A stretch of 64,000 nucleotides of DNA from Chloroflexota bacterium (GTDB lineage: Bacteria > Chloroflexota > Anaerolineae > UBA2200), in assembly GCA_014360755.1 (NCBI GenBank), contig JACIWX010000006.1, positions 27,748-91,747 of the forward strand. The letters are read 5' to 3'. Under the pieces are notes generated by a model that was not told where the DNA came from, ran no database searches, and saw only the letters and a list, made by a program, of their open reading frames with translations. This document shows, piece after piece, positions 1 through 64,000 of the stretch. The translations under genes were made by a program, and so were the position numbers. Each line of letters opens with the position of its first letter. Position 1 is the stretch's first letter.

Positions 1-573
1 CCAATCATAACCATCATGACCATCATACCAAATGTGATGCTCAGCGAGGCGAGAGAAGTAGGCAGCTATTGGGCGACTATCCCCTGGGCCACAGCTATTC
101 AAATCACAACTGTAGGCACCATATTCCTTGCGTGCATAGTCTGCGCCATTATTGAGCGACGTGTTAAACCAAGCTGCAACCTTGCCATCCTTGCGATAGT
201 CGGGATAGCTGTGGTCAAAAACAGAGGTCATGTCAGTCAACCAATCGCCGCGGAATGGGAGATATAGGAACGGCTCTATGGAAGGCGGACGGGGGTTTCC
301 CTGCCTTTGACAGTTCTTCGTTGCATCCCTTGTCACAGGTTCACCAATGGTAGCTGGGCCACTGTCTGCATAGCGTCCTTCTGTATCCCGGTGCGTTGTG
401 AGGCTGGTTGCCGAAGGGGATTCGCGGGGAGTTTCAGTAGCTACCTGCTGCGCTCGGCTCATTTGTATTGTGCTTGATCCCAAACTTGAGAGGGCCAAGC
501 CGAGAAAGACAACCGCGCAGAGAAACTTGCCAAGAGCTTTACTTCGAGCGACTGAGGCAAACGACTTTCTCAT
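1..573 (-). CDS. Secreted protein, probably an M23-family metallopeptidase. This is the N-terminal part only; the gene runs off the left edge of the window.
   Basis: Reverse-strand ATG at 573-571 is preceded by GGAGGTG (578-584). The ORF is stop-free to position 1. It translates as MRKSFASVARSKALGKFLCAVVFLGLALS... (signal peptide) followed by ...HHIWYDGHDGYDW, which fits the HxGxD zinc motif of M23/LytM peptidases. It is absent from the ORF track because there is no stop codon inside the window. Confidence 0.4.
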   Translation of the reverse strand, partial: MRKSFASVARSKALGKFLCAVVFLGLALSSLGSSTIQMSRAQQVATETPRESPSATSLTTHRDTEGRYADSGPATIGEPVTRDATKNCQRQGNPRPPSIEPFLYLPFRGDWLTDMTSVFDHSYPDYRKDGKVAAWFNTSLNNGADYARKEYGAYSCDLNSCGPGDSRPIAAYFSRLAEHHIWYDGHDGYDW

Positions 574-1081
574 CTCACACCTCCATCATGCAAGCAAGGA
601 TAACCTCATGAAGGAGCGCCTCGCCCTGTCAGTACAATGTGCTTACCGTACGCTAAGGGCGCTCCGTCGTACCTGGGCCCCGTCGGCCGGATGCTGGCAG
701 GCTAGCCAGGATATGTATGGGCTGCATAACGGCACCGAGCTGAAGCGCTGTGCGACGCGCAGCGGAGCACGGTTGGCTTCAGCGAGTGGTTAGGCCATCT
801 CGTACGACCATATTGTATGTTGCTATGTTTCCCCGGTCAAGCGGCGGTCGAATTACTTGGCAGCATTATCTCAGGGCTCGTCGAATCCCCTCTTCAACCT
901 CGCTGCCCTTTTCTTCCCTCTTGGCGCTTGCTGCAGCGCCACCGATAAACATCATTATGGCCAGAACTATGTATATCCCTGCGATGAACCCGGGTATAGC
1001 AGTGAGCCACAGACGGGTCGGCGCGTCGGTGGCAAAGATTTCTCTACAGTTTCACTTATGCTATGCAGCCAATGAGGCTGG

Positions 1082-1213
1082 TCAGGACAACTGTCCTACT
1101 TTTTGGTACAATCGCACCGCCAATTCCCGGCGCAAGCGAGTCAGTTTCTCTTCGGGTAGCACTCGAAGCGCGTCCGCCAACTCATCAGGGATCTCCAGGA
1201 CCATTCTGCTCAT
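1082..1213 (-). CDS. UPF0175-like small protein (putative antitoxin), apparently truncated at 43 aa.
   Basis: Reverse-strand ORF MSRMVLEIPDELADALRVLPEEKLTRLRRELAVRLYQKVGQLS*. It is preceded by AGGAGG (1224-1229) with 10-nt spacing. The motif order resembles UPF0175 proteins (EIPDELA..LRRELAV.LYQ), but the ORF is roughly half the usual length. Confidence 0.3.
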   Translation of the reverse strand: MSRMVLEIPDELADALRVLPEEKLTRLRRELAVRLYQKVGQLS

Positions 1214-1360
1214 CACACGCGTTCCTCCTACGCGAGGATTCCATCTGAATTTTCTCTAGAAGGCGAATCACTGTCCTGCCTTCAGCACTGGGAGAGCTAG
1301 CGTCCAATCAACACCTTTTGCATGCCAACCAACTCCTTGCTCTACCTTTACTTCTGTGCC

Positions 1361-1405
1361 TTAAGCAAAACGCCAGCCAAGGCGCGCTTTCGCGCCTGGC
1401 TGGCG
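1361..1405 (-). terminator. Rho-independent terminator for the minus-strand DUF4258/DUF2283 transcript.
   Basis: A 15-bp GC-rich stem, CGCCAGCCAAGGCGCG-cttt-CGCGCCTGGCTGGCG (1371-1405), with AAAA immediately 5' on the plus strand. This gives a hairpin followed by TTTTGCTT on the minus strand. Confidence 0.45.
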
Positions 1406-1611
1406 TCAGGATGTATGAGATGACTGCGATGTATGACGTCGCCATGAGCAAGTTGGCGCGTCATTGGTATTGGTGAGAATTTCAGTTCTTATTTTACTCG
1501 AAGCAGTTCAGTTTGTCAAACCAACGCAAAGCAAACACAAGTTATGTGAACACTTACACAGGTATCTGTCTATGCGCGCACTGGACTGTCCTGTCATTGG
1601 ATGCGGGGCAT

Positions 1612-1824
1612 TCAGCGTGCGCTTTCAGTTTGCAGCGTTACAGTAATCTGACCCGCTCGGATTAAGCGTCGCACGGAAGCGTTTAGGAACTCGACGCTGA
1701 CTGCTTCGCCGTCCTCACCGTAACTGATGATTACACCGCCAGGTTCTTCTACCGCATCTACAGGAGGAAGATCGCGTAGGATCAGAAGTAACACATCTGC
1801 TTCGGGGTCATATTGAATGCGCAT
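1612..1824 (-). CDS. DUF2283 family protein (putative antitoxin-like partner).
   Basis: 70-aa ORF MRIQYDPEADVLLLILRD...VISYGEDGEAVSVEF, matching the characteristic DUF2283 pattern. It lies 1 nt downstream of the DUF4258 gene. Confidence 0.8.
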   Translation of the reverse strand: MRIQYDPEADVLLLILRDLPPVDAVEEPGGVIISYGEDGEAVSVEFLNASVRRLIRAGQITVTLQTESAR

Positions 1825-1825
1825 T

Positions 1826-2155
1826 TCATTCCTCCTTCCAATATTTTGCTATCTTACTTGTCCAGTATACCGTTAGCAGTTTCCGCTCATCCTGCAGCTC
1901 GACAAAGACCGCGCGTAACAAGCCATTTCCTCTCTTTGTTTGAGCTACAAATGCCTCTAGATCGCCTGACACAATTTGGGTAGGATTTCTGAGCAATTCT
2001 TCTACCTCTTCGCGGGTTATGCCCAATTTCTTGTGCCATTCCTTCTGACGCTCTTCTGCATACTTTGTCCAAGTGATTTCACGGTACTGCCCCTTAGGAT
2101 ACTGTATCTTTGAGGGGTCACAAGAGAGTGGTGAAGTTGCTCTCCAGGGTCTCAT
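1826..2155 (-). CDS. DUF4258 family protein (putative toxin-like partner).
   Basis: 109-aa ORF with a DUF4258-like C-terminal region (...RAVFVELQDERKLLTVYWTSK). It is immediately adjacent to the DUF2283 gene, a recurrent pairing. Confidence 0.8.
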   Translation of the reverse strand: MRPWRATSPLSCDPSKIQYPKGQYREITWTKYAEERQKEWHKKLGITREEVEELLRNPTQIVSGDLEAFVAQTKRGNGLLRAVFVELQDERKLLTVYWTSKIAKYWKEE

Positions 2156-2214
2156 TTGTATCTCGAATATACTGCGGAAGCACTATACTGTCAAGTTTGC
2201 CGCACATCTTATCC

Positions 2215-4323
2215 TCATTGCCCATCTGCCAAGATGCGCACGGCGCCAAGGATGATTTCGGAACCGATCACTTGGCCTGCTTCGTCCACCACTGGCAGGC
2301 GTGGCAAGCCTTCGGGGGTATGGCGATAGAAACCCAGTTGCAGTTCGTACTCACCTGGAGGGAGCCAGGAGGGGATTTCGATGATGTGGCGGTCTTCGAT
2401 GATTTCTCCAGGACGCCAGGTGTTTGTCGGGCGTGTCTCGTTAGCGGGGATGCCATCGTGCTGAGTATGTGTTTCCCCCTGAGCGACGTGGGCGAAGATG
2501 GTGTACGATTCTTTGATAGGGCTATCGGTGCTCCAGTAGAGGGTCAATTGCATGGTCTCGCCATGGTGGAATGCAAGGCTGTTGACCCGCGCTTCACGCA
2601 GGGTGATGCCGCCCTGCCAGTGAAATGGGGCAGGCAGGGTCACTGCGTCGTTCCACACAAACTGGGCTCCTGGCGATAACTGGATGTGGCGCACGCCCAC
2701 GCCATGGAAGGCAGGCACAGGCAATTCTGTGCCTTGGCTGAGCAAGAGATTGGCGACGATGTGCTGTGGGTCTACTACGTAATCCTGCCAGAGGAGCAGC
2801 CATGCGCCACGCTTCCCAGCCATGATGGGTTGCAACTGGTCAATGAACTGCAGGGTGAGCCGGTGGTCCACGCGCAACAGGGGGTCATTGGGGATAGGGT
2901 AGCGTTCGCAGCCAGGGCAATAGTAATCAAAGATGGGGAACATGTGCCCGGAGATGAGCAGGACTGCTTCATCGGGTGCACGGTGCTCACGGATGTAGCC
3001 AACAGCGGCGCGAAAGTCCGGCCGGCGCAGGTCGGGATTGCAGAAGAGGTTATAATCGGCGTAGACGGAGGTTGCCAGGACAAAGCAGATGGCTATGAAT
3101 GCTGCCAATATGGATATGGGACGCAGTTTGCTACTTCTTTGCTTTGGCACTGAAGTGCCTACTACAAGCCGTTTGGGCACTGAAGTGCCTACTACAAACC
3201 GTTTGGGCACTGAGGTGCCTACAAACCGCGTGAGCGCTGAAGTGCTCGCTACAAACTGGCCCGCGGTTGATGTGAGCTGGACAAGGGCGGCGCTGATGAG
3301 CAGGAGGAAAGCGGGGGAGATGAGCATAGAATGGCGCGGGCTGATGCGCGGCTTGCGCGAGTACAGGAAGGCAATCAGGATAGCAGGTATCAGCAGGCAT
3401 ATCCAGAGAAAAGACAGCGGGGGGATGGTGTGGGATTTCCTACATGCCTGGACAAACTGTAATGCGCTCACGATGAGCAACGCGATATAGCCGAGGGTTA
3501 CATACCAGGAGAGGGGCTCCAGCACGGACTCGCCCACGCTGAGGCTGGTGAACACACGGTACAAAGCGAGCAGGAAGGGCATGGTGGCAGCCCAATAGCC
3601 GGTGTCATATAGGTAACGATTGATGAGGACAGCGCTCCACGGTGCGTAGCCCAGCGCCCAGACGATGAGTACGCTCACGGCTTCGCGCAGGTAGGCTGAC
3701 GGACGTCCAGCCATCCACCACCACACGCCGAAGTAAAGGGCATGCGCGACAAGGACGGGTAGCGCGAAGTAATGCACATAGGCAGCAGCGAGCGAGGTGA
3801 ACAGGTACGTTGCCCACCAGAGGATGCGCCTCTCCCGGGGGCAACGGGCATTGGTGATGCGCAGGAGCAGGTCACTGGAGAGGAGGACAAGGAATGTGGC
3901 GAGGGCGTACATGCGTGTTTCTCGGGAGTAATAGAGACCCAATGGCGAAAGAGTGGCAAGGAAGGTGGCGACAAGGCCGGTTGCCTCGCCTAAAACGTGC
4001 CTGCCTATAAGGTAGATGAGTGGCAATATAGCGATACCAAATAGGGCGGAGAAGGCGCGCACCGCGAAGGCGCTGTCGCCACAAAGGCGGATCCATAGGT
4101 GAAGCAGCAGGTAATAGAGAGGCGGGTGGACATCCTGAGCGGTCCAGGCGATCGCTTTCGCCCAAGATGCTTTTGCCAAAGCAATGCTAAAGCCCTCATC
4201 GTACCACAGGCTTTGGTCTGCCAGGTTGTAGAAACGCAGTATGGTAGCCCAAAGGATGACGGCGATGAACAGCAGACGACTAGCACGTGATTTTTCAAAA
4301 TATTCGATCGTGTGCATATCCAT
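2215..4323 (-). CDS. Family 39 glycosyltransferase (ArnT/PMT-like membrane mannosyltransferase) with a C-terminal soluble domain.
   Basis: 702-aa ORF. The N-terminus FYNLADQSLWYDEGFSIALAK...VHPPLYYLLLHLW is the GT39/GT83 signature. There are more than 10 predicted TM helices followed by a large hydrophilic C-terminal domain. Confidence 0.85.
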   Translation of the reverse strand: MDMHTIEYFEKSRASRLLFIAVILWATILRFYNLADQSLWYDEGFSIALAKASWAKAIAWTAQDVHPPLYYLLLHLWIRLCGDSAFAVRAFSALFGIAILPLIYLIGRHVLGEATGLVATFLATLSPLGLYYSRETRMYALATFLVLLSSDLLLRITNARCPRERRILWWATYLFTSLAAAYVHYFALPVLVAHALYFGVWWWMAGRPSAYLREAVSVLIVWALGYAPWSAVLINRYLYDTGYWAATMPFLLALYRVFTSLSVGESVLEPLSWYVTLGYIALLIVSALQFVQACRKSHTIPPLSFLWICLLIPAILIAFLYSRKPRISPRHSMLISPAFLLLISAALVQLTSTAGQFVASTSALTRFVGTSVPKRFVVGTSVPKRLVVGTSVPKQRSSKLRPISILAAFIAICFVLATSVYADYNLFCNPDLRRPDFRAAVGYIREHRAPDEAVLLISGHMFPIFDYYCPGCERYPIPNDPLLRVDHRLTLQFIDQLQPIMAGKRGAWLLLWQDYVVDPQHIVANLLLSQGTELPVPAFHGVGVRHIQLSPGAQFVWNDAVTLPAPFHWQGGITLREARVNSLAFHHGETMQLTLYWSTDSPIKESYTIFAHVAQGETHTQHDGIPANETRPTNTWRPGEIIEDRHIIEIPSWLPPGEYELQLGFYRHTPEGLPRLPVVDEAGQVIGSEIILGAVRILADGQ
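3148..3259. repeat. In-frame 30-bp tandem repeat inside the GT39 gene, about 3.5 copies, encoding the 10-aa repeat VGTSVPKR(F/L)V.
   Basis: tgaagtgcctactacaagccgtttgggcac (3151-3180) and tgaagtgcctactacaaaccgtttgggcac (3181-3210) are near-identical. Degenerate copies follow at 3211-3259. Confidence 0.7.
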
Positions 4324-4464
4324 ACGTTATGGCTAACGTTACAGTGTCATGGATGGCCATCAACGAATGTGGAACACGGATACTGGCGCAGTACATTCGT
4401 TGTCAATTCGCTGACGACTGGCTCACAGCAACTTGCCCCGGGTTAAACTACACTCGGTGCAGCA

Positions 4465-4596
4465 GGAGAGTGTTGAAAATCTTGTCACCCTGAGCGAAGC
4501 GAAGGGTCTTACGTAACTTTAGCCTATTTTCCCAAGTACTGCGAGATGCTTCACTCCGTTCAGCATGACATTGGAAGGGCTTTTTCAACACTCTCC
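4465..4596. repeat. Nested inverted-repeat element of about 132 bp, MITE-like or a structured-RNA candidate.
   Basis: Outer perfect 15-bp inverted repeat GGAGAGTGTTGAAAA (4465-4479) / TTTTCAACACTCTCC (4582-4596). Inner imperfect inverted repeat GTCACCCTGAGCGAAGCGAAGGGTC (4484-4508) versus GCTTCACTCCGTTCAGCATGAC (4548-4569). Confidence 0.4.
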
Positions 4597-4669
4597 AGCA
4601 GAGATCTTGACAAGTTAATGCACATTGTATTGGGGTGCAGTGTTGCTGTCAAAATGGAGGTTGTTCCGA

Positions 4670-5866
4670 TCACAGCCATCTAGGCAGTAGCCGTGTAAGG
4701 GCGGCGGCCAGCGCTTCTACATCGGCAGGGGAGTTATAGCCTTGAATGGAGACGCGTATAAATTGCCGCTCTTTCCAGGTGATGATCGGTACCTCAATAG
4801 CAAATGCCTCATACAGGCGCTGTTTCAGTTCCTGTGCATCACAAGGTGGCAGGGGCAATGTGACCATTTGTGCGTACCAATCGGGCGAGTCGGGGTAGAG
4901 CGGTTCTAGGCCGGTCAGTTCGCTGATGTCGTGGTAAGCCAAGGAGGCGAGTTCATGGCATCGTTGCTGCACCCGTGGCCAGTTGTGCTCTGCCTGGAAC
5001 TGGATGGCATTAGGGACGGTCAAATAGGCAGAGATGTCGCGGGTGCCCTGCCACTCCTGCTCATCTACGAAGCGCGAGGGGCCTGGTGTATCGCTCTGCC
5101 AGCCCCAACTGACAACCAACGGTTCCAACAGGTGTTGGACCTCGCGGCGGGCGAACAGGAAGGCTGACCCTTTGGGGGCGCACAGCCATTTGTGACAGTT
5201 GCCAGCGTAAAAGTCAGCACCCAGGGATTGCAGGTTAAGCGGAATCTGACCAGGAGCGTGTGCACCATCAATGACGGTGAGGATACCAGCGTTGCGCGAG
5301 CGTTGGACCAGTTCCGCGACAGGCAGGATCAACGCGGTGGGGGAGGTGATATGGCTCATGAAAAGGACACGCGTGCGTTCAGTGACCCTTGCCCACAGGG
5401 TTTCAATGACCTGCTCAGGCGATTCCAGCGGCAAGGGAAGTGGCTGGTTCATGTAGTGTGCGCCGCGACGCTGGCAGACAAAACGCCAGGTACGATCCAT
5501 GGCACCGTATTCGTGATCGGTGCTCAGCACTTCATCGCCGGGACGCAAAGGCAACGAACGGGCGACAATGTTCAGCGCCGTGGTGGCATTGGGGGCGTAC
5601 ACTAGGTCGTCTGTATCCGCACCGACAAAAGCCGCCAATGCGGTGCGGGCAGTGCGCATCAGTTCCGTGAAACGCCGGCCGAGGAATTCCACCGGTTGAC
5701 GCTCCAGTTCCAGTTGCCAGTTCTGATAGGCAGCAAAGACAGGGCGTGGGCAGGCGCCGAAAGAACCATGGTTAAGGAAGATGACATCGGGACGCAGGAG
5801 GAAGAGTTGACGGAGGTCTTGCAACTGTTCGCTGCTTTGCCCTTGAGGAGATAAAGAGTGATGCAT
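4670..5866 (-). CDS. Class V aminotransferase-fold PLP-dependent enzyme (cysteine desulfurase / isopenicillin-N epimerase-like).
   Basis: 398-aa ORF with ...AGNCHKWLCAPKGSAFLFARRE... (PLP-lysine region typical of class V aminotransferases) and FLNHGSFGACPRPV near the N-terminus. Confidence 0.85.
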   Translation of the reverse strand: MHHSLSPQGQSSEQLQDLRQLFLLRPDVIFLNHGSFGACPRPVFAAYQNWQLELERQPVEFLGRRFTELMRTARTALAAFVGADTDDLVYAPNATTALNIVARSLPLRPGDEVLSTDHEYGAMDRTWRFVCQRRGAHYMNQPLPLPLESPEQVIETLWARVTERTRVLFMSHITSPTALILPVAELVQRSRNAGILTVIDGAHAPGQIPLNLQSLGADFYAGNCHKWLCAPKGSAFLFARREVQHLLEPLVVSWGWQSDTPGPSRFVDEQEWQGTRDISAYLTVPNAIQFQAEHNWPRVQQRCHELASLAYHDISELTGLEPLYPDSPDWYAQMVTLPLPPCDAQELKQRLYEAFAIEVPIITWKERQFIRVSIQGYNSPADVEALAAALTRLLPRWL

Positions 5867-5984
5867 GGTGTTCTCCCGTGCTATTCTTAGAGATATGCGA
5901 AAAGTATAGCCTTGCCTATGGTAAAGCCAAAATGACTAGGGAGGTCTGATTTTACTGCTGAGAAGGCAGAGAACTCAGAGGGAT

Positions 5985-6050
5985 AAGAGGACGAGGGTGT
6001 AGTTCAACTCTTATCCATATTCTGCCCCCAAACTGAACTACACCCAGAGG
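5985..6050. repeat. Palindromic element: a perfect 12-bp inverted repeat flanked by direct repeats.
   Basis: AGAGGACGAGGG-TGTAGTTCA...TGAACTACA-CCCAGAGGACGAGGG. The GGGTGTAGTTCA / TGAACTACACCC inverted repeat is separated by about 25 nt. The direct repeat AGAGGACGAGGG occurs on both sides. Confidence 0.35.
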
Positions 6051-6130
6051 ACGAGGGAGGGCGCGGAGAGTTGACTAATCGGGCAGCATGGGGTAAACTT
6101 GTGCAGCGCGAAATGGCAGACATCCCGTGT

Positions 6131-6190
6131 GTCACTCTGAGCGCAGCGAAGAGCCTGCCCTGAGTACAACGAAGGGGTCTCGCGTAACTT
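6131..6190. repeat. Second copy, with an internal duplication, of the motif GTCACYCTGAGCGMAGCGAAG..GGGTCTYRCGTAACTT that is also found at 4484-4520.
   Basis: gtcactctgagcgcagcgaag[agcctgccctgagtacaacgaag]gggtctcgcgtaactt versus gtcaccctgagcgaagcgaagggtcttacgtaactt at 4484-4518. Confidence 0.4.
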
Positions 6191-6257
6191 GGAGGGAACC
6201 TGTCTCAGCTACGAGGAGATTCTTCGTCGCTTCGCTCCTCAGAATGACAAGGAGAGG

Positions 6258-7502
6258 ATGCTGAGCCTAAACATACTGGGCAAGCGGAGGCGAAAAGGAG
6301 GCATCTTGCGAGTTCGAGCCATAATTGTGTCCCTGGCCATATTGGCGGTGGCCCTGTGGCTTTTGGTGGGCTGTAGCCACACGCCATTGGTTTATGATGT
6401 GCGCATTGAACCAGATGTCATCTCACCGAATGCAGATGGCGTAGCGGATGTCGCGCGCATCACGTACCACCTTTCACGTTATGCCCGCGTCTCGATGTAT
6501 TTCCTGGATGAACAAGGTGGAAAACACGATTTTCGCACGGATGTGCCAAGGCCAAAGGGTTCCTATGAGGCGTTGTTCAGCGGGGTAATCGGAAACCGCC
6601 TGCTGCCCGATGGGCATTATCAGTGTGTGCTAGAAGCCGTGGCGGATGACGGGGAGCGGGTTGCCGTGCAAACACCGCTGACCATCCAAGGCGGGGAGCC
6701 GAATTACATCGAGATCCGCAACTTGAATATCTATCCCACTACCTTTACCCCTAACCGCGATGGCATCAATGACCGTGTAACGATTGCCTACTATTTGACG
6801 AAAGAGGCAACTAGTGTGCAAGTCTATTTGCTCAGCGAGAAGGGGGATAAGTATCCCATCCCGGAAGACAAGATTCGACCCATGGGGCAGGCAGGCAATC
6901 ATGAGCACGATTACGAAGGCGGCGTTGATTTAGGCGCTACGCCGCCCCCAGACGGAACCTATACGGTGGTGGTGGAAGCGGAGGATGCGGTGGGCAACCG
7001 CGATGTGGCACGTGGGCAGTTGACGATCGTCAATGGTGGTGTGCCCCAGGTGGAGATCGTGAACCGTGCGGCGCAATGGTCGTCCACCGTAGTGCCGCTG
7101 GGTGGCACGCTCACCTTCACCTGTACGGTGCGCAACATTGGCAAGGTAGGAGTGCGCACGAAAGGGCCAGAGCCAGGCACGCTCTATACCACGAGCGAGA
7201 ATTTCAACAGCAAGGGGTTCTATGAAGAGCCTGGCATATTCCGCATCGGTTTGGACTATGAGGGCAATAGTTCCGGGCGCATTTATCCATTTCGCTGGCA
7301 GTTGGGCCGCGATGACGAGTTGACCGTAATTGATGGGCAGAAGTACCTCATGCCCGGTCAGACTGCTACCGTGGTAGGCCATATCCAGATTATTGACAAG
7401 CCGGTGAAGGTCGCCCCCTACTATTGGCTGGGCTTGATCCATGAGCAAGTGTGGATCGTCGAAGACCGTGTGGAGCCCGTGCCTATCACCATCGGATTCT
7501 GA
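6258..7502 (+). CDS. Lipoprotein with tandem FlgD-Ig-like domains.
   Basis: The N-terminus is KRRRK followed by a hydrophobic stretch and the lipobox LLVGC. Repeated motifs ISPNADGVADVARITYHLS and TFTPNRDGINDRVTIAYYLT match the FlgD immunoglobulin-like fold. An alternative start is TTG at 6306, after AAAGGAGG. Confidence 0.75.
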   Translation: MLSLNILGKRRRKGGILRVRAIIVSLAILAVALWLLVGCSHTPLVYDVRIEPDVISPNADGVADVARITYHLSRYARVSMYFLDEQGGKHDFRTDVPRPKGSYEALFSGVIGNRLLPDGHYQCVLEAVADDGERVAVQTPLTIQGGEPNYIEIRNLNIYPTTFTPNRDGINDRVTIAYYLTKEATSVQVYLLSEKGDKYPIPEDKIRPMGQAGNHEHDYEGGVDLGATPPPDGTYTVVVEAEDAVGNRDVARGQLTIVNGGVPQVEIVNRAAQWSSTVVPLGGTLTFTCTVRNIGKVGVRTKGPEPGTLYTTSENFNSKGFYEEPGIFRIGLDYEGNSSGRIYPFRWQLGRDDELTVIDGQKYLMPGQTATVVGHIQIIDKPVKVAPYYWLGLIHEQVWIVEDRVEPVPITIGF

Positions 7503-8440
7503 TGGATCTCTCTGTTATTATCGTCAGTTGGAACGTCAAAGGATTGCTGGCTGAGTGCCTGGCTTCTGTCTATGACGCTTTGGGCAGGAGCCATTTTGCC
7601 TGCGAAATATTGGTTGTGGACAATGCTTCCTCCGATGGCAGCCCTGAGATGGTGCGCGAGCGTTTCCCGCAGGTTTCGCTCTTGGCGAATGCTGAGAACA
7701 GGGGTTTTGCCGCTGCCAATAACCAAGCCATGGCACTAGCACAAGGTCGCCTGGTGCTGTTATTGAACCCGGACACCGTGGTGCGCCGCGACGCTTTGGA
7801 CATACTAGTGCGCTTTATGGATGAGACCCCCACAGCTGGCATGGCTGGTCCGCGCTTGGTCTACCCCGATGGGCGTTTCCAACACGCGGCATTTCGTTTC
7901 CCTACGCTGGCGCAGGCTTTCTTTGATTTCTTCCCCGTGCATTACCGGCTGTTGGAATCACCATTGAACGGGCGCTACTCGCCTTCCCTGTATGCTGCCG
8001 GGCGTCCCTTTGTTATAGACCATCCTTTAGGGGCGTGCATGATGGTCCGGCGGCAGGCGATTGACGAGGTAGGGGGCATGGACGAGGGCTTTTTCATGTA
8101 CTGCGAAGAAATAGACTGGGCAATGCGCCTGAAACGCGCTGGATGGGGAATTTACTGTGTGCCAGCGGCGGAGGTGGTGCACTATGCTGGGCAGAGCACA
8201 CAGCAATTCCGCGAGGAAATGTTCGTTGCCCTGTGGCGCAGCCGCTTTCGCCTCTATGCCAAGCACTACGGACGGTTCGATAACTGGATGTTGCGTCGCG
8301 TGGTGCGTTTGGGTTTGTGGCAGGAGAGGCGGAGGGCGCAACGTCAGGCTGAGACAGGCGTGATTTCACAGGAGGATCTGGCTCGCCGCATGGCAGCCTA
8401 TCAGCGTGTAGAGGAGATGACGGATAGCAGTGTGTGGTAG
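7502..8440 (+). CDS. Family 2 glycosyltransferase.
   Basis: MDLSVIIVSWNVKGLLAECL...VVDNASSDGS, a GT-A fold signature. The ATG overlaps the upstream stop as TGATG. Confidence 0.85.
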   Translation: MDLSVIIVSWNVKGLLAECLASVYDALGRSHFACEILVVDNASSDGSPEMVRERFPQVSLLANAENRGFAAANNQAMALAQGRLVLLLNPDTVVRRDALDILVRFMDETPTAGMAGPRLVYPDGRFQHAAFRFPTLAQAFFDFFPVHYRLLESPLNGRYSPSLYAAGRPFVIDHPLGACMMVRRQAIDEVGGMDEGFFMYCEEIDWAMRLKRAGWGIYCVPAAEVVHYAGQSTQQFREEMFVALWRSRFRLYAKHYGRFDNWMLRRVVRLGLWQERRRAQRQAETGVISQEDLARRMAAYQRVEEMTDSSVW

Positions 8441-9290
8441 CCAGTTACCATCGGGTAGAGCAGGAGATAGCCAATGCGCGGCTGGAAGCCCATCTGGTAC
8501 GGCGCAAGGTGAGCCGGAGTTAGCCGTAGTGGTGTTGACGAAGAACGAAGAGGGCAATATCCGCGATTGCTTGCAAAGCGTCTGCTGGGCTGATCGGCTG
8601 TATGTGCTGGACTCACTGAGCAGCGATGGCACGGTGGAACTGGCGAGCCAGGCTGGTGCGGAAGTGCGTCAACGTCCCTTTGTTAACTATGCGGATCAGC
8701 GTAATGCGGCTTTGGAGATGTTCCCTGCACAGTGGATTTTCTTTGTGGATGCCGATGAGCGCGGCACGCCGGAATTGGGCGAGGAAATACGGCGCGTCAT
8801 TCGGCAGGAGGATGCGGTGGGATGGTGGGTGCCACGACGGAACTATATTTGGGGACGTTGGATACGCCACGCAGGATGGTATCCGGATTACCAGTTACGT
8901 TTGCTGAAGCGGGGCTTTGCGCGCTATGACCCAATACGCGAGGTACACGAGATCGTCATCTTGAATGGCGCGGAAGGCTACTTACAGAATCCGCTGATCC
9001 ATTACAACTATGCCACCGTGCGCCAGTTTCTGCAGAAGCAGGATTTCTATGCCACTTATGAAGCCGACGTTTTCATCAAGCAAGGCATACGGCCTCGCCC
9101 GCACCATTTTGTCTCGCAGCCGCTGCGCGAGTTCCTCCGCCGCTATTGGACGCTGCAAGGCTACAAGGACGGGGGGCATGGGTTGTTGCTGAGCCTGCTC
9201 ATGGCTTACTACACCTTCATAGCCTACTGGCGGGCATGTAAGATGATTGATAGCCCATGCCACTGTGTAGGAACTGTTAGCAAGGGCTAG
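8430..9290 (+). CDS. Family 2 glycosyltransferase (LPS-core/WaaE-like).
   Basis: LAVVVLTKNEEGNIRDCLQSV...YVLDSLSSDGT. The true start is probably a GTG near 8527, after a GGAG motif. The track start at 8430 overlaps the previous stop. Confidence 0.8.
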   Translation: MCGSQLPSGRAGDSQCAAGSPSGTAQGEPELAVVVLTKNEEGNIRDCLQSVCWADRLYVLDSLSSDGTVELASQAGAEVRQRPFVNYADQRNAALEMFPAQWIFFVDADERGTPELGEEIRRVIRQEDAVGWWVPRRNYIWGRWIRHAGWYPDYQLRLLKRGFARYDPIREVHEIVILNGAEGYLQNPLIHYNYATVRQFLQKQDFYATYEADVFIKQGIRPRPHHFVSQPLREFLRRYWTLQGYKDGGHGLLLSLLMAYYTFIAYWRACKMIDSPCHCVGTVSKG

Positions 9291-9520
9291 GTTTCCGTCT
9301 GCATCTATTCACGCTGTAGAGGGATGGGGTCCAAGCGCCAGCATCCCAAGCCTCTCGCTTCTGTACGATCGTCTGCTCATTCCAAGCCCAAACCTCGCCA
9401 AAGATGGTGTTGTTCGATATACCCGAAAATTCAAAACTGGCGAAGAGCTGCGTGCCTCCGCTGGGCTGATGGGTCGGCCGTCGTCCGTAGCATCGCGGCT
9501 GAATTTTGTCAAAATGTGGC

Positions 9521-9549
9521 TTGTGCTTCCATCGCCTATATGCTATACT
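9521..9549 (+). promoter_or_regulatory. Putative sigma70-type promoter of the helicase-nuclease-recJ operon, nearly leaderless.
   Basis: TTGTGC (9521-9526), a 17-nt spacer, then TATACT (9544-9549). The ATG at 9561 lies about 5-8 nt from the predicted transcription start. Confidence 0.3.
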
Positions 9550-9560
9550 AATGCTTGATC

Positions 9561-11699
9561 ATGGCTGATATCGAATTAACCCCCGAACAGAAAAGTCTCG
9601 TTCTGATGCCTGTTGGTGAGCCACGCACGGTTTTCCTGGAGGGACCGGCTGGCTGCGGCAAGACGACGGTGGCAGTGCAACGGTTGCTCTACCTCCTGGA
9701 TGTGGGTGTGCGCGCCGATCACATTCTGGTATGGGTGCCGCAACGTTCACTAGGCTGGCCTTATGTTGAGGCACTCCGCCGTCCAACGATCCCTGCCGGA
9801 GCACGGGTGGATGTGCTCAGCGTGGATGGGCTTGCGCGGAGGGCGCTAGACCTTTTCTGGCCGGTGATCGCCGAACGGGCTGGTTTCAACCCCACGCAAG
9901 AACCCAGGTTCCTGACGCTGGAGACGGCACAGTACTATATGGATCAGGTCTTGGAGCCATTCATCCGGGAGGGGGCTTTCGGTGATGTGACGGTGTCGCG
10001 CAACCGTTTGCTGAGCCAGATTATTGATAACTTGAACAAGGCAGCCTTGGTTGGCTTTCCACACACAGAGATTGGGGCACGCTTGATCGCAGCCTGGAAT
10101 GGGCCCAGCAGCCGTGAGAGGGTGTACGAGGCGGTGCAGCGTGCGGCGAATGCCTTCCGTGAGTATTGTCTGCAGCACAACTTGCTGGATTTTTCGTTGC
10201 AAGTGGAGACGTTCATCCGTCATGTATGGCCGCAATCAGAATGCCGCGCTTATCTCCTGCGGCGCTACCGCCATTTGATTGCGGATAATTTGGAAGAGGA
10301 TATTCCTGTAGCCCATGATTTGCTGCGGGAGTGGCTGGAGCAAGCTGCCTCTGCTCTGTTGGTGTATGATCAGGATGGGGGTTTTCGGACTTATCTGGGT
10401 GCGGATCCCGAAGGGGCGCTGGCATTGGGAGAGCGGTGTGATCAGAGGGTGATCCTAGACAAGCCGTTTGTTCCCTCGCCAGCCGTGCAGGCGTTGGGCA
10501 ATGGCCTGGCGAAGCAAGCCACAGGGAAGCGCCCCCACCCAGCCGAACCTCTTCCCGATGCGACACAATTGGAAGAGGCGTTGCGCTTTGTGGAAGGGCA
10601 TTTCCATACCGCCATGCTGCACAATGTGGTGGAGGAGGTGCTGCATTTGGTGATGGATGAAGGCGTAGCGCCGGGCCAGATTGCGATATTGGCGCCCTTT
10701 GTAGATGATGCCCTACGCTTTACGCTCATGACGGAGTTCGAACGCCATGGCGTGCCGGTGCGTTCGCACCGTCCATCGCGCGCCTTGCGGGAAGAGCCGG
10801 CAGTGCGCTGCTTGCTGACACTGGCGCAATTGGCACATCCACAATGGGAGATGTGCCCACCGCGCAATGACGTCGCGCAGGCATTGGTGCAGGCAATCGC
10901 AGGTCTGGATTGGGTGCGTGCCAGTTACCTTACCGAAATTGTTTACACTACGAAAGAGCATCGTCCCCATTTGTATCCCTTTGGGCAGCTTCAACCAGAG
11001 GTGCAAGAGCGGATCACGTTCAGCCTAGGAACCCGCTACGGCGACTTGCTGCGCTGGATGGAAGCCTATATGGCAGCGCCGCCTTTGCCACTGGATCTGT
11101 TCTTTAGTAGGTTGTTTGATGAATTGCTGGCAAAGCCAGGCTACGGTTTTCATAATCATTACGATGCCGCGGCTGCCGCTGCCCACTTGATTGAGTCGGT
11201 GCGCAAATTCCGCTGGGCGCTGGATGTGGCGGATGTGGATGAATTGGGCAAGCGTTATATCCGCATGGTAGAAGGGGGAGTCGTAGCAGCGCAATACTTG
11301 CGCGGCTGGCGATCTGCAGAGCAGAATGCAGTATTCATTGCTCCTGCCTACACCTTTTTAGCCGAGAACCGCCCGGTTGATTACCAGTTTTGGCTCAATG
11401 CCAACAGCCTCTCCTGGGGGCGGCGCTTGTACCAGCCACTGACTCATCCCTTTGTGCTTACCCGGCATTGGCCGCCCGGACGCCGTTGGGACGAAGAGGA
11501 TGAGTTCCAGGCTGGGCAAACCATGCTGCGGCGTGTCGTGCTAGGGTTGCTGCGTCGTTGCCGCGTGCGGGTATATCTGGGGATCAGCGAGTTGAATCCC
11601 CGTGGCCGTGAGGAGCGAGGACCATTGTTGGATTGGGTGCAGCGGATGCTGCGCGAGGTTGCCCTCACCCCTAGCCCATCACCCGAGGATAGAGGGTAG
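9561..11699 (+). CDS. UvrD-like SF1 helicase paralogue with an intact Walker A but degenerate downstream helicase motifs (AddB/RexB-like inactive helicase).
   Basis: GPAGCGKTTVAVQRLLYLL resembles UvrD motif I. The later motifs are degraded: WVPQRS replaces the TFTN(K/R)AA motif, and LLDFSLQ replaces LLDFDDLL. No DExx or VGDxxQ motif was recognised. Confidence 0.8.
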   Translation: MADIELTPEQKSLVLMPVGEPRTVFLEGPAGCGKTTVAVQRLLYLLDVGVRADHILVWVPQRSLGWPYVEALRRPTIPAGARVDVLSVDGLARRALDLFWPVIAERAGFNPTQEPRFLTLETAQYYMDQVLEPFIREGAFGDVTVSRNRLLSQIIDNLNKAALVGFPHTEIGARLIAAWNGPSSRERVYEAVQRAANAFREYCLQHNLLDFSLQVETFIRHVWPQSECRAYLLRRYRHLIADNLEEDIPVAHDLLREWLEQAASALLVYDQDGGFRTYLGADPEGALALGERCDQRVILDKPFVPSPAVQALGNGLAKQATGKRPHPAEPLPDATQLEEALRFVEGHFHTAMLHNVVEEVLHLVMDEGVAPGQIAILAPFVDDALRFTLMTEFERHGVPVRSHRPSRALREEPAVRCLLTLAQLAHPQWEMCPPRNDVAQALVQAIAGLDWVRASYLTEIVYTTKEHRPHLYPFGQLQPEVQERITFSLGTRYGDLLRWMEAYMAAPPLPLDLFFSRLFDELLAKPGYGFHNHYDAAAAAAHLIESVRKFRWALDVADVDELGKRYIRMVEGGVVAAQYLRGWRSAEQNAVFIAPAYTFLAENRPVDYQFWLNANSLSWGRRLYQPLTHPFVLTRHWPPGRRWDEEDEFQAGQTMLRRVVLGLLRRCRVRVYLGISELNPRGREERGPLLDWVQRMLREVALTPSPSPEDRG

Positions 11700-11703
11700 G
11701 AAT

Positions 11704-14001
11704 ATGTTTCGACCACGACGGGGGCAGCAAGAGGTATTGGCTTACCGTGGGGGGCTGATGGGGGTGGCAGCAGTGCCTGGTAGCGGCAAGACGGAAGTGC
11801 TCTCCGCCCTGGCAGCAAAACTAGTGGCTACCAGCCTGGATGAAGGGCAGGAAGTGCTGATTGTTACCCTGGTTAATTCGGCGGTGGACAATTTCACCGC
11901 ACGCATCCGGAGATTTTTACGGGAGGAATACAAACTCCTGCCTGGTATGGGCTACCGTGTGCGCACGCTGCATGGCTTATCGCATGACATTGTGCGCGAG
12001 CGCCCAGGTCTGGTAGGATTAGCAGATGACTTTGCAATCGCGGATGAACGAGAAGCAAGGGGCATCCTCGAAGATGCGGTGTATTCCTGGTTGCGCACGC
12101 ATCCTGACTTGCTGGAAATGTATCTCAGCACGGAACTGGAAGAATGGCGCGTGCGCGTTGTTGCCAAAGACTGGTGGCCTGATGAGGCTTGCGAAGTGGC
12201 GAACGCCTTTATCCATCGTGCCAAAGACCGACAGTGGACGCCAGAGATGCTGCGGAGCTGGCTTTTGCTACGGGATGAACGTTTGCCTTTGGCGGAGTTT
12301 TGCATTGATGTCTATGCAGATTACCAGCGCAGTTTATCCTACCGCGGCAAAGTGGATTTCGATGATTTGGTGGCTTATGCGATTACGGCGCTGCGGTTGG
12401 ACAAGGATTATCTCGGGCGCTTGCAATATCGCTGGCCTTTCATTTTGGAAGATGAGGCGCAGGATTCGAGCGAGTTACAGCAGGACTTGTTGGCATTGCT
12501 GGCTGGGCCAAATGGGCGCTGGGTGAGGGTGGGCGATCCCAACCAAGCCGTGTACTACACTTTCACGACGGCTAACCCGCGCCTATTGCGCGAATTTTTG
12601 GAACGCCCTGAAGTGCAGACTGTAGAAATGTTGGAGTCAGGACGTTCAGCCCGCCCCATCATCGAGTTAGCCAATTATCTGTTGGATTGGACTGTGAACG
12701 AGCACCCGTTGGAAGAAGCACGGTTGGCTTTTCGACCGCAACATATCTTACCCACCGCTGAAGGCGATGCGCAGCCCAACCCGCCTGACGAAGAGTGTCG
12801 CATCTACTTTCATCCGGGGCGGCTGACACCGGATGGCGAAATACGCACAGTAGTCAAATCGCTCGCCAAGTGGGTGCCAGCGCACAGGGAGCAAACGGTT
12901 GCTGTGCTGGTGCCGGATAACGAGCGGGGTTTCAAGTTCGCTGAGGCACTGCGTCAAAAGGGCCTGGCTTGTGTGGAATTGCTCAATAGCACTGGGCCGA
13001 CCCGGGATACGGCAGGCATTTTGGAAGCGATTTTGATGCACTTGGCGGATCCAGACAACCCCAAACGGCTAGGACCGGCATTTCTGGCTTGGCATTGGCG
13101 CGAGCGGGTGGATAAGGAACGCTACCTGTATTTAACCCGGCTGTCGCGCTTGCTGGGGAAGTGTATGAAAGTAGAAGATTATCTATGGCCACGCCTGGGC
13201 GTGGATTGGCTGCGCGAGCAAGATTTTAGCGAGGATGATGAGGCATTTGCCCTCTTGGCTGAATTCCGCGAAAAGGCACAGCGCTGGCATAAGGCAGCAG
13301 GTTTGCCAATTGATCAATTGATACTCACTTTATCCCAAGATCTGTTCGATGAGCCGGCTGATTTAGCTCGTGCGTACCACTTTGCAGTAGTACTGCGCGA
13401 TTACAGCGAGGCTAACCCAGCGTGGCGTTTGGCTGATCTGGCGCAGGAATTGCATGTTATCGCGCGCAATGAGCGGCGTTTTATAGGCTTGTCTGCCGAG
13501 GACACGGGTTTTGACCCAGAACGCTACAAGGGACAGGTGGTGGTTGCGACCATGCATCGCGCCAAGGGGCTAGAGTGGGATCGCGTGCATCTCACAGCGG
13601 TAAATAACTATGATTTCCCTTCTGGGGAGGAGATTGACCGCTACAAGAGTGAACGCTGGTATGTACGCGGCGATTTGAACCTGGTGGCGGAAGCGTTGGG
13701 GCAATTGGAAGCATTGCGTCCTGGTGGAAAGCCGTATGTGGAGGGGGAGCCCTCTCGGAAAGCGCGCCTTGAGTACATCCGGGAACGATTGCGCCTTCTC
13801 TATGTGGGCATTACGCGGGCGAAACGAGAACTGATCGTAACGTGGAATACAGGCAAGAACGAAAGGGACCCTAAAACGCCGGCATTGCCTTTCACAGTTT
13901 TGCGCACCTATTGGGAAGGAACAGCCTCCAAAAAGTTCGCCGCATTGAGCCCACAGAAGGATGAACAGAAGGAGAAGGGAGGAGGAACGCATGGTCCCTG
14001 A
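11704..14001 (+). CDS. UvrD/REP-family ATP-dependent DNA helicase with no nuclease domain.
   Basis: Walker A AVPGSGKTEVL, motif II DEAQDSSELQ, motif III VGDPNQAVYYTF and motif VI ATMHRAKGLEWDRVHL. The ATG lies 2 nt after the upstream stop. Confidence 0.85.
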   Translation: MFRPRRGQQEVLAYRGGLMGVAAVPGSGKTEVLSALAAKLVATSLDEGQEVLIVTLVNSAVDNFTARIRRFLREEYKLLPGMGYRVRTLHGLSHDIVRERPGLVGLADDFAIADEREARGILEDAVYSWLRTHPDLLEMYLSTELEEWRVRVVAKDWWPDEACEVANAFIHRAKDRQWTPEMLRSWLLLRDERLPLAEFCIDVYADYQRSLSYRGKVDFDDLVAYAITALRLDKDYLGRLQYRWPFILEDEAQDSSELQQDLLALLAGPNGRWVRVGDPNQAVYYTFTTANPRLLREFLERPEVQTVEMLESGRSARPIIELANYLLDWTVNEHPLEEARLAFRPQHILPTAEGDAQPNPPDEECRIYFHPGRLTPDGEIRTVVKSLAKWVPAHREQTVAVLVPDNERGFKFAEALRQKGLACVELLNSTGPTRDTAGILEAILMHLADPDNPKRLGPAFLAWHWRERVDKERYLYLTRLSRLLGKCMKVEDYLWPRLGVDWLREQDFSEDDEAFALLAEFREKAQRWHKAAGLPIDQLILTLSQDLFDEPADLARAYHFAVVLRDYSEANPAWRLADLAQELHVIARNERRFIGLSAEDTGFDPERYKGQVVVATMHRAKGLEWDRVHLTAVNNYDFPSGEEIDRYKSERWYVRGDLNLVAEALGQLEALRPGGKPYVEGEPSRKARLEYIRERLRLLYVGITRAKRELIVTWNTGKNERDPKTPALPFTVLRTYWEGTASKKFAALSPQKDEQKEKGGGTHGP

Positions 14002-14860
14002 AGGCTTTGTCTTCAGCCAAAGCAGCCTGCAGGACTATATGGATTGTCCGCGGCGCTTCCAATTGCGCTATTTGGAGCAGTGTCTCTGGCCTGCGCCGGA
14101 GACGGCGGATGCACTGGATTTTGAACGGTTCATGCAGCGAGGCCAGGCGTTTCACCGCTTGTTGCGCCAGCTTTATAGCGGTGTGCCGCGGGAAGCCTTG
14201 GAGGCAGTGGCAATGGCTGATCCTGACTTGGCACGTTGGTGGCTGAATTATCGTCATGCCTCGCCACAGGATTTGCCAACTGCAGTACAGGAAGCGGAGG
14301 TGGCTTTGTCTGTGGCTATTGCGCTGCCTGAGCAGGGAGAGCGCGCTGAGGGCGGAGATGGACGCTTTCGCCTGGAGGCGCGCTATGATTTGCTGGCAGG
14401 GGAGCCAGGCGGACGTTGGGTCATTGTGGACTGGAAGACAGGGCAGCACCGCAACAGTCGCGCCTGGCTGCAGCAGCGGTTGCAGACACGTATTTACCCT
14501 TATGTGCTGGTACAGGCTGGCGCTATGTTCAATCAGGGTGAGCCGATTGCTCCACAGCAGGTGGAAATGCTGTATTGGTTTGCCGAGTTCCCTGCCCAGC
14601 CGGAGCGTTTTTCCTATAGTGAAGAGCAATTTGCTGCAGATGCCGCTTTTTTGGCTGATTTGGTGTACGAGATCGCAAGGCGGCCTGAGGAGGTATTCCC
14701 CAAAACAGAGCAGCGCCGCTTGTGTCGCTATTGCGTATATCGCTCTCTGTGCTGGACAGACGTGGAAGCTGGCTTGCTCGCTGAGGCGGGGGAGGTGGAA
14801 GCAGTTGAAGCCGCTTTGGAAGACCTCGACTTGGAAAGCATCGCCCCGATTCCGTTCTAG
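13991..14860 (+). CDS. PD-(D/E)XK nuclease of the Cas4 / AddB-nuclease type with an Fe-S cysteine staple.
   Basis: N-terminal Cys in DYMDCPRRFQLRY, IVDWKTG (DxK), QxxxY-like IYPYVL, and C-terminal CRYCVYRSLC (Cx2Cx5C). It overlaps the upstream helicase by 11 nt and has a GGGAGGAGG SD. Confidence 0.85.
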   Translation: MVPEGFVFSQSSLQDYMDCPRRFQLRYLEQCLWPAPETADALDFERFMQRGQAFHRLLRQLYSGVPREALEAVAMADPDLARWWLNYRHASPQDLPTAVQEAEVALSVAIALPEQGERAEGGDGRFRLEARYDLLAGEPGGRWVIVDWKTGQHRNSRAWLQQRLQTRIYPYVLVQAGAMFNQGEPIAPQQVEMLYWFAEFPAQPERFSYSEEQFAADAAFLADLVYEIARRPEEVFPKTEQRRLCRYCVYRSLCWTDVEAGLLAEAGEVEAVEAALEDLDLESIAPIPF

Positions 14861-14866
14861 AGAGGG

Positions 14867-17164
14867 TTGCTGATGAAATGGGTAGAGCCGCCGCCGGTTG
14901 AGGTGCCGGCAGAATTACAAGCAGCCGTGGGTGGGCATCCACTGGTGGCGAAAGCGTTGGTGGAGCGCGGCTTGAGCACGCCGCATGCTGCGCTGGCTTT
15001 TCTAGATCCAGCCTATTATCGCCCGTCCTCGCCACTAGAATTGCCTGATATGGCAGCAGCCGTGGAGCGATTACAGAGCGCCATTGCCCGAGGGGAACGC
15101 ATTCTCGTGTGGGGTGACTTTGATGTGGATGGTTTGACAGCCACGGCTTTGCTAGTGGAAGCACTGCGGGCGCTGGGGGCGCAGGTAGACTGGTACATTC
15201 CTGACCGTCGCACGGAATCGCATGGTGTTCATTGGCGCTCGTTGCAGCCTTTTCTGGGGCGGGGAGTACGCGTGCTCTTGACCTGTGATACAGGGATATC
15301 CGCGCACGAGGTGGTGGCGTTGGCGCAACACGCGGGATTGGATGTGCTCATTACGGATCACCACGCGCTACCCCCTACACTGCCGCAGGCACAGGCCATT
15401 GTAAACCCCCGGCGCTTGCCAAGCGAGCATCCCCTATACCATCTGTCCGGTGTGGGCGTAGCTTACAAACTCGCAGAAGCGCTGGGCGTAGGTGAAAAAG
15501 GGTTGGATTTGGTTGTGCTGGGGCTGGTGGCGGATGTGGTGCCGCTGCAGGGAGAGGTGCGCTATCTTGTACAACGCGGGCTACAGATGCTACGCCAAGT
15601 GAGACGTGTGGGGCTGCAAGCGCTATTAGAGGTCGCCGAAATCGGCCCCGATGCATTGGATGAGGATCAGATTAGCTATGCCTTAGCGCCGCGTTTGAAT
15701 GCCCTTGGCCGAATGACGGACGCTTCTGTGGGGGTGGAACTTTTCCTGACGGAAGACCTAGCCCGGGCGCGTGTGATCGCTGCGGAGATGGAGGCATGGA
15801 ATGTACGCCGTCAATTTCTCAGCCAGCAAGTGTTTGTTGCCGCGCAGGAACAGATTGAGAAGGACCGTTCTTTGTTGTCCCAGCCGGTGCTGGTGCTGTC
15901 CCATCCCCAGTGGCCCACTGGGGTGCTGGGTATTGCTGCCGGACGCCTAGCCGAGCGCTACAACCGGCCGGTGGTACTCCTCTCTGCGCCACCTGGTGGG
16001 ATGGCGCGTGCTTCCGCGCGCTCTGTGCCTGGCGTGGATCTCTATGCCGCATTGGCTGCACATAGCCGGCTGCTGGCTAGTTTTGGTGGCCACCCTATGG
16101 CGGCTGGCTTTTCTATTGCGCTTGATCGTATCCCCGAATTGAGACGTTTGCTGGTAGAGACGGTGGCAGCGCAGATTGGTGTGTTGCCACCAGAACGCGA
16201 GTTACCCATTGCAACCTACCTTTCCCTGCCCGATCTTACTTTGGAGTTGTTGGATGAGGTAGCGCGTCTAGCGCCGTTTGGGCCAGGCAATCCACCGTTG
16301 TATTTGGCATCACGGCGGTTGCGTGTGACCGCCGAGCGCACTATTGGACGCATAGGCGAACATCGCCGGTTGGAGGTACAGGATGAAGAGGGACATGCAT
16401 TGCCAGCAGTGTGGTGGCAAAGCGCTGATTTGCCTGTGCCCGAGGGTCTTTTTGACCTGGCTTATGTGCTGCGTGCAGGGAATTTTGCCAGAGAGCGTAC
16501 TCTCTACCTGGAATGGATTGACGCGCATATAGTGGAAAAGCCAGTGGTGGAGAGGATTGTGCCCACCATAGCCATTGCTGTGGCAGACTATCGTACGGTC
16601 AAGGAGCCATTACCGATTTTACAGGCGTTGTGGGAAGAAGGGACGATGGCGCTTTGGGCAGAAGCGGTGGCAGTTCCTGGCTTTCCGGCGCATGGAAGGA
16701 GCGATCTGCAGCCCAACTCTATCCTGGTGGTATGGACGATTCCACCGGGTCCAAGGGTGTGGAAGCAAGTTCTGCATCGTGTGCAGCCCTCACAGGTATT
16801 TTTGTTCGGCGTGGATCCAGGATTGGATACCGTGGATGCCTTCTTACGCCGCCTGACGGGGCTGGTCAAGCATGCCCTCAGTGCTTACAATGGTAAATTG
16901 AACTGGGAGGCGCTGGCGACTGCCATGGCTCATTGCGAGGAGACGGTGCAAGCGGGCGTGCGCTGGTTGATGGCTCATGGATTGGTGTCTCCGGTGACAC
17001 AACAAGGGGATATCCTCATTGTGGAGGGCGGAGGGCACACTGATGAGGCGGCTGAGCGTCGGGTGCGGCGCGAACTGGAAGAGTTGCTGCACGAGACAGC
17101 GGCGTACCGCGCCTATTTTCGCGAGGCAGATGCAAGGAGGCTGGTGGCATGGGATATGTTGTAG
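14867..17164 (+). CDS. recJ: Single-stranded-DNA-specific 5'-3' exonuclease RecJ.
   Basis: DHH motifs (ILVWGDFDVDGLTATALL; LITDHH), a DHHA1 region and an OB-fold C-terminal extension. The start lies 6 nt after the nuclease gene stop. Confidence 0.9.
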   Translation: MLMKWVEPPPVEVPAELQAAVGGHPLVAKALVERGLSTPHAALAFLDPAYYRPSSPLELPDMAAAVERLQSAIARGERILVWGDFDVDGLTATALLVEALRALGAQVDWYIPDRRTESHGVHWRSLQPFLGRGVRVLLTCDTGISAHEVVALAQHAGLDVLITDHHALPPTLPQAQAIVNPRRLPSEHPLYHLSGVGVAYKLAEALGVGEKGLDLVVLGLVADVVPLQGEVRYLVQRGLQMLRQVRRVGLQALLEVAEIGPDALDEDQISYALAPRLNALGRMTDASVGVELFLTEDLARARVIAAEMEAWNVRRQFLSQQVFVAAQEQIEKDRSLLSQPVLVLSHPQWPTGVLGIAAGRLAERYNRPVVLLSAPPGGMARASARSVPGVDLYAALAAHSRLLASFGGHPMAAGFSIALDRIPELRRLLVETVAAQIGVLPPERELPIATYLSLPDLTLELLDEVARLAPFGPGNPPLYLASRRLRVTAERTIGRIGEHRRLEVQDEEGHALPAVWWQSADLPVPEGLFDLAYVLRAGNFARERTLYLEWIDAHIVEKPVVERIVPTIAIAVADYRTVKEPLPILQALWEEGTMALWAEAVAVPGFPAHGRSDLQPNSILVVWTIPPGPRVWKQVLHRVQPSQVFLFGVDPGLDTVDAFLRRLTGLVKHALSAYNGKLNWEALATAMAHCEETVQAGVRWLMAHGLVSPVTQQGDILIVEGGGHTDEAAERRVRRELEELLHETAAYRAYFREADARRLVAWDML

Positions 17165-18108
17165 GAGTGGACTTGGGCGGGACGCAGATCCGAGCCTGTC
17201 TAGCGGATATGAAAGGGAGTATTCTTTGCGAGGCTCGCCAGCCGACGCTGGCAAAAGAGGGGCTACAACCAGTATTGCAGCGTATGAAGGAAACGATCGC
17301 CCAAGTACTGCATGGCATCTCTGGAATAGAGGTCCTGGGCATTGGGGTAGGCTCGCCGGGGCCGCTTGATCCACGGACTGGCGTGGTGATTGCACCGCCT
17401 AACCTGCCGGGATGGCGCAATGTGCCATTGCGCGAGATCTTGTCGCAGGAATTTGGATTGCCGGTATATGTGAATAATGATGCCAATGTAGCAGCTCTGG
17501 CGGAGCAACGCTTCGGCGCAGGGCGCGGTTGTTCGGATATCGTGTATTTGACGATTAGCACGGGTATTGGGGGCGGTGTTATCAGCAGTGGGCAGTTGTT
17601 GCTGGGTGCGCATGGCTTAGCTGGGGAGCCGGGCCACACCACTGTCGAACCTGCGGGGCCACGCTGTAATTGTGGCAACGTAGGATGCCTGGAAATGATG
17701 GCGGCTGGCCCAGCTATTGCCCGCCATGCGCTGGATCTGATGCAGCAAGGCCAGCATTCGACCTTGTGGGCAGTGGTGCAGGGTGGGATGGAACTCACAG
17801 CAGAGATGGTGGGCAGGGCGGCACAGGAGGGGGATGATGTGGCATTGCAGGCCGTTGCGCGCGCAGCCCACTACCTGGGGATTGGTGTGTTGAACCTCAT
17901 TCATATTTTCGACCCAGATCGGGTGATTTTGGGCGGTGGGGTGAGTAAACTAGGTTCCCTACTTTTTGACCCGGTGCGCGCCTGGGTGCGAGAACACGCC
18001 ATGACCGATTTGCAGCGTGAGACGCCTGTTGTGCCAGCAGCATTGGGGGATCAGGTCGGATTGCTGGGGGCTGTAGCATGGGCAATGGACAGGATTTCGT
18101 CCTTGTAG
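17149..18108 (+). CDS. ROK-family glucokinase.
   Basis: VGVDLGGTQIRACLAD at the N-terminus and the CNCGNVGCLE zinc motif. It overlaps the recJ 3' end by 16 nt. Confidence 0.85.
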   Translation: MGYVVGVDLGGTQIRACLADMKGSILCEARQPTLAKEGLQPVLQRMKETIAQVLHGISGIEVLGIGVGSPGPLDPRTGVVIAPPNLPGWRNVPLREILSQEFGLPVYVNNDANVAALAEQRFGAGRGCSDIVYLTISTGIGGGVISSGQLLLGAHGLAGEPGHTTVEPAGPRCNCGNVGCLEMMAAGPAIARHALDLMQQGQHSTLWAVVQGGMELTAEMVGRAAQEGDDVALQAVARAAHYLGIGVLNLIHIFDPDRVILGGGVSKLGSLLFDPVRAWVREHAMTDLQRETPVVPAALGDQVGLLGAVAWAMDRISSL

Positions 18109-18128
18109 TATAATCTCGTCGAAACTGC

Positions 18129-19019
18129 ATGAAAGGGGGAGGCATGGGCCTGAGTGACATTTTTAACATTGTATGGATTCTGTTCCTGCTGTCTACGTTG
18201 ATGCCAGCGTTGACCCGGCGCGCTATCGAGGCACGGCGGCGCATGGTCATTGATGCCATTGAACGTAAGCGTGGTTCCCGCCTGATTACGCTCATCCACC
18301 GGCAAGAGACGATGAGCCTGCTGGGCATTCCCATTAGTCGCTACATTGACATTGAAGACTCAGAGCAGGTATTGCGTGCCATCCGCTTGACGGCTGATGA
18401 TGTGCCGATAGACATTGTGCTGCACACGCCTGGAGGGCTGGTGCTAGCGGCAGAGCAGATCGCCTGTGCGCTCAGCCGGCATAAAGCGAAGGTTACTGTG
18501 TTTGTGCCACACTATGCCATGTCTGGTGGCACATTGATTGCCCTCGCTGCGGATGAGATTGTGATGGACCCCAATGGCGTGCTAGGCCCAGTGGACCCTC
18601 AATTGCAAATGCCGCAGGGCGGGGGCTATGTCCCGGCGGTCTCTGTGCTGGCTGCGCTCGAAGTGGATAATCCCAACCGCGATGACCAGACCCTTATCAT
18701 GGCTGATATGGCACGCAAAGCAATCCAGCAGGTGCACAATACAGTCTATACCTTGTTGCGCAACAACGGTATGGAGGAAGAAAAGGCGCAAGAGATCGCA
18801 CGGAAACTCAGCGCTGGGTGTTGGACGCACGACTATCCCATTTCCGCGGATGAGGCGCGTGAACTGGGATTGCCTGTTTCCGAGGACATGCCTAAGGAAA
18901 TCTATGCCTTAATGGACTTGTATCCGCAGGCAGGGCAAAGGCGTCCTTCCGTGGAGTTTATTCCGACACCCTATCGCCCTTCGCCAACCCGACCCGGACA
19001 GGGTGAGCCAGGCCGCTAA
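18129..19019 (+). CDS. SDH-family Clp-fold serine protease (S49-like), membrane-anchored.
   Basis: N-terminal TM helix, then ...HTPGGLVLAAEQIA...YAMSGGTLIALAADEIVMDPNGVLGPVDPQ, typical of the serine dehydrogenase proteinase family. Confidence 0.75.
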   Translation: MKGGGMGLSDIFNIVWILFLLSTLMPALTRRAIEARRRMVIDAIERKRGSRLITLIHRQETMSLLGIPISRYIDIEDSEQVLRAIRLTADDVPIDIVLHTPGGLVLAAEQIACALSRHKAKVTVFVPHYAMSGGTLIALAADEIVMDPNGVLGPVDPQLQMPQGGGYVPAVSVLAALEVDNPNRDDQTLIMADMARKAIQQVHNTVYTLLRNNGMEEEKAQEIARKLSAGCWTHDYPISADEARELGLPVSEDMPKEIYALMDLYPQAGQRRPSVEFIPTPYRPSPTRPGQGEPGR

Positions 19020-19792
19020 TGCGTATCCTGGTGATTACCCAAGGTGAATATGGCAAGCGCATGGTGCAGAATTTGCGTGCCCATGCGCCACCAGGATGGG
19101 TGATCGAAGAATGGCTAGCACCGGAGAATTTGCCTCTGGTGATGGATTATCCAGAGGAATATATCCCCGATGTATTGCCACCAGTGGATTTGATCCTTTC
19201 TTTGGGCGAGAACCCGGGTGTGGCTGAGCTCATTCCTGAGATAGCGAAACGCACCGGCGCCCGTGCTGCCATTGTCCCCATTGACCGCAAGGAATGGATG
19301 CCCAAAGGACTGGCACGGCAGTTAGGGCATTGGCTGGAGGACATTGGTGTGACAGCCGTTTTCCCCAAGCCGCTCTGTTCACTAACCGAGACACATTACA
19401 ATGTAGGGCGACACCGTGTGGAATACCATCATGACCTCGTTGCAGAATTCGCCCGTTTCTTTGGCCGTCCTCGCTTTATCCTCACCGTAGATCCATCCAG
19501 CAAGGCTATTGTCGAAGCAAAGGTAGAACGCGATGCGGTGTGTGGCTGCGCACGCCATGTTGCGGCGGGATTGGTTGGAGTGAACGTAGATGAAGCTGAA
19601 TTCCAGGCTGGCATGCTCCATCACCATTATCCCTGTTTAGCGGCGATGGGCATTGATGAGGATTTCGCCGATACCCTGATGCATGTTTCAGGCAATATCG
19701 CGAAAGAGGAAGTGAAAGCACAAATCAAGCCGTATCTTACCATCCAGTACTTTGTGCCACATGGCCGTGTGGAGGAGGGAAGTGATGAGTGA
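19019..19792 (+). CDS. Uncharacterised Cys-rich protein that abuts the upstream protease gene (1-nt TAATG junction), possibly DUF166/COG1810-like.
   Basis: 257-aa ORF starting at a TAATG overlap with the protease stop. It contains CGCARH and HHHYPC motifs. The family assignment is from memory only. Confidence 0.55.
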   Translation: MRILVITQGEYGKRMVQNLRAHAPPGWVIEEWLAPENLPLVMDYPEEYIPDVLPPVDLILSLGENPGVAELIPEIAKRTGARAAIVPIDRKEWMPKGLARQLGHWLEDIGVTAVFPKPLCSLTETHYNVGRHRVEYHHDLVAEFARFFGRPRFILTVDPSSKAIVEAKVERDAVCGCARHVAAGLVGVNVDEAEFQAGMLHHHYPCLAAMGIDEDFADTLMHVSGNIAKEEVKAQIKPYLTIQYFVPHGRVEEGSDE

Positions 19793-19806
19793 TGAGTGAT
19801 GAGTGG
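19781..19806. repeat. Heptanucleotide microsatellite (AGTGATG) of about 3.5 copies at the junction of two convergent gene ends.
   Basis: agtgatgagtgatgagtgatgagtgg. It supplies TGA stops in all three plus-strand frames for the upstream gene and abuts the TAA stop of the minus-strand DedA-like gene. Confidence 0.6.
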
Positions 19807-19807
19807 G

Positions 19808-20488
19808 TTATTTGCTGCCCGTGAGTTTCCAAGCCCATGCTTGGAGTTGATCGCCGTAGAGCAAAAACAATGCCGCGAGGAGGGCAGAGGCGGCGATCAG
19901 CAATGCCCACTGTGTGGTTGTAAAGTTCATGGCGTTGGCTCCCACCCAGCAGGAAACAAAAATACCTGGCAGTCGTCCTGCCATGGCGACCAGTACTAAC
20001 GCTGGGATGGGGATAGGAGACAAGCCAGCTACGAAGCAGGTTAGATCATCGGGCAAGAAGGGTATCAAGAAGACCAGCAGGAAGAAGAAAAGCCCACGGC
20101 GCTGTGCGCCATCGTCCAAGCGTTTCAAGGTAGGCGCAGGGGTCAAGCGCTCCACCAACGGACGTCCGAAAATCCGTGCGAGAAGAAAAGCGATTGCCGA
20201 TCCCAGTGTGGTGCCGGCTATACTGTACACAGTCCCCCAGACAACGCCAAAGAAGTAACCACTGACCAATCCCACTACCTGACCTGGAACAGGCGCCAGG
20301 AGCACTTGAGCCATTTGCAGGAAGACAACCGCGACGGGTTTCCATACTCCCCATTGGCTTACCCAATCGCGCAAGTGTTCTTGGTCTTGGAACAAAGCCC
20401 ATTGGTTTGGCAGGAACAAGGCGAGGAAGAGCACTGCCAGGAGGATGAACAACGCTATCCCAATGTGTATAGATGGATGGGTTTTCAT
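19808..20488 (-). CDS. DedA / TVP38-TMEM64 family membrane protein.
   Basis: 226-aa polytopic protein with ...FLPDDLTCFVAGLS... and the conserved DedA G-rich re-entrant region. Confidence 0.8.
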   Translation of the reverse strand: MKTHPSIHIGIALFILLAVLFLALFLPNQWALFQDQEHLRDWVSQWGVWKPVAVVFLQMAQVLLAPVPGQVVGLVSGYFFGVVWGTVYSIAGTTLGSAIAFLLARIFGRPLVERLTPAPTLKRLDDGAQRRGLFFFLLVFLIPFLPDDLTCFVAGLSPIPIPALVLVAMAGRLPGIFVSCWVGANAMNFTTTQWALLIAASALLAALFLLYGDQLQAWAWKLTGSK

Positions 20489-20529
20489 GTTTACCCGCTG
20501 TCCTGTGGTACGTTTAGGCTGCTGATAGC

Positions 20530-20556
20530 AATAACAAAGAAACCGGCAGATGCCGG
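20530..20556 (-). terminator. Possible intrinsic terminator of infA.
   Basis: On the minus strand: CCGGCA-tc-TGCCGG hairpin followed by TTTCTTTGTTATT. Confidence 0.35.
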
Positions 20557-20641
20557 CTTCTATGACAAACCGTATGATTCCACGGAAGATGCCAATTCCT
20601 TGCTACTTGCGATAGGAACGGGAACGTAGGGATAAATGCTA

Positions 20642-20881
20642 TTACTCTGCGGGTGTCTTGTAGCGATAGACAATGCGCCCCTTTTCCAAATCGTAGGGAG
20701 ATAGTTCCACTCGCACTCTATCGCCCAGCAAGACCTTGATGTAGTAACGGCGCATTCTGCCTGAAAGGTAGGCTAAGACTTGTTGCCCGGTATCAAGGTT
20801 GACACGGAACATGGCATTGGGCAAAGCCTCAACAACAGTGCCGTTCACCTCCAATCGCTGTCTTTTTTCTCCCTCGGTCAA
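20642..20881 (-). CDS. infA: Translation initiation factor IF-1.
   Basis: ...[64 protein letters not shown] is the canonical S1-like IF-1 sequence. The start is a TTG preceded by AAGGAGGTG at 9-nt spacing. The upstream 700 nt of the track ORF is not part of the gene. Confidence 0.85.
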
Positions 20882-21137
20882 TGGATCACCCACCTCCTTG
20901 TATTCAATCTGTGCTGATGTGCAGTGCAGAACTACCCCGATTCTGAGCGAATCATTGCATTTGTAGGCAAAATTATAATTCGGCTCTATTCCAATGTCAA
21001 ATGCAGAGGCTCTTGTTTGAATCGCAATCCATTTGACGAAATTTGAAAGATAAATATAATGAGTTCGAAGGAGATATGAAAGAAAAGTGTGCAAATGGCC
21101 GTGTCTGGGCAGTGTGGTTTCATAAGGAGGTTTGCGG

Positions 21138-21917
21138 GTGTTAGATACGAATGAGAAGCGAAAGTTAGCCATTTTGGAAGAACTAGCTAATACGCACCGA
21201 GTCCTGGTATCAGATCTCAGCCAGAAATTTGGTGTATCAGAAGTTTCGATTCGTCGCGATTTAGAGGAGTTGGAAGCGCGGGGTTTGTTGCGCCGAGTGT
21301 GGGGCGGGGCTGTCAGTGTGCCGCAGACTATCCTCGAGTGGTCCTTCAACGAGAAGATGATGATGCACAAAGAGCAGAAAGAACGCATCGGACGCGCTGC
21401 TGCTGCACTGGTGAAAGATGGAGATGCGATCATCATGGATTCGGGGACAACCGTGGTCCATGTTGCCCGATATATATCACGCGATATCCTAACCGCGGGA
21501 CATCTGACAGTCATTACCAGTTCCTTGCCAATTGTGCGAGAACTGGGTTGTTGGAAAGGCGTGCATTTGATTTTGCTGGGTGGCATCTATTTGCCCCAGC
21601 AGGAGGTTGTCGTAGGACCGCAAGCGATTGCTAGCCTGTCAGGATTGCACGCGGACAAGATGTTCTTGGGCGCGGGTGGTTTGAGTCTGGATGTGGGGGC
21701 AACAACTGTTACCGTGCTCGATGCCGAAGTGGATCGCGCTTGTGTCAAAGCTTCGGAGCAGGTCATTGCCGTGATTGATTCCAGCAAAATCGGGCGTAAG
21801 GGATTGGCAACTGTCGTGCCCTTAACGGACATTGATATCCTCATCACCGATGATGGCGCCCCGCCCGATTTTGTCGCTCAGGCAACGGCGTTAGGAGTTG
21901 AGGTAAGGCTTGTCTGA
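21138..21917 (+). CDS. DeoR/GlpR-family transcriptional regulator.
   Basis: N-terminal HTH ([39 protein letters not shown]) and a DeoR C-terminal sugar-binding domain. Confidence 0.85.
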
Positions 21918-21950
21918 CGCCAGGATTTTAGATATAAAAATTTTGGGAGA

Positions 21951-24044
21951 GTGAGGAGCATGGTTAAGAGGAATACATCGAAGAAGAACCTACAAGAAAT
22001 CATGCAGGAAGAAGGTCTATGCAAGGATGACCTTCTCAACTATCTGCGGCAAATGTTAGAGATTCGCTATTTCGAGGAAACTGTGTATGAACTCTTGGGT
22101 AAAAACCTGATCAAAGGGGCTTCGCATCTCTATGCCGGCGAGGAAGCAGTTGCCGTAGGCGCGATTTCCGCCCTGCGCGATGATGACTTGATTACCAGCA
22201 CACATCGTGGACATGGGCATTGTCATGCGCGAGGAGATAGCCTCGCCAAGACACCACAGGAGAAGCAAGAGCACCTGAACAAAATGATGGCGGAATTGTG
22301 CGGGCGTGCCACGGGGTATTGCAAGGGGCGCGGTGGTTCCATGCACATTGCAGATGTCGAGCGGGGCAATCTGGGCGCCACCGGCATTGTAGGTGGTAAT
22401 ATCCCTGTTGCCACAGGCGCAGCTCTGGCGGTGAAGATGCAAAATCAGGATCGGGTGGTGCTTTGTTTCTTCGGCGATGGCGCCTCGAACACGGGCAATT
22501 TCCACGAATCGCTGAACCTGGCTTCTGTTTGGAATTTGCCCGTAGTGTACATCGTGGAGAATAACCTGTATGGCATGTCCGTGCCCTTCGCCAAAGCCTC
22601 CAAGCTACCGGATGTAGCAGCGCGGGCTTGTGCTTATGGCATCCCGGGCGAAGTTGTAGACGGGATGGATGTGCTGGCAGTTCGCGCAGCGGTCAGGAAA
22701 GCGGTTGAACGTGCTCGGCGAGGCGAGGGTCCATCGTTGATTGAGTGCAAAACCTACCGCTGGTTTGGCCATTCGCGTTCAGATCCTTGTGTCTACCGTA
22801 CGCGTGAAGAGGAAGAACAATGGAAAAAGTGCGATCCCATCGTAGTGCTTGAGGAGCGGATGAAAGCAGAGAGCATTGCTACGGAGGAAGAGATCCTGGA
22901 CGTGGAGAGGCGGGCAGCCACTGCCATCAAGACTGCTACAGACTTTGCCCTGAACTCGCCGTTACCGCATCCATCTGAACTGTACCAGGATGTGTATGCT
23001 CCCAGCAAAACGACAGCAGCCGATATCGAAGCGGAGCGACAGTTGCGCCAAAGGGTGCGCAGCGATCCTAGTATGCGCCAGATACCGTACTGGCAGGCGA
23101 TTAACGAGGCTTTGCGCGAAGAGATGGACCGTGATCCACGTGTCTTTATCATGGGTGAGGATGTGGGTATCTATGGTGGGGCGTACGGAGTAACGCGTGG
23201 CCTGATCGAGGATTATGGTCCAGAACGTGTGCGGGATACGCCCATTTCTGAGGCGATTATTGGAGGAGCAGCGGTAGGTGCGGCGATGGCTGGCATGCGG
23301 CCGGTCGCAGAGATCATGTATGTTGATTTTACTCCGCTGGCGATGGATCAGATTGCCAACCAGGGAGCCAAGAACCGCTATATGTTTGGGGGCAAGACGA
23401 TTGTGCCGATGGTCATACGAACGGAAGGTGGGACAGGACGTTCCATTGCTGCCCACCATTCGCAGAGCTTGGAAGCGTTGTGGCTGCACTTTCCGGGCAT
23501 TTACGTCGTGATGCCGGCAACGCCTTATGATGCCAAAGGCTTGCTCAAGGCAGCCATCCGTGATGACAATCCGGTGATGTTCATTGAACATAAGATGCTG
23601 TATAAAGTGCAGGGGCCAGTTCCGGAGGGGGACTATCTCATTCCCTTGGGTGTCGCCGATGTGGTCCGTGAGGGAAGCGATGTAACGGTTGTGGCTTATT
23701 CGCGCATGCGTTATCGGGCTCTAGAGGCTGCCGATATACTCGCCAAAGAGGGCATTAGCGTTGAAGTGATTGATCCGCGTACACTGAAGCCGTTGGATTT
23801 GGAGACCATTGTTAACTCGGTGAAGAAAACGGGGCGTTTGGTGGGGGTAACTGAAGCCTACAAGACAGGGAGCTTCATCAGCGAATTGTTCACTCTGGTG
23901 AACGAGGTAGCTTTTGATTACCTGGATGCACCTATGGTGCGCGTGGCTGGTGCGGATGTCCCTATTCCGATGAGCGAGCCGCTGGAGGCAGCGGCTATCC
24001 CCAGCACAGAGCAAATTGTCGCTGCAATACGCAGCATATTGTGA
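21951..24044 (+). CDS. 2-oxo acid (pyruvate/acetoin-type) dehydrogenase E1 component with fused alpha and beta subunits, TPP-dependent.
   Basis: The alpha-subunit TPP motif (GDGASNTG..FHESLNLA..NNLYGMSVP) is followed by a beta-subunit transketolase-like domain in a single 697-aa ORF. Confidence 0.9.
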   Translation: MRSMVKRNTSKKNLQEIMQEEGLCKDDLLNYLRQMLEIRYFEETVYELLGKNLIKGASHLYAGEEAVAVGAISALRDDDLITSTHRGHGHCHARGDSLAKTPQEKQEHLNKMMAELCGRATGYCKGRGGSMHIADVERGNLGATGIVGGNIPVATGAALAVKMQNQDRVVLCFFGDGASNTGNFHESLNLASVWNLPVVYIVENNLYGMSVPFAKASKLPDVAARACAYGIPGEVVDGMDVLAVRAAVRKAVERARRGEGPSLIECKTYRWFGHSRSDPCVYRTREEEEQWKKCDPIVVLEERMKAESIATEEEILDVERRAATAIKTATDFALNSPLPHPSELYQDVYAPSKTTAADIEAERQLRQRVRSDPSMRQIPYWQAINEALREEMDRDPRVFIMGEDVGIYGGAYGVTRGLIEDYGPERVRDTPISEAIIGGAAVGAAMAGMRPVAEIMYVDFTPLAMDQIANQGAKNRYMFGGKTIVPMVIRTEGGTGRSIAAHHSQSLEALWLHFPGIYVVMPATPYDAKGLLKAAIRDDNPVMFIEHKMLYKVQGPVPEGDYLIPLGVADVVREGSDVTVVAYSRMRYRALEAADILAKEGISVEVIDPRTLKPLDLETIVNSVKKTGRLVGVTEAYKTGSFISELFTLVNEVAFDYLDAPMVRVAGADVPIPMSEPLEAAAIPSTEQIVAAIRSIL

Positions 24045-24054
24045 AAGGAGAGAC

Positions 24055-25287
24055 ATGGCAGTCGAAGTCATCTTGCCCGTTTTGGGCGAAACCATGGATG
24101 AGGGTACAATTATCAAGTGGTTTGTGGATGTAGGCCAGCCCGTCCAAAAGGGAGAGCCTCTCTATCAAATTGAAACCGATAAAGCCATATTGGATGTAGA
24201 TGCACCGGCGAGCGGAGTGTTGCGCAAAATCTTTTATCCCGCGGGGAGCAAGATCCCTGTGCTGACTGTGGTGGGGCTGATTGCTGATCCCAATGAGGAT
24301 GTCAGCGTCTACGAGCAGGGTGGCTTAGAGCCTAGTAAAACAATATCAGAAACGGTAGCGGCTGAACGGAGGCCCATGGCAGAAGGTCCTCGTAAGGGAT
24401 TGATCCCCCCGCGTGTTTTTGCTTCTCCACGAGCACGAAAATTGGCAGCAGAACACGGCATAGACCTCACGCGTTTGAAGGGCACTGGGCCTGGAGGGCG
24501 CATTGTGGAACAGGATGTGCGCGCCGCTATCGCAGCCATGGAGGCAGAGATAAAGGAACCCGCGTTGGCGCCAGCAGCAGTGGAGGCAGTGCCATCGCCA
24601 AGTGAAAGTAAGCCGTTAGCCGGGGTACGGCGCATCATTGCTGAGCGCATGAGCACTAGTGCACATACCACCGCGCCTGTGACTTTGACTACTGAGGTGG
24701 ACGCAACGAATCTGGTACAACTGCGCACTTTGTTGAAGGAGCAATTAGAACCCACCCTAGGCTTTGCTATCTCGTATACAGACATCCTTGTGGCGATTGT
24801 TGCGCGGGCTTTGCGCGAATATCCGTACATGAATGTACGCTTGGTCCAAGACGAAATCCAACAAGTGGCGCAGGTTCACATTGGGGTGGCAGTGGATACC
24901 GAGAGAGGCTTGTTAGTACCTGTGATCCGACATGCAGATCAGAAAGGGATTACAGAGATTGCGCGAACTTTGCGCGATTTGGTAGCACGGGCGCGGTCTG
25001 GGAAGAGCTTGCCAGATGACCTGAGTGGAGGCACGTTCACCATTACCAACCTGGGGATGTATGATGTTGATGCGTTCACACCGATTATCAACTTGCCAGA
25101 ATGTGCTATCCTGGGGGTAGGGCGTTTGCGTGAAGTGCCTGCGGTTTACCAGGGGCAGGTCTGTGTGCGCCAGATGATGGTGCTGAGCCTAACATTCGAT
25201 CATCGTTTGGTGGATGGTGCACCGGCAGCGCGTTTTCTGCAGCGGATAAAACAACTGGTAGAACAACCTTATCTATTATTGGCTTGA
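24055..25287 (+). CDS. Dihydrolipoamide acyltransferase E2 component.
   Basis: Lipoyl domain IETDKAILDV, a peripheral subunit-binding domain and the catalytic DHRLVDGA motif. The SD is GAAAGGAG. Confidence 0.9.
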   Translation: MAVEVILPVLGETMDEGTIIKWFVDVGQPVQKGEPLYQIETDKAILDVDAPASGVLRKIFYPAGSKIPVLTVVGLIADPNEDVSVYEQGGLEPSKTISETVAAERRPMAEGPRKGLIPPRVFASPRARKLAAEHGIDLTRLKGTGPGGRIVEQDVRAAIAAMEAEIKEPALAPAAVEAVPSPSESKPLAGVRRIIAERMSTSAHTTAPVTLTTEVDATNLVQLRTLLKEQLEPTLGFAISYTDILVAIVARALREYPYMNVRLVQDEIQQVAQVHIGVAVDTERGLLVPVIRHADQKGITEIARTLRDLVARARSGKSLPDDLSGGTFTITNLGMYDVDAFTPIINLPECAILGVGRLREVPAVYQGQVCVRQMMVLSLTFDHRLVDGAPAARFLQRIKQLVEQPYLLLA

Positions 25288-25300
25288 CAGAGGAGGGAAC

Positions 25301-26689
25301 ATGACGATTCGTTGTGACATTGCGATTGTTGGAGCTGGTCCAGGTGGATATGTAGCTGCCTTACGGGCAGCACAACTGGGAGCCAAAGTGGTGCTTGTGG
25401 AAAAGGACAAGTTGGGAGGAGTTTGCCTGAACTGGGGGTGCATCCCGACCAAGACTTTGCTGCGCACGGCAGAGGTCCTCCGTTTGACACGCGAAGCTGC
25501 TGAGTACGGGGTAATGGTGGATGGTGTCAGGTTGGATTGGGCGGCAGCGCAGAAGAGGAAAGAGGGGGTTGTCCGGCGTCTGACCGGTGGAGTCAAATTC
25601 CTTTTGGAAAGGGCTGGCGTGCAACTGCTGTTTGGAACGGCGCGTTTTGTCTCGCCAACCGCTTTGGAGGTCGTCGGAGCGAATGGCCAGGAACGGGTGG
25701 AGGCAAGGGACTATGTGATTGCTACAGGTTCACGCCCCGCTTCTCTGCCTATTCCAGGGCTCGAGGGTCCAGGTGTGTTGACTAGCGATGAGGCTTTGGC
25801 TCTGGAGGCACTACCGGAAAGCCTGCTGGTCATAGGCGCAGGGCCGATTGGGGTGGAATTCGCGACATTGTTCCGTGCTTGTGGCGTTCAGGTGACGCTG
25901 GTAGAGCTGTTGCCGCGGGTGCTACCTACACTGGACGAAGATCTGGGTGGAGAAGTAGAGCGCGCATTGAAAAAGGCAAAGGTAGCGGTATATACAGGAA
26001 GCCAAGTCTCCAAAGTGGAGAGGAGCAATGGTAAATATACCGTTACCATTCAGCAAGCGGATCAGCAGAGTGCGGTTGAGGTGGATAAGATACTCGTCGC
26101 CGTGGGACGGCGGCCGAACGTGGAAGGGCTGGGGTTGGATGTGCTTGGGGTACAGGTGGAGAAATCCGGCATTAAGGTGGATGAATTTATGCGCACCAAT
26201 GTCCCCCACATCTACGCAGTTGGTGATGTGACAGGTGGCATCTTGTTGGCGCATGTCGCCATGCATGAAGGGGTTGTGGCTGTGGAGAACGCCATGGGCT
26301 TGCAACGCGCGATGAATTATGCTGCTGTGCCCAGTTGTGTGTTTAGTTCTCCGGAAGTAGCCAGCGTGGGATTGAGTGAAGAACAGGCGCGACAACAGGG
26401 CTATGACCTTCACATAGGGAAGTTTCCCTTCCGGGGGAATGGGAAAGCGCTGGCGCAGGGCGAGTATGAAGGGTTGGTCAAGATTGTGGCGGAGAGCAAG
26501 TATGGTCAGATCCTCGGTGTGCACATCGTTGGTCCTCATGCCAGCGACCTTATTCAGGAAGGCACTCTCGCATTGACTTTGGAAGCAACATTGGATGAAA
26601 TCGAAGTTACCATCCATCCACATCCCACCTTGAGCGAAGCAGTGGCTGAGGCTGCTCTGGCAGCGAAAGGACGTGCTTTGCATAGCTAG
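25301..26689 (+). CDS. lpdA: Dihydrolipoyl dehydrogenase E3.
   Basis: GAGPGGY FAD-binding motif, the redox disulfide [13 protein letters not shown] and the C-terminal HPHPTLSE motif. Confidence 0.9.
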
Positions 26690-26705
26690 GAGGTCTGGTT
26701 CGGCG

Positions 26706-28058
26706 ATGGCCGAGATCGTAGTGATTGGTGGAGGGTTGGCTGGTAGTGAAGCAGCATGGCAGGCGGCGCAGCGGGGCGTGCGTGTAACGCTCTATGAGAT
26801 GCGCCCTGCGGTGATGACGCCTGCACATCGCACTTCCTATCTCGCCGAGTTGGTGTGCAGCAACTCTCTTGGCTCGGATTTGCCCGATCGGGCGCCGGGT
26901 TTGCTGAAAGCGGAACTGCGCTATCTTAGGTCTTTGATCCTGGCGTGCGCGGATGAAAATGCAGTGCCTGCTGGGGGTGCTCTAGCAGTGGGGCGAGAGT
27001 CCTTTGCCCAAGCAGTTACGGCTAAGATCGAGGCACATCCCCTGATCTCTTTGCAACGTATAGAAGTGCAGCGTATTCCCAAGGAAGGGATTGTGGTTAT
27101 TGCCACAGGACCGCTTACTTCAGAGTCACTTGCTGAAGACATTGCGCGTCTGACAGGGCAAGAGTATTTATACTTCTACGATGCCATGGCTCCTATTGTT
27201 ACGCTTGAGTCCATTGACATGAGCCGGGCATTCCGGGCTTCCCGCTATGGGCGAGGCCAAGATGACTATATCAACTGCCCCATGACGCGTGAGGAATATG
27301 AGCACTTTGTGGACGAATTATTGAAGGCGGAGACAATCCCTTTGCGTGATTTCGAACGGGAGGATGAGCGTTTCTTCGAGGCATGCCTGCCGGTGGAGGT
27401 GATCGCACGGCGTGGGCGGGAGGCATTAGCCTTTGGCCCTTTGAAACCGGTGGGGTTGGTAGACCCGCGCACAGGCAAACAACCCTATGCAGTAGTGCAA
27501 TTGCGCCAAGACAATTTGGCTGGCACCTTGTACAATTTGGTTGGCTTTCAGACCAATTTGAAGTGGAGCGAGCAGAAGCGTGTCTTCTCGCTCATTCCAG
27601 GGCTGGAACATGCGGAATTTGTGCGCTATGGGCAGATGCATCGCAACACATTTATCAATGCGCCAACTTTGTTGGATGCGACGATGGAATGTCGGCGCCG
27701 GAGGGGCTTATTTTTTGCCGGGCAGATTACAGGGACTGAAGGATATATTGCCTCTACGGCCAGTGGCTATGTTGCGGGACTCAATGCTGCTCGCTTGGCT
27801 ATGGGGATGCCTTTGGTGGAATTTCCGCGTGTTACGATGCTCGGTGCACTTTGCCATTATGTGGCATCGGCAGAAGCCACAGGATTCCAGCCGATGAAGC
27901 CAAATTTTGGGCTGATGCCACCTTTGGATGACAGGCAGAAGGGCAAGCGGCGGCGGTACCAAGCATATGCGGAGAGAGCGCTGGCGGCTCTGCGGGATTT
28001 CGTCGCAGAGCATGGCATCCTTCCCGCATCCCTACATGAAGGGCAAGTGCCAGAGTAG
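26706..28058 (+). CDS. trmFO: Methylenetetrahydrofolate--tRNA-(uracil54-C5)-methyltransferase TrmFO.
   Basis: [29 protein letters not shown]...SNSLGS is the characteristic TrmFO/Gid N-terminus. Confidence 0.9.
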
Positions 28059-28211
28059 CATCCAAAAAGGTGGGGTAGGGGAGGGCAGAAAGATCAAGCA
28101 TGGCAAGGGCCATGACCGTTCTGGGTTTTCAAGGAGGGCGCACAAGTGTTTTCGTGTAGCCAAAACAACTTGGCGTACAGCACCAGGGCGAATTTTCTTT
28201 CCGGAAGGATG

Positions 28212-29102
28212 AAATGGGCTATGCGAAGAGGCGCGTTTCCCTTTTGGAGAATGATCGGGGTTTTATTGCTGATCGTCCTTCTGCCAACGGCTTGCGTGCG
28301 CAGTGAGAAGCAGTTCGATGGGCAGAAGGCTTACCAGCATGTGCTCAATCAGTGCGCATTCGGCCCTCGTCCTGTAGGCTCTGAGGAAAGCCGCCAGACA
28401 GGCGATTACATCATCACGGAACTACAGAAATGGGGCTGGGTAACCGAGGTGCAGGAATTTACCTACCAAGGTGTTCAGGTACGCAATATCATTGGTGCAC
28501 AGGGCAGGGGACCTCTGATCATCCTCGGAGCACACTACGACACGCGGCCTATCGCTGACCGTGATCCTGTGGACATCAACCGCCCGATCCTCGGCGCCAA
28601 CGACGGAGCCAGCGGAGTGGCAGTGCTCTTGGAACTGGCACGGGTCCTGGACCTAAGCAGGGCTGGAGTGCAGGTCTGGCTTGCCTTTTTTGATGCCGAG
28701 GATTTGGGCAATATCCATGGCTGGCCATTTTCAGTGGGTGCTTCCTACATGGCACAACACCTCTCTGTGCGACCTAAGGCAGTGGTTGTCGTGGACATGG
28801 TTGGAGACAGCGAACAGGAAATCTTCTGGGAAAGGAACTCTGACGAGCCTCTGTTGAAGACACTATGGGCTATCGCAGCCGATTTGGGTTACGAATCGTA
28901 TTTCATTCCCCAGTACCGTTATGCTATCATAGATGACCACCTGCCATTCCGCCAACAGGGACTGGCAGCAGTGGACATCATTGATTTTGACTATCCCTAC
29001 TGGCACACGACGGAAGATACCCCAGACAAAGTGAGCGCGGAAAGCCTGCTGCGAGTAGGCCGTGTGCTGGAAACCTGGATCGAAGAACACCACTCACCAT
29101 AG
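28212..29102 (+). CDS. M28-family peptidase (aminopeptidase / glutaminyl-cyclase-like), lipoprotein.
   Basis: Signal peptide with an LPTAC lipobox, plus the M28 metal-binding motifs HYDTRP, GANDGASGVAV, FFDAEDLG and DMVGD. Confidence 0.8.
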   Translation, partial: KWAMRRGAFPFWRMIGVLLLIVLLPTACVRSEKQFDGQKAYQHVLNQCAFGPRPVGSEESRQTGDYIITELQKWGWVTEVQEFTYQGVQVRNIIGAQGRGPLIILGAHYDTRPIADRDPVDINRPILGANDGASGVAVLLELARVLDLSRAGVQVWLAFFDAEDLGNIHGWPFSVGASYMAQHLSVRPKAVVVVDMVGDSEQEIFWERNSDEPLLKTLWAIAADLGYESYFIPQYRYAIIDDHLPFRQQGLAAVDIIDFDYPYWHTTEDTPDKVSAESLLRVGRVLETWIEEHHSP

Positions 29103-29112
29103 GAGGAACGCT

Positions 29113-30276
29113 GTGAAACTGGCCAAACGAATTGCTGACCTTCCACCTTATATCTTTGCTGAAGCGGGCCAAAAACTAGAGCAAATGAAGGCGAAGGGCA
29201 TAGATGTCATCAACTTGGGCATTGGCAGCCCGGACCTGCCACCACCACGCCCGATTATTGATGCCCTCTACGAATCTGCTTTGAAGCCGGATAACCATGG
29301 TTATGCCGGCTACTATGGGCTACCCGCTCTGCGCAGGGCAATCGCCGATTATTACGCCCATCGCTTCGGCGTGGAGATCGATCCCAACAAAGAGGTTGCC
29401 GTGCTCATTGGATCGAAGGAAGGTATCTTCAACACCTCTTTAGCCTTCCTAGATTCCGGTGATGTAGCCCTGATTCCAGACCCAGGCTATCCGACCTATA
29501 GTGTAGGAACACAAATGTCTGGGGGAGTATGCTATCCACTGCCTCTATGGGAAGAACATGGGTTCCTACCCCAATTGGAATCCATCCCTGCTGACGTCGC
29601 CCATGCAGCCAAGATTCTATGGCTGAATTACCCAAACAATCCTACAGGAGCAGTAGCGGATCTGGAATTCCTCTCTCAAGCGGTGCACTTTGCCCAGTGC
29701 CACGATTTACTGCTGTGCTATGATAATCCTTACTGTGATTTGACCTTCGATGGCTACCGTGCGCCAAGCATCTTACAAGTACCAGGAGCAAAAGAGGTAG
29801 CACTGGAGTTCAACTCCCTGTCCAAAACCTACAACATGGCAGGGTGGCGGGTGGGTATGGCCGTTGGCAACCGCGAAGCAGTAGAAGCCCTGCGGCGCGT
29901 CAAAACCAATGTGGATTCAGGCATCTTCAAGCCTATCCAAGAAGCAGCTATAGCCGCCTTAACTGGCGACCAGAGCTGGATTGCAGAGCGCAACGCCATC
30001 TATCAGAGGCGTAGAGATGTTGTGATGGAATTCCTGCCCTTGGCTGGGATGAGCGCAATGCTACCCAAGGCTGCGCTCTATGTCTGGGCTCGGATTCCTG
30101 GGGGTTACACCTCTCAGGAGTTCAGCCTCTACATTTTGGAAAAGACTGGCGTCTGGATGACTCCTGGCACTGCTTTTGGTGAACATGGCGAAGGATATGT
30201 GCGCATCGCACTGACGGTGCCGGAAGAAAGGCTACGGGAAGTTGGTGAGAGATTGCGGCAGGCAAAATCGAACTAG
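29113..30276 (+). CDS. Class I (fold type I) aminotransferase of the LL-diaminopimelate / aspartate aminotransferase type.
   Basis: LPPYIFAE...GIDVINLGIGSPDLPPP...SKTYNMAGWRVG. The start is GTG at 29113, 6 nt after AGGAGG. Confidence 0.8.
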   Translation: MKLAKRIADLPPYIFAEAGQKLEQMKAKGIDVINLGIGSPDLPPPRPIIDALYESALKPDNHGYAGYYGLPALRRAIADYYAHRFGVEIDPNKEVAVLIGSKEGIFNTSLAFLDSGDVALIPDPGYPTYSVGTQMSGGVCYPLPLWEEHGFLPQLESIPADVAHAAKILWLNYPNNPTGAVADLEFLSQAVHFAQCHDLLLCYDNPYCDLTFDGYRAPSILQVPGAKEVALEFNSLSKTYNMAGWRVGMAVGNREAVEALRRVKTNVDSGIFKPIQEAAIAALTGDQSWIAERNAIYQRRRDVVMEFLPLAGMSAMLPKAALYVWARIPGGYTSQEFSLYILEKTGVWMTPGTAFGEHGEGYVRIALTVPEERLREVGERLRQAKSN

Positions 30277-30297
30277 GAGAGCACAATTTAGCAAAGT

Positions 30298-30365
30298 GCG
30301 CACTATAAACGGGTTAGTCGTGAGCGCTAAAGCGCTCACGACGCACCAAAATACGCACTATAAAC
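30298..30365. repeat. Structured intergenic element: a 12-bp-stem hairpin flanked by direct repeats of CGCACTATAAAC.
   Basis: gcgcactataaac GGG ttagtcgtgagcgct-aaa-agcgctcacgac gcaccaaaata cgcactataaac. The hairpin is not followed by a U-tract. Confidence 0.5.
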
Positions 30366-30423
30366 AGGATGCATCAGGCGAGGAGAAATTTCTATTCGAC
30401 AGCCTTGCCATCCAGTAGTAAAA

Positions 30424-31770
30424 TTGCAGTTGTTGGACGAACTCGCTAGGAGGAAAAGCATTACCAAAAACAGAAACTTGTATCCAATTCCTGCTGAGCC
30501 AGAGAGAGCCTATCTGGTCGGCGTAGAAGTAAAAGGGGCAATACATCCATGGCGGTTGGAAGATTCCCTTGCCGAACTGGCTGAACTGGCTAGGACAGCT
30601 GGTGTAGAAGTAGTAGGCCAGACAGCACAGCGGCTTGACGAGGTTAACCCAGCCACCTACGTGGGCAAAGGCAAAGTCGAAGAACTGAAACTGCTGGCAC
30701 GACAACTGAACATAGATACGTTTATCTTCGACGATGAATTATCACCCGCACAGCAACGCAACCTCGAGGAAGAGTTAGGAACAAAGGTCATTGATCGCAC
30801 TGCGCTGATCCTTGACATCTTTGCTAAACATGCCCGTACTCGCGAGGGTGCGTTACAAGTGGAACTGGCTCAATATATTTACCGCTTGCCACGCTTAACA
30901 CGTGCTTGGACCCACTTGGCACGTCAGGTGGGCGGAGCAGCGGCTCGTGGTGGCCCTGGTGGTGTAGGACTACGCGGTCCTGGCGAAACCCAACTAGAAA
31001 CCGACCGCCGGCTCATCCGACAGCGCATTACACAACTCAAGAAAGAGCTGGAACATGTACGCAGCCATCGCCAGCAGTACCGGCGACATCGCAAAGAGCA
31101 GGGTATGCCCGTTATCTCCTTAGTAGGTTACACCAATGCGGGCAAATCTACCTTGCTCAATACGTTGACACATGCTGGTGTATTGGCTACGGATATGCTC
31201 TTCGCAACGTTGGATCCAGTTACGCGGCGGCTGATTCTGCCAGGGGGTAAGGAAGCATTGCTCACTGATACAGTAGGCTTTATTCAGAAGCTACCCACAC
31301 AGCTTGTCGCTGCCTTTCGCGCTACACTAGAAGAAATCGGCGAAGCCGATCTGATCCTCCATATTGTTGACATAACACATCCTAACGTACGGGAACAGGT
31401 GCATACGGTAGAGCAGGTGTTGCGGGAGATAGGTACGGCAAACAAACCCGTGTTAGTTGCCCTGAATAAAATTGACCTGCTCTCGGATCCCCGAAAAGCA
31501 GAATTAGTCACTACGCAGTTCCCCAACGCGGTAGCTATCTCCGCGCTATACGGTCAAGGGTTGGACAACCTCTTGCGGCAAATCGAGCGCATGCTGACAC
31601 AGCAGATGGTACAGGTGCGCGCACGTGTACCCTATGCGGCAAGCGAATTGGTGGCGCTATTCCATAGGCACGGGATTGTTACGCAAGAGCGCCATGGCCA
31701 GAATGGCATCCTCATCGAAGGCAAACTCCCGCCCGGCCTGATGGGACGTTTCGAACCGTATCTTGAATAA
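30424..31770 (+). CDS. hflX: GTPase HflX.
   Basis: HflX N-terminal domain ([32 protein letters not shown]) and the G-domain motifs [10 protein letters not shown] and DTVGF. The start is uncertain: the track start is TTG, and an ATT at 30460 follows AGGAGG at 6 nt. Confidence 0.85.
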
Positions 31771-31785
31771 GGCGTCTGGAAAATG

Positions 31786-31852
31786 AAACCAGTGCCTGAG
31801 GGTACCTTCTCAGGCACTGGTTTCACATCTCTGATGAGCGCGAAAGCGCTCA
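31786..31852. terminator. Bidirectional terminator region between the convergent hflX and dehydrogenase genes, with two hairpins.
   Basis: A 16-bp stem GAAACCAGTGCCTGAG...CTCAGGCACTGGTTTC, then TGAGCGC-gaaa-GCGCTCA, followed by a TTTTT tract that overlaps the minus-strand gene stop. Confidence 0.5.
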
Positions 31853-31866
31853 CTACTAGTCCCTTT

Positions 31867-33003
31867 TTACTTCGTGTTTGCTCTTACCTGTTCGGCAATG
31901 GCATCTCCGACTTGATAGGTCAGCGCATTTCCGCCGAGGTCATACGTTCTGGGACCGTACTGCAACACTTGCTCCACAGCTTGCTCTATTGCCTGCGCAG
32001 CATCTACCTCACCGAGGTGTTCCATCATCATCGCTCCAGCAAGGACAGCAGCCATGGGATTGGCTTTCTGCTGGCCCTTATAGCGCGGCGCTGAGCCGTG
32101 GATGGGCTCGAACATCGAGAGGCCCTCCGGATTGATATTGGCGCCCGGAGCCAAGCCCATTCCTCCCTGAATGGCTGCCCCCAAGTCCGTAATAATATCC
32201 CCGAACAAGTTTGGCGCCACGACGACCTGGTAGTGCTCCGGCCTGCGGATAAACCACATAGTAACAGCATCTACCAGGTTGTACTCATATTCGATGTCAG
32301 GATAATCCCGGGCAACGCGTTCAAAGCATTCGCGCCAAAACTCGTAAATATCAGGCATGGCATTCACTTTATCTACCCCTGTAACGCGTTTCAGCCCCTT
32401 ACGGCGTGCGAGCTCGAATGCGTAGCGAATAACGCGTTCGCAACCCCGTCGGCTCAGCACTCCGATCTGATAAGCCAGCTCCTCCTGGGGCTCAACTCTC
32501 ACCGATACATCGAAATATGCGGAGTACAGCCTACGATGCATCGCACCATGTATGGTGGCTTCGCCCTCGCGAACCCGCCCGCCTACGCCACTATAGAGAT
32601 CCTCAGTGTTTTCACGCACGACATAGAAATTGATATCCGCCGCCGTCTTGTCTCTCAGCGGGGTATCCGCACCACGCAACAGTTTCACCGGGCGTAGGTT
32701 GACGTACTGGTCAAAATAGGTACGGAGCTTTAACACGATGCCGCCCAATGTCACGCGCTCTGAGACGCGAGGATCACCCAGCGCTCCCAGAAGGATAGCA
32801 TCCGTTTCCGCAATGCGACGCAGAGCCTCGTCGTCCACGACCTTGCCAGTCGCCAAATAGTGCTCCGCACCGAAGGGAAACTCGATCCACTCGCAACGAA
32901 AATCAAAGACTCGCCCCGTTGCTTCGAGAACTTTTTTCGCTTCCGCAATCACTTCTGGGCCAATGCCATCACCCGGAATCACGCTAATCGTATAATGTCG
33001 CAT
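31867..33003 (-). CDS. Isocitrate/isopropylmalate dehydrogenase-family enzyme (tartrate / D-malate dehydrogenase-like).
   Basis: N-terminal ISVIPGDGIGPEV and the central NLFGDIITDL motif. Confidence 0.85.
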   Translation of the reverse strand: MRHYTISVIPGDGIGPEVIAEAKKVLEATGRVFDFRCEWIEFPFGAEHYLATGKVVDDEALRRIAETDAILLGALGDPRVSERVTLGGIVLKLRTYFDQYVNLRPVKLLRGADTPLRDKTAADINFYVVRENTEDLYSGVGGRVREGEATIHGAMHRRLYSAYFDVSVRVEPQEELAYQIGVLSRRGCERVIRYAFELARRKGLKRVTGVDKVNAMPDIYEFWRECFERVARDYPDIEYEYNLVDAVTMWFIRRPEHYQVVVAPNLFGDIITDLGAAIQGGMGLAPGANINPEGLSMFEPIHGSAPRYKGQQKANPMAAVLAGAMMMEHLGEVDAAQAIEQAVEQVLQYGPRTYDLGGNALTYQVGDAIAEQVRANTK

Positions 33004-33011
33004 ACCGCCGC

Positions 33012-34274
33012 TTACTCCTTATCAGTTTTCTGATAACGCTGTGCAGCACGCCGCAGTGCCTCTACCACGGGCAGTTCTTGCCCGGACAGAAAGCGCACCA
33101 TGCCGCCTCCCGAGGTACAGACGTACCCCATGCGCTCCAATACACCGAACTTTGCCCCAGCAGCGACACTATCTCCGCCACCGATTACTGAGTATCCAGG
33201 TGCATCGGCAATCGCTTTCCATAACTTTTCAGTCCCTACTGCGCTCAAAGGATCCTCATAGATGCCGGCTGGCCCGTTCACGAAAATAGTGGCGGCTTGC
33301 TGTATCACTGTGATATAACGAGCGATAGTCTGTTGCCCGATATCCACAATAAGGCGCTCTGTAGGCAAATCCTCCAATCCAATTTCTTTTCGCCCTTGAT
33401 CATCTATCGCCACATCTATGGGGTAGAGGATCTTGTCCCCATAGCGCTGGAGGAGCTGTTGTGCCCTCGCGACAAAGGGAGTCAGCCCTTTTTCATGGAT
33501 GATACGCTCCGTCGGCTCTCCCAGCGCATACCCTTTAGCCAGAAGCATCACTTCGCCATTCAGTCCCGAGGTCAAGACATAATCCGCGGTGCCCTCACTC
33601 AGAACCTGTTCCATCATGCTAAAGGCATCAGCAATGCGCGCCCCACCCAAGACATACACGCAAGGATGCTTCGGGTTCTCCTTCACGCGCACAAGGGCGC
33701 CAAATTCCTCGATAAAGAGCCGCCCGCCTGCCGAAGGCAACACCTCCGCAAAGCCAACTAACGATGGTGTATAACGATGAGCAGCAGCAAACGCTTCGCA
33801 CACGTAATAGTCTGCCAGCGGAGCCAAGTTGCGCACCAACCAGGTCTTGGCAAGTTGCTCCGGGGTCAATTTCACAAATTGAACGAAGGTGGATACTTCT
33901 TCAGTCAGATAACGAACATTGTTCAAGAGCAGTAAATCCCCTGCTCGTAGTTCTTTCACTCGCTGCAAAGCCGCTGGCCCTACGATGTCGTCAATGAATG
34001 CCACAGGCCGGCCGAGCAATTCCGCAAGGCGCTGGGCATGAATCTCCAAGGGAATGAGATTGTGATAATCCTCGATATCCCCTTGATGAGCAAGCATCAC
34101 TACGCGTGCCCCTGCTTCCGACAATTCCTTAATCGTGGGCAGGCTTTTGCGAATGCGGTTGTCATTAGCCAAACGACCCGTCTTGTGGTCAATAGGAGAA
34201 TTGATGTCCACGCGCAGGATAACGGTCTTGTCATGGAAATCAAAATCATCTAATGTGAGGATCCCAGCTTCCAC
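33012..34274 (-). CDS. pgk: Phosphoglycerate kinase, archaeal-type sequence.
   Basis: LTLDDFDFHDKTVILRVDINSPID...ARVVMLAHQG resembles archaeal PGK N-termini rather than the bacterial VRVDFNVP type. 420 aa. Confidence 0.85.
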   Translation of the reverse strand: MEAGILTLDDFDFHDKTVILRVDINSPIDHKTGRLANDNRIRKSLPTIKELSEAGARVVMLAHQGDIEDYHNLIPLEIHAQRLAELLGRPVAFIDDIVGPAALQRVKELRAGDLLLLNNVRYLTEEVSTFVQFVKLTPEQLAKTWLVRNLAPLADYYVCEAFAAAHRYTPSLVGFAEVLPSAGGRLFIEEFGALVRVKENPKHPCVYVLGGARIADAFSMMEQVLSEGTADYVLTSGLNGEVMLLAKGYALGEPTERIIHEKGLTPFVARAQQLLQRYGDKILYPIDVAIDDQGRKEIGLEDLPTERLIVDIGQQTIARYITVIQQAATIFVNGPAGIYEDPLSAVGTEKLWKAIADAPGYSVIGGGDSVAAGAKFGVLERMGYVCTSGGGMVRFLSGQELPVVEALRRAAQRYQKTDKE

Positions 34275-34295
34275 AACACTCCTCCCAAGAAGAAC

Positions 34296-35324
34296 TTAGC
34301 GTCCCGGTTTGAGCCCTAGGTATTTGTTCGTTAGTCCCACAGCCTCCAAACGGTCGGTCTGCATGACCATGCAAGCCCGCACGCCATCAATGGTTTCTGG
34401 AATGGTTACTGCCTCTTGAGGGATGTTGATAGCAAACATCACATCATTACCGGAAAAACCAATACATTCTTCCCACACCGCAATTTCGTACATATCGCTG
34501 CGCTTGTTGCCCAAGTGCCGCGCATATTGGAAAAGGGCTGTATTCGAAGTAAAGCCATCAGCGAGACGGACAACGCGGATGCGCGGATGTTCCCGGAACG
34601 TTTCCAGCAAAGCCTCTTTGCTCACGGTTTTCTTCGGTGTGGCTACGATATTGATGATATGTCCATGGGTAACCGGGGTGTGCACCAAAAGGCCAGTGGC
34701 TTGTACATGGGGCATAATATGCATCAGGTCTACTGCCTGGTGGCTCGGTACTGCATCTGGCCGAAGCAAGTCTACATAGCCACGGTGAGTATCCCCGGGA
34801 TCAGCCACGCGGCGGATAATGGTAATGGCTATCTTCTCCACACCCACCATACGATCCAAAGCATCTACGGCGCGAATCAGGCCGGTGGTATTGCAGGAAG
34901 TAAGTTTCAAAAACCTCTGGCCGATGCCTTTTTCATAGTTTGCATATCCATGGAAGAAGACATCGGCAACCTCATCTTTTTCGCCACCTTGGAAAATCGC
35001 CTTTACTCCGTGCTTGAGGTATAGTTCCTTATTCTTGATGCCTATTCCGCCTGGTGCCGCATCCAGGACGACGTCTACCTGATCCAGCAACTCTTCGAAA
35101 GTGCCCGAGACAGGGATCCCGAGGGCATCAAACTCGGGCTTGCGTTTGGCATCCACGAGGAAAAGGCGGTAGGGCATACCGCTCTCGTAAAGAGCGCGAA
35201 TAGGCAGCGTGGGAGCGACATCGGCGACTCCTACCAATTCCATATCTTCCTGTCGCGCCACGCCATCCGCTAGACGCGTACCAATCGTGCCATAACCTGC
35301 TACTGCAACTCTGACCTTACTCAT
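34296..35324 (-). CDS. gap: Type II (archaeal-type) glyceraldehyde-3-phosphate dehydrogenase.
   Basis: VAVAGYGTIGTRLADGV, IFQGGEK and the active-site SCNTTGL match archaeal GAPDH. GGAGG SD with 8-nt spacing. Confidence 0.85.
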   Translation of the reverse strand: MSKVRVAVAGYGTIGTRLADGVARQEDMELVGVADVAPTLPIRALYESGMPYRLFLVDAKRKPEFDALGIPVSGTFEELLDQVDVVLDAAPGGIGIKNKELYLKHGVKAIFQGGEKDEVADVFFHGYANYEKGIGQRFLKLTSCNTTGLIRAVDALDRMVGVEKIAITIIRRVADPGDTHRGYVDLLRPDAVPSHQAVDLMHIMPHVQATGLLVHTPVTHGHIINIVATPKKTVSKEALLETFREHPRIRVVRLADGFTSNTALFQYARHLGNKRSDMYEIAVWEECIGFSGNDVMFAINIPQEAVTIPETIDGVRACMVMQTDRLEAVGLTNKYLGLKPGR

Positions 35325-35384
35325 CTGATAACCTCCTTTGCAACTATTCTGTCTTGAATCTACCACCTTACATTGAAGGCAATG

Positions 35385-36200
35385 CTACAATGAGCGGAAA
35401 TAGCCGATAGCCAACTCCGCAGCAGTCTGGCTATCAGGCCAAGGAAGGATTTCGGCACTGATATAGCTTGCATAGCTTATTTTGCGTAATGCTGTCACTA
35501 CCTCTTGGAAATTGATGTGACCCTGCCCTGGTGCGCGACGATTGCTATCCACCAGATGTACATAACCAAGACGTTTCCCCGCCAGTTCCAGCGCTTTGGG
35601 CAGGGACACTTCTTCGATATTCATGTGGAAAGTATCTGCCAACACAACCACGTTGTCCAGACCCACTTCATCTGCAAATGCCAGTGCTTCAGCAACAGTG
35701 TTCAGAAAATTGGTCTCGTAGCGGTTGATTGGTTCAATCGCCACACGCACCCCAACGGACTGGGCATATTCGGCGTAGCTACGGACTGCCTCCAGAGCCC
35801 ACTTGCGCTGTTCAGCCTGCACAGCAGGTTCCTTGCTGAGCACCCCTCGCACCCCACCAATGATCAGAAATCCCTGCCAAGGAGCCAGAAAATCGAGGAG
35901 GCGTTTCATCCTTTCGCGCAGCCTTGCGTGCACCGCGGGGTCAGTGTTAGCCAGGGACAAGCCATCTGTGTAGTAGGATTGCCCCGTAGCCACGGCTGAT
36001 AGTGCCAAACCTTTTTGGCGTAAGGCGCTGGCAATATGCCCCAAGAGGTCTTTCGACGGATCGAGCAAGCTCAGTTCTACCGCATCATATCCCAACTTAG
36101 CCGCTTGCTCTACGCCCAATTCCCAATTACCGGCAAAAAGCAATGGGGCAAAATTGGCTGGCAGTGGGGAAATGGCCATGCTGGTTTTGAACATCCTCAT
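35385..36200 (-). CDS. Sugar-phosphate isomerase/epimerase (xylose-isomerase-like TIM barrel).
   Basis: AP-endonuclease-2 / xylose-isomerase-like fold pattern (GYDAVELS...HLVDSN). Its ATG overlaps the upstream stop as ATGA. Confidence 0.8.
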   Translation of the reverse strand: MRMFKTSMAISPLPANFAPLLFAGNWELGVEQAAKLGYDAVELSLLDPSKDLLGHIASALRQKGLALSAVATGQSYYTDGLSLANTDPAVHARLRERMKRLLDFLAPWQGFLIIGGVRGVLSKEPAVQAEQRKWALEAVRSYAEYAQSVGVRVAIEPINRYETNFLNTVAEALAFADEVGLDNVVVLADTFHMNIEEVSLPKALELAGKRLGYVHLVDSNRRAPGQGHINFQEVVTALRKISYASYISAEILPWPDSQTAAELAIGYFRSL

Positions 36201-37156
36201 CTCCTCAGCAAACGAGCTGCCTTCTCCAAGACATAATGGGCTGCTTCCGCGATATGCTGCGGCGACATACCGTACTTGTGCAATAGTTCTGCATTTGTGC
36301 CACACTCACCATAGCAATCGCAGAGCCCAACGCGTATCATGGAGGTAGGCGCATGCTCTACGAGGACTTCTGCTACCGCGCTTCCCAAGCCGCCATATAT
36401 GTTGTGATTTTCTGCGGTAACAATGCCTCTGGTCTCCTTAGCTGCCTGTATCACCGCTTCTATATCAATAGGCTTGATCGTGGGCATATGGAGCACGCGG
36501 GTGCTGATTCCTTCTCTTCCAAGAAGCTGCGCGGCCTCCACACACTGCGAGGTCATCATGCCACTGCCAATGAGGGTTACATCTGAGCCTTCTCGCACTT
36601 TCACCGCTCTTCCCAATTTGAACTGATAACCCTCAGGCGATACACGAGGCCAGACATCCCGCGTTGCGCGCAGATAGACTGGCCCAGGATAAGCGACAAT
36701 CGCCCGCACCGCCTGCTCCATCTCGATGTCATCCGCGGGGTCTACCACAGCCATATGAGGGATTGCACGCATGATCCCCACATCTTCAACCGCTTGGTGT
36801 GTAGCACCATTATTGCCGCTGACAATACCGCTGTAAGCTCCGATGATTTTCACATTCAGCCGGCAATGGGCAACAGAGATAGCCACTTGATCACAGGCAC
36901 GCCGTGAAGCAAAGACACCAAAAGTGCTGACAAAGGGGATTTTCCCCATCAAAGCCATGCCTGCAGCCACTCCCATCATATTCTGTTCGGCAACTCCCAT
37001 TTGGAAAAAGCGCTCTGGAAATTCTTGAGCAAAGTATACCACGCGAGTAGAACTGGCCAAATCCGCATCCAACACGACAATGTTAGGATTTTGCCGTGCC
37101 AATTCTACCAGCGTGCGACCTAACGCTTCTCGTGCTGATTCTACCATGACTGACAC
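36197..37156 (-). CDS. Transketolase, C-terminal (pyrimidine-binding) subunit of a split enzyme.
   Basis: The 319-aa ORF aligns to the Pyr and C-terminal domains of transketolase (GVAEQNMMGVAAGMAL...). Confidence 0.9.
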   Translation of the reverse strand: MSVMVESAREALGRTLVELARQNPNIVVLDADLASSTRVVYFAQEFPERFFQMGVAEQNMMGVAAGMALMGKIPFVSTFGVFASRRACDQVAISVAHCRLNVKIIGAYSGIVSGNNGATHQAVEDVGIMRAIPHMAVVDPADDIEMEQAVRAIVAYPGPVYLRATRDVWPRVSPEGYQFKLGRAVKVREGSDVTLIGSGMMTSQCVEAAQLLGREGISTRVLHMPTIKPIDIEAVIQAAKETRGIVTAENHNIYGGLGSAVAEVLVEHAPTSMIRVGLCDCYGECGTNAELLHKYGMSPQHIAEAAHYVLEKAARLLRR

Positions 37157-37159
37157 TCC

Positions 37160-37999
37160 TTACTCTTGAGAACATCCCAATTCAGCGAGCGCTTGGGCTA
37201 GTTGTTCCTGATTGGGAGCCTTGCCATGCCATGCTGATTGGCCTTCCATGTACGAGACTCCCTTGCCTTTGACTGTATGAGCGATAACAATGTGGGGCTG
37301 GCCTTTCACTTCTTTTATTGTTTCCAGGGTAGTAATGAGCTGCCGCATATCGTGTCCGTTGACCTCTGCTACTGCCCAATTGAAACTGCGCCACTTGTCC
37401 GCAATGGGCGCTATCTCCATCACTTCTCTCAGGGGACCCATCAACTGCACGCCGTTGTAGTCCAAGATAACAGTGAGGTTATCTACCTTATAATGCGCAG
37501 CAGCTTCAGCGGCTTCCCAAATTTGCCCTTCTTGGTTTTCGCCATCGCCGATGAGACAATAGACATGAATCCCCTTGCCATCCAGACGCGCTGCCAATGC
37601 CATGCCCAAGGCTACCGACAAGCCTTGCCCCAGGGCACCTGTAGAGACTTCTACTCCCGGTACCAGATGCATATCTGGGTGCACTTGCAAACGGCTGTCA
37701 ATGCGGCCAAATGTCTTGAGCCAGTCGATAGGGAAAAAGCCGCGCTCTGCTAGTGTAGCGTAGAGGCCTGCCGCACCATGGCCCTTTGACAGTACAAAAC
37801 GATCCCTTTCTTCCCACTGCGGGCGCTGAGGGTCTATCTTCATAATATGAAAATATAATGCCGTGAGAATATCCGCTTCCGATAGCGAGCCACCTGGGTG
37901 GCCCACTCCTGCCTCGGAAATGGTACGCACAACGTGACAGCGGATCCTACGTGCGGTCTCTTCCAAATAACGGATTCGTTCTTCTGTAAGCAAAGTCAT
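37160..37999 (-). CDS. Transketolase, N-terminal (TPP-binding) subunit of a split enzyme.
   Basis: SEAGVGHPGGSLS, GDGENQEG and ILDYNGVQ are transketolase TPP-domain motifs. The gene lies 4 nt upstream of the C-terminal subunit. Confidence 0.9.
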   Translation of the reverse strand: MTLLTEERIRYLEETARRIRCHVVRTISEAGVGHPGGSLSEADILTALYFHIMKIDPQRPQWEERDRFVLSKGHGAAGLYATLAERGFFPIDWLKTFGRIDSRLQVHPDMHLVPGVEVSTGALGQGLSVALGMALAARLDGKGIHVYCLIGDGENQEGQIWEAAEAAAHYKVDNLTVILDYNGVQLMGPLREVMEIAPIADKWRSFNWAVAEVNGHDMRQLITTLETIKEVKGQPHIVIAHTVKGKGVSYMEGQSAWHGKAPNQEQLAQALAELGCSQE

Positions 38000-38084
38000 T
38001 GTGATACTTTTCCCCTTCCAGAATTGAGGGCATTGGGGGTTTCCCCCAATGCCCTCATATGCCATTGAAGGTTACCCGAGAAAA

Positions 38085-39116
38085 CTACAGGCCAAGACGG
38101 CTGGCGTAGTCCATGATATTGCTCTTGTCCACCACCGTCGCCTGCGTCACGATCCGCTCCGGCACCGGCTTCCCATTGATGTAGTCAATCAGCGCCAAGA
38201 TCGCATCACCAGCCTGCTTCCCTGGCCGCTGATCACACGATACCACCATCCGCCCTTCGTAAATCGCCTTCAGCGCATCGTTGTTGGCATCAAACCCACT
38301 CACCAACGTCTTGCTCAATCGCCCAGCCGCCTCCAACGCCTCGATCGCACCCAACGCCATCTCGTCGTTGCACGCCAATACCGCATCAATCTCCGGATAC
38401 GTCTGCAGCAAGTTCTCCATCACCTGCATGCCCTTCGCACGCTGGAAGTCAGCCGTCTGCGATGCCAATACCTGGATGCCTGGATACTTCGCCAATACGT
38501 CATCTATCGCCTTCTTGCGGTCTATCGCCGTCTGCGAACCTGTGGCTCCCTCCAGGATCACCACCTTCCCCTTGCCACCCAGCTTCTGCACCATGTACTC
38601 CGCTACCAACGTCATCGCTTCATAGTTCTCTATGGCCGAGAAGGTGATCACCTTGCCACCAAAAGCCTTCGTGTTCGCCGTGGCTACGGGAATGCCCGCC
38701 TGATTCGCTCGCTCAATCACCGGCACAATGCCCGCCGAATCCACCGGCACCAAGACTATGCCATCTACTTTCCGCGCAATCAGGTCATCCACCAACCGCG
38801 TCTGCTCTTCCAGGTTGTTCGGCTTCGTCGGCGCTAAGTAAATCAACTCAATGCCATGCTCCTCAGCAACCTGCTTGGCACCCGCATACATCATATCCCA
38901 GAAGGGGTTGTTCAGCGCCTTCGTGACCAGAGCAAAGGTCAGCTTCTTTGGCGCTGCCGTGGGCGCAGGCGGAGCTGTCGGCTTCGCCGCTTCCGTCGGC
39001 TTGGGTGTTGGTGTAGGCACAGGCGTGGGCGTGGCTGCTGGTTGACAGGCTGACAAGCCAATGCCTACCGCCAGCAATATTGCGATCAGCAAGTAACTAC
39101 GGTTGTTCTTGTACAT
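38085..39116 (-). CDS. Sugar ABC transporter substrate-binding lipoprotein (ribose/monosaccharide-binding family).
   Basis: Lipobox LSAC, a Pro/Thr-rich linker (TPTPVPTPTPKPTEAAKPTAPPAPTAAPKK), then a periplasmic binding protein type I fold. Confidence 0.85.
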   Translation of the reverse strand: MYKNNRSYLLIAILLAVGIGLSACQPAATPTPVPTPTPKPTEAAKPTAPPAPTAAPKKLTFALVTKALNNPFWDMMYAGAKQVAEEHGIELIYLAPTKPNNLEEQTRLVDDLIARKVDGIVLVPVDSAGIVPVIERANQAGIPVATANTKAFGGKVITFSAIENYEAMTLVAEYMVQKLGGKGKVVILEGATGSQTAIDRKKAIDDVLAKYPGIQVLASQTADFQRAKGMQVMENLLQTYPEIDAVLACNDEMALGAIEALEAAGRLSKTLVSGFDANNDALKAIYEGRMVVSCDQRPGKQAGDAILALIDYINGKPVPERIVTQATVVDKSNIMDYASRLGL

Positions 39117-39233
39117 ATTTCCCTTTCCTCCTCCTTTTCAAATTACAAATTTGGGCACAGAAACTCGAAAAGTGAACCGCTTGGTTTATGGATTCTCACC
39201 CCCTTTCGAAGAATTTTGCGGCTATCTATCGCT

Positions 39234-40172
39234 TCATGCCGTCTTCTTCTTGATCCACATATCCAGCCAAACTGCCAACACAACCACTAAGCCAATGGCA
39301 AATTGCTGCCAAAGTGAGGAAATCCGCAACAGATTCATGGCATTCACCAGAACTGTCATGATCAACGTGCCGATAATCGTGCCTCCGATTCCACCACGTC
39401 CCCCCGTCATGCTCGTGCCACCCATCACGGGGCTTGCAATAGCAGGGAGCAGGAAGGGAGCCCCAATATCCTGGTCTACAGCATTGAGCCGCGCCGTCAA
39501 GATAATCCCACCTAATGCAGCTAACAACCCGCTGAGCATATAGGTGTAAATCAAAATACGATCCACGCGCAAGCCTGAAGCTTTGGCAGCATAGGGATTC
39601 GCCCCTACCGCGTAGATGCTCTTGCCCAGCGTGGTGTACTTCAAGAAGAGATAAACCACCAGTGCTACAGCGACCATGATCCATATCGGCACAGGAATGC
39701 CCAACAAGATTCCGCGCCCGATATAGCGGAATGCATTGGGGAAGCCAAAATAGGGAAAAGCACCCATGATCGCAAAAGCAAGGCCTCGACCTACCCAGAG
39801 CATGCCATATGTGGCAATGGCGGAAGGCAATTTGACTTTGGCAACCAGAATGCCGCTGACCAAACCACAGAGCAATCCGGAACCCAACGCGGATACAATC
39901 GCAATTGACCAATGCAGCTTCGTCTGGGTAAGCACATAACCTGCAATGATGCTCGCCAGCGTCACAACTGAACCTATGGAAAGGTCTATGCCACCTGTCA
40001 GCAGCACGATCGTCATGCCTGCCGAGATAATGATTTGAGGCGAAGCCTGGCGCACGATATTGATGAGGTTGCTGATTTTCAGAAAGTTCGGGTTGAGCAC
40101 AGCGACAACCATGCTCAACAGCACCAGCGCTAGCAATCGTGAAAACCTAAGCAAAAAAGATTTTAATGTCAT
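39234..40172 (-). CDS. Sugar ABC transporter permease (RbsC/AraH-like).
   Basis: 312-aa polytopic protein with branched-chain / ribose-type permease topology. Confidence 0.85.
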   Translation of the reverse strand: MTLKSFLLRFSRLLALVLLSMVVAVLNPNFLKISNLINIVRQASPQIIISAGMTIVLLTGGIDLSIGSVVTLASIIAGYVLTQTKLHWSIAIVSALGSGLLCGLVSGILVAKVKLPSAIATYGMLWVGRGLAFAIMGAFPYFGFPNAFRYIGRGILLGIPVPIWIMVAVALVVYLFLKYTTLGKSIYAVGANPYAAKASGLRVDRILIYTYMLSGLLAALGGIILTARLNAVDQDIGAPFLLPAIASPVMGGTSMTGGRGGIGGTIIGTLIMTVLVNAMNLLRISSLWQQFAIGLVVVLAVWLDMWIKKKTA

Positions 40173-40200
40173 TTCCTGCCATCTCCTCCATGATCTTGCG

Positions 40201-41157
40201 CTATTTCTGCGCTCCGCCTTCTACCAGGACAGACAAGACAATGGCGCCGATCAGTACGGGGCCAATAATAGCCAGCTGGATGTAGGTCGGTATGCCCATC
40301 ACATTCAGCCCATTTCTTAGGATGAGGATAAACAAGACGCCAATCACCGTTCCAATAGCTGTGCCACGCCCCGCGGCGAAACTCCCGCCCAAAACAACGG
40401 CAGAAAAAGCTTCGAACTCCATGCCTAAACCGACGGTTGGCTGAGCACACATATTGCGCCCTGTGATCACGATAGCTGCCAGGCCTGCCATGAGGCCGGC
40501 ATAGACATACACTAGAGTCTTATACCACCAGGCTGGCTTGCCAGTGAGCACGAGCGCTTGTTCGTTGCCACCCAAGGCATAGACATAGACGCCAAAAGGT
40601 GTAAAGTTCAGCAAGGTGAAAGAGCATAGAAAAGCCAGGACAGATAACCACATGGGCACTGGCAAATGCAGAAATGTGCCGTTGCCCAGGTACCCTATGG
40701 ACGCAGGCAATCCCCAAATCACATTCCCGTTGTTCATTCCCAGAGAAATCCCTGCCGCGATGCCCTGTGTGCCCAGAGTAGCAATAAAAGAAGGGATGTC
40801 CATCTTGGTAACAAAGAAGCCATTCAACAAACCACACAAGCCCCCCACGATGAGGCTGAGCAGCAAGGCTACCGGGATAGGCAGCTTGGCATAAGCCAGA
40901 GCCCAAGCCATCACCATACCCGCCAGGGTCATCACGGCACCGACCGAAAGCTCAATGCCACCAGTGATCTTGACTACGATGACGCCCATGCACAGGATCA
41001 TCAAGATGGAACCTTGCGTCAGGAGATTGACAGCATTCTTCAGGGTGAAGAAAGCTGGGGCAAAGCGAGCAAAGAACAGGATCATGCCCAGCAATACCCA
41101 CACTACTGTTGGGACTTGACGAAGGAGTGTTTTCCGTGAACCTGGACTCATTTGCAT
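40201..41157 (-). CDS. Sugar ABC transporter permease (second subunit).
   Basis: 318-aa polytopic paralogue of the adjacent permease. Confidence 0.85.
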   Translation of the reverse strand: MQMSPGSRKTLLRQVPTVVWVLLGMILFFARFAPAFFTLKNAVNLLTQGSILMILCMGVIVVKITGGIELSVGAVMTLAGMVMAWALAYAKLPIPVALLLSLIVGGLCGLLNGFFVTKMDIPSFIATLGTQGIAAGISLGMNNGNVIWGLPASIGYLGNGTFLHLPVPMWLSVLAFLCSFTLLNFTPFGVYVYALGGNEQALVLTGKPAWWYKTLVYVYAGLMAGLAAIVITGRNMCAQPTVGLGMEFEAFSAVVLGGSFAAGRGTAIGTVIGVLFILILRNGLNVMGIPTYIQLAIIGPVLIGAIVLSVLVEGGAQK

Positions 41158-42668
41158 GCTTTCGCTCCCATAGCACAGCGGATAATCTCTTCGGCATCTG
41201 TACCGCGTGGGAACTCGCCCACGATAGAGCCCTCATGCATCACATAAATGCGGTCGCTCATCCCCAAAATTTCTGGCAACTCCGAGGAGATCATCAAAAT
41301 CGCGTTTCCCTCGTTAGCCAGTTGATCCATAAAAGCGTGGATTTCCGCTTTAGCGCCCACATCAATGCCACGAGTTGGCTCATCAAAGATAAAGATTTTA
41401 GGCCCAGTACAAAGCCACTTAGCCACCACTACTTTCTGCTGGTTGCCTCCGCTCAGATACTGTACCTCACGAGCCAAGTCAGGTGGAGAGACTCGCAGTT
41501 GCTTTACGTATTTCCCTGCTTCCAGTTGCTCCTTCTTGGGGTTCAAAATGCCACGAGGGAACAACTGCTTCAAGCTCGCCATCACGACGTTGGTTTGCAG
41601 CGGGAGGATGGGAAAAATCCCATCGCGTTTGCGATCCTCGGGCAACAATCCGATACCCATCTCCACGGCGCGCGGTGGATCAATATGGTCTACTTTCTTC
41701 CCCATAACCTCGATGGTGCCGGCAGTGCGAGGATCCAAGCCAAAGATAGCGCGTGCCGTTTCCGTGCGACCAGAACCAACCAAGCCAGCCAGGCCAACGA
41801 TCTCTCCAAAACGCACTTCGAAAGAGACATCGCGCAATTTGTCATGGGTACAAAGGCCTTGAACGCGCAAGGCCACCTCACCTGGCTGGCAATAGCGGCG
41901 TGGGAAGAGGTCTTTGATCTCCCGACCTACCATCATCTTGATCACTTCATCCGCATTGGTCTCCGCAACTCGCCGCGTGCCAATGCGCTGACCATCGCGC
42001 AAGACGGTTACCCGATCTCCGATAATGAACAACTCTTCCAAGCGATGGGAGATGTAGATGATGCCCACGCCGCGGGCTTTTAGCCGACGGATGGTTTCGA
42101 AAAGCTGCTCGATCTCACGAACGGTGAGGGCAGAGGTTGGCTCATCCAGCACCAGGATGCGCGCTTCCTGGGAAAGGGCTTTGGCGATTTCCACCATCTG
42201 TTGCTGGGCGACTCCCAGCTCCATCACCGGAAGGCGCGTGTCTATGGGTACGCCCATGGACTCCATCAGGCTGTGAGCTTCCTGATGCATGACTCGCTTG
42301 TCCAGAAAGAACCCAGCGCGCGTTTTCTCACGCCCCAAAAAGATGTTCTCGGCAACGTTACGGTACGGGACCAGCGTAAATTCCTGGTATACCATAGCAA
42401 TGCCATGTGCCTTCGCTAGGGCCGGATTCCAATGTGCCTGTACCTCGCCATCAATGACGATTTCCCCGGCATCCCGTTCGTAGGCACCAGCGAGAATCTT
42501 CATCAGGGTAGACTTTCCAGCGCCATTCTCACCGACCAGTACATGCACCTCACCCGGGTACAAGTCCAGGTCTACCTTATCCAGGGCCTGAACCCCTGGG
42601 AATGCTTTGCTGATGCCTCGCATTTCCAGCAGCGGTCTATCCTTTGCCAGCACAGATCCTCCTACCAT
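41148..42668 (-). CDS. Sugar ABC transporter ATP-binding protein with duplicated ABC domains (RbsA-like).
   Basis: Two Walker A motifs (GENGAGKST; first domain) and two LSGG signatures in 506 aa. Confidence 0.9.
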   Translation of the reverse strand: MVGGSVLAKDRPLLEMRGISKAFPGVQALDKVDLDLYPGEVHVLVGENGAGKSTLMKILAGAYERDAGEIVIDGEVQAHWNPALAKAHGIAMVYQEFTLVPYRNVAENIFLGREKTRAGFFLDKRVMHQEAHSLMESMGVPIDTRLPVMELGVAQQQMVEIAKALSQEARILVLDEPTSALTVREIEQLFETIRRLKARGVGIIYISHRLEELFIIGDRVTVLRDGQRIGTRRVAETNADEVIKMMVGREIKDLFPRRYCQPGEVALRVQGLCTHDKLRDVSFEVRFGEIVGLAGLVGSGRTETARAIFGLDPRTAGTIEVMGKKVDHIDPPRAVEMGIGLLPEDRKRDGIFPILPLQTNVVMASLKQLFPRGILNPKKEQLEAGKYVKQLRVSPPDLAREVQYLSGGNQQKVVVAKWLCTGPKIFIFDEPTRGIDVGAKAEIHAFMDQLANEGNAILMISSELPEILGMSDRIYVMHEGSIVGEFPRGTDAEEIIRCAMGAKACK

Positions 42669-42711
42669 GAGTTTATGTTTACATAACGATTTCTAACCCT
42701 AGTGGCGCGCC

Positions 42712-43869
42712 CTACATTTGGAAGACCACTTTGAGCGCATCCTCTTCAAACGACTTGTCAATCGCTTGCTGCGCCTGATCCAACGTAAAGCGGTGCGTGA
42801 TCAGCTTTTCGAAGGGAAATTCGTGGCGATGGCGGTACATCATTTCCATAGCAACGTAGTAGCCATCGTGGGGGTGGTTGGTATTGCCAAAGAGCAGGAC
42901 ATTCTTGGCAGCGATATGGCGGTGCACATTCAGGGTTACGGTGTTGCCGGTGTCCACAAAGTTGCCCGTTTCCAAATATGTACCGCCACGGCGTAACATC
43001 TCCAAACCTACTTTGAGCACCTCAGGACGCCCCACGTTCTCCACGACTACGTCTGCGCCACGTCCTTCCGTCTCATCGCGAATGATTTGTACCAATTCTT
43101 TGTCAGAGAGTCCTTTGACATTGATGCCCATGTCGGCGCCAAACTGCTTGGACAACTCTAGTTTCATATCGCTCTCATCGAGGGCGATGATCTTGCCCGC
43201 GCCGAGCAGGCGTGCCTTCGCCACCATCATCATACCCACTGCACCCACGCCTTGGACCACCACCGTATCCCCAAAATGGAAGCCTTTGCCTGCGTACGCG
43301 GCATATTCCTTCGCGCGGTCCAGCAGCGCGGTTACGACAAAGAGTTCGGTGAGGCAAGCGTATTCCACGGACAGGTATTCCGGCACTTTGTATACCCACG
43401 CTTTGGGGGGCAAATACATGTACTCAGCCCAACCACCGACAATATACGGAAATTGGTCAGAGCGATAGGTCATGCCTATGCCCTGGTGTTTCGCGCAGTA
43501 TGGATAACCGTGCACGTGGCGGCAATACCAGCATTCGCCGCAGATCACGTTGGGGCAGTTCGTGACTCGATCGCCGACTTTTAAATCCTTGCCGCTGTAC
43601 TCGATCTCCGAACCTTTGCCGTTCATCTCCACCACAATGCCGGCGTTCTCGTGGCCATGCACGCAGGGAAACACCATGTCCTGCTCTGCTTCTGTACCCC
43701 CGTAAAGGGTCAATTCTCCCTTATAGGCATGCTTGTCTGTGCCACAAATGCCGGACATTTCCATCTTGACAATGACTGCTCCTGGCTCCAGGTGATCAGG
43801 GTAGGGCAGTTCCTGCACCTCGATTTTCCCAGGTGCTACCATCACGGCTGCTTTTACTTTCTCTGGCAT
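42712..43869 (-). CDS. Zn-dependent medium-chain alcohol/polyol dehydrogenase (threonine/sorbitol dehydrogenase family).
   Basis: Catalytic Zn motif GHENAG, structural Zn site CGECWYCRHVHGYPYC, and the Rossmann motif VQGVGAVG. Confidence 0.85.
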   Translation of the reverse strand: MPEKVKAAVMVAPGKIEVQELPYPDHLEPGAVIVKMEMSGICGTDKHAYKGELTLYGGTEAEQDMVFPCVHGHENAGIVVEMNGKGSEIEYSGKDLKVGDRVTNCPNVICGECWYCRHVHGYPYCAKHQGIGMTYRSDQFPYIVGGWAEYMYLPPKAWVYKVPEYLSVEYACLTELFVVTALLDRAKEYAAYAGKGFHFGDTVVVQGVGAVGMMMVAKARLLGAGKIIALDESDMKLELSKQFGADMGINVKGLSDKELVQIIRDETEGRGADVVVENVGRPEVLKVGLEMLRRGGTYLETGNFVDTGNTVTLNVHRHIAAKNVLLFGNTNHPHDGYYVAMEMMYRHRHEFPFEKLITHRFTLDQAQQAIDKSFEEDALKVVFQM

Positions 43870-43926
43870 GTTTTTCTCCTATGTCCGAAAAGTAGTGTGA
43901 TCATGCAGCGCTCTAAGTAGTGCCTA

Positions 43927-44856
43927 TCATGGCGGGTAGGCAACTGTGTATAGGTGTTTGCCACCCTTTGTGGGCCCCTTCAGCAGTGCCTCAATTTCTT
44001 CCGGAGAGCGCTGGGTCAGTTTCTCAGCGGGCGGCAGCACCCCGGCCGGGTAACGTGCCATGATGTCATTGATCAACTTCTCCAGGTAGTCCAAGATGGC
44101 ATAAAGCCCCGGCTTTGCCTTGTCCATGTCTGCCAGCGTGGCACAGCCTACCACGCCTTCGGGCGTAGCAATGACCTCGATCGTGGAAGCGCCGACATGC
44201 TGCCAGAAGGGGATGGGGAGATCGTACGCTGAGCCGGACATGTCAATGTGCCCAGGGGGCATGAGGCTTTCACCCTTGGTGTCTACGGCGTCCTCCATCT
44301 TGATCATTTCAGGGAACAAGGCTAGCGAGTAGGAAGTTTCGCATTCATCGGCATGGATAAAAGGAGTTTCAAAAGGCCCACCGTGTTTCTTGTCGCGGAT
44401 GTGCGGCTTGATGGTGAACCACCAGTTCACGTTGATCAGCAATGCCGGCACCTGATACTTTTTCGCCCACTGATGCATGGCTACGGGAATCGCATAATCC
44501 TGGCCATGACCATTCAGCAGGATCTGCTTGCGGAAACCGGTATTCCAAAGGCCGGCGATGACCGCACGCAAGTAGGCAATAAAAGTCTCTTCGGGGACGA
44601 CAATGGTACCCGGCATCCCTAAGTGGTGGAAAGGATGGGAGCCGTACCAAAGAGGTTGTGCTACCGTACAACCTGTCTTTTGCGCGACCAGTTCCGCCAT
44701 ACGGGTAACAAGAAAGGTATCTTCGCCTGAGCAGGCATGGGGTCCATGGTTTTCCGTGCTGCCAATGGGCACGATGATCAAATCATTTTTCTTCAGCCGC
44801 TCTTCGATCTCCTTGCCGGTCATATTCTGCAGGTAGATACCGGTTGCCCGATCCAT
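43927..44856 (-). CDS. Creatininase-family amidohydrolase.
   Basis: IVPIGSTENHGPH...and the HADECE motif are typical of the creatinine amidohydrolase family. Confidence 0.8.
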   Translation of the reverse strand: MDRATGIYLQNMTGKEIEERLKKNDLIIVPIGSTENHGPHACSGEDTFLVTRMAELVAQKTGCTVAQPLWYGSHPFHHLGMPGTIVVPEETFIAYLRAVIAGLWNTGFRKQILLNGHGQDYAIPVAMHQWAKKYQVPALLINVNWWFTIKPHIRDKKHGGPFETPFIHADECETSYSLALFPEMIKMEDAVDTKGESLMPPGHIDMSGSAYDLPIPFWQHVGASTIEVIATPEGVVGCATLADMDKAKPGLYAILDYLEKLINDIMARYPAGVLPPAEKLTQRSPEEIEALLKGPTKGGKHLYTVAYPP

Positions 44857-44936
44857 GTGCCCACCTTCTGGTGGGAGCTTCCATTTTTCCATTGCTTCGA
44901 TGCTCCTTTCTTATCCTTTTGTGTTGATGCCATTAT

Positions 44937-45611
44937 TTAATCCTCAGGCAAATCGAGGAATTGCAACAATCGCTCTTTGACAGCGTGGATATGTTCTGCC
45001 ATGCGCCGACTGGCTAACTCAGCATCTCGCTGGAGCAGGGCTTCCACGACGCGACGGTGCTCCTCTGCCGAAGCCCGCACGTTTTCCATAGAGCGCAGCG
45101 ACAGCACGCGCTCGCGGTGGATGAGCTCTTGAACGCTCTCCATCATCTTGATGAGCCAATAATTTTGGGCGTGTTCGATGAGAAATGAGTGCAAATCAAT
45201 CTCGGTTTGGAGGAATGCATCGAGGTCTCCACGCTCGGTAGCAGCAGCGTTTTCCTCATAAAGACGCTTCAAGCGGGCTAATTCGTCATCCGTGAGCGCG
45301 AAGGCAGCTTTTTTTACCGCATGGCTCTCCAAGAGTTCACGCAGTTCGAACAGCTCTTCCAAATCGCGTTTGGTGATTTCTGTGACAAAAAAACCAACGC
45401 GAGGCACTATGCGCAACAGACCGTCTCGTTCCAGTCTGAGCAATGCCTCGCGTATGGGAGTGCGGCTGATATTGAGCTGTTCAGCCAGTTCATCAATATG
45501 CAACTGGGCTCCGGGATCTATCTTGAGGGTGAGGATACTGTCTTTGATGACCCCGTATGCCCAATCCGTCAATGCTGCTGGTTTACCTCTTTGGACAGGA
45601 AGCTCAACCAT
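44937..45611 (-). CDS. GntR-family transcriptional regulator (FadR/FCD subfamily).
   Basis: Winged HTH (LHIDELAEQLNISRTPIREALLRLERDGLL) and an FCD-type C-terminal domain. Confidence 0.85.
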   Translation of the reverse strand: MVELPVQRGKPAALTDWAYGVIKDSILTLKIDPGAQLHIDELAEQLNISRTPIREALLRLERDGLLRIVPRVGFFVTEITKRDLEELFELRELLESHAVKKAAFALTDDELARLKRLYEENAAATERGDLDAFLQTEIDLHSFLIEHAQNYWLIKMMESVQELIHRERVLSLRSMENVRASAEEHRRVVEALLQRDAELASRRMAEHIHAVKERLLQFLDLPED

Positions 45612-45623
45612 CGAATTTTCCTT

Positions 45624-45656
45624 GTGATATATTATATACTATATATAGTATATCAC
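45624..45656. promoter_or_regulatory. Palindromic operator in the divergent GntR / ptsI promoter region.
   Basis: GTGATATAttaTATACTATATATAGTATAtatCAC contains a perfect 18-bp palindrome, TATACTATATATAGTATA, inside imperfect GTGATATA..TATATCAC arms. It lies 13-45 nt upstream of the GntR start codon. Confidence 0.5.
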
Positions 45657-45829
45657 ATACTCCCAAATTTGTCAAATTTTGGAGAACGCCAGGTAAGTTC
45701 TGTCTTGGGGCAAATATTATGAGGTAACGATCTGGCTGAATACTGGCAAGTTAACCAAAGCCAAATTTGGCATCACAGAGAACTTGGGCCATAATATGTG
45801 AAAATTCTATGTTCTATCGGAGTGAAGAC

Positions 45830-47557
45830 ATGAAGACATATCAGGGGCTTGCTGCCTCGGGCGGCATCGCGATAGGCCCGGCCTACATCTATCTTCCAGA
45901 GGTGCAATGCGCACAGTTGCCCTGTGGTCCGGTCGAACCCGCGGCCGAACTTGCTCGACTCGAGCGAGCCATCGTTGAAGCCCAGAAGCAACTAGCCGCT
46001 ATCTACGAGAAATCCGTCGCCGAAGTAGGGGAGGAGGCGGCAGCCATTTTTCTGGCGCATCAGGAATTTCTCTCCGACCCGGAATTGCTTGCCGAGGTGA
46101 AGCGGCAGATCCAGGAGCAGCATGCACCCGCGGAGACAGCGGTAGAAACTGCCTTTGAGATATACGCCCAGCAACTGGAGGCTCTGGAGGATGCGTACTA
46201 CCAGGAGCGAGCCTTGGACCTACGCGACGTAAGCCGCAGACTGCGTCGCATCCTGGCAGGAGTGCAGGATCAGGAAACCCTGACTAACCTGACTTCTCCA
46301 GTCATTATCATTGCGCGCGACCTAACTCCGTCGGACACAGCGCAGATGAACAAGCGCATGGTGCTGGGATTCTGCACTGCCACGGGCGGCTTAACCTCAC
46401 ACACAGCGATTATTGCGCGTATCCTGGGCATCCCCGCCGTGGTGGGCATCGGCGAAGACATCCTGAACGTGCAGCCTGGTGCGCCATTGATCGTGGATGG
46501 CCATGAGGGAATCGTGCTGGAAAACGCGGATGAGGACACGATGACAAAGTACAAAAAGCAGCGGGATGCAGAAGCAGAGAGACAGAGGAAGGAAAAAGCG
46601 GCTGCACATAAGCCAGCAGCCACTGCTGATGGCCATCGTGTGGAGGTTGTCGCAAATATCGCCGATGCCGCATCAGCGCAAATCGCCCTGGACTTTGGTG
46701 CTGAAGGGGTAGGGTTGTTCCGCACCGAATACCTGTTCCTGAACCGCCAGAGCGTTCCTACAGAGGAGGAACAATATCGGGATTACCGCGCGGTAGCGGA
46801 TGTGCTGGGCAATCGTCCTCTGATTATCCGCACCCTGGACATCGGCGGCGACAAGCAACTCCCTTATCTGAACATAGGACAAGAAGCCAACCCCTTCCTC
46901 GGCTGGCGTGCCATCCGCCTTTGTCTGGACAATCCGCATATCTTCGAGCCCCAGCTCCGTGCCATCCTGCGCGCCAGCGTGGAGCGCAACGTACAGATTA
47001 TGTTCCCCATGATCGCCACACTGGAAGAAGTACAGCGTGCCAAGGAGGTCCTGGCACGAGTGCAGGCACAACTCGCCCAGGAAGGAGTCCCCTTCGATCC
47101 TCACACGCAAATTGGGATTATGGTGGAGGTGCCCTCGGCAGCGCTGATCGCCGATATATTGGCTCCGGAAGTGGATTTCTTCAGCATCGGCACGAATGAC
47201 CTCATCCAATACACTATGGCCTGCGACCGGGTCAACGAAAAAGTGGCTTACCTATACGATCCCTTGCACCCGGCGGTACTGCGCCTGATCCAGCATGTGA
47301 TTCAGGCAGCCCATCGCGTAGGGAAATGGGTGGGCATGTGCGGGGAAATGGCTGGCGATTTGGAGGCTATCCCCATATTGTTAGGGTTGGGGCTGGACGA
47401 GTTCAGCATGAATGCTCCAACTATCCCGGCAGCAAAAAGTCTGATTGCTTCCTTGACCCTGCCGCAAGCACAGGAAATTGCCCAGACCGCGCTGAGCAAG
47501 AGAACGGCTGAAGAAGTGCGGGATTATCTGCGCAGCCTAGGCCTTGCACAGCAGTAG
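45830..47557 (+). CDS. ptsI: Phosphoenolpyruvate-protein phosphotransferase (PTS enzyme I).
   Basis: The N-terminal domain GLAASGGIAIGPAY, the phospho-His region (TGGLTSHTAIIAR) and a PEP-utilising C-terminal domain are all present. GGAGTGA SD with 5-nt spacing. Confidence 0.9.
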   Translation: MKTYQGLAASGGIAIGPAYIYLPEVQCAQLPCGPVEPAAELARLERAIVEAQKQLAAIYEKSVAEVGEEAAAIFLAHQEFLSDPELLAEVKRQIQEQHAPAETAVETAFEIYAQQLEALEDAYYQERALDLRDVSRRLRRILAGVQDQETLTNLTSPVIIIARDLTPSDTAQMNKRMVLGFCTATGGLTSHTAIIARILGIPAVVGIGEDILNVQPGAPLIVDGHEGIVLENADEDTMTKYKKQRDAEAERQRKEKAAAHKPAATADGHRVEVVANIADAASAQIALDFGAEGVGLFRTEYLFLNRQSVPTEEEQYRDYRAVADVLGNRPLIIRTLDIGGDKQLPYLNIGQEANPFLGWRAIRLCLDNPHIFEPQLRAILRASVERNVQIMFPMIATLEEVQRAKEVLARVQAQLAQEGVPFDPHTQIGIMVEVPSAALIADILAPEVDFFSIGTNDLIQYTMACDRVNEKVAYLYDPLHPAVLRLIQHVIQAAHRVGKWVGMCGEMAGDLEAIPILLGLGLDEFSMNAPTIPAAKSLIASLTLPQAQEIAQTALSKRTAEEVRDYLRSLGLAQQ

Positions 47558-47675
47558 GCGATACCACGTTCATTACATAATATTTTGGGCATTCTCTCGC
47601 CCCAAGATTGCCCTGACCGTTCTTCTTGCCATGTCTATGACATAATTTCAGCGAAATTGAAGAACATTTGCAGTA

Positions 47676-48287
47676 TCAATATGACATAATAAGAATAGCC
47701 CATGCGCTGCTACTGGAATGGCTTTCGCGTAGAGTATCTAGAGAGTACAACAAGCGCTGACCTCCAATGCACAAATTGTGCAGAGGGCGAATGCAGCCCA
47801 CAGATCCGACGCGCGGATTACGAGAGCGCTGAGCCTTGTTATTGAAGCGCGAGGAGAAACGGAGCATCTCGCAGTAGCCAGGGAAAGCAATCACAACGAT
47901 GCTTACTCTTTTGCGATAGACCCAAGGTAACAAGATCCTCTCCAACGCCTTCGTATACGGATTCGCAAGAGAAGCAGTATCCATTGCCATGAAGCCGCCT
48001 ATTCCATTTACATAAATCAATCTTACAAGGGCGTCAGAATGTGCGAAAAACTAAGGGTTGAATTTCGCACTATGAATCTTATGTATACTAAAGCATGGGT
48101 TTTCCAGGAACTGCCAAGGGATTGCCAGCACCATAGGCAAGAACCTATTGGCATAGCCTCGTGGGTAAGGCACATGCCGTCCAAGTGATACGAGATACTT
48201 TGCTGCCTCTCCGTTTTTCTTCGCTTTGCTCAGGGCAATGCTCAGGATCAGGCTCAACATGACCCAAGGTACATCGCCGCGCAGCAT
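47676..48287 (-). pseudogene. Probable pseudogene: a membrane-protein ORF of about 200 codons interrupted by a single in-frame TAG, inside an AT-rich patch.
   Basis: The track ORFs 48051-48287 and 47676-48020 are in the same frame, separated by one TAG (48051-48053) and 10 sense codons. Local composition is visibly AT-richer than the flanking DNA. No confident family assignment. Confidence 0.3.
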
Positions 48288-48553
48288 CAGCCGTTAACGA
48301 ATGCCCAAGAACATGCTACGCCAATATTCGTTTATTCGTTCCCATATTTATTCGTTGATGGCCCGCTTGACCTGTTGCTTGCCGTTGTCGCATTCATGTG
48401 ATAAAATGAGTATTGTGAATCGCAGAGATTTCGCCTGCTTTTCTGTTATGTCAAATGTAGTCGTCTATCCCCTAGCGAGGAAGGGGATGATTACTCCCCT
48501 GCCCCGTTTGAGCATTGGATGATGTTCTGTTATGAAAATGCTTGAGGAGGAAT

Positions 48554-49756
48554 ATGAATAACTGGCAGAAATGGGCCATTGCCGCCCTGTTGATTGTCCT
48601 GTTGACTACCACGGCATTCGCCGCTGGCTTTGGCGTAGGCCGCTATGTCGTGCCGCCCTACCTATACCCGACCCAAAGGACTGCCGAGAAGCAACAAGAA
48701 CAGTTACGGATCTTTTGGGAAGCATGGCAAATTATTGAGGACAAGTTCTACTCCGAAGAGCCCCTCGATTTCAAGTCCATGGCCTACGGCGCGATCCGTG
48801 GCATGGTGTCTTCCCTGGGAGACCCTCACACGGTGTTCCTCACGGCAGAGCAAGCCAATGTATTTCATGAGGACCTCGAGGGCGAATTCGGGGGCATTGG
48901 CGTGACAGTCAATATGACCGAAGAAGGATATTTGCAGGTAGTCAAACTCATCCCTGGTGCACCCGCTGAGAAGACAAGCCTGAAGCCTGGGGACATTATC
49001 CTAGAAGTAGACGGCAAATCCATCCAAGGCTTGGACATGGCACAAGCAATCAGTCTGATTCGTGGGCCAAAGGGCACGCAAGTGCGGCTGCTAATCAAGC
49101 ACCCTGAGGGAGAGACGGAAGAAATTACCATCACGCGTGCAATCGTGGAAATCCCCACGGTCGAGAGCCGCATGCTGGATCACAATATCGCCTATCTCCG
49201 TCTGTGGGAATTCAACGCGCGGGCTACCGCCCTCGTGCGCGAAAGCCTCAAGGAACTGCTGGGGAAGAATCCCTCTGGGCTTGTCCTCGATCTGCGTGGC
49301 AATCCAGGCGGCTATCTGCACATCGTCGTGCAAATTGCGAGCGAATTCATCCCCGAAGGAACGGTGCTCATTGAGCGCAATAGCAATGGCCAGGAAACTA
49401 GACACTCCGTCTCGGGCTTGGGCATCGCGACCCAAATACCCCTAGCCGTGTTGGTGGATAAGGGCAGTGCTAGCGCAGCGGAGATCCTCGCCGGCGCGAT
49501 TCAGGATCACAAACGCGGTGTCTTGATTGGAGAGCGGACGTTTGGCAAGGGTTCGGTGCAGATCACCGAGCGTCTGAGCGATCAATCTGCGTTGCAGGTA
49601 ACCATCCAACGCTGGTATACGCCGGCAAACCGAGCGATCGAGGGACAAGGCCTAACCCCGGATATCGAGGTTGGCATCACGGCGGAAGACTGGCAAGCCC
49701 AGCGCGACCCGCAACTGGAGCGCGCCATTGCTTACCTGCTTTCCCAGGCACCATGA
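48554..49756 (+). CDS. ctpA: Carboxyl-terminal processing protease (S41 family).
   Basis: N-terminal TM/signal region, a PDZ domain (GGIGVTV..LKPGDIILEVDG), and the S41 catalytic region (GNPGG...ASAAEI). GAGGAGG SD 3 nt before the ATG. Confidence 0.9.
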   Translation: MNNWQKWAIAALLIVLLTTTAFAAGFGVGRYVVPPYLYPTQRTAEKQQEQLRIFWEAWQIIEDKFYSEEPLDFKSMAYGAIRGMVSSLGDPHTVFLTAEQANVFHEDLEGEFGGIGVTVNMTEEGYLQVVKLIPGAPAEKTSLKPGDIILEVDGKSIQGLDMAQAISLIRGPKGTQVRLLIKHPEGETEEITITRAIVEIPTVESRMLDHNIAYLRLWEFNARATALVRESLKELLGKNPSGLVLDLRGNPGGYLHIVVQIASEFIPEGTVLIERNSNGQETRHSVSGLGIATQIPLAVLVDKGSASAAEILAGAIQDHKRGVLIGERTFGKGSVQITERLSDQSALQVTIQRWYTPANRAIEGQGLTPDIEVGITAEDWQAQRDPQLERAIAYLLSQAP

Positions 49757-50208
49757 GCGAGATCAAAGTTATTGCCACCAACCGCAAAGCCTATCACGAC
49801 TACTTCCTGCAGGATACCCAGGAAGCGGGCATTGCCCTGACCGGCACGGAGATCAAGTCAGTGCGGGCAGGGCGCGTCAACCTACGCGATAGCTATGTGC
49901 AGATACGCAATGGCGAAGCGTGGTTGATGAACGTGCACATTGCCCCCTACGCCGCGGGCAGCAGGGAGAACCCCGACCCGCGCCGTGACCGCAAGCTACT
50001 GTTGCACCGCCGTGAGATCGCTCGGCTGCAGAACGCAGTGCAGGAAAAGGGCTTTACTATCGTGCCGCTGCGGCTGTACCTGAAAAATAACCGCGCCAAA
50101 GTAGAAATCGCCCTAGCACGGGGGAAAAAATTGTACGACAAGCGCGAAGCACTCGCCAAGAAAGAAGCACAGCGCATAATGGAGCAAGAACTCAAAAGAC
50201 GGCGCTGA
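49753..50208 (+). CDS. smpB: SsrA-binding protein SmpB.
   Basis: IATNRKAYHDYFL...GTEIKS is the canonical SmpB sequence. The ATG overlaps the ctpA stop as ATGA. Confidence 0.9.
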   Translation: MSEIKVIATNRKAYHDYFLQDTQEAGIALTGTEIKSVRAGRVNLRDSYVQIRNGEAWLMNVHIAPYAAGSRENPDPRRDRKLLLHRREIARLQNAVQEKGFTIVPLRLYLKNNRAKVEIALARGKKLYDKREALAKKEAQRIMEQELKRRR

Positions 50209-50239
50209 GTCCAAGTTTTCCGTTGTCATTCTCCACAAT

Positions 50240-50268
50240 TTGCCATTTTTCCGCATATATAGTATAAT
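50240..50268 (+). promoter_or_regulatory. sigma70-type promoter of ssrA.
   Basis: TTGCCA (50240-50245), a 17-nt spacer, then TATAAT (50263-50268), with the tmRNA 5' GGGG at 50280. Confidence 0.5.
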
Positions 50269-50279
50269 TTTTATCGCTT

Positions 50280-50691
50280 GGGGATGACAGGTCTCGACGG
50301 GGAGGGCTGACTCGAGACTGCAAGCTGAGGTGCCTCCACCTCGTAAAACAGGGGCAAAATACAAGTGCCAACACAGCACGAATGCCGGCGTATGCTTACG
50401 CCATGGCTGCATAAAGCGGACCTAGCGTAAGCAGACGCTTTGGCCACTACGAGTGGCCACGTCCATCCCGCTCTCGCTTCCGGTGGAGTGGGGTCGGGCG
50501 TCATAGGAACCGGAGTGCGGTCGCCCCCATGCTGATAAGGGCGGCCTAAGCCCCTCCAACGAGGGGATCAGCTGGCTCCATGGCAACTCCGTCGGTTGAG
50601 GTGCATGGAGCGAGAACAAAAAGCCGACTAAGCTTGTAGGATGTCTCCAGTCGAACTCTTCGGACGCGGGTTCGATTCCCGCCATCTCCAC
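50280..50691 (+). ncRNA. ssrA: tmRNA (transfer-messenger RNA).
   Basis: 5' GGGGATGACAGGTCTCGACGGGG, a typical tmRNA 5' end. 3' GGACGCGGGTTCGATTCCCGCCATCTCCA, a T-arm plus a 7-bp acceptor stem complementary to the 5' end. Internal tag ORF GCC AAC ACA ... GCT GCA TAA encodes ANTARMPAYAYAMAA. The gene lies immediately downstream of smpB. Confidence 0.85.
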
Positions 50692-50707
50692 TGTTTGGTG
50701 TGGAGCG

Positions 50708-50732
50708 ATTGCCGCACAGCGGCAATATTTAT
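50708..50732 (+). terminator. Intrinsic terminator downstream of ssrA.
   Basis: ATTGCCGC-aca-GCGGCAAT hairpin followed by ATTTAT. Confidence 0.55.
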
Positions 50733-50752
50733 CCCGTGGAGGGAACCCTGCT

Positions 50753-52210
50753 GTGGATGAGAAGCGCATCCGCCTCCCACCCAAAGGCAAGAGCAAAGAT
50801 GAAATCCTGGCAACGATGAAAGCCCTCCGCCAGGAAGATGTCCCATGGCAACAAGGCCGCCTCTTCAGTCTGGTGTATTATGCCAGCGACGAAGTTACAG
50901 AGCTGGTGAAAGAAGCCTACTCCCTCTTCTTCTCTGAGAATGCACTCAACCCCACCGTTTTCCCCAGCCTGCGCCGCATGGAGACAGAAGTGGTGGCCAT
51001 GGTTGCTGATTTGCTGGGTGGGGATGAAAACGTCGTGGGCAGTATGACCTCCGGAGGCACGGAGAGCCTCCTGATGACGGTGAAAGCAGCGAGAGAATGG
51101 GCACGCGTACATAAGCCAGACATTCAATCCCCAGAGATAGTGTTGCCCGTTACAGCCCATCCGGCTTTGGAGAAAGCAGCACACTATCTTGGACTGAGGA
51201 CCATTCGCTTCCCGGTGCGCGATGATTTCCGCGCCGATGTAGAAGCAGCGCGAAAGGCTATCACCCCGCACACCATCCTTCTGGTCGGTTCCGCTCCCTC
51301 CTACCCGCATGGAGTGATAGATCCTATCGCTGAGCTAGCCCAACTAGCACAGGAACAGGGCCTCTGGTTTCACGTAGATGCCTGCGTGGGTGGAATGATG
51401 CTGCCGTTTATCCGTCGCCTGGGCTATCCTGTGCCAGATTTTGATTTTCAAGTGCCTGGTGTAACCTCGATATCCGCGGATTTGCATAAATACGGCTACA
51501 CCGCTAAGGGTTCATCCGTGATCCTCTACCGCAATCGAGACCTGCGCCGCCATCAGTTCTTCGTCTATACCGATTGGCCCGGCGGTATCTATGCCTCGCC
51601 CACGATTGCTGGCACTCGGCCCGGCGGGCCCATCGCTGCTGCCTGGGCACTGATGCACTACTTAGGCGAGGAAGGGTACCTGGCTTTGGCAGACAGTGTG
51701 ATGAAAACTGCCCTCACACTTCGCCAAGGGATCGCCGCTATCCCTGGACTGCGCATCTTGGGCAGCCCGGATATGAGCATCATGGCTATTGCTGCGGACA
51801 AATTGAACATCTACGAGATTGGCGATGAGATGGCTTTGCGCGGCTGGCACCTCGACCGGCAACAATTCCCTCCCAGCCTACACCTAACGGTTACGCCAGC
51901 TCATGCCCGCATCGCCGATCTTTTCCTACACGATCTAGCCGCCGCAGTGGAGGTGGCTAAGAAACCCAGCCTGCAGAAGATAGGAAGCAGCCTGGCGGTT
52001 ACGCTTGCCAACGCCGCTGCCAGGCTGTTGCCAGAGAAAGTAGTCAGTCGGTTGATGTCCCGCGCGGGGGCATTCTTGGGCGGAAAAGGCACAGGATTGC
52101 CCCAGCGTTCGGCAGCGATGTATGGCATGATGGGCTCGCTGCCCAACCGCGGTGACTTACGCGAGCTCGTTCTCGATTTGCTGGACCGCCTGACCCGACC
52201 AGAAGAATAA
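50753..52210 (+). CDS. PLP-dependent group II decarboxylase (sphingosine-1-phosphate lyase / glutamate decarboxylase family).
   Basis: 485 aa with an SPL-like N-terminus (EDVPWQQGRLFSLVYYASDEV) and the PLP-lysine region SISADLHKYGYTAKGSS. GTG start 9 nt after GGAGGG. Confidence 0.85.
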   Translation: MDEKRIRLPPKGKSKDEILATMKALRQEDVPWQQGRLFSLVYYASDEVTELVKEAYSLFFSENALNPTVFPSLRRMETEVVAMVADLLGGDENVVGSMTSGGTESLLMTVKAAREWARVHKPDIQSPEIVLPVTAHPALEKAAHYLGLRTIRFPVRDDFRADVEAARKAITPHTILLVGSAPSYPHGVIDPIAELAQLAQEQGLWFHVDACVGGMMLPFIRRLGYPVPDFDFQVPGVTSISADLHKYGYTAKGSSVILYRNRDLRRHQFFVYTDWPGGIYASPTIAGTRPGGPIAAAWALMHYLGEEGYLALADSVMKTALTLRQGIAAIPGLRILGSPDMSIMAIAADKLNIYEIGDEMALRGWHLDRQQFPPSLHLTVTPAHARIADLFLHDLAAAVEVAKKPSLQKIGSSLAVTLANAAARLLPEKVVSRLMSRAGAFLGGKGTGLPQRSAAMYGMMGSLPNRGDLRELVLDLLDRLTRPEE

Positions 52211-52260
52211 CTCGCCGCTCAGTACGCCTGACCCTGTCAGGTAGAAAGGAGCAAACAGAG

Positions 52261-53730
52261 ATGAACATGCAGCCAGGGCGTGAGCAAACGCCCCAGCAGG
52301 TAGCGCTCGAGAAGCTGCCCCCACTTTCACTGCTGGTCAAGCTGATTTATGGTTCTGGCGAATGGAGCTATGCCAGCTATGGCACATTGCGCCAGATCTT
52401 CTATGCCATCTTCCTCACTGACGTGGTTGGACTCGATGCGCGCCTGGCTTCTGTTGCTGCACTGTTGGGCACTATCTGGGATGCGATCAATGACCCCATC
52501 GTGGGTGCCATCAGTGATAACTTAAAGACACGCTGGGGACGGCGACGCCCCTTTTTGCTCTTCTTCTCCATCCCCTTTGGACTGAGCTTCTTGCTCCTGT
52601 GGTGGGCACCTCCCTGGTCAAGCCAGATCGCGTTGATGCTCACGGTAATGCTAGCCTTCATGATCAGCGATACCATGCAAACTTTGGTTTCCGTCCCTTA
52701 TGTCAGTCTCACCCCAGAGATTACCCCTGACTATGATGAACGCACCACCTTAGCCAGCTACCGCATGTTTTTCAACCTGCTGGCTTCGCTGATCACTGCC
52801 GTGTCGGCACCGATGATTGTGAAAGCTGTGCTGAGGGCAGGCTTCACCCAACAGCAAGGGTATCTCACTGTGGCGGCCTTGTTTGGTGGATTGGCAGCCT
52901 TGCCATTCCTGCTGATTTTCTTCGTGATACGGGAGCGTTTCGCGGAGCGCATCCGCGTAGTGGAGCCGGTTTCCCTACGCAAGATTGTGCAGGCGCTTTG
53001 GCGCAACATTCCCTTCCGCTTTGCCGTCGCAATCTACATGCTGAACTGGATTATCTTTGACTTGGTGGCGATGGTGCTGCCCTTTTTCCTGTTGTATTGG
53101 GTTGCTCAGGGCGATTTATTGGCTTCAATCAATCTCGGGGGCGAAAAAATTGCCCTGGAATCCGTAGTCCTGGGGCTATTGTTAATCACTGCGGTGGTTG
53201 CGTTGCCCTTGTGGAACTGGTTGTCCCACCGCTTCAGCAAGCGCAGTGCTTATCTCCTGGCAATGAGCGCTTGGGCAATCGTGCAGGCTTTTGTCTTGGT
53301 TATCCAACCTGGACAGATGGGCTTGATTGTCATGCTGGCAGTGCTAGCAGGAGTATGTGTTTCCGCTGCTCATGCGCTTCCAGACGCCATTTTCCCCGAC
53401 GTGATTGATTGGGATGAACTATGTACACGCCGTCGTCGCGAGGGAATTTACTACGGCATCAAGAACTTTGTACGTAAACTGGCTGGAGCGCTCGCTATCT
53501 TCTTTGCGCTGCAAGTACTGGGCTGGTTTGGTTACCAGTCCCCGCCTAAGAATGCGATCCAATTCCAGCAAGCCCCCATCACTTTAACAGCCATCCGCAT
53601 GTTAATTGGTCCTGTGGGGACATTTTTGCTCGCTACTGTCGCAGTAGTCACTTGGTTTTACCCCCTCACCCGCGAACGGCATGCGCGGGTGCAACGCCTG
53701 CTCGCCCGGCGGCGGCAGCTTCACAGTTGA
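52261..53730 (+). CDS. MFS transporter of the GPH (glycoside-pentoside-hexuronide : cation symporter, MFS_2) family.
   Basis: 12-TM protein with the GPH signature YGSGEWSYASYGTLRQIFYAIFLTDVVGL...DAINDPIVGAISDN..RWGRRRPFLL. Confidence 0.85.
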   Translation: MNMQPGREQTPQQVALEKLPPLSLLVKLIYGSGEWSYASYGTLRQIFYAIFLTDVVGLDARLASVAALLGTIWDAINDPIVGAISDNLKTRWGRRRPFLLFFSIPFGLSFLLLWWAPPWSSQIALMLTVMLAFMISDTMQTLVSVPYVSLTPEITPDYDERTTLASYRMFFNLLASLITAVSAPMIVKAVLRAGFTQQQGYLTVAALFGGLAALPFLLIFFVIRERFAERIRVVEPVSLRKIVQALWRNIPFRFAVAIYMLNWIIFDLVAMVLPFFLLYWVAQGDLLASINLGGEKIALESVVLGLLLITAVVALPLWNWLSHRFSKRSAYLLAMSAWAIVQAFVLVIQPGQMGLIVMLAVLAGVCVSAAHALPDAIFPDVIDWDELCTRRRREGIYYGIKNFVRKLAGALAIFFALQVLGWFGYQSPPKNAIQFQQAPITLTAIRMLIGPVGTFLLATVAVVTWFYPLTRERHARVQRLLARRRQLHS

Positions 53731-53740
53731 CCCCTCTTCT

Positions 53741-53768
53741 TTGACATCCCAGCCCAATAGCTTATAAT
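53741..53768 (+). promoter_or_regulatory. Near-consensus sigma70 promoter upstream of mtnP.
   Basis: TTGACA (53741-53746), a 16-nt spacer, then TATAAT (53763-53768). About 75-nt leader before the ATG at 53848, which has an AGGAGGAGAGG SD. Confidence 0.5.
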
Positions 53769-53847
53769 ACGCTCGCTTTTCGCATGACTGAACGGGGCTT
53801 ATCCGTGTGCCAGGCGGATCTCTGAAAATCAACACAGGAGGAGAGGA

Positions 53848-54717
53848 ATGGAACAAGCAATCCTGGGTGTTATTGGTGGTAGCGGTGTATACGATGTCGA
53901 GACATTGCAAGATGTCAAAGAAGTGCGCATCAAGACGCCATTCGGCGATCCAAGCGATGCTATTGTGCTGGGCACGTTAGCTGGCGTGCGGGTGGCTTTC
54001 CTGCCGCGCCATGGCCGCGGTCATCGCATCATGCCCAGCGAAGTGAACGCCCGCGCCAATATCTATGCCCTCAAGTCTTTGGGCGTGCAGTATATTGTCT
54101 CCATCAGTGCTTGCGGGAGCATGCGCGAAGAGATTGCTCCGCGACACATCGTGATCCCCGACCAAATCTTTGACCGCACCAAAGCCAGGCCGAATACCTT
54201 TTTCGGCAATGGGCTGGTGGTGCATATCAGCTTCGATGAGCCGTACTGCCCGGTTTTGAGCGAACTGGTGTATCAAGCGGTCAAAAAGACTGGAGCAACG
54301 GTGCATAAAGGTGGGACATTCATAGTGATTGAGGGCCCACAATTTTCCACCAAAGCCGAGTCGCGCATCTACCGGCAATGGGGCGTGGACATCATTGGGA
54401 TGACTGCCCTACCGGAGGCGAAACTAGCGCGCGAAGCGGAGATTTGCTACGCAGCCATGGCACATGTAACAGACTATGACGTCTGGCACGAAACCGAAGA
54501 GCCGGTTACAGTTGCCATGCTCATTGAGAACCTGCTTGCCAACGCCGCAACGACCAAACAGGCACTCACCTACTTGGCGCCTCTGGTTGCCGCGCAAAAG
54601 GAGCGCACCTGCAAATGCGCTACTGCCCTATCGGCAGCCATCATTACCCAGCGCGATATGATTCCAGAGACGGTCAAGGCACAATTGGGATTGCTGCTGG
54701 ACAAGTATCTCAAATAG
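53848..54717 (+). CDS. mtnP: S-methyl-5'-thioadenosine phosphorylase.
   Basis: ILGVIGGSGVYD...KTPFGDPSD...FLPRHGRGH is the MTAP / PNP-family signature. Confidence 0.9.
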   Translation: MEQAILGVIGGSGVYDVETLQDVKEVRIKTPFGDPSDAIVLGTLAGVRVAFLPRHGRGHRIMPSEVNARANIYALKSLGVQYIVSISACGSMREEIAPRHIVIPDQIFDRTKARPNTFFGNGLVVHISFDEPYCPVLSELVYQAVKKTGATVHKGGTFIVIEGPQFSTKAESRIYRQWGVDIIGMTALPEAKLAREAEICYAAMAHVTDYDVWHETEEPVTVAMLIENLLANAATTKQALTYLAPLVAAQKERTCKCATALSAAIITQRDMIPETVKAQLGLLLDKYLK

Positions 54718-54799
54718 GTTCGCGTAGCCTATTCTGCCTTTCCAGACAGCTTGGTCTTATTCCCTCCCCTGCGCCACTCTTGTGATGACTACACGAAGG

Positions 54800-57679
54800 T
54801 TAAGCGGCCCTAGACAACACCTTCTTCAAAAACTGCCCTGTGTACGAATGCGGCATCTCCGCCACCTGTTCCGGTGTGCCCTCCGCAATCACCCACCCGC
54901 CTGCGTCCCCTCCTTCTGGCCCCAGATCTATGATCCAATCCGCACTCTTGATCACATCCATATTGTGCTCAATGATGATCACTGTGTTGCCAGCATCTAC
55001 CAGCCGGTTCAACACTTGCAACAAGCGGGCAATGTCTGCAAAATGCAACCCGGTCGTCGGCTCATCCAAGATATACAGGGTACGCCCCGTTGCTTTCCGC
55101 GACAATTCTCGCGCCAGTTTCACGCGCTGCGCCTCACCGCCAGACAGCGTGGTCGCTGGCTGGCCGAGACGGATATACCCCAAGCCCACATCATACAGGG
55201 TTTGCAACTTGCGCCGGATGGGCGGGATATGCTCGAAAAAGCGCAGGGCTTCATCTACGGTCATGTCCAGCACATCGGCTATGCTTTTGCCCTTGAACTT
55301 GATTTCCAATGCCTCGCGGTTGTAACGCCGGCCATGACAGACCTCACAGGGAACATAGACATCGGGCAGGAACTGCATTTCGATGCGGATAATGCCATCG
55401 CCTTGGCAAGCCTCACAACGACCCCCTTTGACGTTGAAGGAGAAACGTCCCGGACGATAGCCGCGCATCTTGGCTTCGGGTAAAGAGGCAAATAACTCAC
55501 GAATAGGCGTGAATACGTTGGTATAGGTGGCGGGGTTGGAACGCGGCGTGCGCCCTATGGGAGATTGGTCAATATCCACCACTTTGTCCAAATACTGGAT
55601 GCCACGGATGCCCTGGTGTGCTCCGGGGCGGACCTTGCTGTGGTAAAAATGCTGTGCGAGGGCTTTGTACAATACCTCGATAATCAGGCTCGACTTGCCT
55701 GAGCCGGACACCCCGGTCACACACACGAACTTGCCCAATGGGATGCGCACGTTGATTTGCTTGAGGTTGTTCTCTGCTGCCCCCAGGATCTCCAATACCT
55801 GACCATTCCCCGGACGGCGTTGCTTGGGCACAGGCACGGATTTTTCGCCGCGCAGGTACTGTCCCGTAATCGAATCTGGACAAGCCATGACATCTGCCAA
55901 TGTCCCTGCAACTACTACCCGGCCACCCATCTCCCCCGCTCCAGGACCGAGGTCAATAATGTAATCCGCTGAGCGGATGGTTTCCTCATCATGCTCGACG
56001 ACGATGAGCGTATTGCCCAGGTCGCGCATACCAATCAGGGTATCAATCAAGCGGCGGTTGTCTCGTTGATGTAAGCCAACGCTGGGCTCATCCAGAATAT
56101 AGAGCACTCCCATCAAACGCGACCCAATCTGCGTCGCCAGACGGATGCGCTGTGCCTCTCCTCCCGATAAAGTCGCTGCGGTGCGGTCCAAGGTCAAATA
56201 GTCCAGCCCCACATCCACCATGAACTTGAGACGGGACCTGAGCTCCTTGAGGATCTGGTGCGCAATAGCCTGCTCACGTGGGGAGAGCATTGAGGGGAGA
56301 TGGTCCACCCACTTCATCGCCTCAGCCACAGAAAGTGCCGTTACTTCCACAATGGATTTGCCTGCCACGGTCACGGCTAGGCTCTCCGGCTTCAGGCGCT
56401 TGCCTTTGCACACAGGGCACGGTCTGGTAGACATGTAGGACTCAATCAAGGCACGGCTGTAATCGGAGGTCGTCTCCTGATAACGCCGCCGCAAATTGAG
56501 GATGACGCCCTCGAAAGTGGTCTCGTACTCGCGCAGATAGCCATAGCGGTTGCGATAGCGCAGCGTGATCACCTTATCCCCAGAGCCATAGAGGAGGACA
56601 TCCAATTGCTGGGGCGTCAAGTCTTGAATGGGCGTCTCCATCGTAAAGCCATAGTGCTCGGCTACTGCTTCCAATAACTGCCCCATATAGCTGTCTTCCT
56701 CGGCGTTACGTGCCAGGTTCCAGGGGCTTGGCGCCAATGCACCTTCGCTGAGCGACAAAGTTTTGTCCGGAATCACCAGATCCGGATCCAGTTCGAGCAA
56801 GGTGCCCAAGCCTGTACAAGCAGGGCAGGCTCCATGAGGGCTGTTAAAAGAAAACGTGCGGGGCTCAATCTCGGGCAGGCTGATGCCACAATAGCCACAA
56901 GCGAGGTGTTCCGAATAGAGGTACTCCGTGCCGTCTTCCAGTACGACCTTAGCCATGCCCCCACCCAATTTCAGCGCTGTCTCCACTGAATCTGCTAACC
57001 GCAGCTGATCTGTGCCCGTCTCCGGGTCCTCTGGGTTCTGGATCACCAGGCGGTCCACCACAGCCTCGATGGTGTGCATTTTGTAACGGTCCAGCACGAT
57101 GTCTTCGTTCACATCGCGTATTTCCCCATTCACCCGCACGCGCACCAGCCCGGAGCGTCGTATATCCTCGAAGACGCGCCGGTGCTCGCCTTTGCGGTCT
57201 TTGATCAACGGCGCCAGGATCATGATGCGGCTGCCCTGGGGCAAAGCCAGCACCGCATCCACGATTTGCTGGACGCTCTGGCGGGCAACGACTCGGCCGC
57301 ATTGCGGACAATGGGGAATGCCCACACGTGCATAGAGCAGGCGCAAGTAGTCATAGACTTCGGTAATAGTGCCTACGGTGGAACGAGGGTTGTGCCCTGC
57401 GCCCCGCTGGTCAATGCTGATGGCTGGCGACAAGCCTTCAATGGAATCCACATCGGGCTTCTCCATGAGGCCCAGGAATTGGCGGGCATACGCCGAGAGG
57501 GATTCTACGTAGCGACGCTGTCCTTCGGCGTAAATCGTGTCAAAGGCTAATGAGGACTTGCCAGAGCCAGAGATGCCGGTGATGACGACAAACTTGTCTC
57601 GCGGGATCTCCACATCTATGTTTTTGAGATTATGCTCGCGCGCACCGCGAATGATAATCTTGTCCTGAGGCATTTGCAC
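54800..57679 (-). CDS. uvrA: Excinuclease ABC subunit A.
   Basis: 959 aa with two ABC ATPase modules ([14 protein letters not shown]; [10 protein letters not shown]), zinc-finger Cys clusters, and LSGGEAQR signatures. Confidence 0.95.
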
Positions 57680-57812
57680 TCACCCCTGCCATTTTGAGCA
57701 AATAGGAATTATACTGTGAAAGCGATTGAAGAGCAACTGCACATTGCGCTTTGTAGTTCAACTTCGGGGCAAGAAATGCCTTGCATAGCCTCAGGCAGAT
57801 GAAAAGAGACTC

Positions 57813-58448
57813 TCAGTGTTTCAATGCCCTGAAGCCTAAGAAATCACCCAATCTGCGCCACAGCGAGAGCACGCCGCTTTGGCGCAGCCGGCTCATGCGC
57901 TGGCCCCATGCCTCTGGCGGGCCAAAGCCCTCCCAGTGGACGACCTGTTCCAGAGGCAAACGCGGCGTAGGCTGTTGCTCTGGAGGCACCGGATAGCCCA
58001 TAGTGATCAGTGCGATGACGCGCATGCCATCAGGCAAGCCCAGGGCTGCTGCAGCCTGCTCTTCATCGAACGCGCCAATCCAGCACGTCCCCAAGCCCAG
58101 CGCCTTGGCAGCCAGCATTAGGTTCTGACCAGCCAAGCAGCAATCGTGTACATACCAGCTACTGCGCCGTTCATCACCGCACAAGGCGATGAGCACCGGT
58201 GCCTGCGCTACATGGCGTGGCACCACGCCCATGATGCGCGTGGACTGAGCCAACGCTGCTCGGCGCTCGGGCTGCGTTACTACGACAAAATGCCATGGCT
58301 GACGGTTGACCGCGCTCGGCGCCCAGCGTGCGGAATCCAGCACACGCAAAATCAGCTCACGTGGCACAGCATCCGCCCGGTATTGCCGCACCGAGCGACG
58401 CTCACGGATGGTCATTTCCACTGGTGTGAGATTTTGTTCATCGGACAT
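57813..58448 (-). CDS. Nitroreductase-family protein.
   Basis: RRSVRQYRADAVPRELI...APSAVNRQPWHFVVV is the FMN-dependent nitroreductase fold signature. Confidence 0.85.
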   Translation of the reverse strand: MSDEQNLTPVEMTIRERRSVRQYRADAVPRELILRVLDSARWAPSAVNRQPWHFVVVTQPERRAALAQSTRIMGVVPRHVAQAPVLIALCGDERRSSWYVHDCCLAGQNLMLAAKALGLGTCWIGAFDEEQAAAALGLPDGMRVIALITMGYPVPPEQQPTPRLPLEQVVHWEGFGPPEAWGQRMSRLRQSGVLSLWRRLGDFLGFRALKH

Positions 58449-58465
58449 GGAAGGGCCTCCTGCTT

Positions 58466-58521
58466 CGTATTACGTATTACGTATTACGTATTACGTATTA
58501 CGTATTACGTATTACGTATTG
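58466..58521. repeat. Heptanucleotide microsatellite (CGTATTA) of 7 perfect copies plus 1 variant, in a divergent promoter region.
   Basis: cgtatta repeated from 58466 to 58514, then cgtattg. It sits 18-75 nt upstream of the nitroreductase ATG and about 130-185 nt upstream of the metY-like ATG. Confidence 0.8.
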
Positions 58522-58649
58522 CGTGTTTCGTGATATGCCTTGTGACTTCATTTTACCCAGGAATTCCGGTAGAGGGAAGGCTTTGCTTTTCTATGATATT
58601 GCGCTATACTATGGGCTAGCAATGTCAACTACTTGCCAGGAGGTAACCG

Positions 58650-59849
58650 ATGGACAAGGTCAGCTTGGCAACGCTGGCCGTGCACGCTGGTGAGCGGCTC
58701 AGTGTTCCTGATTACACGCCAATATCCACGCCGATACACCATGCTGTAACCTATATCTACGACGACATGCACACCTTGGATGCTGTTTTCGCTGGCAAAC
58801 GCCCCGGCTACGTCTATAGCCGCTTTGCCAACCCCACCGTAACCGCCTTGGAAGAAGCAGTTGCGCACATGGAAGGGACAGAATCTGCGGTGGCTTGCGC
58901 TTCAGGCATGGCAGCCGTGCATTTAGCGCTGTTGGCTGCAGGAGCGACTGCTGGCAAAGCGGTGCTCATGGCGCAGGACCTCTATGGGGGTACATACTCC
59001 CTGCTAACGCAGATATTCCCAACGCAGGGAGTGCACGTCCATAGTGTGGACATGACTGACCTCGGTGCTGTCTCCCAAGCCATTGCCGAAACGAAACCTA
59101 TTGCCCTGTTCGTAGAGACCATTTCTAATCCCCTGCTCAAAGTCGTTGACATCCCCGCCCTGGCTAAGCTAGCCCATGATGGCGGAGCCCAACTCATCGT
59201 GGACAATACCTTTGCCACTCCTTGCCTCTATCGCCCCGCATTGAACGGTGCGGATTATGTCGTGTACAGCGCAACGAAATACCTCAGTGGCCATGGTGAC
59301 GCGATGGGCGGACTCGTTGCCGCCTCTGCAGAACGATGCCAGGCAATACGTGAGAAGCGAAAACTGCTGGGGAGCATATTGGGACCCAACGAAGCCTGGC
59401 TCATCCTACGGGGCTTGAAAACCCTCGTCCTGCGCATGCGTCAACACAGCCAGAATGCCAACTTGGTTGCGCACTTCCTACAATCGCACCCCCGCATCAG
59501 CCAGGTGTTCTATCCCAGCCTACCGACCCACCCTCAGTTCGCCCTCAGCCGCCGTTTGTTCCCCTGCAACCTGTTCGGGGGCATGGTTTCCTTCCGGATC
59601 AAGGGGGCAGACCAGGAGAAGGTGTTCCGCTTCATGGATGCCCTACGGGTCATCGTTCCTGCCACCAGCCTGGGCGATGTCTACAGCCTCGTCCTCTACC
59701 CTGCCCACTCCTCGCACCGCTGGCTGAGCGATGAGGAGAAACAGCGTCAGGGCATTACCCCCGACTTGGTGCGCCTGTCCGTAGGCATCGAGGAAGCGCA
59801 AGACATCATCGCTGACCTCGCCCAAGCACTGGATGCCATCGGTGAATAG
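58650..59849 (+). CDS. Cys/Met-metabolism PLP-dependent enzyme (O-acetylhomoserine sulfhydrylase / cystathionine gamma-synthase family).
   Basis: 399 aa with the PLP-lysine motif YSATKYLSGHGD and the family's N-terminal pattern (HAGE..PISTPIHHAVTY). Confidence 0.85.
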   Translation: MDKVSLATLAVHAGERLSVPDYTPISTPIHHAVTYIYDDMHTLDAVFAGKRPGYVYSRFANPTVTALEEAVAHMEGTESAVACASGMAAVHLALLAAGATAGKAVLMAQDLYGGTYSLLTQIFPTQGVHVHSVDMTDLGAVSQAIAETKPIALFVETISNPLLKVVDIPALAKLAHDGGAQLIVDNTFATPCLYRPALNGADYVVYSATKYLSGHGDAMGGLVAASAERCQAIREKRKLLGSILGPNEAWLILRGLKTLVLRMRQHSQNANLVAHFLQSHPRISQVFYPSLPTHPQFALSRRLFPCNLFGGMVSFRIKGADQEKVFRFMDALRVIVPATSLGDVYSLVLYPAHSSHRWLSDEEKQRQGITPDLVRLSVGIEEAQDIIADLAQALDAIGE

Positions 59850-59897
59850 GAACGGCGCATGCAAGGCAACAAGCCATCTGCGAGGCGCAGGGAGAGC

Positions 59898-60704
59898 ATG
59901 GGAAAACCAGAAGAGATTCTGGTGCTGATACGAGGAGGCGGTGACCTGGGCTCAGGAGTCGCTCACCGACTCCACCGGGCGGGTTTCAAAGTGGTCATCC
60001 TGGAATTGCTGCAGCCCTTGGTCATCCGACGCACTGTCTCCTTTGCTTCTGCCGTGTACGAAGGGCACATCACAGTGGAAGGAGTGGAAGCAAGGCTGGT
60101 CCATGACAGCGCAGAGATCGAGGATCTGCTAGCCCAGGGCATTGTGCCGGTCATCGTTGACCCCGAGGGGGCAAGCATCCCCTTCCTGAAGCCAGAGGTC
60201 ATCGTAGATGCCCGCATGGCGAAGCGTAATTTGGGAACCACCATCACCGATGCGCCCATCGTCATCGGGCTAGGACCTGGCTTCACCGCCGGACAGGATG
60301 TGCACGCCGTCATCGAGACTGCGCGTGGCCATAACCTGGGCCGCGTGATCCTCCGAGGCAGCGCAGAAGCAGACACCCATATCCCCGGCTTGGTACAAGG
60401 CTACGGGCGCGAGCGGGTGCTGTGGGCACCATGCGCTGGGCTTTTCCATGGCTTGCTGCATATCGGGGAGCGGGTCGAAGCAGGGCAGGCAGTTGCCTAT
60501 GTCGCGGATCAGCCGGTATTGGCAAGCATATCCGGTGTCTTGCGCGGAATATTGCACGACAACGTCCCTGTGCGTGAGGGTCAAAAGGTTGGCGACGTAG
60601 ACCCACGGGGAGTTGCGGAGTACTGCTTTACCATCTCGGACAAGTCTCGCGCCATCGGCGGAGGCGTCCTGGAAGCCATTTTATACTTGCTTCGCAAGCG
60701 ATAA
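59898..60704 (+). CDS. YqeB-type selenium-dependent molybdenum hydroxylase accessory protein (XdhC-like Rossmann protein).
   Basis: ILVLIRGGGDLGSGVAHRLHRAGFKVVILE...ETARGHNLGRVI resembles the EF2563/YqeB family. Assignment from memory. Confidence 0.7.
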   Translation: MGKPEEILVLIRGGGDLGSGVAHRLHRAGFKVVILELLQPLVIRRTVSFASAVYEGHITVEGVEARLVHDSAEIEDLLAQGIVPVIVDPEGASIPFLKPEVIVDARMAKRNLGTTITDAPIVIGLGPGFTAGQDVHAVIETARGHNLGRVILRGSAEADTHIPGLVQGYGRERVLWAPCAGLFHGLLHIGERVEAGQAVAYVADQPVLASISGVLRGILHDNVPVREGQKVGDVDPRGVAEYCFTISDKSRAIGGGVLEAILYLLRKR

Positions 60705-60742
60705 CCTATATCCGCTAATCTTTGCGGGAAAGGGGTGTAGAA

Positions 60743-61618
60743 ATGATCTGTGAGGAATATATCCTAGCCTCCACGGTGGAGGAAGCGCTCGCCGCCTTAG
60801 CTTCCCTGCGTGGCGAAGGGCGCCTGATTGCGGGCGGCACTGACCTTATGCTACAATTACAGCGCGGTGAACGGAGCGTCCGTTGTCTAGTAGACATCAC
60901 GCGCATACCGGGCATAGATGAGATCAAATTAGAGGATTCGTATATCATCATCGGCGCTGCAACAACCTTTGCCCAAATTGAGCGTTCCTCCCTCATTCGC
61001 CAGCGCGCGCCGGTTCTGGCTGAAGCGGCATCCTGGGTGGGTTCTCCCCAGATCCGCAACGTGGGTACCTTGGCAGGCAATGTGGTCAACGCCCAACCGG
61101 CGGCTGATGGGTCCATCGCCCTGCTTACACTAGACGCAGAGGCGGAAATCGCCAACCTGACCGGCCGCCAGTGGGTGCCCGTAGCGAGTCTGTTTGTGAG
61201 CCCTGGCGTCTCCCGCGTAGATGCCAGTGCAGAGATGATCACCGCCTTCCGCTTTCGCGCTCACGGCCCACGAGAATCCTCCGCATTCGAGAGACAAGCC
61301 CGCCGCAAGGCTTTGTCCTTGCCCATCATCAACGTTGGAGTGCGTGTGCTATTGAATGCAGAAGGCACCCATGTGCGAGATGTGCGCATTTGCATTGGTC
61401 CAGTGGCGCCAGTGCCGTTCCGGGCGCAACAAGCGGAGGCTGCACTCAGAAACCGCGCTATTGACGAAGACGCCATCACCGAAGCGGTGGAAGCCGCTGT
61501 GCTGGAGAGCAAACCCCGCTCCAGCCTGCTCCGCGCGGGCAAAGAATACCGCCGAGAACTCATCCGTGTGTTGACCAGACGCGCTCTGCTCAGAGCGATA
61601 GCTGCTGCAAGGGGATAG
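60743..61618 (+). CDS. Molybdenum hydroxylase FAD-binding (medium) subunit (CoxM/XdhB-like).
   Basis: RLIAGGTDLMLQLQ... and the FAD-binding PCMH-type domain pattern, with the CO-dehydrogenase flavoprotein C-terminal region. Confidence 0.85.
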   Translation: MICEEYILASTVEEALAALASLRGEGRLIAGGTDLMLQLQRGERSVRCLVDITRIPGIDEIKLEDSYIIIGAATTFAQIERSSLIRQRAPVLAEAASWVGSPQIRNVGTLAGNVVNAQPAADGSIALLTLDAEAEIANLTGRQWVPVASLFVSPGVSRVDASAEMITAFRFRAHGPRESSAFERQARRKALSLPIINVGVRVLLNAEGTHVRDVRICIGPVAPVPFRAQQAEAALRNRAIDEDAITEAVEAAVLESKPRSSLLRAGKEYRRELIRVLTRRALLRAIAAARG

Positions 61619-61623
61619 AGACC

Positions 61624-62100
61624 ATGGCAAAAACTTACCCACTTAAGATGAATCTGAACGGCAAAGAGGTACAGGTTGAGGTATCCGCCTCCGCCACGCT
61701 GGCTGACGTTTTGCGCGAACAACTCGGCTTAATCGGCACCAAGATCGGCTGCGAGGAAGGAGAGTGCGGAGCCTGCACGGTCCTGATAGATGGGCAGGCG
61801 GTCAACTCTTGCATTTACCCAGCGATGAAAGCAGCAGGACGCCGCGTGCTCACGATAGAGGGCTTGGCAAAAAATGGAGAATTACATCCGGTGCAACGCG
61901 CCTTCATCGAGCATGGCGCTATCCAGTGCGGCTACTGCACGCCGGGCATGGTGCTCTCTGCGGTAGCCTTGCTGGGCCAGAACCCCCATCCCACCGAGGA
62001 TGAGATCCGCCGTGCCCTTGCTGGGAACCTCTGCCGCTGCACCGGCTATATCCAGATTATTGAAGCGATTCAAGACGTCGCGGGACGCAGCCAGGGATAA
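61624..62100 (+). CDS. Molybdenum hydroxylase (2Fe-2S)-binding small subunit (CoxS/XdhC-iron-sulfur type).
   Basis: Plant-type ferredoxin cluster CEEGECGACTV and a second cluster CGYCTPG...CRCTGY. Confidence 0.9.
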   Translation: MAKTYPLKMNLNGKEVQVEVSASATLADVLREQLGLIGTKIGCEEGECGACTVLIDGQAVNSCIYPAMKAAGRRVLTIEGLAKNGELHPVQRAFIEHGAIQCGYCTPGMVLSAVALLGQNPHPTEDEIRRALAGNLCRCTGYIQIIEAIQDVAGRSQG

Positions 62101-62114
62101 AAAGCCCAAAACTC

Positions 62115-63422
62115 TCAGCGGATAATTTGGCGGATCAACGGCGCGGGCTTTACCGGAGCATCGCTCCACGTGTAGGCAGCCAATAACTGTTCCCGCGCTT
62201 CAGCCAATCTGCTCTCGTCATTGGCATGGATGACAAGCAGTGGTTCGCCTTTCTCCACGCGGTCGCCTACCTTCTTCTTCAGCACAACCCCCACCGCACG
62301 GTCAATTTCTTCGCCTTTCCTCTGGCGCCCGGCGCCGAGGGCAACCGTAGCCAAACCGACCTTCATCGCATCGAGCGTGGCAACATAGCCGCTTTGCGGC
62401 GAAGGCAAGTCCTGCACCAAGCGCGCCTGCGGCATGAGTCCGGTGTTCTCCACAACGTGGTCATCGCCGCCTTGCGCACGCACCCATTCGCGGAACTTGG
62501 CGATAGCCCGCCCAGAAGCGATCGCCTCTCTCAGCAATGCCTTGCCTGCTTCTGCATGGGGACACTTTTCAGCCAGAAGGAGCATCTCTGCCGCAACAAC
62601 CAGGCAATGCTCGGTGAAATCTGCTGGGCCTCTGCCCTGCAAAGTGGCAATGGCTTCGGCAACTTCCAGCGCATTCCCTACGGCGTAGCCCAAGGGCTGC
62701 TCCATATCGGAGATGACAGCCGCCATGCGCCGCCCTGCCCCACGGCCAATCTTGACCATGGTTTCAGCCAAGGCAATCGCTTCCTGCTCTGTTTTCATGA
62801 AGGCTCCTCTGCCCGTCTTGACATCCAGCACAATGGCCGTAGCGCCAGCAGCGATTTTCTTGCTCATGACCGAACTGGCAATCAGGGGCAGGCTCTCTAC
62901 CGTTGCCGTAACATCGCGCAAGGCATACATTTTGCCATCCGCCGGCGCGAGGTCTGCGGACTGCCCTGCCACGACAATGCCGTGATCCCTCAATAGATCC
63001 ATAAACTGCTGGCGAGTCCAGTTCACATTGAACCCCGGAATGGATTCCAGTTTGTCCAGCGTGCCACCGGAGAAGCCCAAGCCACGCCCAGACATCTTGC
63101 CCACCGGCAACCCCAGGCTGGCGACCAGCGGCGCCACGACCAGCGTGGTCTTGTCCCCTACCCCACCCGTCGAGTGCTTGTCCAGGACGAGAGGAGCAAT
63201 GGCGGACAGGTCAAGCACATCTCCAGAATGAGCCATGGCCAGGGTTAGATCCACCGTCTCCCGCTCTGTCATGCCCCGCCAGACAATAGCCATCATCCAA
63301 GCCGACATCTGGTAGTCCGGGATGTCACCGCGCGTAAAGCCCCATACCATGAACTCAATCTCTTCTTTGGACAACTCAGCGCCATCGCGTTTCTTTCTTA
63401 TTATGTCAACCGCACGCATCAT
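62115..63422 (-). CDS. pdp: Pyrimidine-nucleoside (thymidine) phosphorylase.
   Basis: [17 protein letters not shown]..., [19 protein letters not shown] and the C-terminal alpha/beta domain. Confidence 0.9.
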
Positions 63423-63690
63423 TGGGTTTGCTCCTTTCGCACTGTAAACGTTTCTAACATAATCATAACACATCAGAGCGAAAACGCAAACCTCCGGATG
63501 GTTTCACCACAGAACGCACAGAGGACACAGAGGGGCCAGTTTTTGGAGAGAGTTGCACCCAAGGCCGAGCACTGTCAACGGATGCAGGGAGCGGATGACA
63601 CGGATTTACCTTTGAGGTAGCATCCCTCACGAGTGCCTGCCCATCCGTTCAATCCGATCCAGAAATCCGCTGACAGGCGCACTCCAACAA

Positions 63691-63870
63691 AGAGTGATTC
63701 AAGGGTTAACGCCCTTCCTCTCAAAAAGAGTTTGTAGTGAGCGCTTCAGCGCTCATCACTAATAGAGAATGATTCAGGGGTTAACGTCCTTCCTCTCAAA
63801 AAGAGTTTGTAGTGAGCGCTTTAGCGCTCATGACTAACAGAGAGTAATTCAGGGGTTAACATCCTTCCTC
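63691..63870. repeat. 73-bp tandem repeat of about 2.4 units, each carrying two hairpins.
   Basis: Units start near 63691, 63764 and 63838 (partial). Each contains AGGGGTTAACGYCCTTCCTCT and the hairpin GTGAGCGCT-tyA-GCGCTCAT. The last partial unit overlaps the stop codon of the partial minus-strand gene at the right edge. Confidence 0.7.
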
Positions 63871-64000
63871 TTCCAGCAAGGCTTTGGCACGGGCAATTTG
63901 GAGGCGTACAGCGGCCGGCGCAGTGCCGCCGAGGACATTGCGCCGCTCCACGGCGCGATGGTAGTCAAAGACAGCGTAGAGGTCTTCCGCAAAAGCAGGA
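63856..64000 (-). CDS. C-terminal end of an unidentified gene. The 5' part lies beyond the window.
   Basis: The reverse strand reads ...PAFAEDLYAVFDYHRAVERRNVLGGTAPAAVRLQIARAKALLEEEGC* with a TAA at 63856-63858. It is stop-free to the window end. No family recognised. Confidence 0.35.
   Translation of the reverse strand, partial: PAFAEDLYAVFDYHRAVERRNVLGGTAPAAVRLQIARAKALLEEEGC

Follow-up and report, generated by a model that had tools for sequence, protein, structure and literature searches.

The two look-alike elements that stand 1.6 kb apart near the start of this 64,000-nt stretch of Chloroflexota DNA (the window) are probably dimers, each built from two units of a short palindromic repeat of the REP type that is dispersed among many phyla of bacteria and among phage contigs. 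They do not serve to co-regulate the neighboring glycosyltransferase and aminotransferase genes, since look-alike elements that are copies of a repeat scattered over phyla and phage contigs do not amount to a switch common to adjacent genes. At the level of the locus this outcome is deflationary: the elements are generic repeat DNA, and they mark neither a regulatory link nor the borders of a cassette.

Architecture of the two elements

Element 1 is the more complete of the two and comprises the following features; all unit bit scores come from a covariance model trained solely on copies from other organisms.

4462 to 4599, no strand assigned: element 1 (copy 1), a complete dimer with an outer inverted repeat around two hairpin units, tagged ends outward
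4465 to 4479, plus strand: left half of the outer inverted repeat, GGAGAGTGTTGAAAA, found nowhere else in the window
4582 to 4596, minus strand: right half of the outer inverted repeat
4483 to 4510, plus strand: unit 1L, TGTCA-CC-CTGA-GCGAAGC-GAAG-GG-TCTT, letters TGTCACCCTGAGCGAAGCGAAGGGTCTT (45.3 bits, E = 2.7e-8)
4511 to 4542, no strand assigned: spacer of 32 nt
4543 to 4570, minus strand: unit 1R, TGTCA-TG-CTGA-ACGGAGT-GAAG-CA-TCTC, letters TGTCATGCTGAACGGAGTGAAGCATCTC (44.5 bits)

The perfect 15-bp outer inverted repeat that the first-pass annotation had described at 4465 to 4596 is exact over its 15 nt (chance expectation, 0.05). In a repeat search the match lengthens to 18 nt with 94% complementarity (4462 to 4479 with 4582 to 4599), and within the window it is locus specific. 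The inner, imperfect inverted repeat was also borne out by the covariance model, as evidenced by the scores of its two arms, and unit 1R differs from unit 1L by compensatory changes in both stems. Folding of element 1 as RNA gives -56.7 kcal/mol for the plus strand (z = -5.4), and for the minus strand the value is -61.7 kcal/mol (z = -6.6).

Element 2 and a third, degenerate copy contain the following.

6130 to 6157, plus strand: unit 2L, TGTCA-CT-CTGA-GCGCAGC-GAAG-AG-CCTG, in which A·C is mispaired at the stem base (30.5 bits)
6158 to 6176, plus strand: stuttered partial unit, CCCTGAGTACAACGAAGGG (12 bits, E = 1.2)
6216 to 6249, minus strand: unit 2R, long subtype, TGTCA-TT-CTGA-G-GAGCGAAGCGA-C-GAAG-AA-TCTC, right arm letters TGTCATTCTGAGGAGCGAAGCGACGAAGAATCTC (31.6 bits)
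about 48190 to 48270, minus strand: degenerate remnant in which CCTGAGC stutters recur and a CTGAGCAAAGCGAAG core is recognizable (15.8 bits for 48219 to 48233)

The recurrence of the arm 1.6 kb away, as first reported, is real, but its supposed internal duplication is the stuttered partial unit, and such stutters are present at other loci too. Overlooked at first were the right arm of copy 2, the degenerate third copy, and the fact that every arm is a small hairpin on its own. The presence of an inverted right arm in copy 2 as well makes both elements inverted-repeat dimers; in each the tags point outward, with 32 to 58 nt between the units. The inner segment of unit 2R, GGAGCGAAGCGAC, recurs in five arms elsewhere, and close variants are found in more, including locus L123.

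Structure and covariation of the hairpin unit

The consensus of the unit, about 28 nt long, is T-GTCA-YY-CUGA-GCGNAGC-GAAG-RR-UC-UC. It folds into a 5-bp stem that opens with A-T, followed by a tandem G·A/A·G and by a GC (or AT) stem of 2 bp closed by a GNA triloop, leaving an unpaired TGTC tag on one side and a short CTC tail on the other; the nine stem positions include the two G·A pairs, and the loop is 3 nt. The base preceding GTCA is T in 248 of 293 arms (85%) and C in 33 (11%), while GTC itself was fixed in the search pattern, so that its invariance is no independent evidence.

Covariation across copies, a check that the first-pass annotation had proposed, supports the folding of the unit into a hairpin. 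The free NN/NN positions are Watson-Crick paired in 143/146 viral arms, with six distinct pair combinations, and arms from genomes show the same pairing behavior. Both NN positions are likewise complementary in 181 of the 193 arms that were chosen independently of the strict pattern. Among 63 distinct arms, 96.8% of cells are paired versus 86.7% in shuffles, and double-sided changes number 53 versus 13, a count reached by 0 of 500 shuffles; the inner pair switches from GC to AU in 10 of these arms, and the second stem pair is U-A in 45. The dimers add to this picture, as the stem sequence is often unlike between the two arms and internal complementarity is kept in each. Single-arm folding energies are unremarkable (-3.7 kcal/mol as DNA by nearest-neighbor calculation, no gain over shuffles), and the case for the hairpin therefore depends on covariation.

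Several known RNA motifs were considered and set aside. A hammerhead-like reading of CUGA...GAAG leaves the core incomplete, with the stem directly after CUGA and without N-G-A; a K-turn lacks its 3-nt bulge; and a likeness to lambda boxB was judged coincidental. Rfam searches at gathering and permissive thresholds gave no family above noise at either element, the overlaps with a ClpQY promoter (6135 to 6186, 14.6 versus 42 bits) and snoRNA sR43 (4549 to 4596, 12.1 versus 45 bits) being at chance level. A consensus scan detected no terminator-like site, with a GC-rich hairpin and a U tract after it, at either element.

Spread among phyla and phage contigs

A search of other genomes, which had also been suggested, returned the motif from more than 15 phyla and from phage contigs among the matches listed. 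The strict 25-mer had at least 120 matches in IMG/VR and at least 120 in 596 Gb of species-representative genomes; it has 20 specified bases, for which the chance expectation in the genome set is about 1 (2 x 596e9 / 4^20). Record titles among the matches listed include Chloroflexota, Acidobacteriota, Nitrospirota, Planctomycetota, Bacteroidota, Saccharibacteria, Gracilibacteria, Omnitrophota, Firmicutes, Proteobacteria, Verrucomicrobiota, and Gemmatimonadota, among others, and chromosomes of Nitrospirales and Dehalococcoidia were also hit. Plasmid matches, none of them annotated, added cyanobacteria, and a cultured-phage database gave weak partial matches at best. String searches of the open literature with the core DNA and the encoded peptides returned primers and incidental sequences and no description of a repeat family. 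The family appears to be an undescribed, exceptionally widespread repeat of the REP type.

The repeat has practical consequences for annotation. It creates many spurious small open reading frames (ORFs), with peptides such as VILSEAKDL and SFAALRMT, and it adds 9-residue loops to real proteins; annotation pipelines would gain from a model of it.

Turnover in syntenic relatives

The first-pass annotation had offered, as one of two readings, that the repeats are footprints of a MITE that has flanked the aminotransferase gene; in a fuller version, a transposon or MITE would have imported the gene as a cassette between them. The gene is indeed flanked by repeats, the family has a mobile look, and the elements do belong to a family of small inverted repeats of a dispersed, mobile type, which is close to the MITE of that reading. 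The cassette is not supported. Rather than being absent from the locus in relatives, the aminotransferase is kept, at 84 to 86% identity and in the same gene order, in two syntenic relatives (L241 and L242): in L242, the one relative whose upstream region was covered, it is flanked by the same neighbors and all three predicted promoters are present, including its own, and in L241 the same downstream gene adjoins it. More distant homologs (at most 78% identity) lack synteny and are uninformative.

Copy 1 is missing from the orthologous spacer in both relatives, where a GTAG-headed palindrome is found instead, and the copy-2 site in L242 holds a single unit. A separate GTAG-headed palindrome lies in the window too, at 63734 to 63755 and 63809 to 63830. 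Since the relatives keep the aminotransferase, are without copy 1, and have a single unit at copy 2 (L242), the idea of a cassette fails, as does that of a shared regulator. Elsewhere, the genes between repeat pairs are unrelated housekeeping or phage genes, and neither direct repeats at the outer ends nor a target-site duplication was seen here. Import of the aminotransferase as a cassette is, on these grounds, barely credible. Turnover of the repeat, directly observed at two loci, is fast between close relatives. The 64-kb window carries four good units plus remnants, and 56 kb from relatives carries one.

Promoters, leaders, and the question of regulation

Two predicted promoters place the dimers with respect to transcription.

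4624 to 4652, minus strand: predicted promoter of the sigma-70 type, TTGACA-17-TACAAT, for the PMT_2 glycosyltransferase gene; the site is conserved in L242 and L241
6071 to 6099, plus strand: predicted promoter TTGACT-17-TAAACT of a CHU_C-like gene

Element 1 begins about 18 nt past the inferred transcription start of the glycosyltransferase gene, and element 2 occupies the inferred leader of the CHU_C-like gene from about +24 to about +143, for which homology places the start at TTG 6306. An ATG at 6259, which would have set an arm against the ribosome-binding site, was rejected as out of frame. In L242, a unit sits at about +10 of the same leader.

The preferred proposal of the first-pass annotation had been a common cis-regulatory RNA or protein-binding site, upstream of the minus-strand starts of the glycosyltransferase and aminotransferase genes. 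The distances given to these starts are roughly right, and the proposal has in its favor two similar elements 1.6 kb apart near these genes, with predicted promoters upstream of both. However, copy 2 lies upstream of the predicted aminotransferase promoter, within the leader of the divergent, plus-strand CHU_C-like gene; copy 1 is dispensable, being gone in both syntenic relatives despite a conserved promoter; and the motif is nonspecific, a pan-bacterial repeat without any Rfam family match. We consider a shared regulator very improbable.

A separate possibility is that the hairpins benefit the host as RNA (e.g., as 5' or 3' stabilizers, processing sites, or attenuators) and spread mainly through their usefulness. 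This idea is consistent with the position of both dimers in predicted 5' leaders, with the L242 unit in the same leader, with the strong RNA folds of the dimers, and with the transcript-level roles favored in the REP literature. Solo arms classified by flanking heuristic ORFs also point this way, as 23 lie between convergent and 5 between divergent ORFs (62 are co-directional); of the window dimers, one is in a co-directional and one in a divergent spacer. Nevertheless, orientation relative to flanking genes is inconsistent across three data sets (same versus opposite, 31/31, 73/40, and 14/29), G·U pairs are no commoner than A·C, copy 1 is dispensable in the relatives, there is no U-tract terminator at either element, and some copies lie in frame within genes. 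Host benefit as the main driver of spread is, in our judgment, unlikely. A local function is possible, because two lineages carry repeat units at the copy-2 site and every dimer here lies in a leader, and the dimers may incidentally alter the stability or translation of the glycosyltransferase and CHU_C-like mRNAs.

Signs of mobility and decay

The dimer architecture seen in the window is common in the family. Among neighboring arms, 98 pairs have outward and 18 have inward tags, and spacers are mostly 4 to 47 nt. Several observations bear on movement: a unit lies in frame inside a phage tail- or baseplate-like gene whose homologs are without it at that spot, the copy number of stuttered half-units varies between related phage contigs, and units are nested within some arms. 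Arms with a single mismatch carry G·T in 14 cases, A·C in 14, and others in 13, without an excess of G·U, and these even counts suggest neutral decay of copies after insertion.

The 1788 ORFs of 240 loci were clustered all against all, ORFs between repeat pairs were examined, and HUH and Y motifs were sought by regular expression. Across about 2 Mb of DNA flanking the copies, no transposase or other recurrent gene came to light; the combined HUH plus Y.WSS expression had no match in any fetched locus or in the window. Alignments to relatives and among related phage contigs revealed no target-site duplication or clean empty site, although spacers in the phage contigs are replaced wholesale, so that a target duplication is not readable there.

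We propose that copies of the repeat spread as nonautonomous selfish DNA. As a single strand, two inverted units with tags outward could form either two small hairpins or one long hairpin, and the single-stranded hairpin with its conserved unpaired bases would be recognized in trans by a putative enzyme. By analogy with REP/RAYT systems, a Y1/HUH-type transposase is the candidate. Where dimers lie in predicted 5' leaders, as both do here, they would be transcribed as long hairpins.

A nonmobile alternative is a structural or replication-linked DNA signal, in which an unusually stable GCGNAGC/tandem-GA single-stranded hairpin on the purine-rich strand would serve as a site for a DNA enzyme such as gyrase, a primase, or a recombinase. 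The core is identical to the extraordinarily stable DNA mini-hairpin GCGNAGC (reviewed in PMC13037366), and the motif strand falls on the locally C-rich strand in 104/147 viral and 52/71 genome solo arms. Relatedness among the phage contigs and codon usage both confound this bias, however, and the GC3 skew in genome loci is not significant (35 versus 23). Tests of strand bias with respect to transcription gave conflicting results. Uneven density among close relatives and the relatives without copy 1 also argue against such a signal, which we regard as highly unlikely. Decidedly unlikely too, in our view, is a single sequence-conserved hairpin module common to most bacterial phyla and phages that has its own mode of propagation (e.g., phage borne and served by a universal single-stranded DNA enzyme) or acts as a general strand-specific DNA or RNA signal. 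If this were true, the tendency of the purine-rich strand to coincide with the locally C-rich strand would be the first trace of its mechanism.

Comparison with known systems

The reading that we favor, a dispersed REP-type repeat, invites comparison with several described families. The 28-nt palindromic stem-loop falls inside the 20- to 40-bp range of REPs, but the core is near identical across phyla here, whereas most REPs are lineage specific. Neisseria dRS3 and Rickettsia RPE-4 and RPE-6 belong to the CGTC/TGTC superfamily of Di Nocera et al. 2013 (PMC3733652). In members of this superfamily, CGTC is "changed to TGTC in many repeats," an A-T pair forms the stem base, a 3-nt tail follows, and there are dimers and intragenic copies without a dedicated transposase. 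Such repeats number from tens to thousands per genome and lie for the most part between unidirectional or convergent ORFs; the 64 kb covered here has four significant units plus remnants. The present family shares an unpaired end tag (T in 85% or C in 11% of arms, followed by GTC), A-T pairs that open the stem, and a 3-nt tail. It also shares frequent inverted dimers with 20- to 100-nt spacers, heterodimers among them, an apparently intergenic position for most copies with a few in frame inside genes, occurrence in several phyla, and the lack of a dedicated transposase among the genes found.

There are differences as well. Published CGTC families have a contiguous stem of 8 to 9 bp, a 4- to 5-nt loop, a CCA tail, and mostly head-to-head dimers (PMC3733652); here, the conserved tandem G·A/A·G breaks up the stem, a 3-nt GNA serves as the loop, and CTC replaces CCA as the tail. 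On one reading of the HH/TT nomenclature of that paper, the tags-outward dimers seen here are rare there. The range is far wider here, taking in candidate phyla, Firmicutes, and phage contigs, and the text of PMC3733652 makes no mention of the present sequence family.

The family also resembles REPINs and GTAG-REPs (Nunvar 2010, PMC2817692; Bertels and Rainey 2011) in that a conserved tetranucleotide precedes an imperfect palindrome and inverted doublets give a long hairpin. The RAYT-associated Coxiella REP GTAGGTTGGGCTGAGCTTGCGAAGCCCAAC has the same layout of stem, GA, GC, loop, GC, GA, stem (PMC2817692). Some RAYT-linked REPs share either this core (Coxiella) or a GCGNAGC core (enterobacteria). 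Unlike in REPIN/RAYT pairs, which are lineage specific, the tag is TGTC rather than GTAG, no RAYT gene lies beside copies in the fetched loci or the window, and the family crosses phyla.

Like MITEs, the elements are small, noncoding, inverted-repeat sequences that are dispersed and variable among relatives, but the alignments showed no target-site duplication, a parent insertion sequence with matching ends did not turn up, and the 28-nt hairpin that is repeated can also stand alone. The small dispersed repeats (SDRs) of Nostocaceae are reportedly mobile, nesting repeats of 21 to 27 nt without a transposase, reported from one cyanobacterial lineage only; the present family resembles them in its very small size, its nesting, and the lack of a linked transposase in the loci searched. 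The nearest known kind is the REP/REPIN class, with the CGTC/TGTC-tagged palindromic repeats in particular as the closest relatives in kind. A conserved tandem-GA/GNA hairpin without a linked transposase is relevant to how CGTC-type REPs spread.

Two hairpin dimers in the window

The repeats near the glycosyltransferase and aminotransferase genes form two inverted-repeat elements, rather than one element and a half copy. Each is a dimer of two inverted copies of a ~28-nt hairpin repeat (the unit, or arm) that carries an unpaired TGTC end (the tag).

Repeat features in the window
4462-4599: element 1, inverted-repeat dimer
4465-4479 / 4582-4596: exact 15-nt outer inverted repeat of element 1
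4483-4510, +: left arm of element 1
4543-4570, -: right arm of element 1
6130-6249: element 2, inverted-repeat dimer
6130-6157, +: left arm of element 2
6158-6176: stuttered partial unit, 3' of the left arm of element 2
6216-6249, -: right arm of element 2 (unit 2R)
~48190-48270, -: third, degenerate copy

The first-pass annotation was correct that the repeats are real, as evidenced by the exact outer repeat of element 1, extendable to 18 nt at 94% in a repeat search, and by the scores of the four arms (45.3, 44.5, 31.6, and 30.5 bits) under a covariance model trained solely on copies from other organisms. Everything else in the 64-kb window scored below 16 bits. The annotation also correctly saw the left arm recur 1.6 kb away (here placed at 6130-6157), but this is no half copy, the right arm at 6216-6249 having been overlooked. 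RNA folding gave -56.7 and -61.7 kcal/mol for the two strands of element 1 (z -5.4 and -6.6) and -53.4 and -56.6 kcal/mol for those of element 2 (z -2.1 and -3.4). Elsewhere, the window carries a tmRNA gene (50280-50693, +; Rfam RF00023, 161.7 bits).

A small, covarying hairpin

Every arm is a hairpin in its own right, with the consensus T-GTCA-YY-CTGA-GCGNAGC-GAAG-RR-TC-TC. The outer layer is a 5-bp stem (A-Y-Y-C-U with A-G-R-R-U), inside which lie tandem G·A/A·G, then a 2-bp stem, and then a GNA triloop. The base 5' of GTCA is T in 85% of arms and C in 11%. The core, GCGNAGC, is known as an extraordinarily stable DNA mini-hairpin (review, PMC13037366).

Covariation supports this structure. 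Viral arms were retrieved with the pattern GTCANNCTGAGCGNAGCGAAGNNTC, whose NN/NN positions were left free; these positions were Watson-Crick in 143 of 146 viral matches, in six combinations, and likewise in genome matches. Among a further 193 arms, retrieved by the common frame GTCA..CTGA...GAAG..T only, both positions were complementary in 181. Across 63 distinct arms, 96.8% of cells paired versus 86.7% in shuffles, and double-sided changes numbered 53 versus 13, a count reached by 0 of 500 shuffles; slid controls were 21 to 47% paired, and 51 arms had G-C as the inner pair, against 10 with A-U. Nearest-neighbor folding of single arms was weak (-3.7 kcal/mol as DNA), with shuffles equally good; its parameters probably give no credit to sheared G·A pairs or GNA loops. 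The hairpin is therefore accepted because of covariation, not predicted energy.

Long variants carry added layers (such as G-[GAGCGAAGCGA]-C or CCCTGA-ACGAAGT-GAAGGG), and so the module nests in itself. Unit 2R represents a recurrent long subtype, whose inner segment is also present in L123, with close variants in L075, L082, and L092 (all fetched loci). Hairpin variants that are related to the unit and differ in their stem (GTCATTGCGAGC...) occur in a phage portal-like ORF (L017, 7918-9504), where they encode peptides such as IATSPRFSGASRNDR; variants of this type lie inside phage genes as well as between them, and the family may thus exceed our search pattern in breadth.

Among neighboring arms no more than 150 nt apart in 240 fetched loci, tags pointed outward in 98 cases and inward in 18, while 39 were tandem, many of these being 24-nt stutters; spacers were mostly 4 to 47 nt. 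The same loci held 233 arms standing alone (solo arms), along with 99 pairs and 24 larger clusters. Both window elements fit the outward-tag type. A dimer's two arms often have unlike stem sequences, yet each is internally complementary, which indicates that the selected structure is the small hairpin rather than a long inter-arm duplex.

Turnover at both loci

Three predicted sigma-70-type promoters are common to the window and L242, a syntenic relative.

Predicted promoters
Window 4652-4624 (-), L242 7217-7245 (+): PMT_2 glycosyltransferase, TTGACA-17-TACAAT (L242: TAGAAT)
Window 5930-5903 (-), L242 5936-5963 (+): aminotransferase, TTGGCT-16-TATACT (L242: TTGACT)
Window 6071-6099 (+), L242 5600-5572 (-): CHU_C-like gene, TTGACT-17-TAAACT

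These predictions place element 1 within the glycosyltransferase 5' leader, beginning ~18 nt past the inferred transcription start. Element 2 falls in the leader of the CHU_C-like gene, on the plus strand, rather than in the aminotransferase leader. The CHU_C-like start is set at TTG 6306, preceded by AAGGAGG, by homology with L242 (398 aa at 90% identity). A start at 6189, from a mechanical ORF (6189-7502, +) overlapping element 2, is unsupported by that homology, and ATG 6259 is out of frame and unsupported.

The gene order, GT2, GT2, and CHU_C-like, followed by the divergent aminotransferase and PMT_2 glycosyltransferase, is wholly visible in L242, whose aminotransferase and CHU_C-like protein are 84% and 90% identical to those of the window. 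A second syntenic relative, L241, starts just upstream of its aminotransferase (86% identical); of this order it covers the aminotransferase and glycosyltransferase alone. Given the gene order in these relatives, the aminotransferase is not a cassette brought in between repeats, as had been proposed. Element 1 is missing from both relatives; its spacer instead holds another, GTAG-headed palindrome, GTAGTAAGCRCTTNAGCRCT, in one copy in L242; L241 has two exact matches to the pattern, and a further, degenerate copy was read in its sequence. At the element-2 site, L242 has one unit, TGTCACCCTGAGCAGAGCGAAGGGCCTC (30.4 bits), the sole unit within 56 kb of the relatives' DNA. Both sites thus act as fast-turnover landing pads, not conserved regulatory sequence. 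The suggestion that a shared motif co-regulates the glycosyltransferase and aminotransferase fails, because element 2 lies in the CHU_C-like leader and element 1 is missing from relatives.

The palindrome family that fills the aminotransferase-to-glycosyltransferase spacer in L241 and L242 also occurs in the window, as a second repeat family in a tandem array (63690-63880; period ~75 nt). Its first two units contain the GTAG-headed palindrome GTAGTGAGCGCTT(C/T)AGCGCTCA (63734-63755 and 63809-63830), and the third is partial.

Dispersal, mobility, and instability

The unit is dispersed over phyla and phages. The strict 25-mer, with 20 specified bases, has a calculated expectation of ~1 chance match in a 596-Gb genome collection and gave at least 120. 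By record titles, the matches listed include Chloroflexota (Ktedonobacteraceae, Dehalococcoidia, Chloroflexia, and Anaerolineales), Acidobacteriota, Nitrospirota, Nitrospinota, Planctomycetota, Bacteroidota, Ignavibacteria, Gemmatimonadota, Verrucomicrobiota, Omnitrophota, Saccharibacteria, Gracilibacteria, Caldisericales, Lachnospiraceae, Oscillospiraceae, Alphaproteobacteria, Deltaproteobacteria, and Bdellovibrionales. IMG/VR also gave at least 120 matches, many of the listed contigs being related phages with common capsid, portal, and tail genes; cultured-phage records gave weak partial matches only. The motif also occurs, unannotated, on plasmids of Gloeothece, Planktothrix, Nostoc, Hymenobacter, Phocaeicola, and Granulicella. 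On a Nitrospirales chromosome (L126, 3362-4195), a long tandem repeat encoding AGMTEGR(A/T) many times in one frame adjoins hairpin units.

The first-pass alternative of a mobile, MITE-like small repeat is supported in its general form. For instance, a phage tail/baseplate-like gene carries the unit in frame in L003, L026, and L051 (...LTQH-CHSERSE(E/G)S-LI...), in a loop that varies between homologues; L039, L009, and L017 are without it, and L113 has a different repeat at that spot. Moreover, repeat-bearing intergenic spacers are swapped whole for unrelated sequence in relatives, and no target duplication is readable at these replacements. A search of ~2 Mb around copies found no mobilizing gene. 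Arms with exactly one non-Watson-Crick pair had G·T in 14 cases, A·C in 14, and others in 13, a parity that argues for neutral decay after insertion, not upkeep of RNA structure in place.

The number of stuttered 5' half-units varies among related phage contigs, which suggests slippage at the hairpin. Two to four lie in tandem in L013 (1318-1349), L112 (~6685), and L025 (3868-3900), each comprising TGTCATTCTGAG and then ~12 to 15 nt, with a period of ~24 to 27 nt.

Orientation of solo arms to flanking genes was inconsistent across three ORF sets: same versus opposite strand was 31 to 31 for heuristic ORFs, 73 to 40 for ORFs that have homologues at other loci, for the most part on related phage contigs, and 14 to 29 for long ORFs at genome loci. 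Solo arms lay between convergent ORFs in 23 cases versus divergent in 5. Of 147 viral solo arms, 104 (versus 43) had the purine-rich motif strand on the strand that is locally C-rich, as did 52 of 71 genome ones (versus 19), far above expectation in both. By GC3 skew with one arm per locus, the bias persisted in viral loci (74 versus 24) and was not upheld in genome loci (35 versus 23). A replication-strand preference cannot be separated here from codon usage and phage-contig relatedness.

Relationship to known repeats

The features of the unit match those of REP-type repeats. It probably spreads as non-autonomous selfish DNA, with a trans-acting enzyme that would recognize the hairpin in single-stranded form, together with its invariant unpaired bases. 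The window elements would be co-transcribed with their two leaders, and this may as a side effect alter how stable the mRNAs are or how they are translated.

Di Nocera et al. described a CGTC-tagged super-family, the tag often being TGTC, with stems that open with A-T pairs, a 3-nt tail after the stem, common dimers and heterodimers, intragenic copies (e.g., Rickettsia RPE-4 and RPE-6), and no associated transposase (PMC3733652). The missing mobilizing gene near our unit is consistent with that last property. Nunvar et al. list a Coxiella REP among RAYT-linked GTAG REPs, with the order stem, GA, GC, loop, GC, GA, stem, and enterobacterial REPs with a GCGNAGC core (PMC2817692); the layout of our unit is that of the Coxiella REP. 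The sequence of our unit is unmentioned in both papers, and string searches of the open literature did not find it either; we therefore assign it to a new family of REP-type repeats. The locus itself is of modest interest, and the family as a whole is somewhat more interesting because of its breadth and unusual conserved core. Set against known REPs, the unit is marked by its conserved tandem-GA interruption with a 3-nt loop, its CTC tail, its tags-outward dimers, and its very broad taxonomic range.

Follow-up and report, generated by a model that had tools for sequence, protein, structure and literature searches.

A conserved gene cluster of Anaerolineae and some Clostridia joining a degenerate UvrD-fold protein, a UvrD-like helicase, a free-standing iron-staple nuclease and RecJ

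The window, by which we mean the whole 64,000-nucleotide stretch of DNA that was analyzed, comes from a Chloroflexota (Anaerolineae) MAG and carries four closely spaced genes on the plus strand. These are gene A (9561..11699), encoding a 712-aa SF1 protein of the UvrD/Rep fold; gene B (11704..14001), encoding a 765-aa SF1A helicase of UvrD-like type in which motifs I-VI are complete and a nuclease domain is absent; gene C (13991..14860), encoding a 289-aa iron-staple nuclease of the PD-(D/E)XK type that stands alone and belongs to the Cas4/AddB/AdnA class; and the RecJ gene (14873..17164), encoding a 763-aa 5'-3' ssDNA exonuclease with a C-terminal extension of about 215 aa. A ROK-family glucokinase gene (17149..18108, also on the plus strand; PF00480, 260 bits) follows directly. 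The junctions of the A-B-C-RecJ series in the window measure +4, -11 and +12 nt: the ATG of gene B at 11704 lies 4 nt past the stop of gene A (11699), the ATG of gene C at 13991 overlaps the stop of gene B (14001) by 11 nt, and the RecJ ATG at 14873 leaves a 12-nt gap after gene C, which becomes 6 nt if a TTG at 14867 is used. An earlier note, made from the sequence letters, had described four tightly packed genes with gaps of at most 6 nt, starting at 9521. The four plus-strand genes do lie near the positions it gave, but the RecJ gap is wider when counted from ATG 14873, and 9521 is out of frame with the open reading frame of gene A, which most likely starts at ATG 9561, with TTG 9555 as the alternative. 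A scan for promoters and terminators gave sites that did not rise above shuffled controls, and none upstream of gene A. Reading by hand, we noted a candidate extended -10 element upstream of gene A (TGcTATACT, 9541-9549), offered only as a suggestion.

Gene A was matched by Pfam at its Walker-A end only (PF00580, 27 bits). Its AF2 model (pLDDT 75), however, matched UvrD, PcrA and Rep over the full length, then AddB, AdnB and RecB, with AdnA also among the fold matches; model comparison assigns it the four-subdomain UvrD fold, and its nearest folds are Rep and PcrA. In the family alignment gene A retains Q10 of the Q motif, the GxxGxGKT Walker A and the motif II Asp, D242. Its motif II reads D242-N243-x-E-E-D, with Asn at the position of the catalytic Glu in 76/76 homologues, and in an alignment with E. 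coli UvrD, N243 falls on the Glu of DEFQD, with A/G273 and V304 taking the places of the motif III Gln and the motif IV Arg, respectively. The motifs therefore did not prove intact, and the reading of gene A as an AddB-like inactive helicase with a preserved Walker A stands; the description of its later motifs as eroded does not, given that the missing residues are replaced by others that are themselves strongly conserved. These conserved replacements point to a selected, non-hydrolysing function. By its sequence, gene A is thus classified as a degenerate SF1 subunit with an AddB-like motif pattern, from which residues predicted to be needed for hydrolysis are gone. Direct comparison with the AddB chain gave E=0.28, over the Walker A only. 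Considering that local hhalign between gene A and gene B found only weak similarity (E about 5e-4), we do not claim the two as each other's closest paralogues.

At E<=1e-30, the gene A family comprises 575 clusters (50% identity), carried in public databases as "hypothetical" or "UvrD-helicase domain-containing" proteins, and every listed full-length member is about 700 aa long. No nuclease is fused to gene A among the best 150 cluster representatives: these measure about 700 aa or are fragments, and the few that are longer read through into unrelated genes. Three long matches (P0249, P0286 and P0264) were considered as informative fusions and rejected, as they contain neither a nuclease nor the helicase of gene B: in P0286 and P0264 the frame runs on into a methyltransferase and an FtsX permease, and the roughly 1,000 extra residues of P0249 matched no Pfam family.

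For gene B, Pfam reported PF00580 (141 bits) and UvrD_C (75 bits), and neither a PD-(D/E)XK nor any other nuclease domain. All its SF1A motifs are invariant across 63 aligned orthologues, including an unusual motif III, GDPNQAIYxTFTTA, so that its earlier characterization as a motif-competent helicase without a nuclease domain is upheld. The best PDB sequence matches were, in order, Rep, UvrD and PcrA, then AdnB and AddA. Nonetheless, the equivalog scores fall far below their cut-offs for rep (126.9 vs 951), pcrA (120.1 vs 911) and uvrD (109.8 vs 1144), as they do for the addA models TIGR02785 (58.9 bits, cut-off 707.65) and TIGR02784 (50.4, cut-off 860.75) and for the recB model TIGR00609 (63.8 bits, cut-off 696). 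Judged by these cut-offs, gene B is assigned to a distinct UvrD-like subfamily and is predicted not to be a UvrD, PcrA or Rep orthologue.

Gene C matched PDDEXK_1 (PF12705) with 123.4 bits against a cut-off of 22. H55, D133, D147-x-K149 and Q165-x3-Y169 are each conserved in 51-53 of 53 sequences, as are the cysteines C19...C245-x2-C248-x5-C254. The catalytic D/E-K residues are thus present, and with its catalytic residues, QxxxY motif and four cysteines the protein can be assigned, as had been read from the letters, to the free-standing Cas4/AddB-type iron-staple nucleases. Its AF2 model (pLDDT 85) matched ACE1 (E 5e-9) and the nuclease domain of AdnA (E 2e-8), with Cas4 SSO0001, Exo5, Dna2 and the AddA/AddB nuclease domains as further fold matches; among solved structures, the Fe-S nuclease domain of AdnA is also its best sequence match. 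A CRISPR-associated Cas4 proper is not indicated, since gene C scores under the cut-off of the cas4 equivalog TIGR00372 (28.1 vs 65 bits) and the neighbours examined include no cas genes. The fourth gene is a RecJ, as proposed: TIGR00644 scores 474 bits (cut-off 396.9), the DHH (PF01368), DHHA1 (PF02272) and RecJ_OB (PF17768) domains are all above their cut-offs, and the RecJ structure PDB 8y30 is matched at E 4e-85. Residues 545-763 gave no significant Pfam or PDB match, and are collinear with the RecJ of the corresponding clusters in Clostridia.

Gene A has relatives in at least 586 GTDB species representatives, and gene order was counted in the best 80 of these loci, all of which are Anaerolineae. 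Within this set, gene B follows gene A in 64 of the 68 loci with room for it, gene C lies downstream of A-B in 48/57, and RecJ is found downstream in 38/51, which confirms its link to the trio; 9/57 loci have no gene C and 13/51 no RecJ within 10 kb, and one locus (L007) has unrelated genes after A-B. A-B is therefore the only near-obligate pair of the module. Some clusters are interrupted, L068 by an M14 peptidase and a phosphoglycerate mutase and L079 by two reverse-strand genes. An apparent B-C fusion in L068 and an over-long gene B in L004 were dismissed, as the genes there proved to be distinct and divided by a stop codon. The A-B-C-RecJ order recurs outside the phylum, in Acetivibrio clariflavus and in a Clostridiales-labelled MAG, at 26-32% identity, with all four proteins collinear over their full length between the Anaerolineae and Clostridia versions and with similarly tight junctions (L081 has overlaps of 11 and 20 nt, L083 a 4-nt overlap and a 0-nt gap). 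Because the arrangement is kept across dozens of species, this clustering is far beyond chance. The divergences of the four proteins are also correlated (r 0.80-0.91), to which we give little weight, as the correlation is driven by a few close relatives. Cultured hosts of the gene A family include Anaerolinea thermolimosa and A. clariflavus. The neighbours in the window include glycosyltransferases, the glucokinase, an SDH protease, a 2-oxoacid dehydrogenase, UvrA and tmRNA, those in A. clariflavus include RNase PH and Ham1, and no gene A relatives were found on IMG/VR viral contigs. The cluster is a conserved chromosomal module of Anaerolineae and some Clostridia in a housekeeping context, not a defence island.

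To place the module among known systems, we compared it with the established helicase-nucleases. In addB-addA loci, the degenerate subunit is encoded ahead of the motor, as it is here. AddAB further resembles the module in combining one active SF1A motor with a UvrD-fold subunit left with Walker A and the motif II Asp, in having an iron-staple PD-(D/E)XK nuclease with the Cys...Cx2Cx5C pattern, and in its presumed task, the resection of double-strand ends (PMC3321194). AddB folds into four UvrD-like subdomains and, of the helicase motifs, has kept no more than motif I and the Mg-coordinating Asp, its degenerate region being an NTP-binding, Chi-scanning domain (PMC3321194). Gene A shares this inactivated, Walker A-bearing UvrD-like region in pattern only, without a specific sequence relationship, and its structure does not bring it nearer to AddB than to Rep or UvrD. 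The architectures also differ. In AddAB the Fe-S nuclease forms the C-terminus of the degenerate subunit and the motor carries a nuclease as well, two in all, one for each DNA strand and with a Chi-regulated switch, whereas here the 712-aa gene A product has no nuclease at its end, the motor has none (no PD-(D/E)XK domain, and an addA score far under the cut-off), and Pfam finds one such domain among A, B and C, encoded as a separate gene after the motor gene. There is no addB model match at all, and the co-encoded RecJ is another departure from AddAB. AdnAB is likewise a pair of paralogous UvrD-like subunits, and the Fe-S nuclease domain of AdnA resembles gene C. However, both AdnAB subunits carry a fused nuclease, while neither gene A nor gene B has one, and AdnA keeps its Walker B (PMC3321194), where gene A invariably has Asn at the catalytic Glu position. 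RecBCD does not fit either, with the recB score far under its cut-off and no RecC or RecD matches for A-C. The trio thus did not turn out to be an already-named AddAB variant, a possibility that the earlier note had left to be checked.

Parts of the module have counterparts elsewhere. In the RecFOR pathway of Deinococcus radiodurans and E. coli, a UvrD-family 3'-5' helicase (or RecQ) acts with RecJ to strip away the 5' strand so that a 3' tail remains, and for Deinococcus, which has no RecBC, a UvrD-type helicase with RecJ is an accepted model of end resection (PMC2806897). Those genes are unlinked and involve no degenerate helicase or Fe-S nuclease, whereas the module joins them in one operon that includes an AddB/AdnA-type nuclease. 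Like gene C, ACE1 and other solo Cas4-family nucleases have a stand-alone Fe-S PD-(D/E)XK fold whose D-DxK site is buried; ACE1 cuts ssDNA that it threads and depends on a partner for its supply of single strands (PMC12094033), and Dna2 couples an iron-staple nuclease to resection of the 5' strand (PMC3321194). In contrast to ACE1, Cas4 and Dna2, gene C has no Argonaute or CRISPR genes nearby and is paired with SF1A helicases rather than with a pAgo or an SF1B motor. A literature search for the four-gene module found only a remark by Hudaiberdiev et al. (2017) on a predicted operon of unfused UvrD and Cas4-like (pfam12705) genes, "mostly in Clostridiales", regarded as non-defence and with a suggested role in repair (PMC5704561, in part). 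Considering that the gene A family and the full cluster are present in Clostridia such as A. clariflavus, that operon is probably the same module, although the part of the paper used here mentions neither RecJ, nor the degenerate helicase-like gene, nor a link to Chloroflexi (PMC5704561, in part).

With modest confidence, we favor a reading in which A, B and C form an AddAB/AdnAB-like chromosomal housekeeping machine for double-strand DNA ends, built differently and helped by RecJ. Gene B is proposed to be the sole motor of the module, a lone active SF1A 3'-5' translocase that would move on the 3'-ended strand and unwind the duplex. Gene A, a paralogous UvrD-fold subunit predicted to have kept nucleotide binding and lost hydrolysis, is proposed to be a scaffold or regulatory subunit, functionally analogous to AddB's N-terminal region, to AdnA or to RecC. 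As gene A is no nearer to AddB than to Rep or UvrD in fold or sequence, the analogy to AddB may be convergent. The Fe-S nucleases of AdnA and AddB act on unwound DNA by cutting its 5' strand (PMC12094033), and by homology with these domains gene C may act as a detached iron-staple nuclease on the displaced 5'-ended strand, which the co-encoded RecJ would next degrade in the 5'-3' direction. As the module has no AddA/AdnB-type nuclease to attack the 3' strand as well, resection would by default end in a 3' single-stranded tail onto which RecA could load, and a Chi-like signal might not be needed. From the operon structure, namely the overlapping genes and conserved order, we infer a physical A-B-C complex; the strand polarity and a role in recombinational repair are likewise suggested readings. 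Most Clostridia carry canonical AddAB or RecBCD, and if this holds for the same genomes, the role of the module is not simply that of "the" end-resection machine.

In the textbook account, recombinational repair in bacteria begins with RecBCD, AddAB, AdnAB, or RecQ/UvrD with RecJ. If our reading is true, the module would be a widespread hybrid of the helicase-nuclease route and the RecQ/UvrD-RecJ route, and its separate parts would make testable what the ATP site of an "inactivated" helicase does, whether a single 5'-strand nuclease plus RecJ is enough for resection, and whether Chi-type regulation is dispensable. It would also bear on how AddAB-type enzymes were assembled from modules or broke up into them, and it gives the gene A family, known only by generic names, a functional hypothesis. 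A bolder version, which we put forward tentatively and regard as doubtful, would set the module beside RecBCD, AddAB and AdnAB as a fourth class, by architecture, of machines that resect double-strand breaks in bacteria: a heterotrimer of motor, ATP-binding pseudo-helicase and detachable Fe-S nuclease that has its own long-form RecJ. It would attack the 5' strand only, produce Chi-free 3' tails, and act as the principal end-processing system in Anaerolineae, with part of the Clostridia sharing it. If so, its logic would be closer to eukaryotic helicase-Dna2 resection.

The same genes could serve repair or replication in a manner unlike AddAB, with A-B as a UvrD/PcrA-type heterodimer acting at forks, gaps, RecA filaments or transcription-replication conflicts, and with gene C and RecJ as loosely associated single-strand nucleases of a RecFOR-type pathway. 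This would suit the close linkage of A-B and the more frequent detachment of gene C and RecJ, as in L007, the fact that Rep, UvrD and PcrA are nearer to gene B in sequence than AddA, AdnB and RecB are, the nearest folds of gene A, and the genetic interactions of PcrA/UvrD with RecJ in other bacteria (PMC7385302, in part; PMC2806897). However, a translationally coupled degenerate motor, active motor and Fe-S nuclease are the signature of end-processing enzymes (PMC3321194), gene C overlaps the stop of gene B, the four-gene order is kept over two phyla, and gene B lies far under the PcrA, UvrD and Rep cut-offs; we therefore hold this reading to be unlikely, though worth keeping in view beside the end-processing machine.

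An anti-phage or anti-plasmid DNA-degradation system, Gabija-like or of a UvrD-Cas4 type, had been entertained in the earlier note, and some matches lean that way: the PADLOC GajB models hit gene B with 149 bits and gene A weakly, gene C matches PADLOC models of Argonaute-associated Cas4-like nucleases and of Cas4, and UvrD-Cas4 fusions have been tied to restriction-modification and Dcm/Vsr defence contexts (PMC5704561, in part). Against these, no GajA-like gene was found in the window neighbourhood or the listed related loci, no Argonaute among the window open reading frames examined or in related loci, and no Cas1/2 or RM partner in either; the likeness of gene C to ACE1 is at fold level. 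Moreover, the module is core to its lineage, its operon being conserved independently of position, the identity of family members tracks relatedness, its neighbours are housekeeping genes, viral contigs gave zero matches, and the 2017 survey judged the unfused UvrD and Cas4-like operon to be non-defence (PMC5704561, in part), all of which makes a defence role very improbable. Mere adjacency of unrelated DNA-metabolism genes packed into a compact genome is more improbable still: it could appeal to the unrelated glucokinase gene that overlaps RecJ equally tightly in the window and to the unrelated genes inserted at L068 and L079, but the A-B-C-RecJ order persists from Anaerolineae to Clostridia at about 30% identity while the flanking genes are entirely different, and the glucokinase linkage is lost beyond the closest relative.

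That glucokinase, which scores just below the cut-off of TIGR00744 (249 vs 260), had been remarked upon as an odd companion for a repair operon. The overlap is real, its ATG at 17149 preceding the end of RecJ (17164) by 16 nt, but membership in the module is not: among the 80 related loci the gene follows RecJ only in the closest relative, L001, and it is absent from the modules of Clostridia. It is a local passenger outside the conserved module, its overlap a local accident, and in the window it is probably co-transcribed with RecJ.

Between 9.5 and 18.1 kb, the window holds five co-directional open reading frames, all on the plus strand, whose start codons we picked by homology and ribosome-binding sites: gene A (9561-11699, 712 aa), gene B (11704-14001, 765 aa), gene C (13991-14860, 289 aa), recJ (14873-17164, 763 aa) and a ROK kinase gene (17149-18108). 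A and B are separated by 4 nt, B and C overlap by 11 nt, C and recJ are separated by 12 nt (6 nt if RecJ starts at TTG 14867), and recJ and the ROK gene overlap by 16 nt. The start at 9521 that the earlier note had given for gene A lies in another frame than this ORF; the rest of the anatomy it described is accurate, and the ORFs, domains and motifs show that the feature is real. The best sigma-70-like match of the region (11/12), at 18086-18114 (+), lies just 5' of a gene for an SDH-type ClpP-like protease (start 18129) and suggests that the operon ends after the ROK gene, with the promoter scan as a whole returning no more sites than expected by chance.

For gene A, the Pfam match is confined to the Walker A end of UvrD-helicase, and NCBIfam gave no meaningful match. 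In an alignment of the family profile to E. coli UvrD over motifs II-IV, D242 occupies the position of the Walker B Asp, N243 that of the Glu of DEFQD, A/G273 that of the motif III Gln and V304 that of the motif IV Arg. The 76 aligned members of the family conserve Q10, GxxGxGKT and D242, position 243 is Asn in all 76, E245, E246 and D247 are essentially invariant, and an Arg-rich G-L-x-R-R-C-R segment stands at the expected place of motif VI. Because the replacement residues are themselves conserved, the alignments indicate that the motifs were not decayed, but swapped for another strongly selected set. The Walker A motif is intact, as had been claimed, but the supposedly eroded downstream motifs are other residues under strong conservation. 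This set should allow nucleotide binding without hydrolysis. AddB has a UvrD-like fold that lost every motif but motif I, with an Asp where motif II would coordinate Mg; nucleotide binding stabilises its Chi recognition (PMC3321194). A is much like AddB in which helicase motifs are kept and lost, a likeness of pattern, not of ancestry. One homologue, P0429 of Desulfolucanica intricata (locus L084, 10001-11986), has lost Walker A (ACA-AACPD instead of GxxGxGKT) and is solitary: none of B, C and recJ lies within 10 kb of it. This copy may be decaying, or may have taken on another use.

The other three proteins are as first described. B, read as a motif-competent UvrD-like helicase, indeed shows complete UvrD-helicase and UvrD_C domains in Pfam, without a nuclease domain, and its SF1A motifs (GSGKT, DEAQD, GDPNQ..., SGRS, HxAKGLE, VGITRA) are all invariant in 63 orthologues. 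It falls far under all NCBIfam equivalog cut-offs (rep 127 vs 951, pcrA 120 vs 911, addA 59 vs 708, recB 64 vs 696). Its motif III (residues 276-292, window 12529-12579) is an invariant GDPNQA(I/V)YxTFTTAxP where GDxxQSIYxFRGA is usual, and marks the subfamily as a signature. C, a free-standing Cas4/AddB-type nuclease, matches PDDEXK_1 at 123 bits and stays under the NCBIfam Cas4 cut-off (28 vs 65). Both its H55, D133, D147-W-K149 and Q165...Y169 and its cysteines C19...C245-x2-C248-x5-C254 are conserved in 51-53 of 53 sequences. Its predicted model (pLDDT 85) matches ACE1, a stand-alone Cas4-family nuclease, as well as the AdnA nuclease domain, Cas4 SSO0001, Exo5, Dna2 and the AddA/AddB nuclease domains. 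The fourth protein has DHH, DHHA1 and RecJ_OB domains and is identified as RecJ by TIGR00644 (474 bits, cut-off 396.9). Neither Pfam nor the PDB gives a significant match for its C-terminal extension of about 215 aa (residues 545-763, window 16505-17164), only a weak winged-helix-like one (E 0.08). The extension is collinear with that of the RecJ proteins in the Clostridia modules, and might be the domain by which RecJ docks onto the A-B-C proteins.

The module is widespread and uncharacterised. In a scan of GTDB with one genome for each species, at least 586 species encode a relative of A. All of the best 80 belong to Anaerolineae-type Chloroflexota, among them Anaerolinea thermolimosa IMO-1; a Chloroflexi MAG has a 'hypothetical protein' identical to that of window gene A. 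Among those of the 80 loci whose downstream sequence is long enough to judge, B comes after A in 64 of 68, C lies downstream in 48 of 57 and recJ in 38 of 51, typically with short gaps. C and recJ do not always adjoin A-B, which in locus L007 is followed by unrelated genes. Locus L068 carries an M14 carboxypeptidase gene between A and B (12251-13927), and in A. thermolimosa (L079) a GT2 glycosyltransferase gene and a 710-aa gene without Pfam match lie between C and recJ on the opposite strand (15218-18282, minus). An exhaustive profile search (E<=1e-30) placed the A family in 575 clusters at 50% identity; the full-length proteins among the members listed are uniformly about 700 aa long and carry no fused nuclease, and their source records call them 'hypothetical' or 'UvrD-helicase domain-containing'. 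The family reaches into Bacillota. An A-B-C-recJ cluster with overlapping genes is also present in Acetivibrio clariflavus and in a Clostridiales-labelled MAG, where all four proteins align collinearly with their window counterparts (26-32% identity).

The module departs from the architectures that define AddAB, AdnAB and RecBCD (fused nucleases, two nuclease sites or RecD, model scores above cut-off), and is not to be filed under any of them. Taken singly, its parts fall in known superfamilies, and AddAB would be the known system closest in working. Our literature searches turned up a single earlier mention: Hudaiberdiev et al. 2017 (PMC5704561) give one paragraph to an operon of unfused UvrD and Cas4-like genes, 'mostly in Clostridiales', which they judged non-defence and possibly repair-related. 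RecJ is not named in that paper, and its passages on this operon mention neither a degenerate paralogue nor a link to Anaerolineae. Apart from this partial precedent, the searches gave no description of the arrangement, which the earlier note had not recognised as a known system. The most economical reading is that B would be the single motor, A a non-hydrolysing partner like AddB, AdnA or RecC, and C the detached counterpart of the AddB/AdnA 5'-strand nuclease, with RecJ completing 5'-3' degradation. Once the DNA is unwound, the Fe-S nucleases of AdnA and AddB cleave its 5' strand, as summarised in the ACE1 paper, and a stand-alone enzyme of the ACE1 fold threads single strands only (PMC12094033). 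Since a 3'-strand nuclease is absent from the module, its default product would be 3' tails, so that Chi-type control would be unnecessary. This reading merges the logic of AddAB with that of a route proposed in Deinococcus, resection by UvrD and RecJ (PMC2806897). For the anti-phage role raised as an alternative, PADLOC gave matches at component level only (GajB, Cas4-like), unaccompanied by partner genes of any known defence system; the neighbours are housekeeping genes, wholly different from lineage to lineage, and no A family member was found on IMG/VR viral contigs. We consider it unsupported.

The significance given to the ROK overlap is likewise unsupported, as this Pfam-assigned ROK gene follows recJ only in the closest relative among the 80 best loci. 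Glycolytic genes do recur beside the module, probably by coincidence: the window's ROK glucokinase gene overlaps the recJ stop, L068 has a phosphoglycerate mutase gene (17182-18384) between C and recJ, and in L084 a PGI gene (12123-13478) directly follows A, with a ROK gene (8063-9025) two genes upstream. Elsewhere, the window holds a 2-oxoacid dehydrogenase operon (21951-28058, plus) with fused E1 alpha/beta (697 aa), E2, E3 and then a GidA/TrmFO-like gene, and a full-length tmRNA gene (50280-50693, plus; Rfam RF00023, 161.7 bits, model positions 1-374). A further repair gene, encoding UvrA with its DNA-binding and interaction domains, lies 37 kb from the module on the opposite strand (54803-57679, minus).

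Follow-up and report, generated by a model that had tools for sequence, protein, structure and literature searches.

A kinase-free operon in an Anaerolineae bacterium links inositol-type genes to transketolase, GAPDH, and PGK paralogs that probably act on carboxylate analogs of their usual substrates

The window analyzed here is a stretch of 64,000 nt from a Chloroflexota bacterium (Anaerolineae; UBA2200; GCA_014360755.1, contig JACIWX010000006.1, positions 27,748-91,747, forward strand). Within the window, 13 closely packed genes occupy positions 31867-45611 on the minus strand, with intergenic spacing ranging from overlap up to 117 bp, behind one strong promoter-like site and between genes encoding HflX and PtsI. 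All 13 genes are present in the order given in a preliminary description of this DNA, which saw the locus as one catabolic operon whose enzyme set is unusual and includes no kinase, a view that is supported. The promoter-like region (45638-45675, minus strand) lies upstream of the gene for a GntR regulator with an FCD effector domain (44937-45611; PF00392, 61 bits; PF07729, 92.6 bits) and encompasses two overlapping sites, both consensus matches only: TTGACA-17-TATACT with an extended TG (45675-45647; 11/12 sigma-70-like matches, the best of the region) and a second one at 45666-45638 (9/12). No comparable sigma-70-like site before the GAPDH gene was found in the promoter scan of the region, which thus gives no sign of the separate promoter for the GAPDH and PGK genes contemplated earlier. 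Past the last gene, between the convergent terminal dehydrogenase (Iso_dh) and hflX genes, there is a perfect 16-bp inverted repeat (31785-31824; GAAACCAGTGCCTGAG-N8-CTCAGGCACTGGTTTC, then ATTTT) that is likely to function as a bidirectional terminator; the terminator scan missed this hairpin because the T-run is shorter than the scan rule requires. Neither a kinase nor a canonical pentose pathway, which had been considered as potential neighbors, is encoded in or beside the operon; of the large ORFs that were annotated in the window, one on the other strand (17149-18108) encodes a ROK glucokinase, the only sugar kinase among them.

The genes following the regulator encode a hydrolase, a dehydrogenase, and a CUT2-type ABC importer. 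The importer comprises an ATPase with two fused ABC domains (41148-42668; PF00005 in two stretches, 174 bits), two BPD_transp_2 permeases (40201-41157 and 39234-40172; PF02653, 121 and 122 bits, respectively), and a CUT2/RbsB-like substrate-binding lipoprotein (38085-39116; Peripla_BP_4, PF13407, 225 bits) with a lipobox (..GLSAC) visible in the translation. Among PDB entries, the binding protein scores highest with the ribose-binding protein 2ioy (212 bits), compared to 94 bits for the Caulobacter inositol-binding protein 4irx; by these scores, it looks more similar to the ribose type than to the inositol type. The hydrolase (43927-44892; PF02633, 178.9 bits) indeed belongs to the creatininase family and fold, as originally proposed, but its function is better read as that of an IolN-type beta-diketone ring-opening hydrolase: the score against NF041098, the curated model "3-dehydro-scyllo-inosose hydrolase," is 545.3 bits (cutoff 245), whereas true creatininases in the PDB reach only about 60 bits in the comparison made for this protein. 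The Zn-dependent MDR dehydrogenase (42712-43869; ADH_N/ADH_zinc_N) is weakly IolM-like (NF041097, 156.8 bits; cutoff 450) and presumably produces the diketone; an IolM-like MDR dehydrogenase (189-198 bits) also adjoins IolN in two related loci (L048 and L066). For the AP_endonuc_2 TIM-barrel protein (35385-36194; 269 aa from the ATG at 36194, the longer ORF not being the gene), the xylose isomerase-like fold holds but the isomerase role probably does not: the nearest family is the 5-keto-L-gluconate epimerase IolO (NF041099, 264 bits; cutoff 300), with 145 bits for D-psicose 3-epimerase, which suggests an IolO-like keto-sugar-acid 3-epimerase. Its relatives (60-63% identity) accompany the same transketolase subtype in loci L001 and L007, and the GAPDH-PGK pair in L009. 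The combination of an IolN hydrolase scoring above the cutoff with an IolO-like TIM barrel indicates a front end of the inositol type (Thermotoga route) rather than of the branched-pentose type.

The remaining genes encode a split transketolase, a type II GAPDH (hereafter GAPDH2), a PGK, and a beta-decarboxylating dehydrogenase. The transketolase consists of a ThDP-binding N subunit (37160-38065; PF00456, 182.9 bits) and a non-canonical Pyr/C subunit (36197-37156; 308.8 bits with the C. hydrogenoformans split transketolase, 6yaj), in which the phosphate-binding His (human H416, E. coli H461) is replaced by Tyr, and GEDG (human D424, yeast D477) by GNNG; 6yaj retains the H/E/D residues. Neither the phosphate-binding His nor the GEDG Asp is present in any of the 25 GAPDH2-linked transketolases, where position 416 is Y or D and position 424 is N or T. 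The archaeal-type GAPDH2 (34296-35324; NF003251, 393.6 bits, cutoff 185; 260 bits with PDB 2czc) starts with the ATG at 35324, is 342 aa long, the same length as all its homologs, and belongs to a bacterial accessory clade. Comparison of 83 sequences indicates that this clade retains Cys140, His219, Arg167, and Arg168, but that the NADP-determining Lys33 is replaced by Asp in 83/83, consistent with a catabolic NAD+ enzyme; three conserved histidines are gone (His194 to Gln in 83/83, His221 to Ile in 82/83, His299 to Pro in 83/83), and Arg270 has given way to Asn or His in 72/83, with Arg in only 3. In the archaeal-type PGK paralog (33012-34274; 311 bits with PDB 2cun), D23, N25, R38, H62, and R122 are invariant across 73 sequences of the clade, and R170 is present in 72. 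At the position of Arg65, which together with two further ligands binds the 3-phosphate of 3-phosphoglycerate (PMC7729029), these sequences have D (47), S (17), or G (9), and never R or K, whereas canonical archaeal-type PGK representatives have R or K there in nearly all cases. Thus, the substrate pockets of the PGK and the transketolase are changed at the phosphate position, whereas the rest of the PGK site is conserved. The terminal dehydrogenase gene (31867-33003; isopropylmalate/tartrate/D-malate family, PF00180, 328 bits) starts 8 bp past the PGK stop. Its highest score with a PDB entry is that for the P. putida tartrate dehydrogenase/decarboxylase, 3flk (261 bits, with 234 bits for M. 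tuberculosis LeuB), and the curated models yield 389.8 bits for LeuB (NF002898; cutoff 393) and 368 bits for TIGR02089 (cutoff 470); judged by these scores, the enzyme is divergent, scoring nearly as well as LeuB.

For the GAPDH2-PGK pair, 558 candidate stretches of the genome collection were found to encode relatives. The best 80 loci show 68-99% identity and come from at least six phyla (Chloroflexota, Actinomycetota, Atribacterota, Spirochaetota, Planctomycetota, and Bacillota, the latter represented by Acetobacterium, Clostridium magnum, Dorea, and Christensenella), across which the identity of the pair is about 70%. By its distribution, the pair forms an accessory unit that has spread horizontally. 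Neighbors were counted in those 50 loci whose flanking sequence was long enough; PGK immediately follows GAPDH2 in 48 of these, and a lone GAPDH2 without PGK was found in an Anaerolineae contig (L004; 79% identity). The frequent neighbors are the non-canonical split transketolase and either a malate racemase with a malic enzyme, or a tartrate/D-malate dehydrogenase: of the 50 loci, 29 have a Mar-type LarA, 18 a malic enzyme, and 8 an Iso_dh. The LarA neighbor matches Mar2 (6d6z) with 406 bits, compared to about 215 bits for lactate racemases, and scores 504.6 bits with NF052593 (cutoff 500); on this evidence, it is a malate racemase. The Iso_dh neighbors are of the tartrate dehydrogenase family TIGR02089, at or above the cutoff in L030 and L050. 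The racemase accompanies the malic enzyme in 17 of the 18 loci but Iso_dh in none of the 8 (Fisher p = 5.8e-6); an L-specific malic enzyme needs a racemase, whereas a D-specific decarboxylating dehydrogenase does not, so this is the pattern predicted by a D-malate-type product. The neighbors of the pair point to a C4 (2R)-hydroxy-dicarboxylate.

A cassette of transketolase, epimerase, GAPDH2, and PGK recurs in other Anaerolineae (L001 and L007; 61-84% identity), and this co-inheritance in other genomes speaks against the alternative raised in the preliminary description that GAPDH and PGK are unrelated to the upstream genes. A self-contained operon in an isolate, C. magnum DSM 2767 (L069), has the order SBP-ABC-permease-malic enzyme-GAPDH2-PGK-TK_N-TK_C-IolB-IolD-IolE-IolG-Mar, with IolD, IolE, and IolG above their cutoffs and with IolC, IolJ, and IolA absent from the cluster. 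No ALDH-family gene was recognized in the operons examined, which leaves GAPDH2 as the only candidate seen for aldehyde oxidation. No description of this module was found in the literature searched.

Taken together, these observations suggest that the transketolase, GAPDH, and PGK copies most likely act on compounds that resemble their usual substrates but carry a carboxylate in place of the phosphate, yielding ATP without a sugar kinase. The substrate assignments that follow derive from gene context and residue patterns. The operon would import a cyclitol-type substrate and break it down without phosphorylating it; by analogy with Thermotoga, the importer, MDR dehydrogenase, IolN, and IolO-like epimerase would deliver a 5-keto-hexonate of the 5-keto-L-gluconate/D-tagaturonate type. 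The split transketolase would then move the HOCH2-CO- unit from the keto acid to an acceptor aldehyde, which is probably a sugar phosphate (G3P, for example), leaving a four-carbon aldehyde-acid, OHC-CHOH-CH(X)-COO-, which would be D-malate semialdehyde, the carboxylate isostere of D-glyceraldehyde 3-phosphate, if X is H, or tartrate semialdehyde if X is OH. GAPDH2, which we propose to be a phosphorylating dehydrogenase of such aldehyde-acids, would convert the aldehyde to an acyl phosphate with NAD+ and phosphate; the PGK paralog, a proposed acyl-phosphate:ADP phosphotransferase, would use it to make ATP and D-malate or tartrate; and the Iso_dh-family enzyme would oxidatively decarboxylate the (2R)-hydroxy-dicarboxylate to pyruvate, or glycerate/hydroxypyruvate, and CO2, a step apparently taken over by malate racemase and L-malic enzyme in many other genomes. 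Our confidence in this complete scheme is moderate. It fits the C. magnum operon, where every gene can be given a step in the proposed oxidative order: 2-deoxy-5-keto-D-gluconate, the IolG/E/D/B product, is a carboxylate isostere of xylulose 5-phosphate (3S,4R, as derived in this analysis), and its cleavage by transketolase would yield (R)-malate semialdehyde. For the window, there is a stereochemical misfit, also derived here: the Thermotoga-type IolN/IolO products (5-keto-L-gluconate as well as D-tagaturonate) are 4S, whereas canonical transketolase and GAPDH expect 4R/2R. The preliminary description considered the substrate unpredictable, which now appears too pessimistic given a comparative context that suggests a cyclitol-derived 5-keto-hexonate ending in a C4 dicarboxylate. 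Of its two suggestions for GAPDH and PGK, action on a non-canonical aldehyde is favored over supply or consumption of G3P, but with an aldehyde-carboxylate in place of the aldehyde-phosphate.

Nevertheless, the pair might consist of ordinary G3P/3-PG enzymes of archaeal origin, co-transcribed to supply or drain the G3P co-substrate of the transketolase. Curated models name both proteins type II GAPDH and PGK, with scores above the cutoff, the catalytic Cys/His and 6 of the 7 checked 3-PG ligand positions are retained, GAPDH2 stands alone in one Anaerolineae contig, and a local G3P supply would be sensible if G3P is the acceptor; since the catalytic residues are intact, as are most of the 3-PG ligands, a residual or even primary G3P/3-PG activity is possible. 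We nevertheless regard this explanation as unlikely. Clostridium, Acetobacterium, and Dorea, all of which carry the pair, presumably have type I gap-pgk operons; the operons examined encode no kinase or phosphorylated intermediate; Arg65 is lost in 73/73 PGKs and the phosphate-binding His in 25/25 transketolases; Asp33 favors NAD+-linked catabolism over an archaeal gluconeogenic role; and it would be left unexplained why the pair is linked so tightly, and in a stereochemical pattern, to malate racemase/malic enzyme or D-malate/tartrate dehydrogenase. The loss of one PGK phosphate ligand and the changes in the GAPDH motifs, taken by themselves, only say "not the usual phosphate," and the pair might instead act on another non-phosphorylated analog, namely, free D-glyceraldehyde (yielding glycerate and ATP), tartronate semialdehyde, or sulfolactaldehyde. 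Malate racemase, malic enzyme, and Iso_dh are all missing in 12 of the 50 loci, and aldehyde:ferredoxin-oxidoreductase-like neighbors are present in some (L013, L016, L017, and L074). However, the retention of Arg122 (73/73) and Arg170 (72/73) implies an anionic tail, at least one malate racemase, malic enzyme, or Iso_dh/TDH-family gene adjoins the pair in 38 of the 50 loci, and no sulfonate-related gene was seen among the annotated neighbors (commonest neighbor clusters only), so we rate this option as quite unlikely.

The reactions of GAPDH and PGK are reversible, and the archaeal enzymes work gluconeogenically, so the PGK-like protein might activate a carboxylate (uronate, aldarate, malate, or tartrate) with ATP for reduction by the GAPDH-like protein to an aldehyde serving as the transketolase acceptor; a synthetic malyl-phosphate pathway of this reductive kind has already been built. 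This direction is very improbable in a catabolic context of import, ring cleavage, and decarboxylating dehydrogenases: Asp at position 33 suggests NAD+, not NADPH, for fermentative anaerobes, spending ATP and reductant would come at a high cost, and all other genes of the C. magnum operon fit the oxidative order. Finally, the preliminary description likened the locus to an apiose-like or other branched-pentose pathway. For such a pathway, or one for another rare pentose, speak the joint occurrence of a split transketolase with a TIM-barrel isomerase and an ABC importer of the CUT2 type, and the ribose-type binding protein; a split transketolase and an ABC importer also share a sugar operon in D-apiose catabolism (apulose-4-phosphate transketolase). 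This reading is barely credible, because the D-apiose route requires an isomerase together with a kinase, as well as a donor that is phosphorylated, and this does not fit an operon with a strongly scoring IolN, an IolO-like TIM barrel, no apulose or pentulose kinase, and a transketolase devoid of the His needed for a phosphorylated donor, and because those related loci that have identifiable sugar-processing genes carry inositol genes (IolG/E/D/B or IolN/IolO).

Among the known systems, the myo-inositol pathway of Thermotoga maritima (IolG, IolM, IolN, IolO; TM0411-TM0416; intermediates listed in PMC5931981) shares with the window an IolN-type hydrolase, an IolO-like epimerase, an MDR dehydrogenase, and a CUT2 importer in one operon. 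The window operon differs in lacking IolG and in the scores of the dehydrogenase and epimerase, which are below the curated cutoffs. The downstream Thermotoga route reportedly consists of UxaB/UxaA/KdgK/KdgA, an account attributed to Rodionova et al. from 2013; none of these four turned up in the operon or in the annotated window ORFs, and the downstream part of the window operon consists of transketolase, GAPDH2, PGK, and Iso_dh. The classical Bacillus-type inositol pathway (IolG-E-D-B-C-J-A) shares IolG, IolE, IolD, and IolB with related loci such as that of C. magnum, but in place of the kinase IolC, aldolase IolJ, and malonate-semialdehyde dehydrogenase IolA, those loci have transketolase, GAPDH2, PGK, malate racemase, and malic enzyme, so that the proposed split would be C2+C4 rather than C3+C3, with ATP gained, not spent.

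The proposed C4 intermediates have chemical precedent in the L-carnitine catabolism of Acinetobacter baumannii, where D-malic semialdehyde is converted to D-malate and then to pyruvate by an Iso_dh-family beta-decarboxylating D-malate dehydrogenase as the last enzyme; that pathway employs a non-phosphorylating ALDH without ATP gain, in contrast to the GAPDH-type enzyme and PGK-type kinase proposed here (PMC11353897). Likewise, cleavage of 5-keto-D-gluconate by transketolase to tartaric semialdehyde is a precedent: a proposed plant tartrate route and an engineered Gluconobacter route share the cleavage of a 5-keto-hexonate to a C4 semialdehyde-acid, but are biosynthetic or engineered, with a non-phosphorylating semialdehyde dehydrogenase and no PGK step. 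The E. coli TktA engineered for new 5-ketogluconate cleavage carries H461S along with R358I and R520Q (PMC12016104), and the natural transketolases described here lack that same His. With the segment of the lower pentose-phosphate pathway and glycolysis that runs from transketolase through GAPDH to PGK, the operon shares three folds, the reaction order, and the catalytic residues. In the operon and its relatives, however, the phosphate-recognizing His of the transketolase has become Tyr or Asp and its GEDG motif GNNG or a related motif, Arg65 of PGK is exchanged for Asp, Ser, or Gly, Asp stands for Lys33 as the cofactor determinant of GAPDH, and the proposed substrates bear a carboxylate in place of the phosphate. 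If the proposed scheme is correct, the transketolase-GAPDH-PGK series would be a kinase-free, ATP-yielding "carboxylate copy" of the conversion of Xu5P to G3P, 1,3-BPG, and 3-PG.

The operon spans positions 31867-45611 of the minus strand and consists of thirteen genes, for which the order given in the preliminary description was borne out, each family being confirmed by Pfam: a GntR regulator (with an FCD domain), a creatininase-family protein, a Zn-dependent MDR dehydrogenase, a two-domain ABC ATPase, two BPD_transp_2 permeases, a Peripla_BP_4 binding protein, the two subunits of a split transketolase (Transketolase_N, 37160-38065, and Transket_pyr plus Transketolase_C, 36197-37156; hereafter TK_N and TK_C), an AP_endonuc_2 TIM-barrel protein (35385-36194), a type II GAPDH (Gp_dh_C, 34296-35324; hereafter GAPDH2), a PGK (33012-34274), and an Iso_dh-family enzyme (31867-33003). 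By sequence reading, the start of the TIM-barrel gene was corrected to ATG 36194, 5 bases past the transketolase stop, and that of the GAPDH gene to ATG 35324, which yields 342 aa, the length of all homologues. Intergenic gaps range from overlap up to 117 bp. The possibility that the GAPDH and PGK genes have a promoter of their own, raised earlier, finds no support: in a consensus scan of the region, the sole strong promoter-like site (11/12 matches plus TG) lies 5' of the regulator gene, and none comparable precedes GAPDH. A perfect 16-bp hairpin (31785-31824) lies 3' of the last gene. As originally noted, the operon, which is flanked by hflX and ptsI, contains no sugar kinase; elsewhere in the window, the annotated large ORFs include a single sugar kinase gene, for a distant ROK glucokinase, and no second copy of gap or pgk.

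Several features lie around the operon. The ptsI gene (PTS enzyme I, 45767-47557, plus strand) is divergent from the regulator gene, about 150 bp apart, with no HPr or EII gene among the annotated ORFs neighbouring it. The cumulative GC skew climbs from the window start to a maximum at about 32 kb, the convergent hflX/Iso_dh junction (~30000-32000), and then drops; this peak may be only a coding-strand switch. A 314-aa ORF (20642-21586, minus strand) carries an IF-1/eIF-1a S1-like domain confined to residues 246-308 and has either an over-extended start or, as an IF-1, a long N-terminal extension. Two large plus-strand ORFs near glycosyltransferase and helicase genes (6189-7502, 437 aa, and 9555-11699, 714 aa) produced no Pfam match at E<=1e-8 and no NCBIfam match at E<=1e-15.

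GAPDH2 and PGK (hereafter, the pair) are both archaeal-type, with Pyrococcus horikoshii proteins (2czc and 2cun, respectively) as the best solved relatives; sequence identity to solved homologues is 45-50%. GAPDH2 scores 393.6 bits against the type II GAPDH model NF003251 (cutoff 185); PGK scores 341.8 bits against PF00162, with the fold, nucleotide site and catalytic residues present. That curated models still name GAPDH and PGK, and that all catalytic and most ligand residues are kept, speaks for ordinary enzymes that supply or drain glyceraldehyde 3-phosphate (G3P). The catalytic Cys140 and His219 of GAPDH2 (M. fervidus numbering) are kept in 83/83 sequences, and Arg167, Arg168 and Asp171 are kept as well. 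Among the compared residues that are invariant in three solved archaeal enzymes, namely, Lys33, His194 (HHGPD), His221, His299 (AVHQE) and Arg270, Lys33 is replaced by Asp, His194 by Gln and His299 by Pro in every one of the 83 sequences, His221 by Ile in 82, and Arg270 by Asn or His in 72, with Arg retained in 3. Lys33 reportedly sets the NADP preference. The PGK clade (n=73) shows invariant D23, N25, R38, H62 and R122, with R170 and D374 each in 72/73, and also keeps K215 (as K or R), E343 and the GGG motif. In PGK, the 3-phosphate is bound by Arg65, Arg122 and Arg170, the bridging oxygen by His62, and the 2-hydroxyl by Asp23 and Asn25 (PMC7729029). The position of Arg65 is occupied in the clade by Asp (47 sequences), Ser (17) or Gly (9), and by Arg or Lys in 0/73; in the window PGK, where it is Asp, the "basic patch" for the 3-phosphate (His62, Arg65, Arg122, Arg170) is incomplete. 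A search of 1.84 billion representatives found HQG[D/S] restricted to the handful nearest the window PGK, and HQ[G/S]R/K in nearly all of the ~110 more distant archaeal-type PGK representatives.

A homologue scan with one genome per species yielded 558 stretches encoding relatives. The best 80 loci, with 68-99% identity, come from Chloroflexota, Actinomycetota, Bacillota (Acetobacterium woodii, A. wieringae, A. bakii, Clostridium magnum, Dorea sp. D27, Christensenella hongkongensis, Lachnospiraceae and Oscillospiraceae), Atribacterota, Spirochaetota and Planctomycetota, along with one Bathyarchaeia MAG. Judged by the names of the nearest homologues, the source organism of the window is itself a member of the Chloroflexota/Anaerolineae. 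Identity of about 70% across phyla points to an accessory function that has spread horizontally. The clostridia and acetogens that carry it presumably also have type I gap-pgk operons. Given the phyletic spread, gene context and residue changes, a housekeeping GAPDH and PGK is an unlikely assignment, although it may yet hold in the window's own genome.

Gene neighbourhoods were annotated by tblastn with the window proteins and representatives of the commonest neighbour clusters, and the counts come from 50 loci with enough flanking sequence. PGK is directly 3' of GAPDH2 in 48 of these; nearby are a LarA-family gene in 29, a split transketolase in 18, malic enzyme in 18, an acetoin-dehydrogenase-like E1/E2/E3 set in 9, and an Iso_dh gene in 8. 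The neighbouring LarA is a malate racemase (406 bits to Mar2, 6d6z, vs ~215 bits to lactate racemases), and the copy in L001, an Anaerolineae locus, scores above the threshold of the curated malate-racemase model (504.6 bits vs 500). Neighbouring Iso_dh proteins fall in the TIGR02089 (tartrate-dehydrogenase/D-malic-enzyme) family, two of them (in L030 and L050) at or above the cutoff. The racemase accompanies malic enzyme in 17/18 loci and Iso_dh in 0/8 (Fisher p = 5.8e-6). Because a racemase is needed with an L-specific malic enzyme and not with a D-specific decarboxylating dehydrogenase, this either/or pattern is as expected for a pair that produces a (2R)-hydroxy-dicarboxylate, D-malate for example.

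The transketolase is altered, too. In the window TK_C, Tyr replaces the phosphate-binding His (human 416, E. coli 461), and Asn replaces the Asp of the GEDG motif (human 424, yeast 477); all 25 GAPDH2-linked TK_C sequences have Y or D at the former position and N or T at the latter, whereas His and Asp are both retained in the split transketolase of C. hydrogenoformans, an enzyme of ordinary biochemistry. The engineered E. coli TktA variant R358I/H461S/R520Q shows improved cleavage of 5-keto-D-gluconate to tartaric semialdehyde (PMC12016104).

The most complete picture comes from C. magnum DSM 2767, where a single operon (L069) encodes, in order, a substrate-binding protein, ABC ATPase, permease, malic enzyme, GAPDH2, PGK, TK_N, TK_C, an IolB-like protein, IolD, IolE, IolG and malate racemase, with 0 unassigned genes in between; IolC, IolJ and IolA are absent from it. 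IolD (982 bits), IolE (430 bits) and IolG (483 bits) are all above the respective cutoffs, and IolB is recognisable at 105 bits, under its cutoff. The classical IolG/E/D/B steps lead to 2-deoxy-5-keto-D-gluconate which, by our derivation, written as the ketose HOCH2-CO-CHOH-CHOH-CH2-COO- (3S,4R), is the carboxylate isostere of D-xylulose 5-phosphate (Xu5P). Its cleavage by transketolase would release (R)-OHC-CHOH-CH2-COO-, an isostere of D-glyceraldehyde 3-phosphate; phosphorylating oxidation followed by phosphoryl transfer to ADP would then give D-malate and ATP, and the racemase and malic enzyme would convert D-malate to pyruvate and CO2. By gene family, each gene has a proposed step, with none left over.

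In the window operon, the creatininase-family protein is assigned as IolN, 3-dehydro-scyllo-inosose hydrolase (545.3 bits to the NF041098 equivalog, whose cutoff is 245); PDB entries for true creatininases reach just ~60 bits. The best NCBIfam match of the TIM-barrel protein is IolO, 5-keto-L-gluconate epimerase (NF041099, 264 bits, below the cutoff of 300), and the MDR dehydrogenase is weakly IolM-like, with 156.8 bits against the scyllo-inosose 3-dehydrogenase model NF041097, short of the cutoff of 450 and no higher than its threonine dehydrogenase score. Together the three point to the IolM/IolN/IolO set of the Thermotoga maritima inositol operon, with IolN alone above its cutoff and without IolG: no GFO_IDH_MocA inositol 2-dehydrogenase was found in the operon or among the annotated ORFs of the window. 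The binding protein (38085-39116) resembles ribose-binding proteins most closely (2ioy, 212 bits, vs 94 bits for the Caulobacter inositol-binding protein 4irx), and comparison with solved binding proteins did not single out a ligand. The combination of IolN, epimerase, MDR dehydrogenase, transketolase, GAPDH2 and PGK is also present in L024 (Gaiellales MAG), L048 (Spirochaetaceae MAG) and L066 (Dorea sp. D27), the latter two with malate racemase.

Judging by these family assignments, import would be followed by MDR dehydrogenase, ring opening by IolN and the IolO-like epimerase, giving a 5-keto-hexonate. The non-canonical transketolase would move a C2 ketol unit to some aldehyde acceptor, with release of a C4 aldehyde-acid, which GAPDH2, with NAD+ and phosphate, would convert to an acyl phosphate; the PGK paralogue would yield ATP and a dicarboxylate, to be decarboxylated oxidatively by Iso_dh. 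We consider this carboxylate-analogue route through transketolase, GAPDH2 and PGK the probable explanation, if by a modest degree, its basis being entirely context and residue patterns. To the wider proposition we give an even chance: transketolase, GAPDH2 and PGK would form a mobile module, found in at least six phyla, that is a carboxylate copy of the sequence Xu5P to G3P to 1,3-BPG to 3-PG, cleaves cyclitol-derived 5-keto-hexonates and achieves substrate-level phosphorylation via 4-phospho-D-malate or tartryl phosphate, in a kinase-free, ATP-yielding, inositol-type fermentation; the glycolytic annotation of GAPDH and PGK would then be wrong. Of the rivals, all unlikely, the ordinary glycolytic pair ranks first, followed by a different non-phosphorylated aldehyde as the substrate and then by a pair working reductively. 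The D-apiose analogy of the preliminary description fails because the front-end enzymes, by the IolN and IolO-like NCBIfam assignments, are of the kind found in the T. maritima inositol operon, and with the apulose-4-phosphate transketolase pathway rejected (no kinase in the operon, changed transketolase phosphate site), an apiose-type pathway is highly improbable.

On the preferred carboxylate-analogue route, the last enzyme bears on the identity of the C4 acid. The window Iso_dh scores 368 bits against TIGR02089 (cutoff 470) and 389.8 bits against the LeuB model NF002898 (cutoff 393); its best solved relative is the tartrate dehydrogenase/decarboxylase 3flk (261 bits, vs 234 bits for M. tuberculosis LeuB). 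These scores alone leave leuB possible, but a stray leuB is unlikely: the gene starts 8 bp from the PGK stop, and TDH-family genes occupy the same place in eight other loci. Compared with 3flk and M. tuberculosis LeuB, the window Iso_dh has some 25 inserted residues (~147-172), which split every profile match in two; the four homologues checked, in L015, L028, L030 and L050, have single-stretch model matches. A DUF1537 kinase/PdxA-type tetronate pathway for the 420-aa and 378-aa proteins was rejected, Pfam showing a PGK fold and an Iso_dh fold.

Because the IolM/N/O route removes no hydroxyl, the C4 acid in the window would be tartrate rather than malate, which fits 3flk as the best solved relative. 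The Anaerolineae closest to the window cassette (L001, L007, L008 and L009) have the racemase; the window instead has Iso_dh. In malate racemase, epimerisation of tartrate is no more than a side activity (PMC11770544); given the racemase in these closest relatives and in L048 and L066, the window substrate may instead be a deoxy compound giving malate. The Thermotoga products are, by our derivation, 4S vs the 4R/2R expected by canonical transketolase and GAPDH, a difficulty for the window; it is a matter of speculation that the changed GEDG motif bears on it.

Several loci depart from this arrangement. In five Acetobacterium loci (L041, L054, L056, L058, L083) and in L030 and L033, acetoin-dehydrogenase-like E1, E2 and E3 genes precede GAPDH2-PGK; in Acetobacterium and some other genomes, the set lies directly 5' of the pair, in the place of the transketolase, which suggests that the C4 aldehyde-acid has a second ThDP-dependent origin, a 6-deoxy or methyl-ketol compound being one conceivable substrate. 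The Acetobacterium loci also have a metallo-beta-lactamase-fold gene and, nearby, 2Fe-2S and FAD-binding subunit genes, with malic enzyme and malate racemase 3' of the pair; in L030 and L033, Iso_dh takes that position. The window itself encodes a 2-oxoacid/acetoin-type dehydrogenase complex on the plus strand (21951-26689), about 5 kb from the operon and on the other strand, with a fused E1 alpha-beta (697 aa; E1_dh, Transket_pyr and Transketolase_C), E2 (423 aa) and E3 (462 aa). In L001/L002 (Anaerolineae MAG; 4683-7106 and 12640-14740), the TK-epimerase-GAPDH2-PGK cassette has, on its 5' side, two Amidohydro_2 genes and a small cupin where the window has IolN and the MDR dehydrogenase (no NCBIfam match for the Amidohydro_2 and cupin proteins), and, between PGK and the malate racemase, a DMSO-reductase-family molybdoenzyme in two ORFs (512 and 178 aa), possibly disrupted. 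GAPDH2 occurs without PGK in L004/L005 (10001-11029; 79% identity to that of the window, all clade-specific substitutions present), with a divergent group of GFO_IDH_MocA, AP_endonuc_2, malate-racemase-type LarA and GH4 genes 4-9 kb off. In L074, the Candidatus Bathyarchaeia MAG, a bacterial-clade GAPDH2 (69% identity) is accompanied by an HQGD-type PGK on the opposite strand, with aldehyde:ferredoxin-oxidoreductase-like genes on both sides; the pair may have originated in this lineage, or the locus may be a binning artefact.

Each chemical step, taken singly, has precedent. Transketolase cleavage of 5-ketogluconate to tartaric semialdehyde is a precedent for the first; in carnitine catabolism, D-malic semialdehyde is converted to D-malate and then pyruvate, by a non-phosphorylating ALDH (PMC11353897); malate racemases of the LarA family are known; and a malyl-phosphate pathway has been built artificially, its product, 2,4-dihydroxybutyrate, having no natural route according to the authors. 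In the full-text literature searched, which covers a minority of subscription journals, neither a natural phosphorylating route nor a role for this GAPDH/PGK clade was found. The Dysosmobacter inositol-to-butyrate paper relies on a kinase/aldolase route, with no reference to these enzymes; in a supplementary table of Desguin et al. 2020, '3-phosphoglycerate kinase' appears beside one LarA group and malic enzyme beside another, uninterpreted. The proposed novelty is an inositol-type catabolism completed by neofunctionalised transketolase, GAPDH and PGK paralogues. If true, this would add a new substrate-level phosphorylation and two new specificities within two of the best-studied enzyme families, account for the frequent placement of malate racemase, the largest LarA group, beside 'PGK' and malic enzyme, and correct the 'type II GAPDH' and 'PGK' names in Anaerolineae, acetogens and gut Firmicutes (Dorea, Christensenella, Lachnospiraceae, Oscillospiraceae), inositol fermentation by gut bacteria being of current health interest. 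Pathways engineered for malate, tartrate or dihydroxybutyrate, which now depend on designed malate kinases, could likewise make use of the natural enzymes. Among the known systems, the transketolase C2+C4 split would then stand as a third ending for inositol catabolism, beside the aldolase route of Bacillus and the uronate route of Thermotoga.
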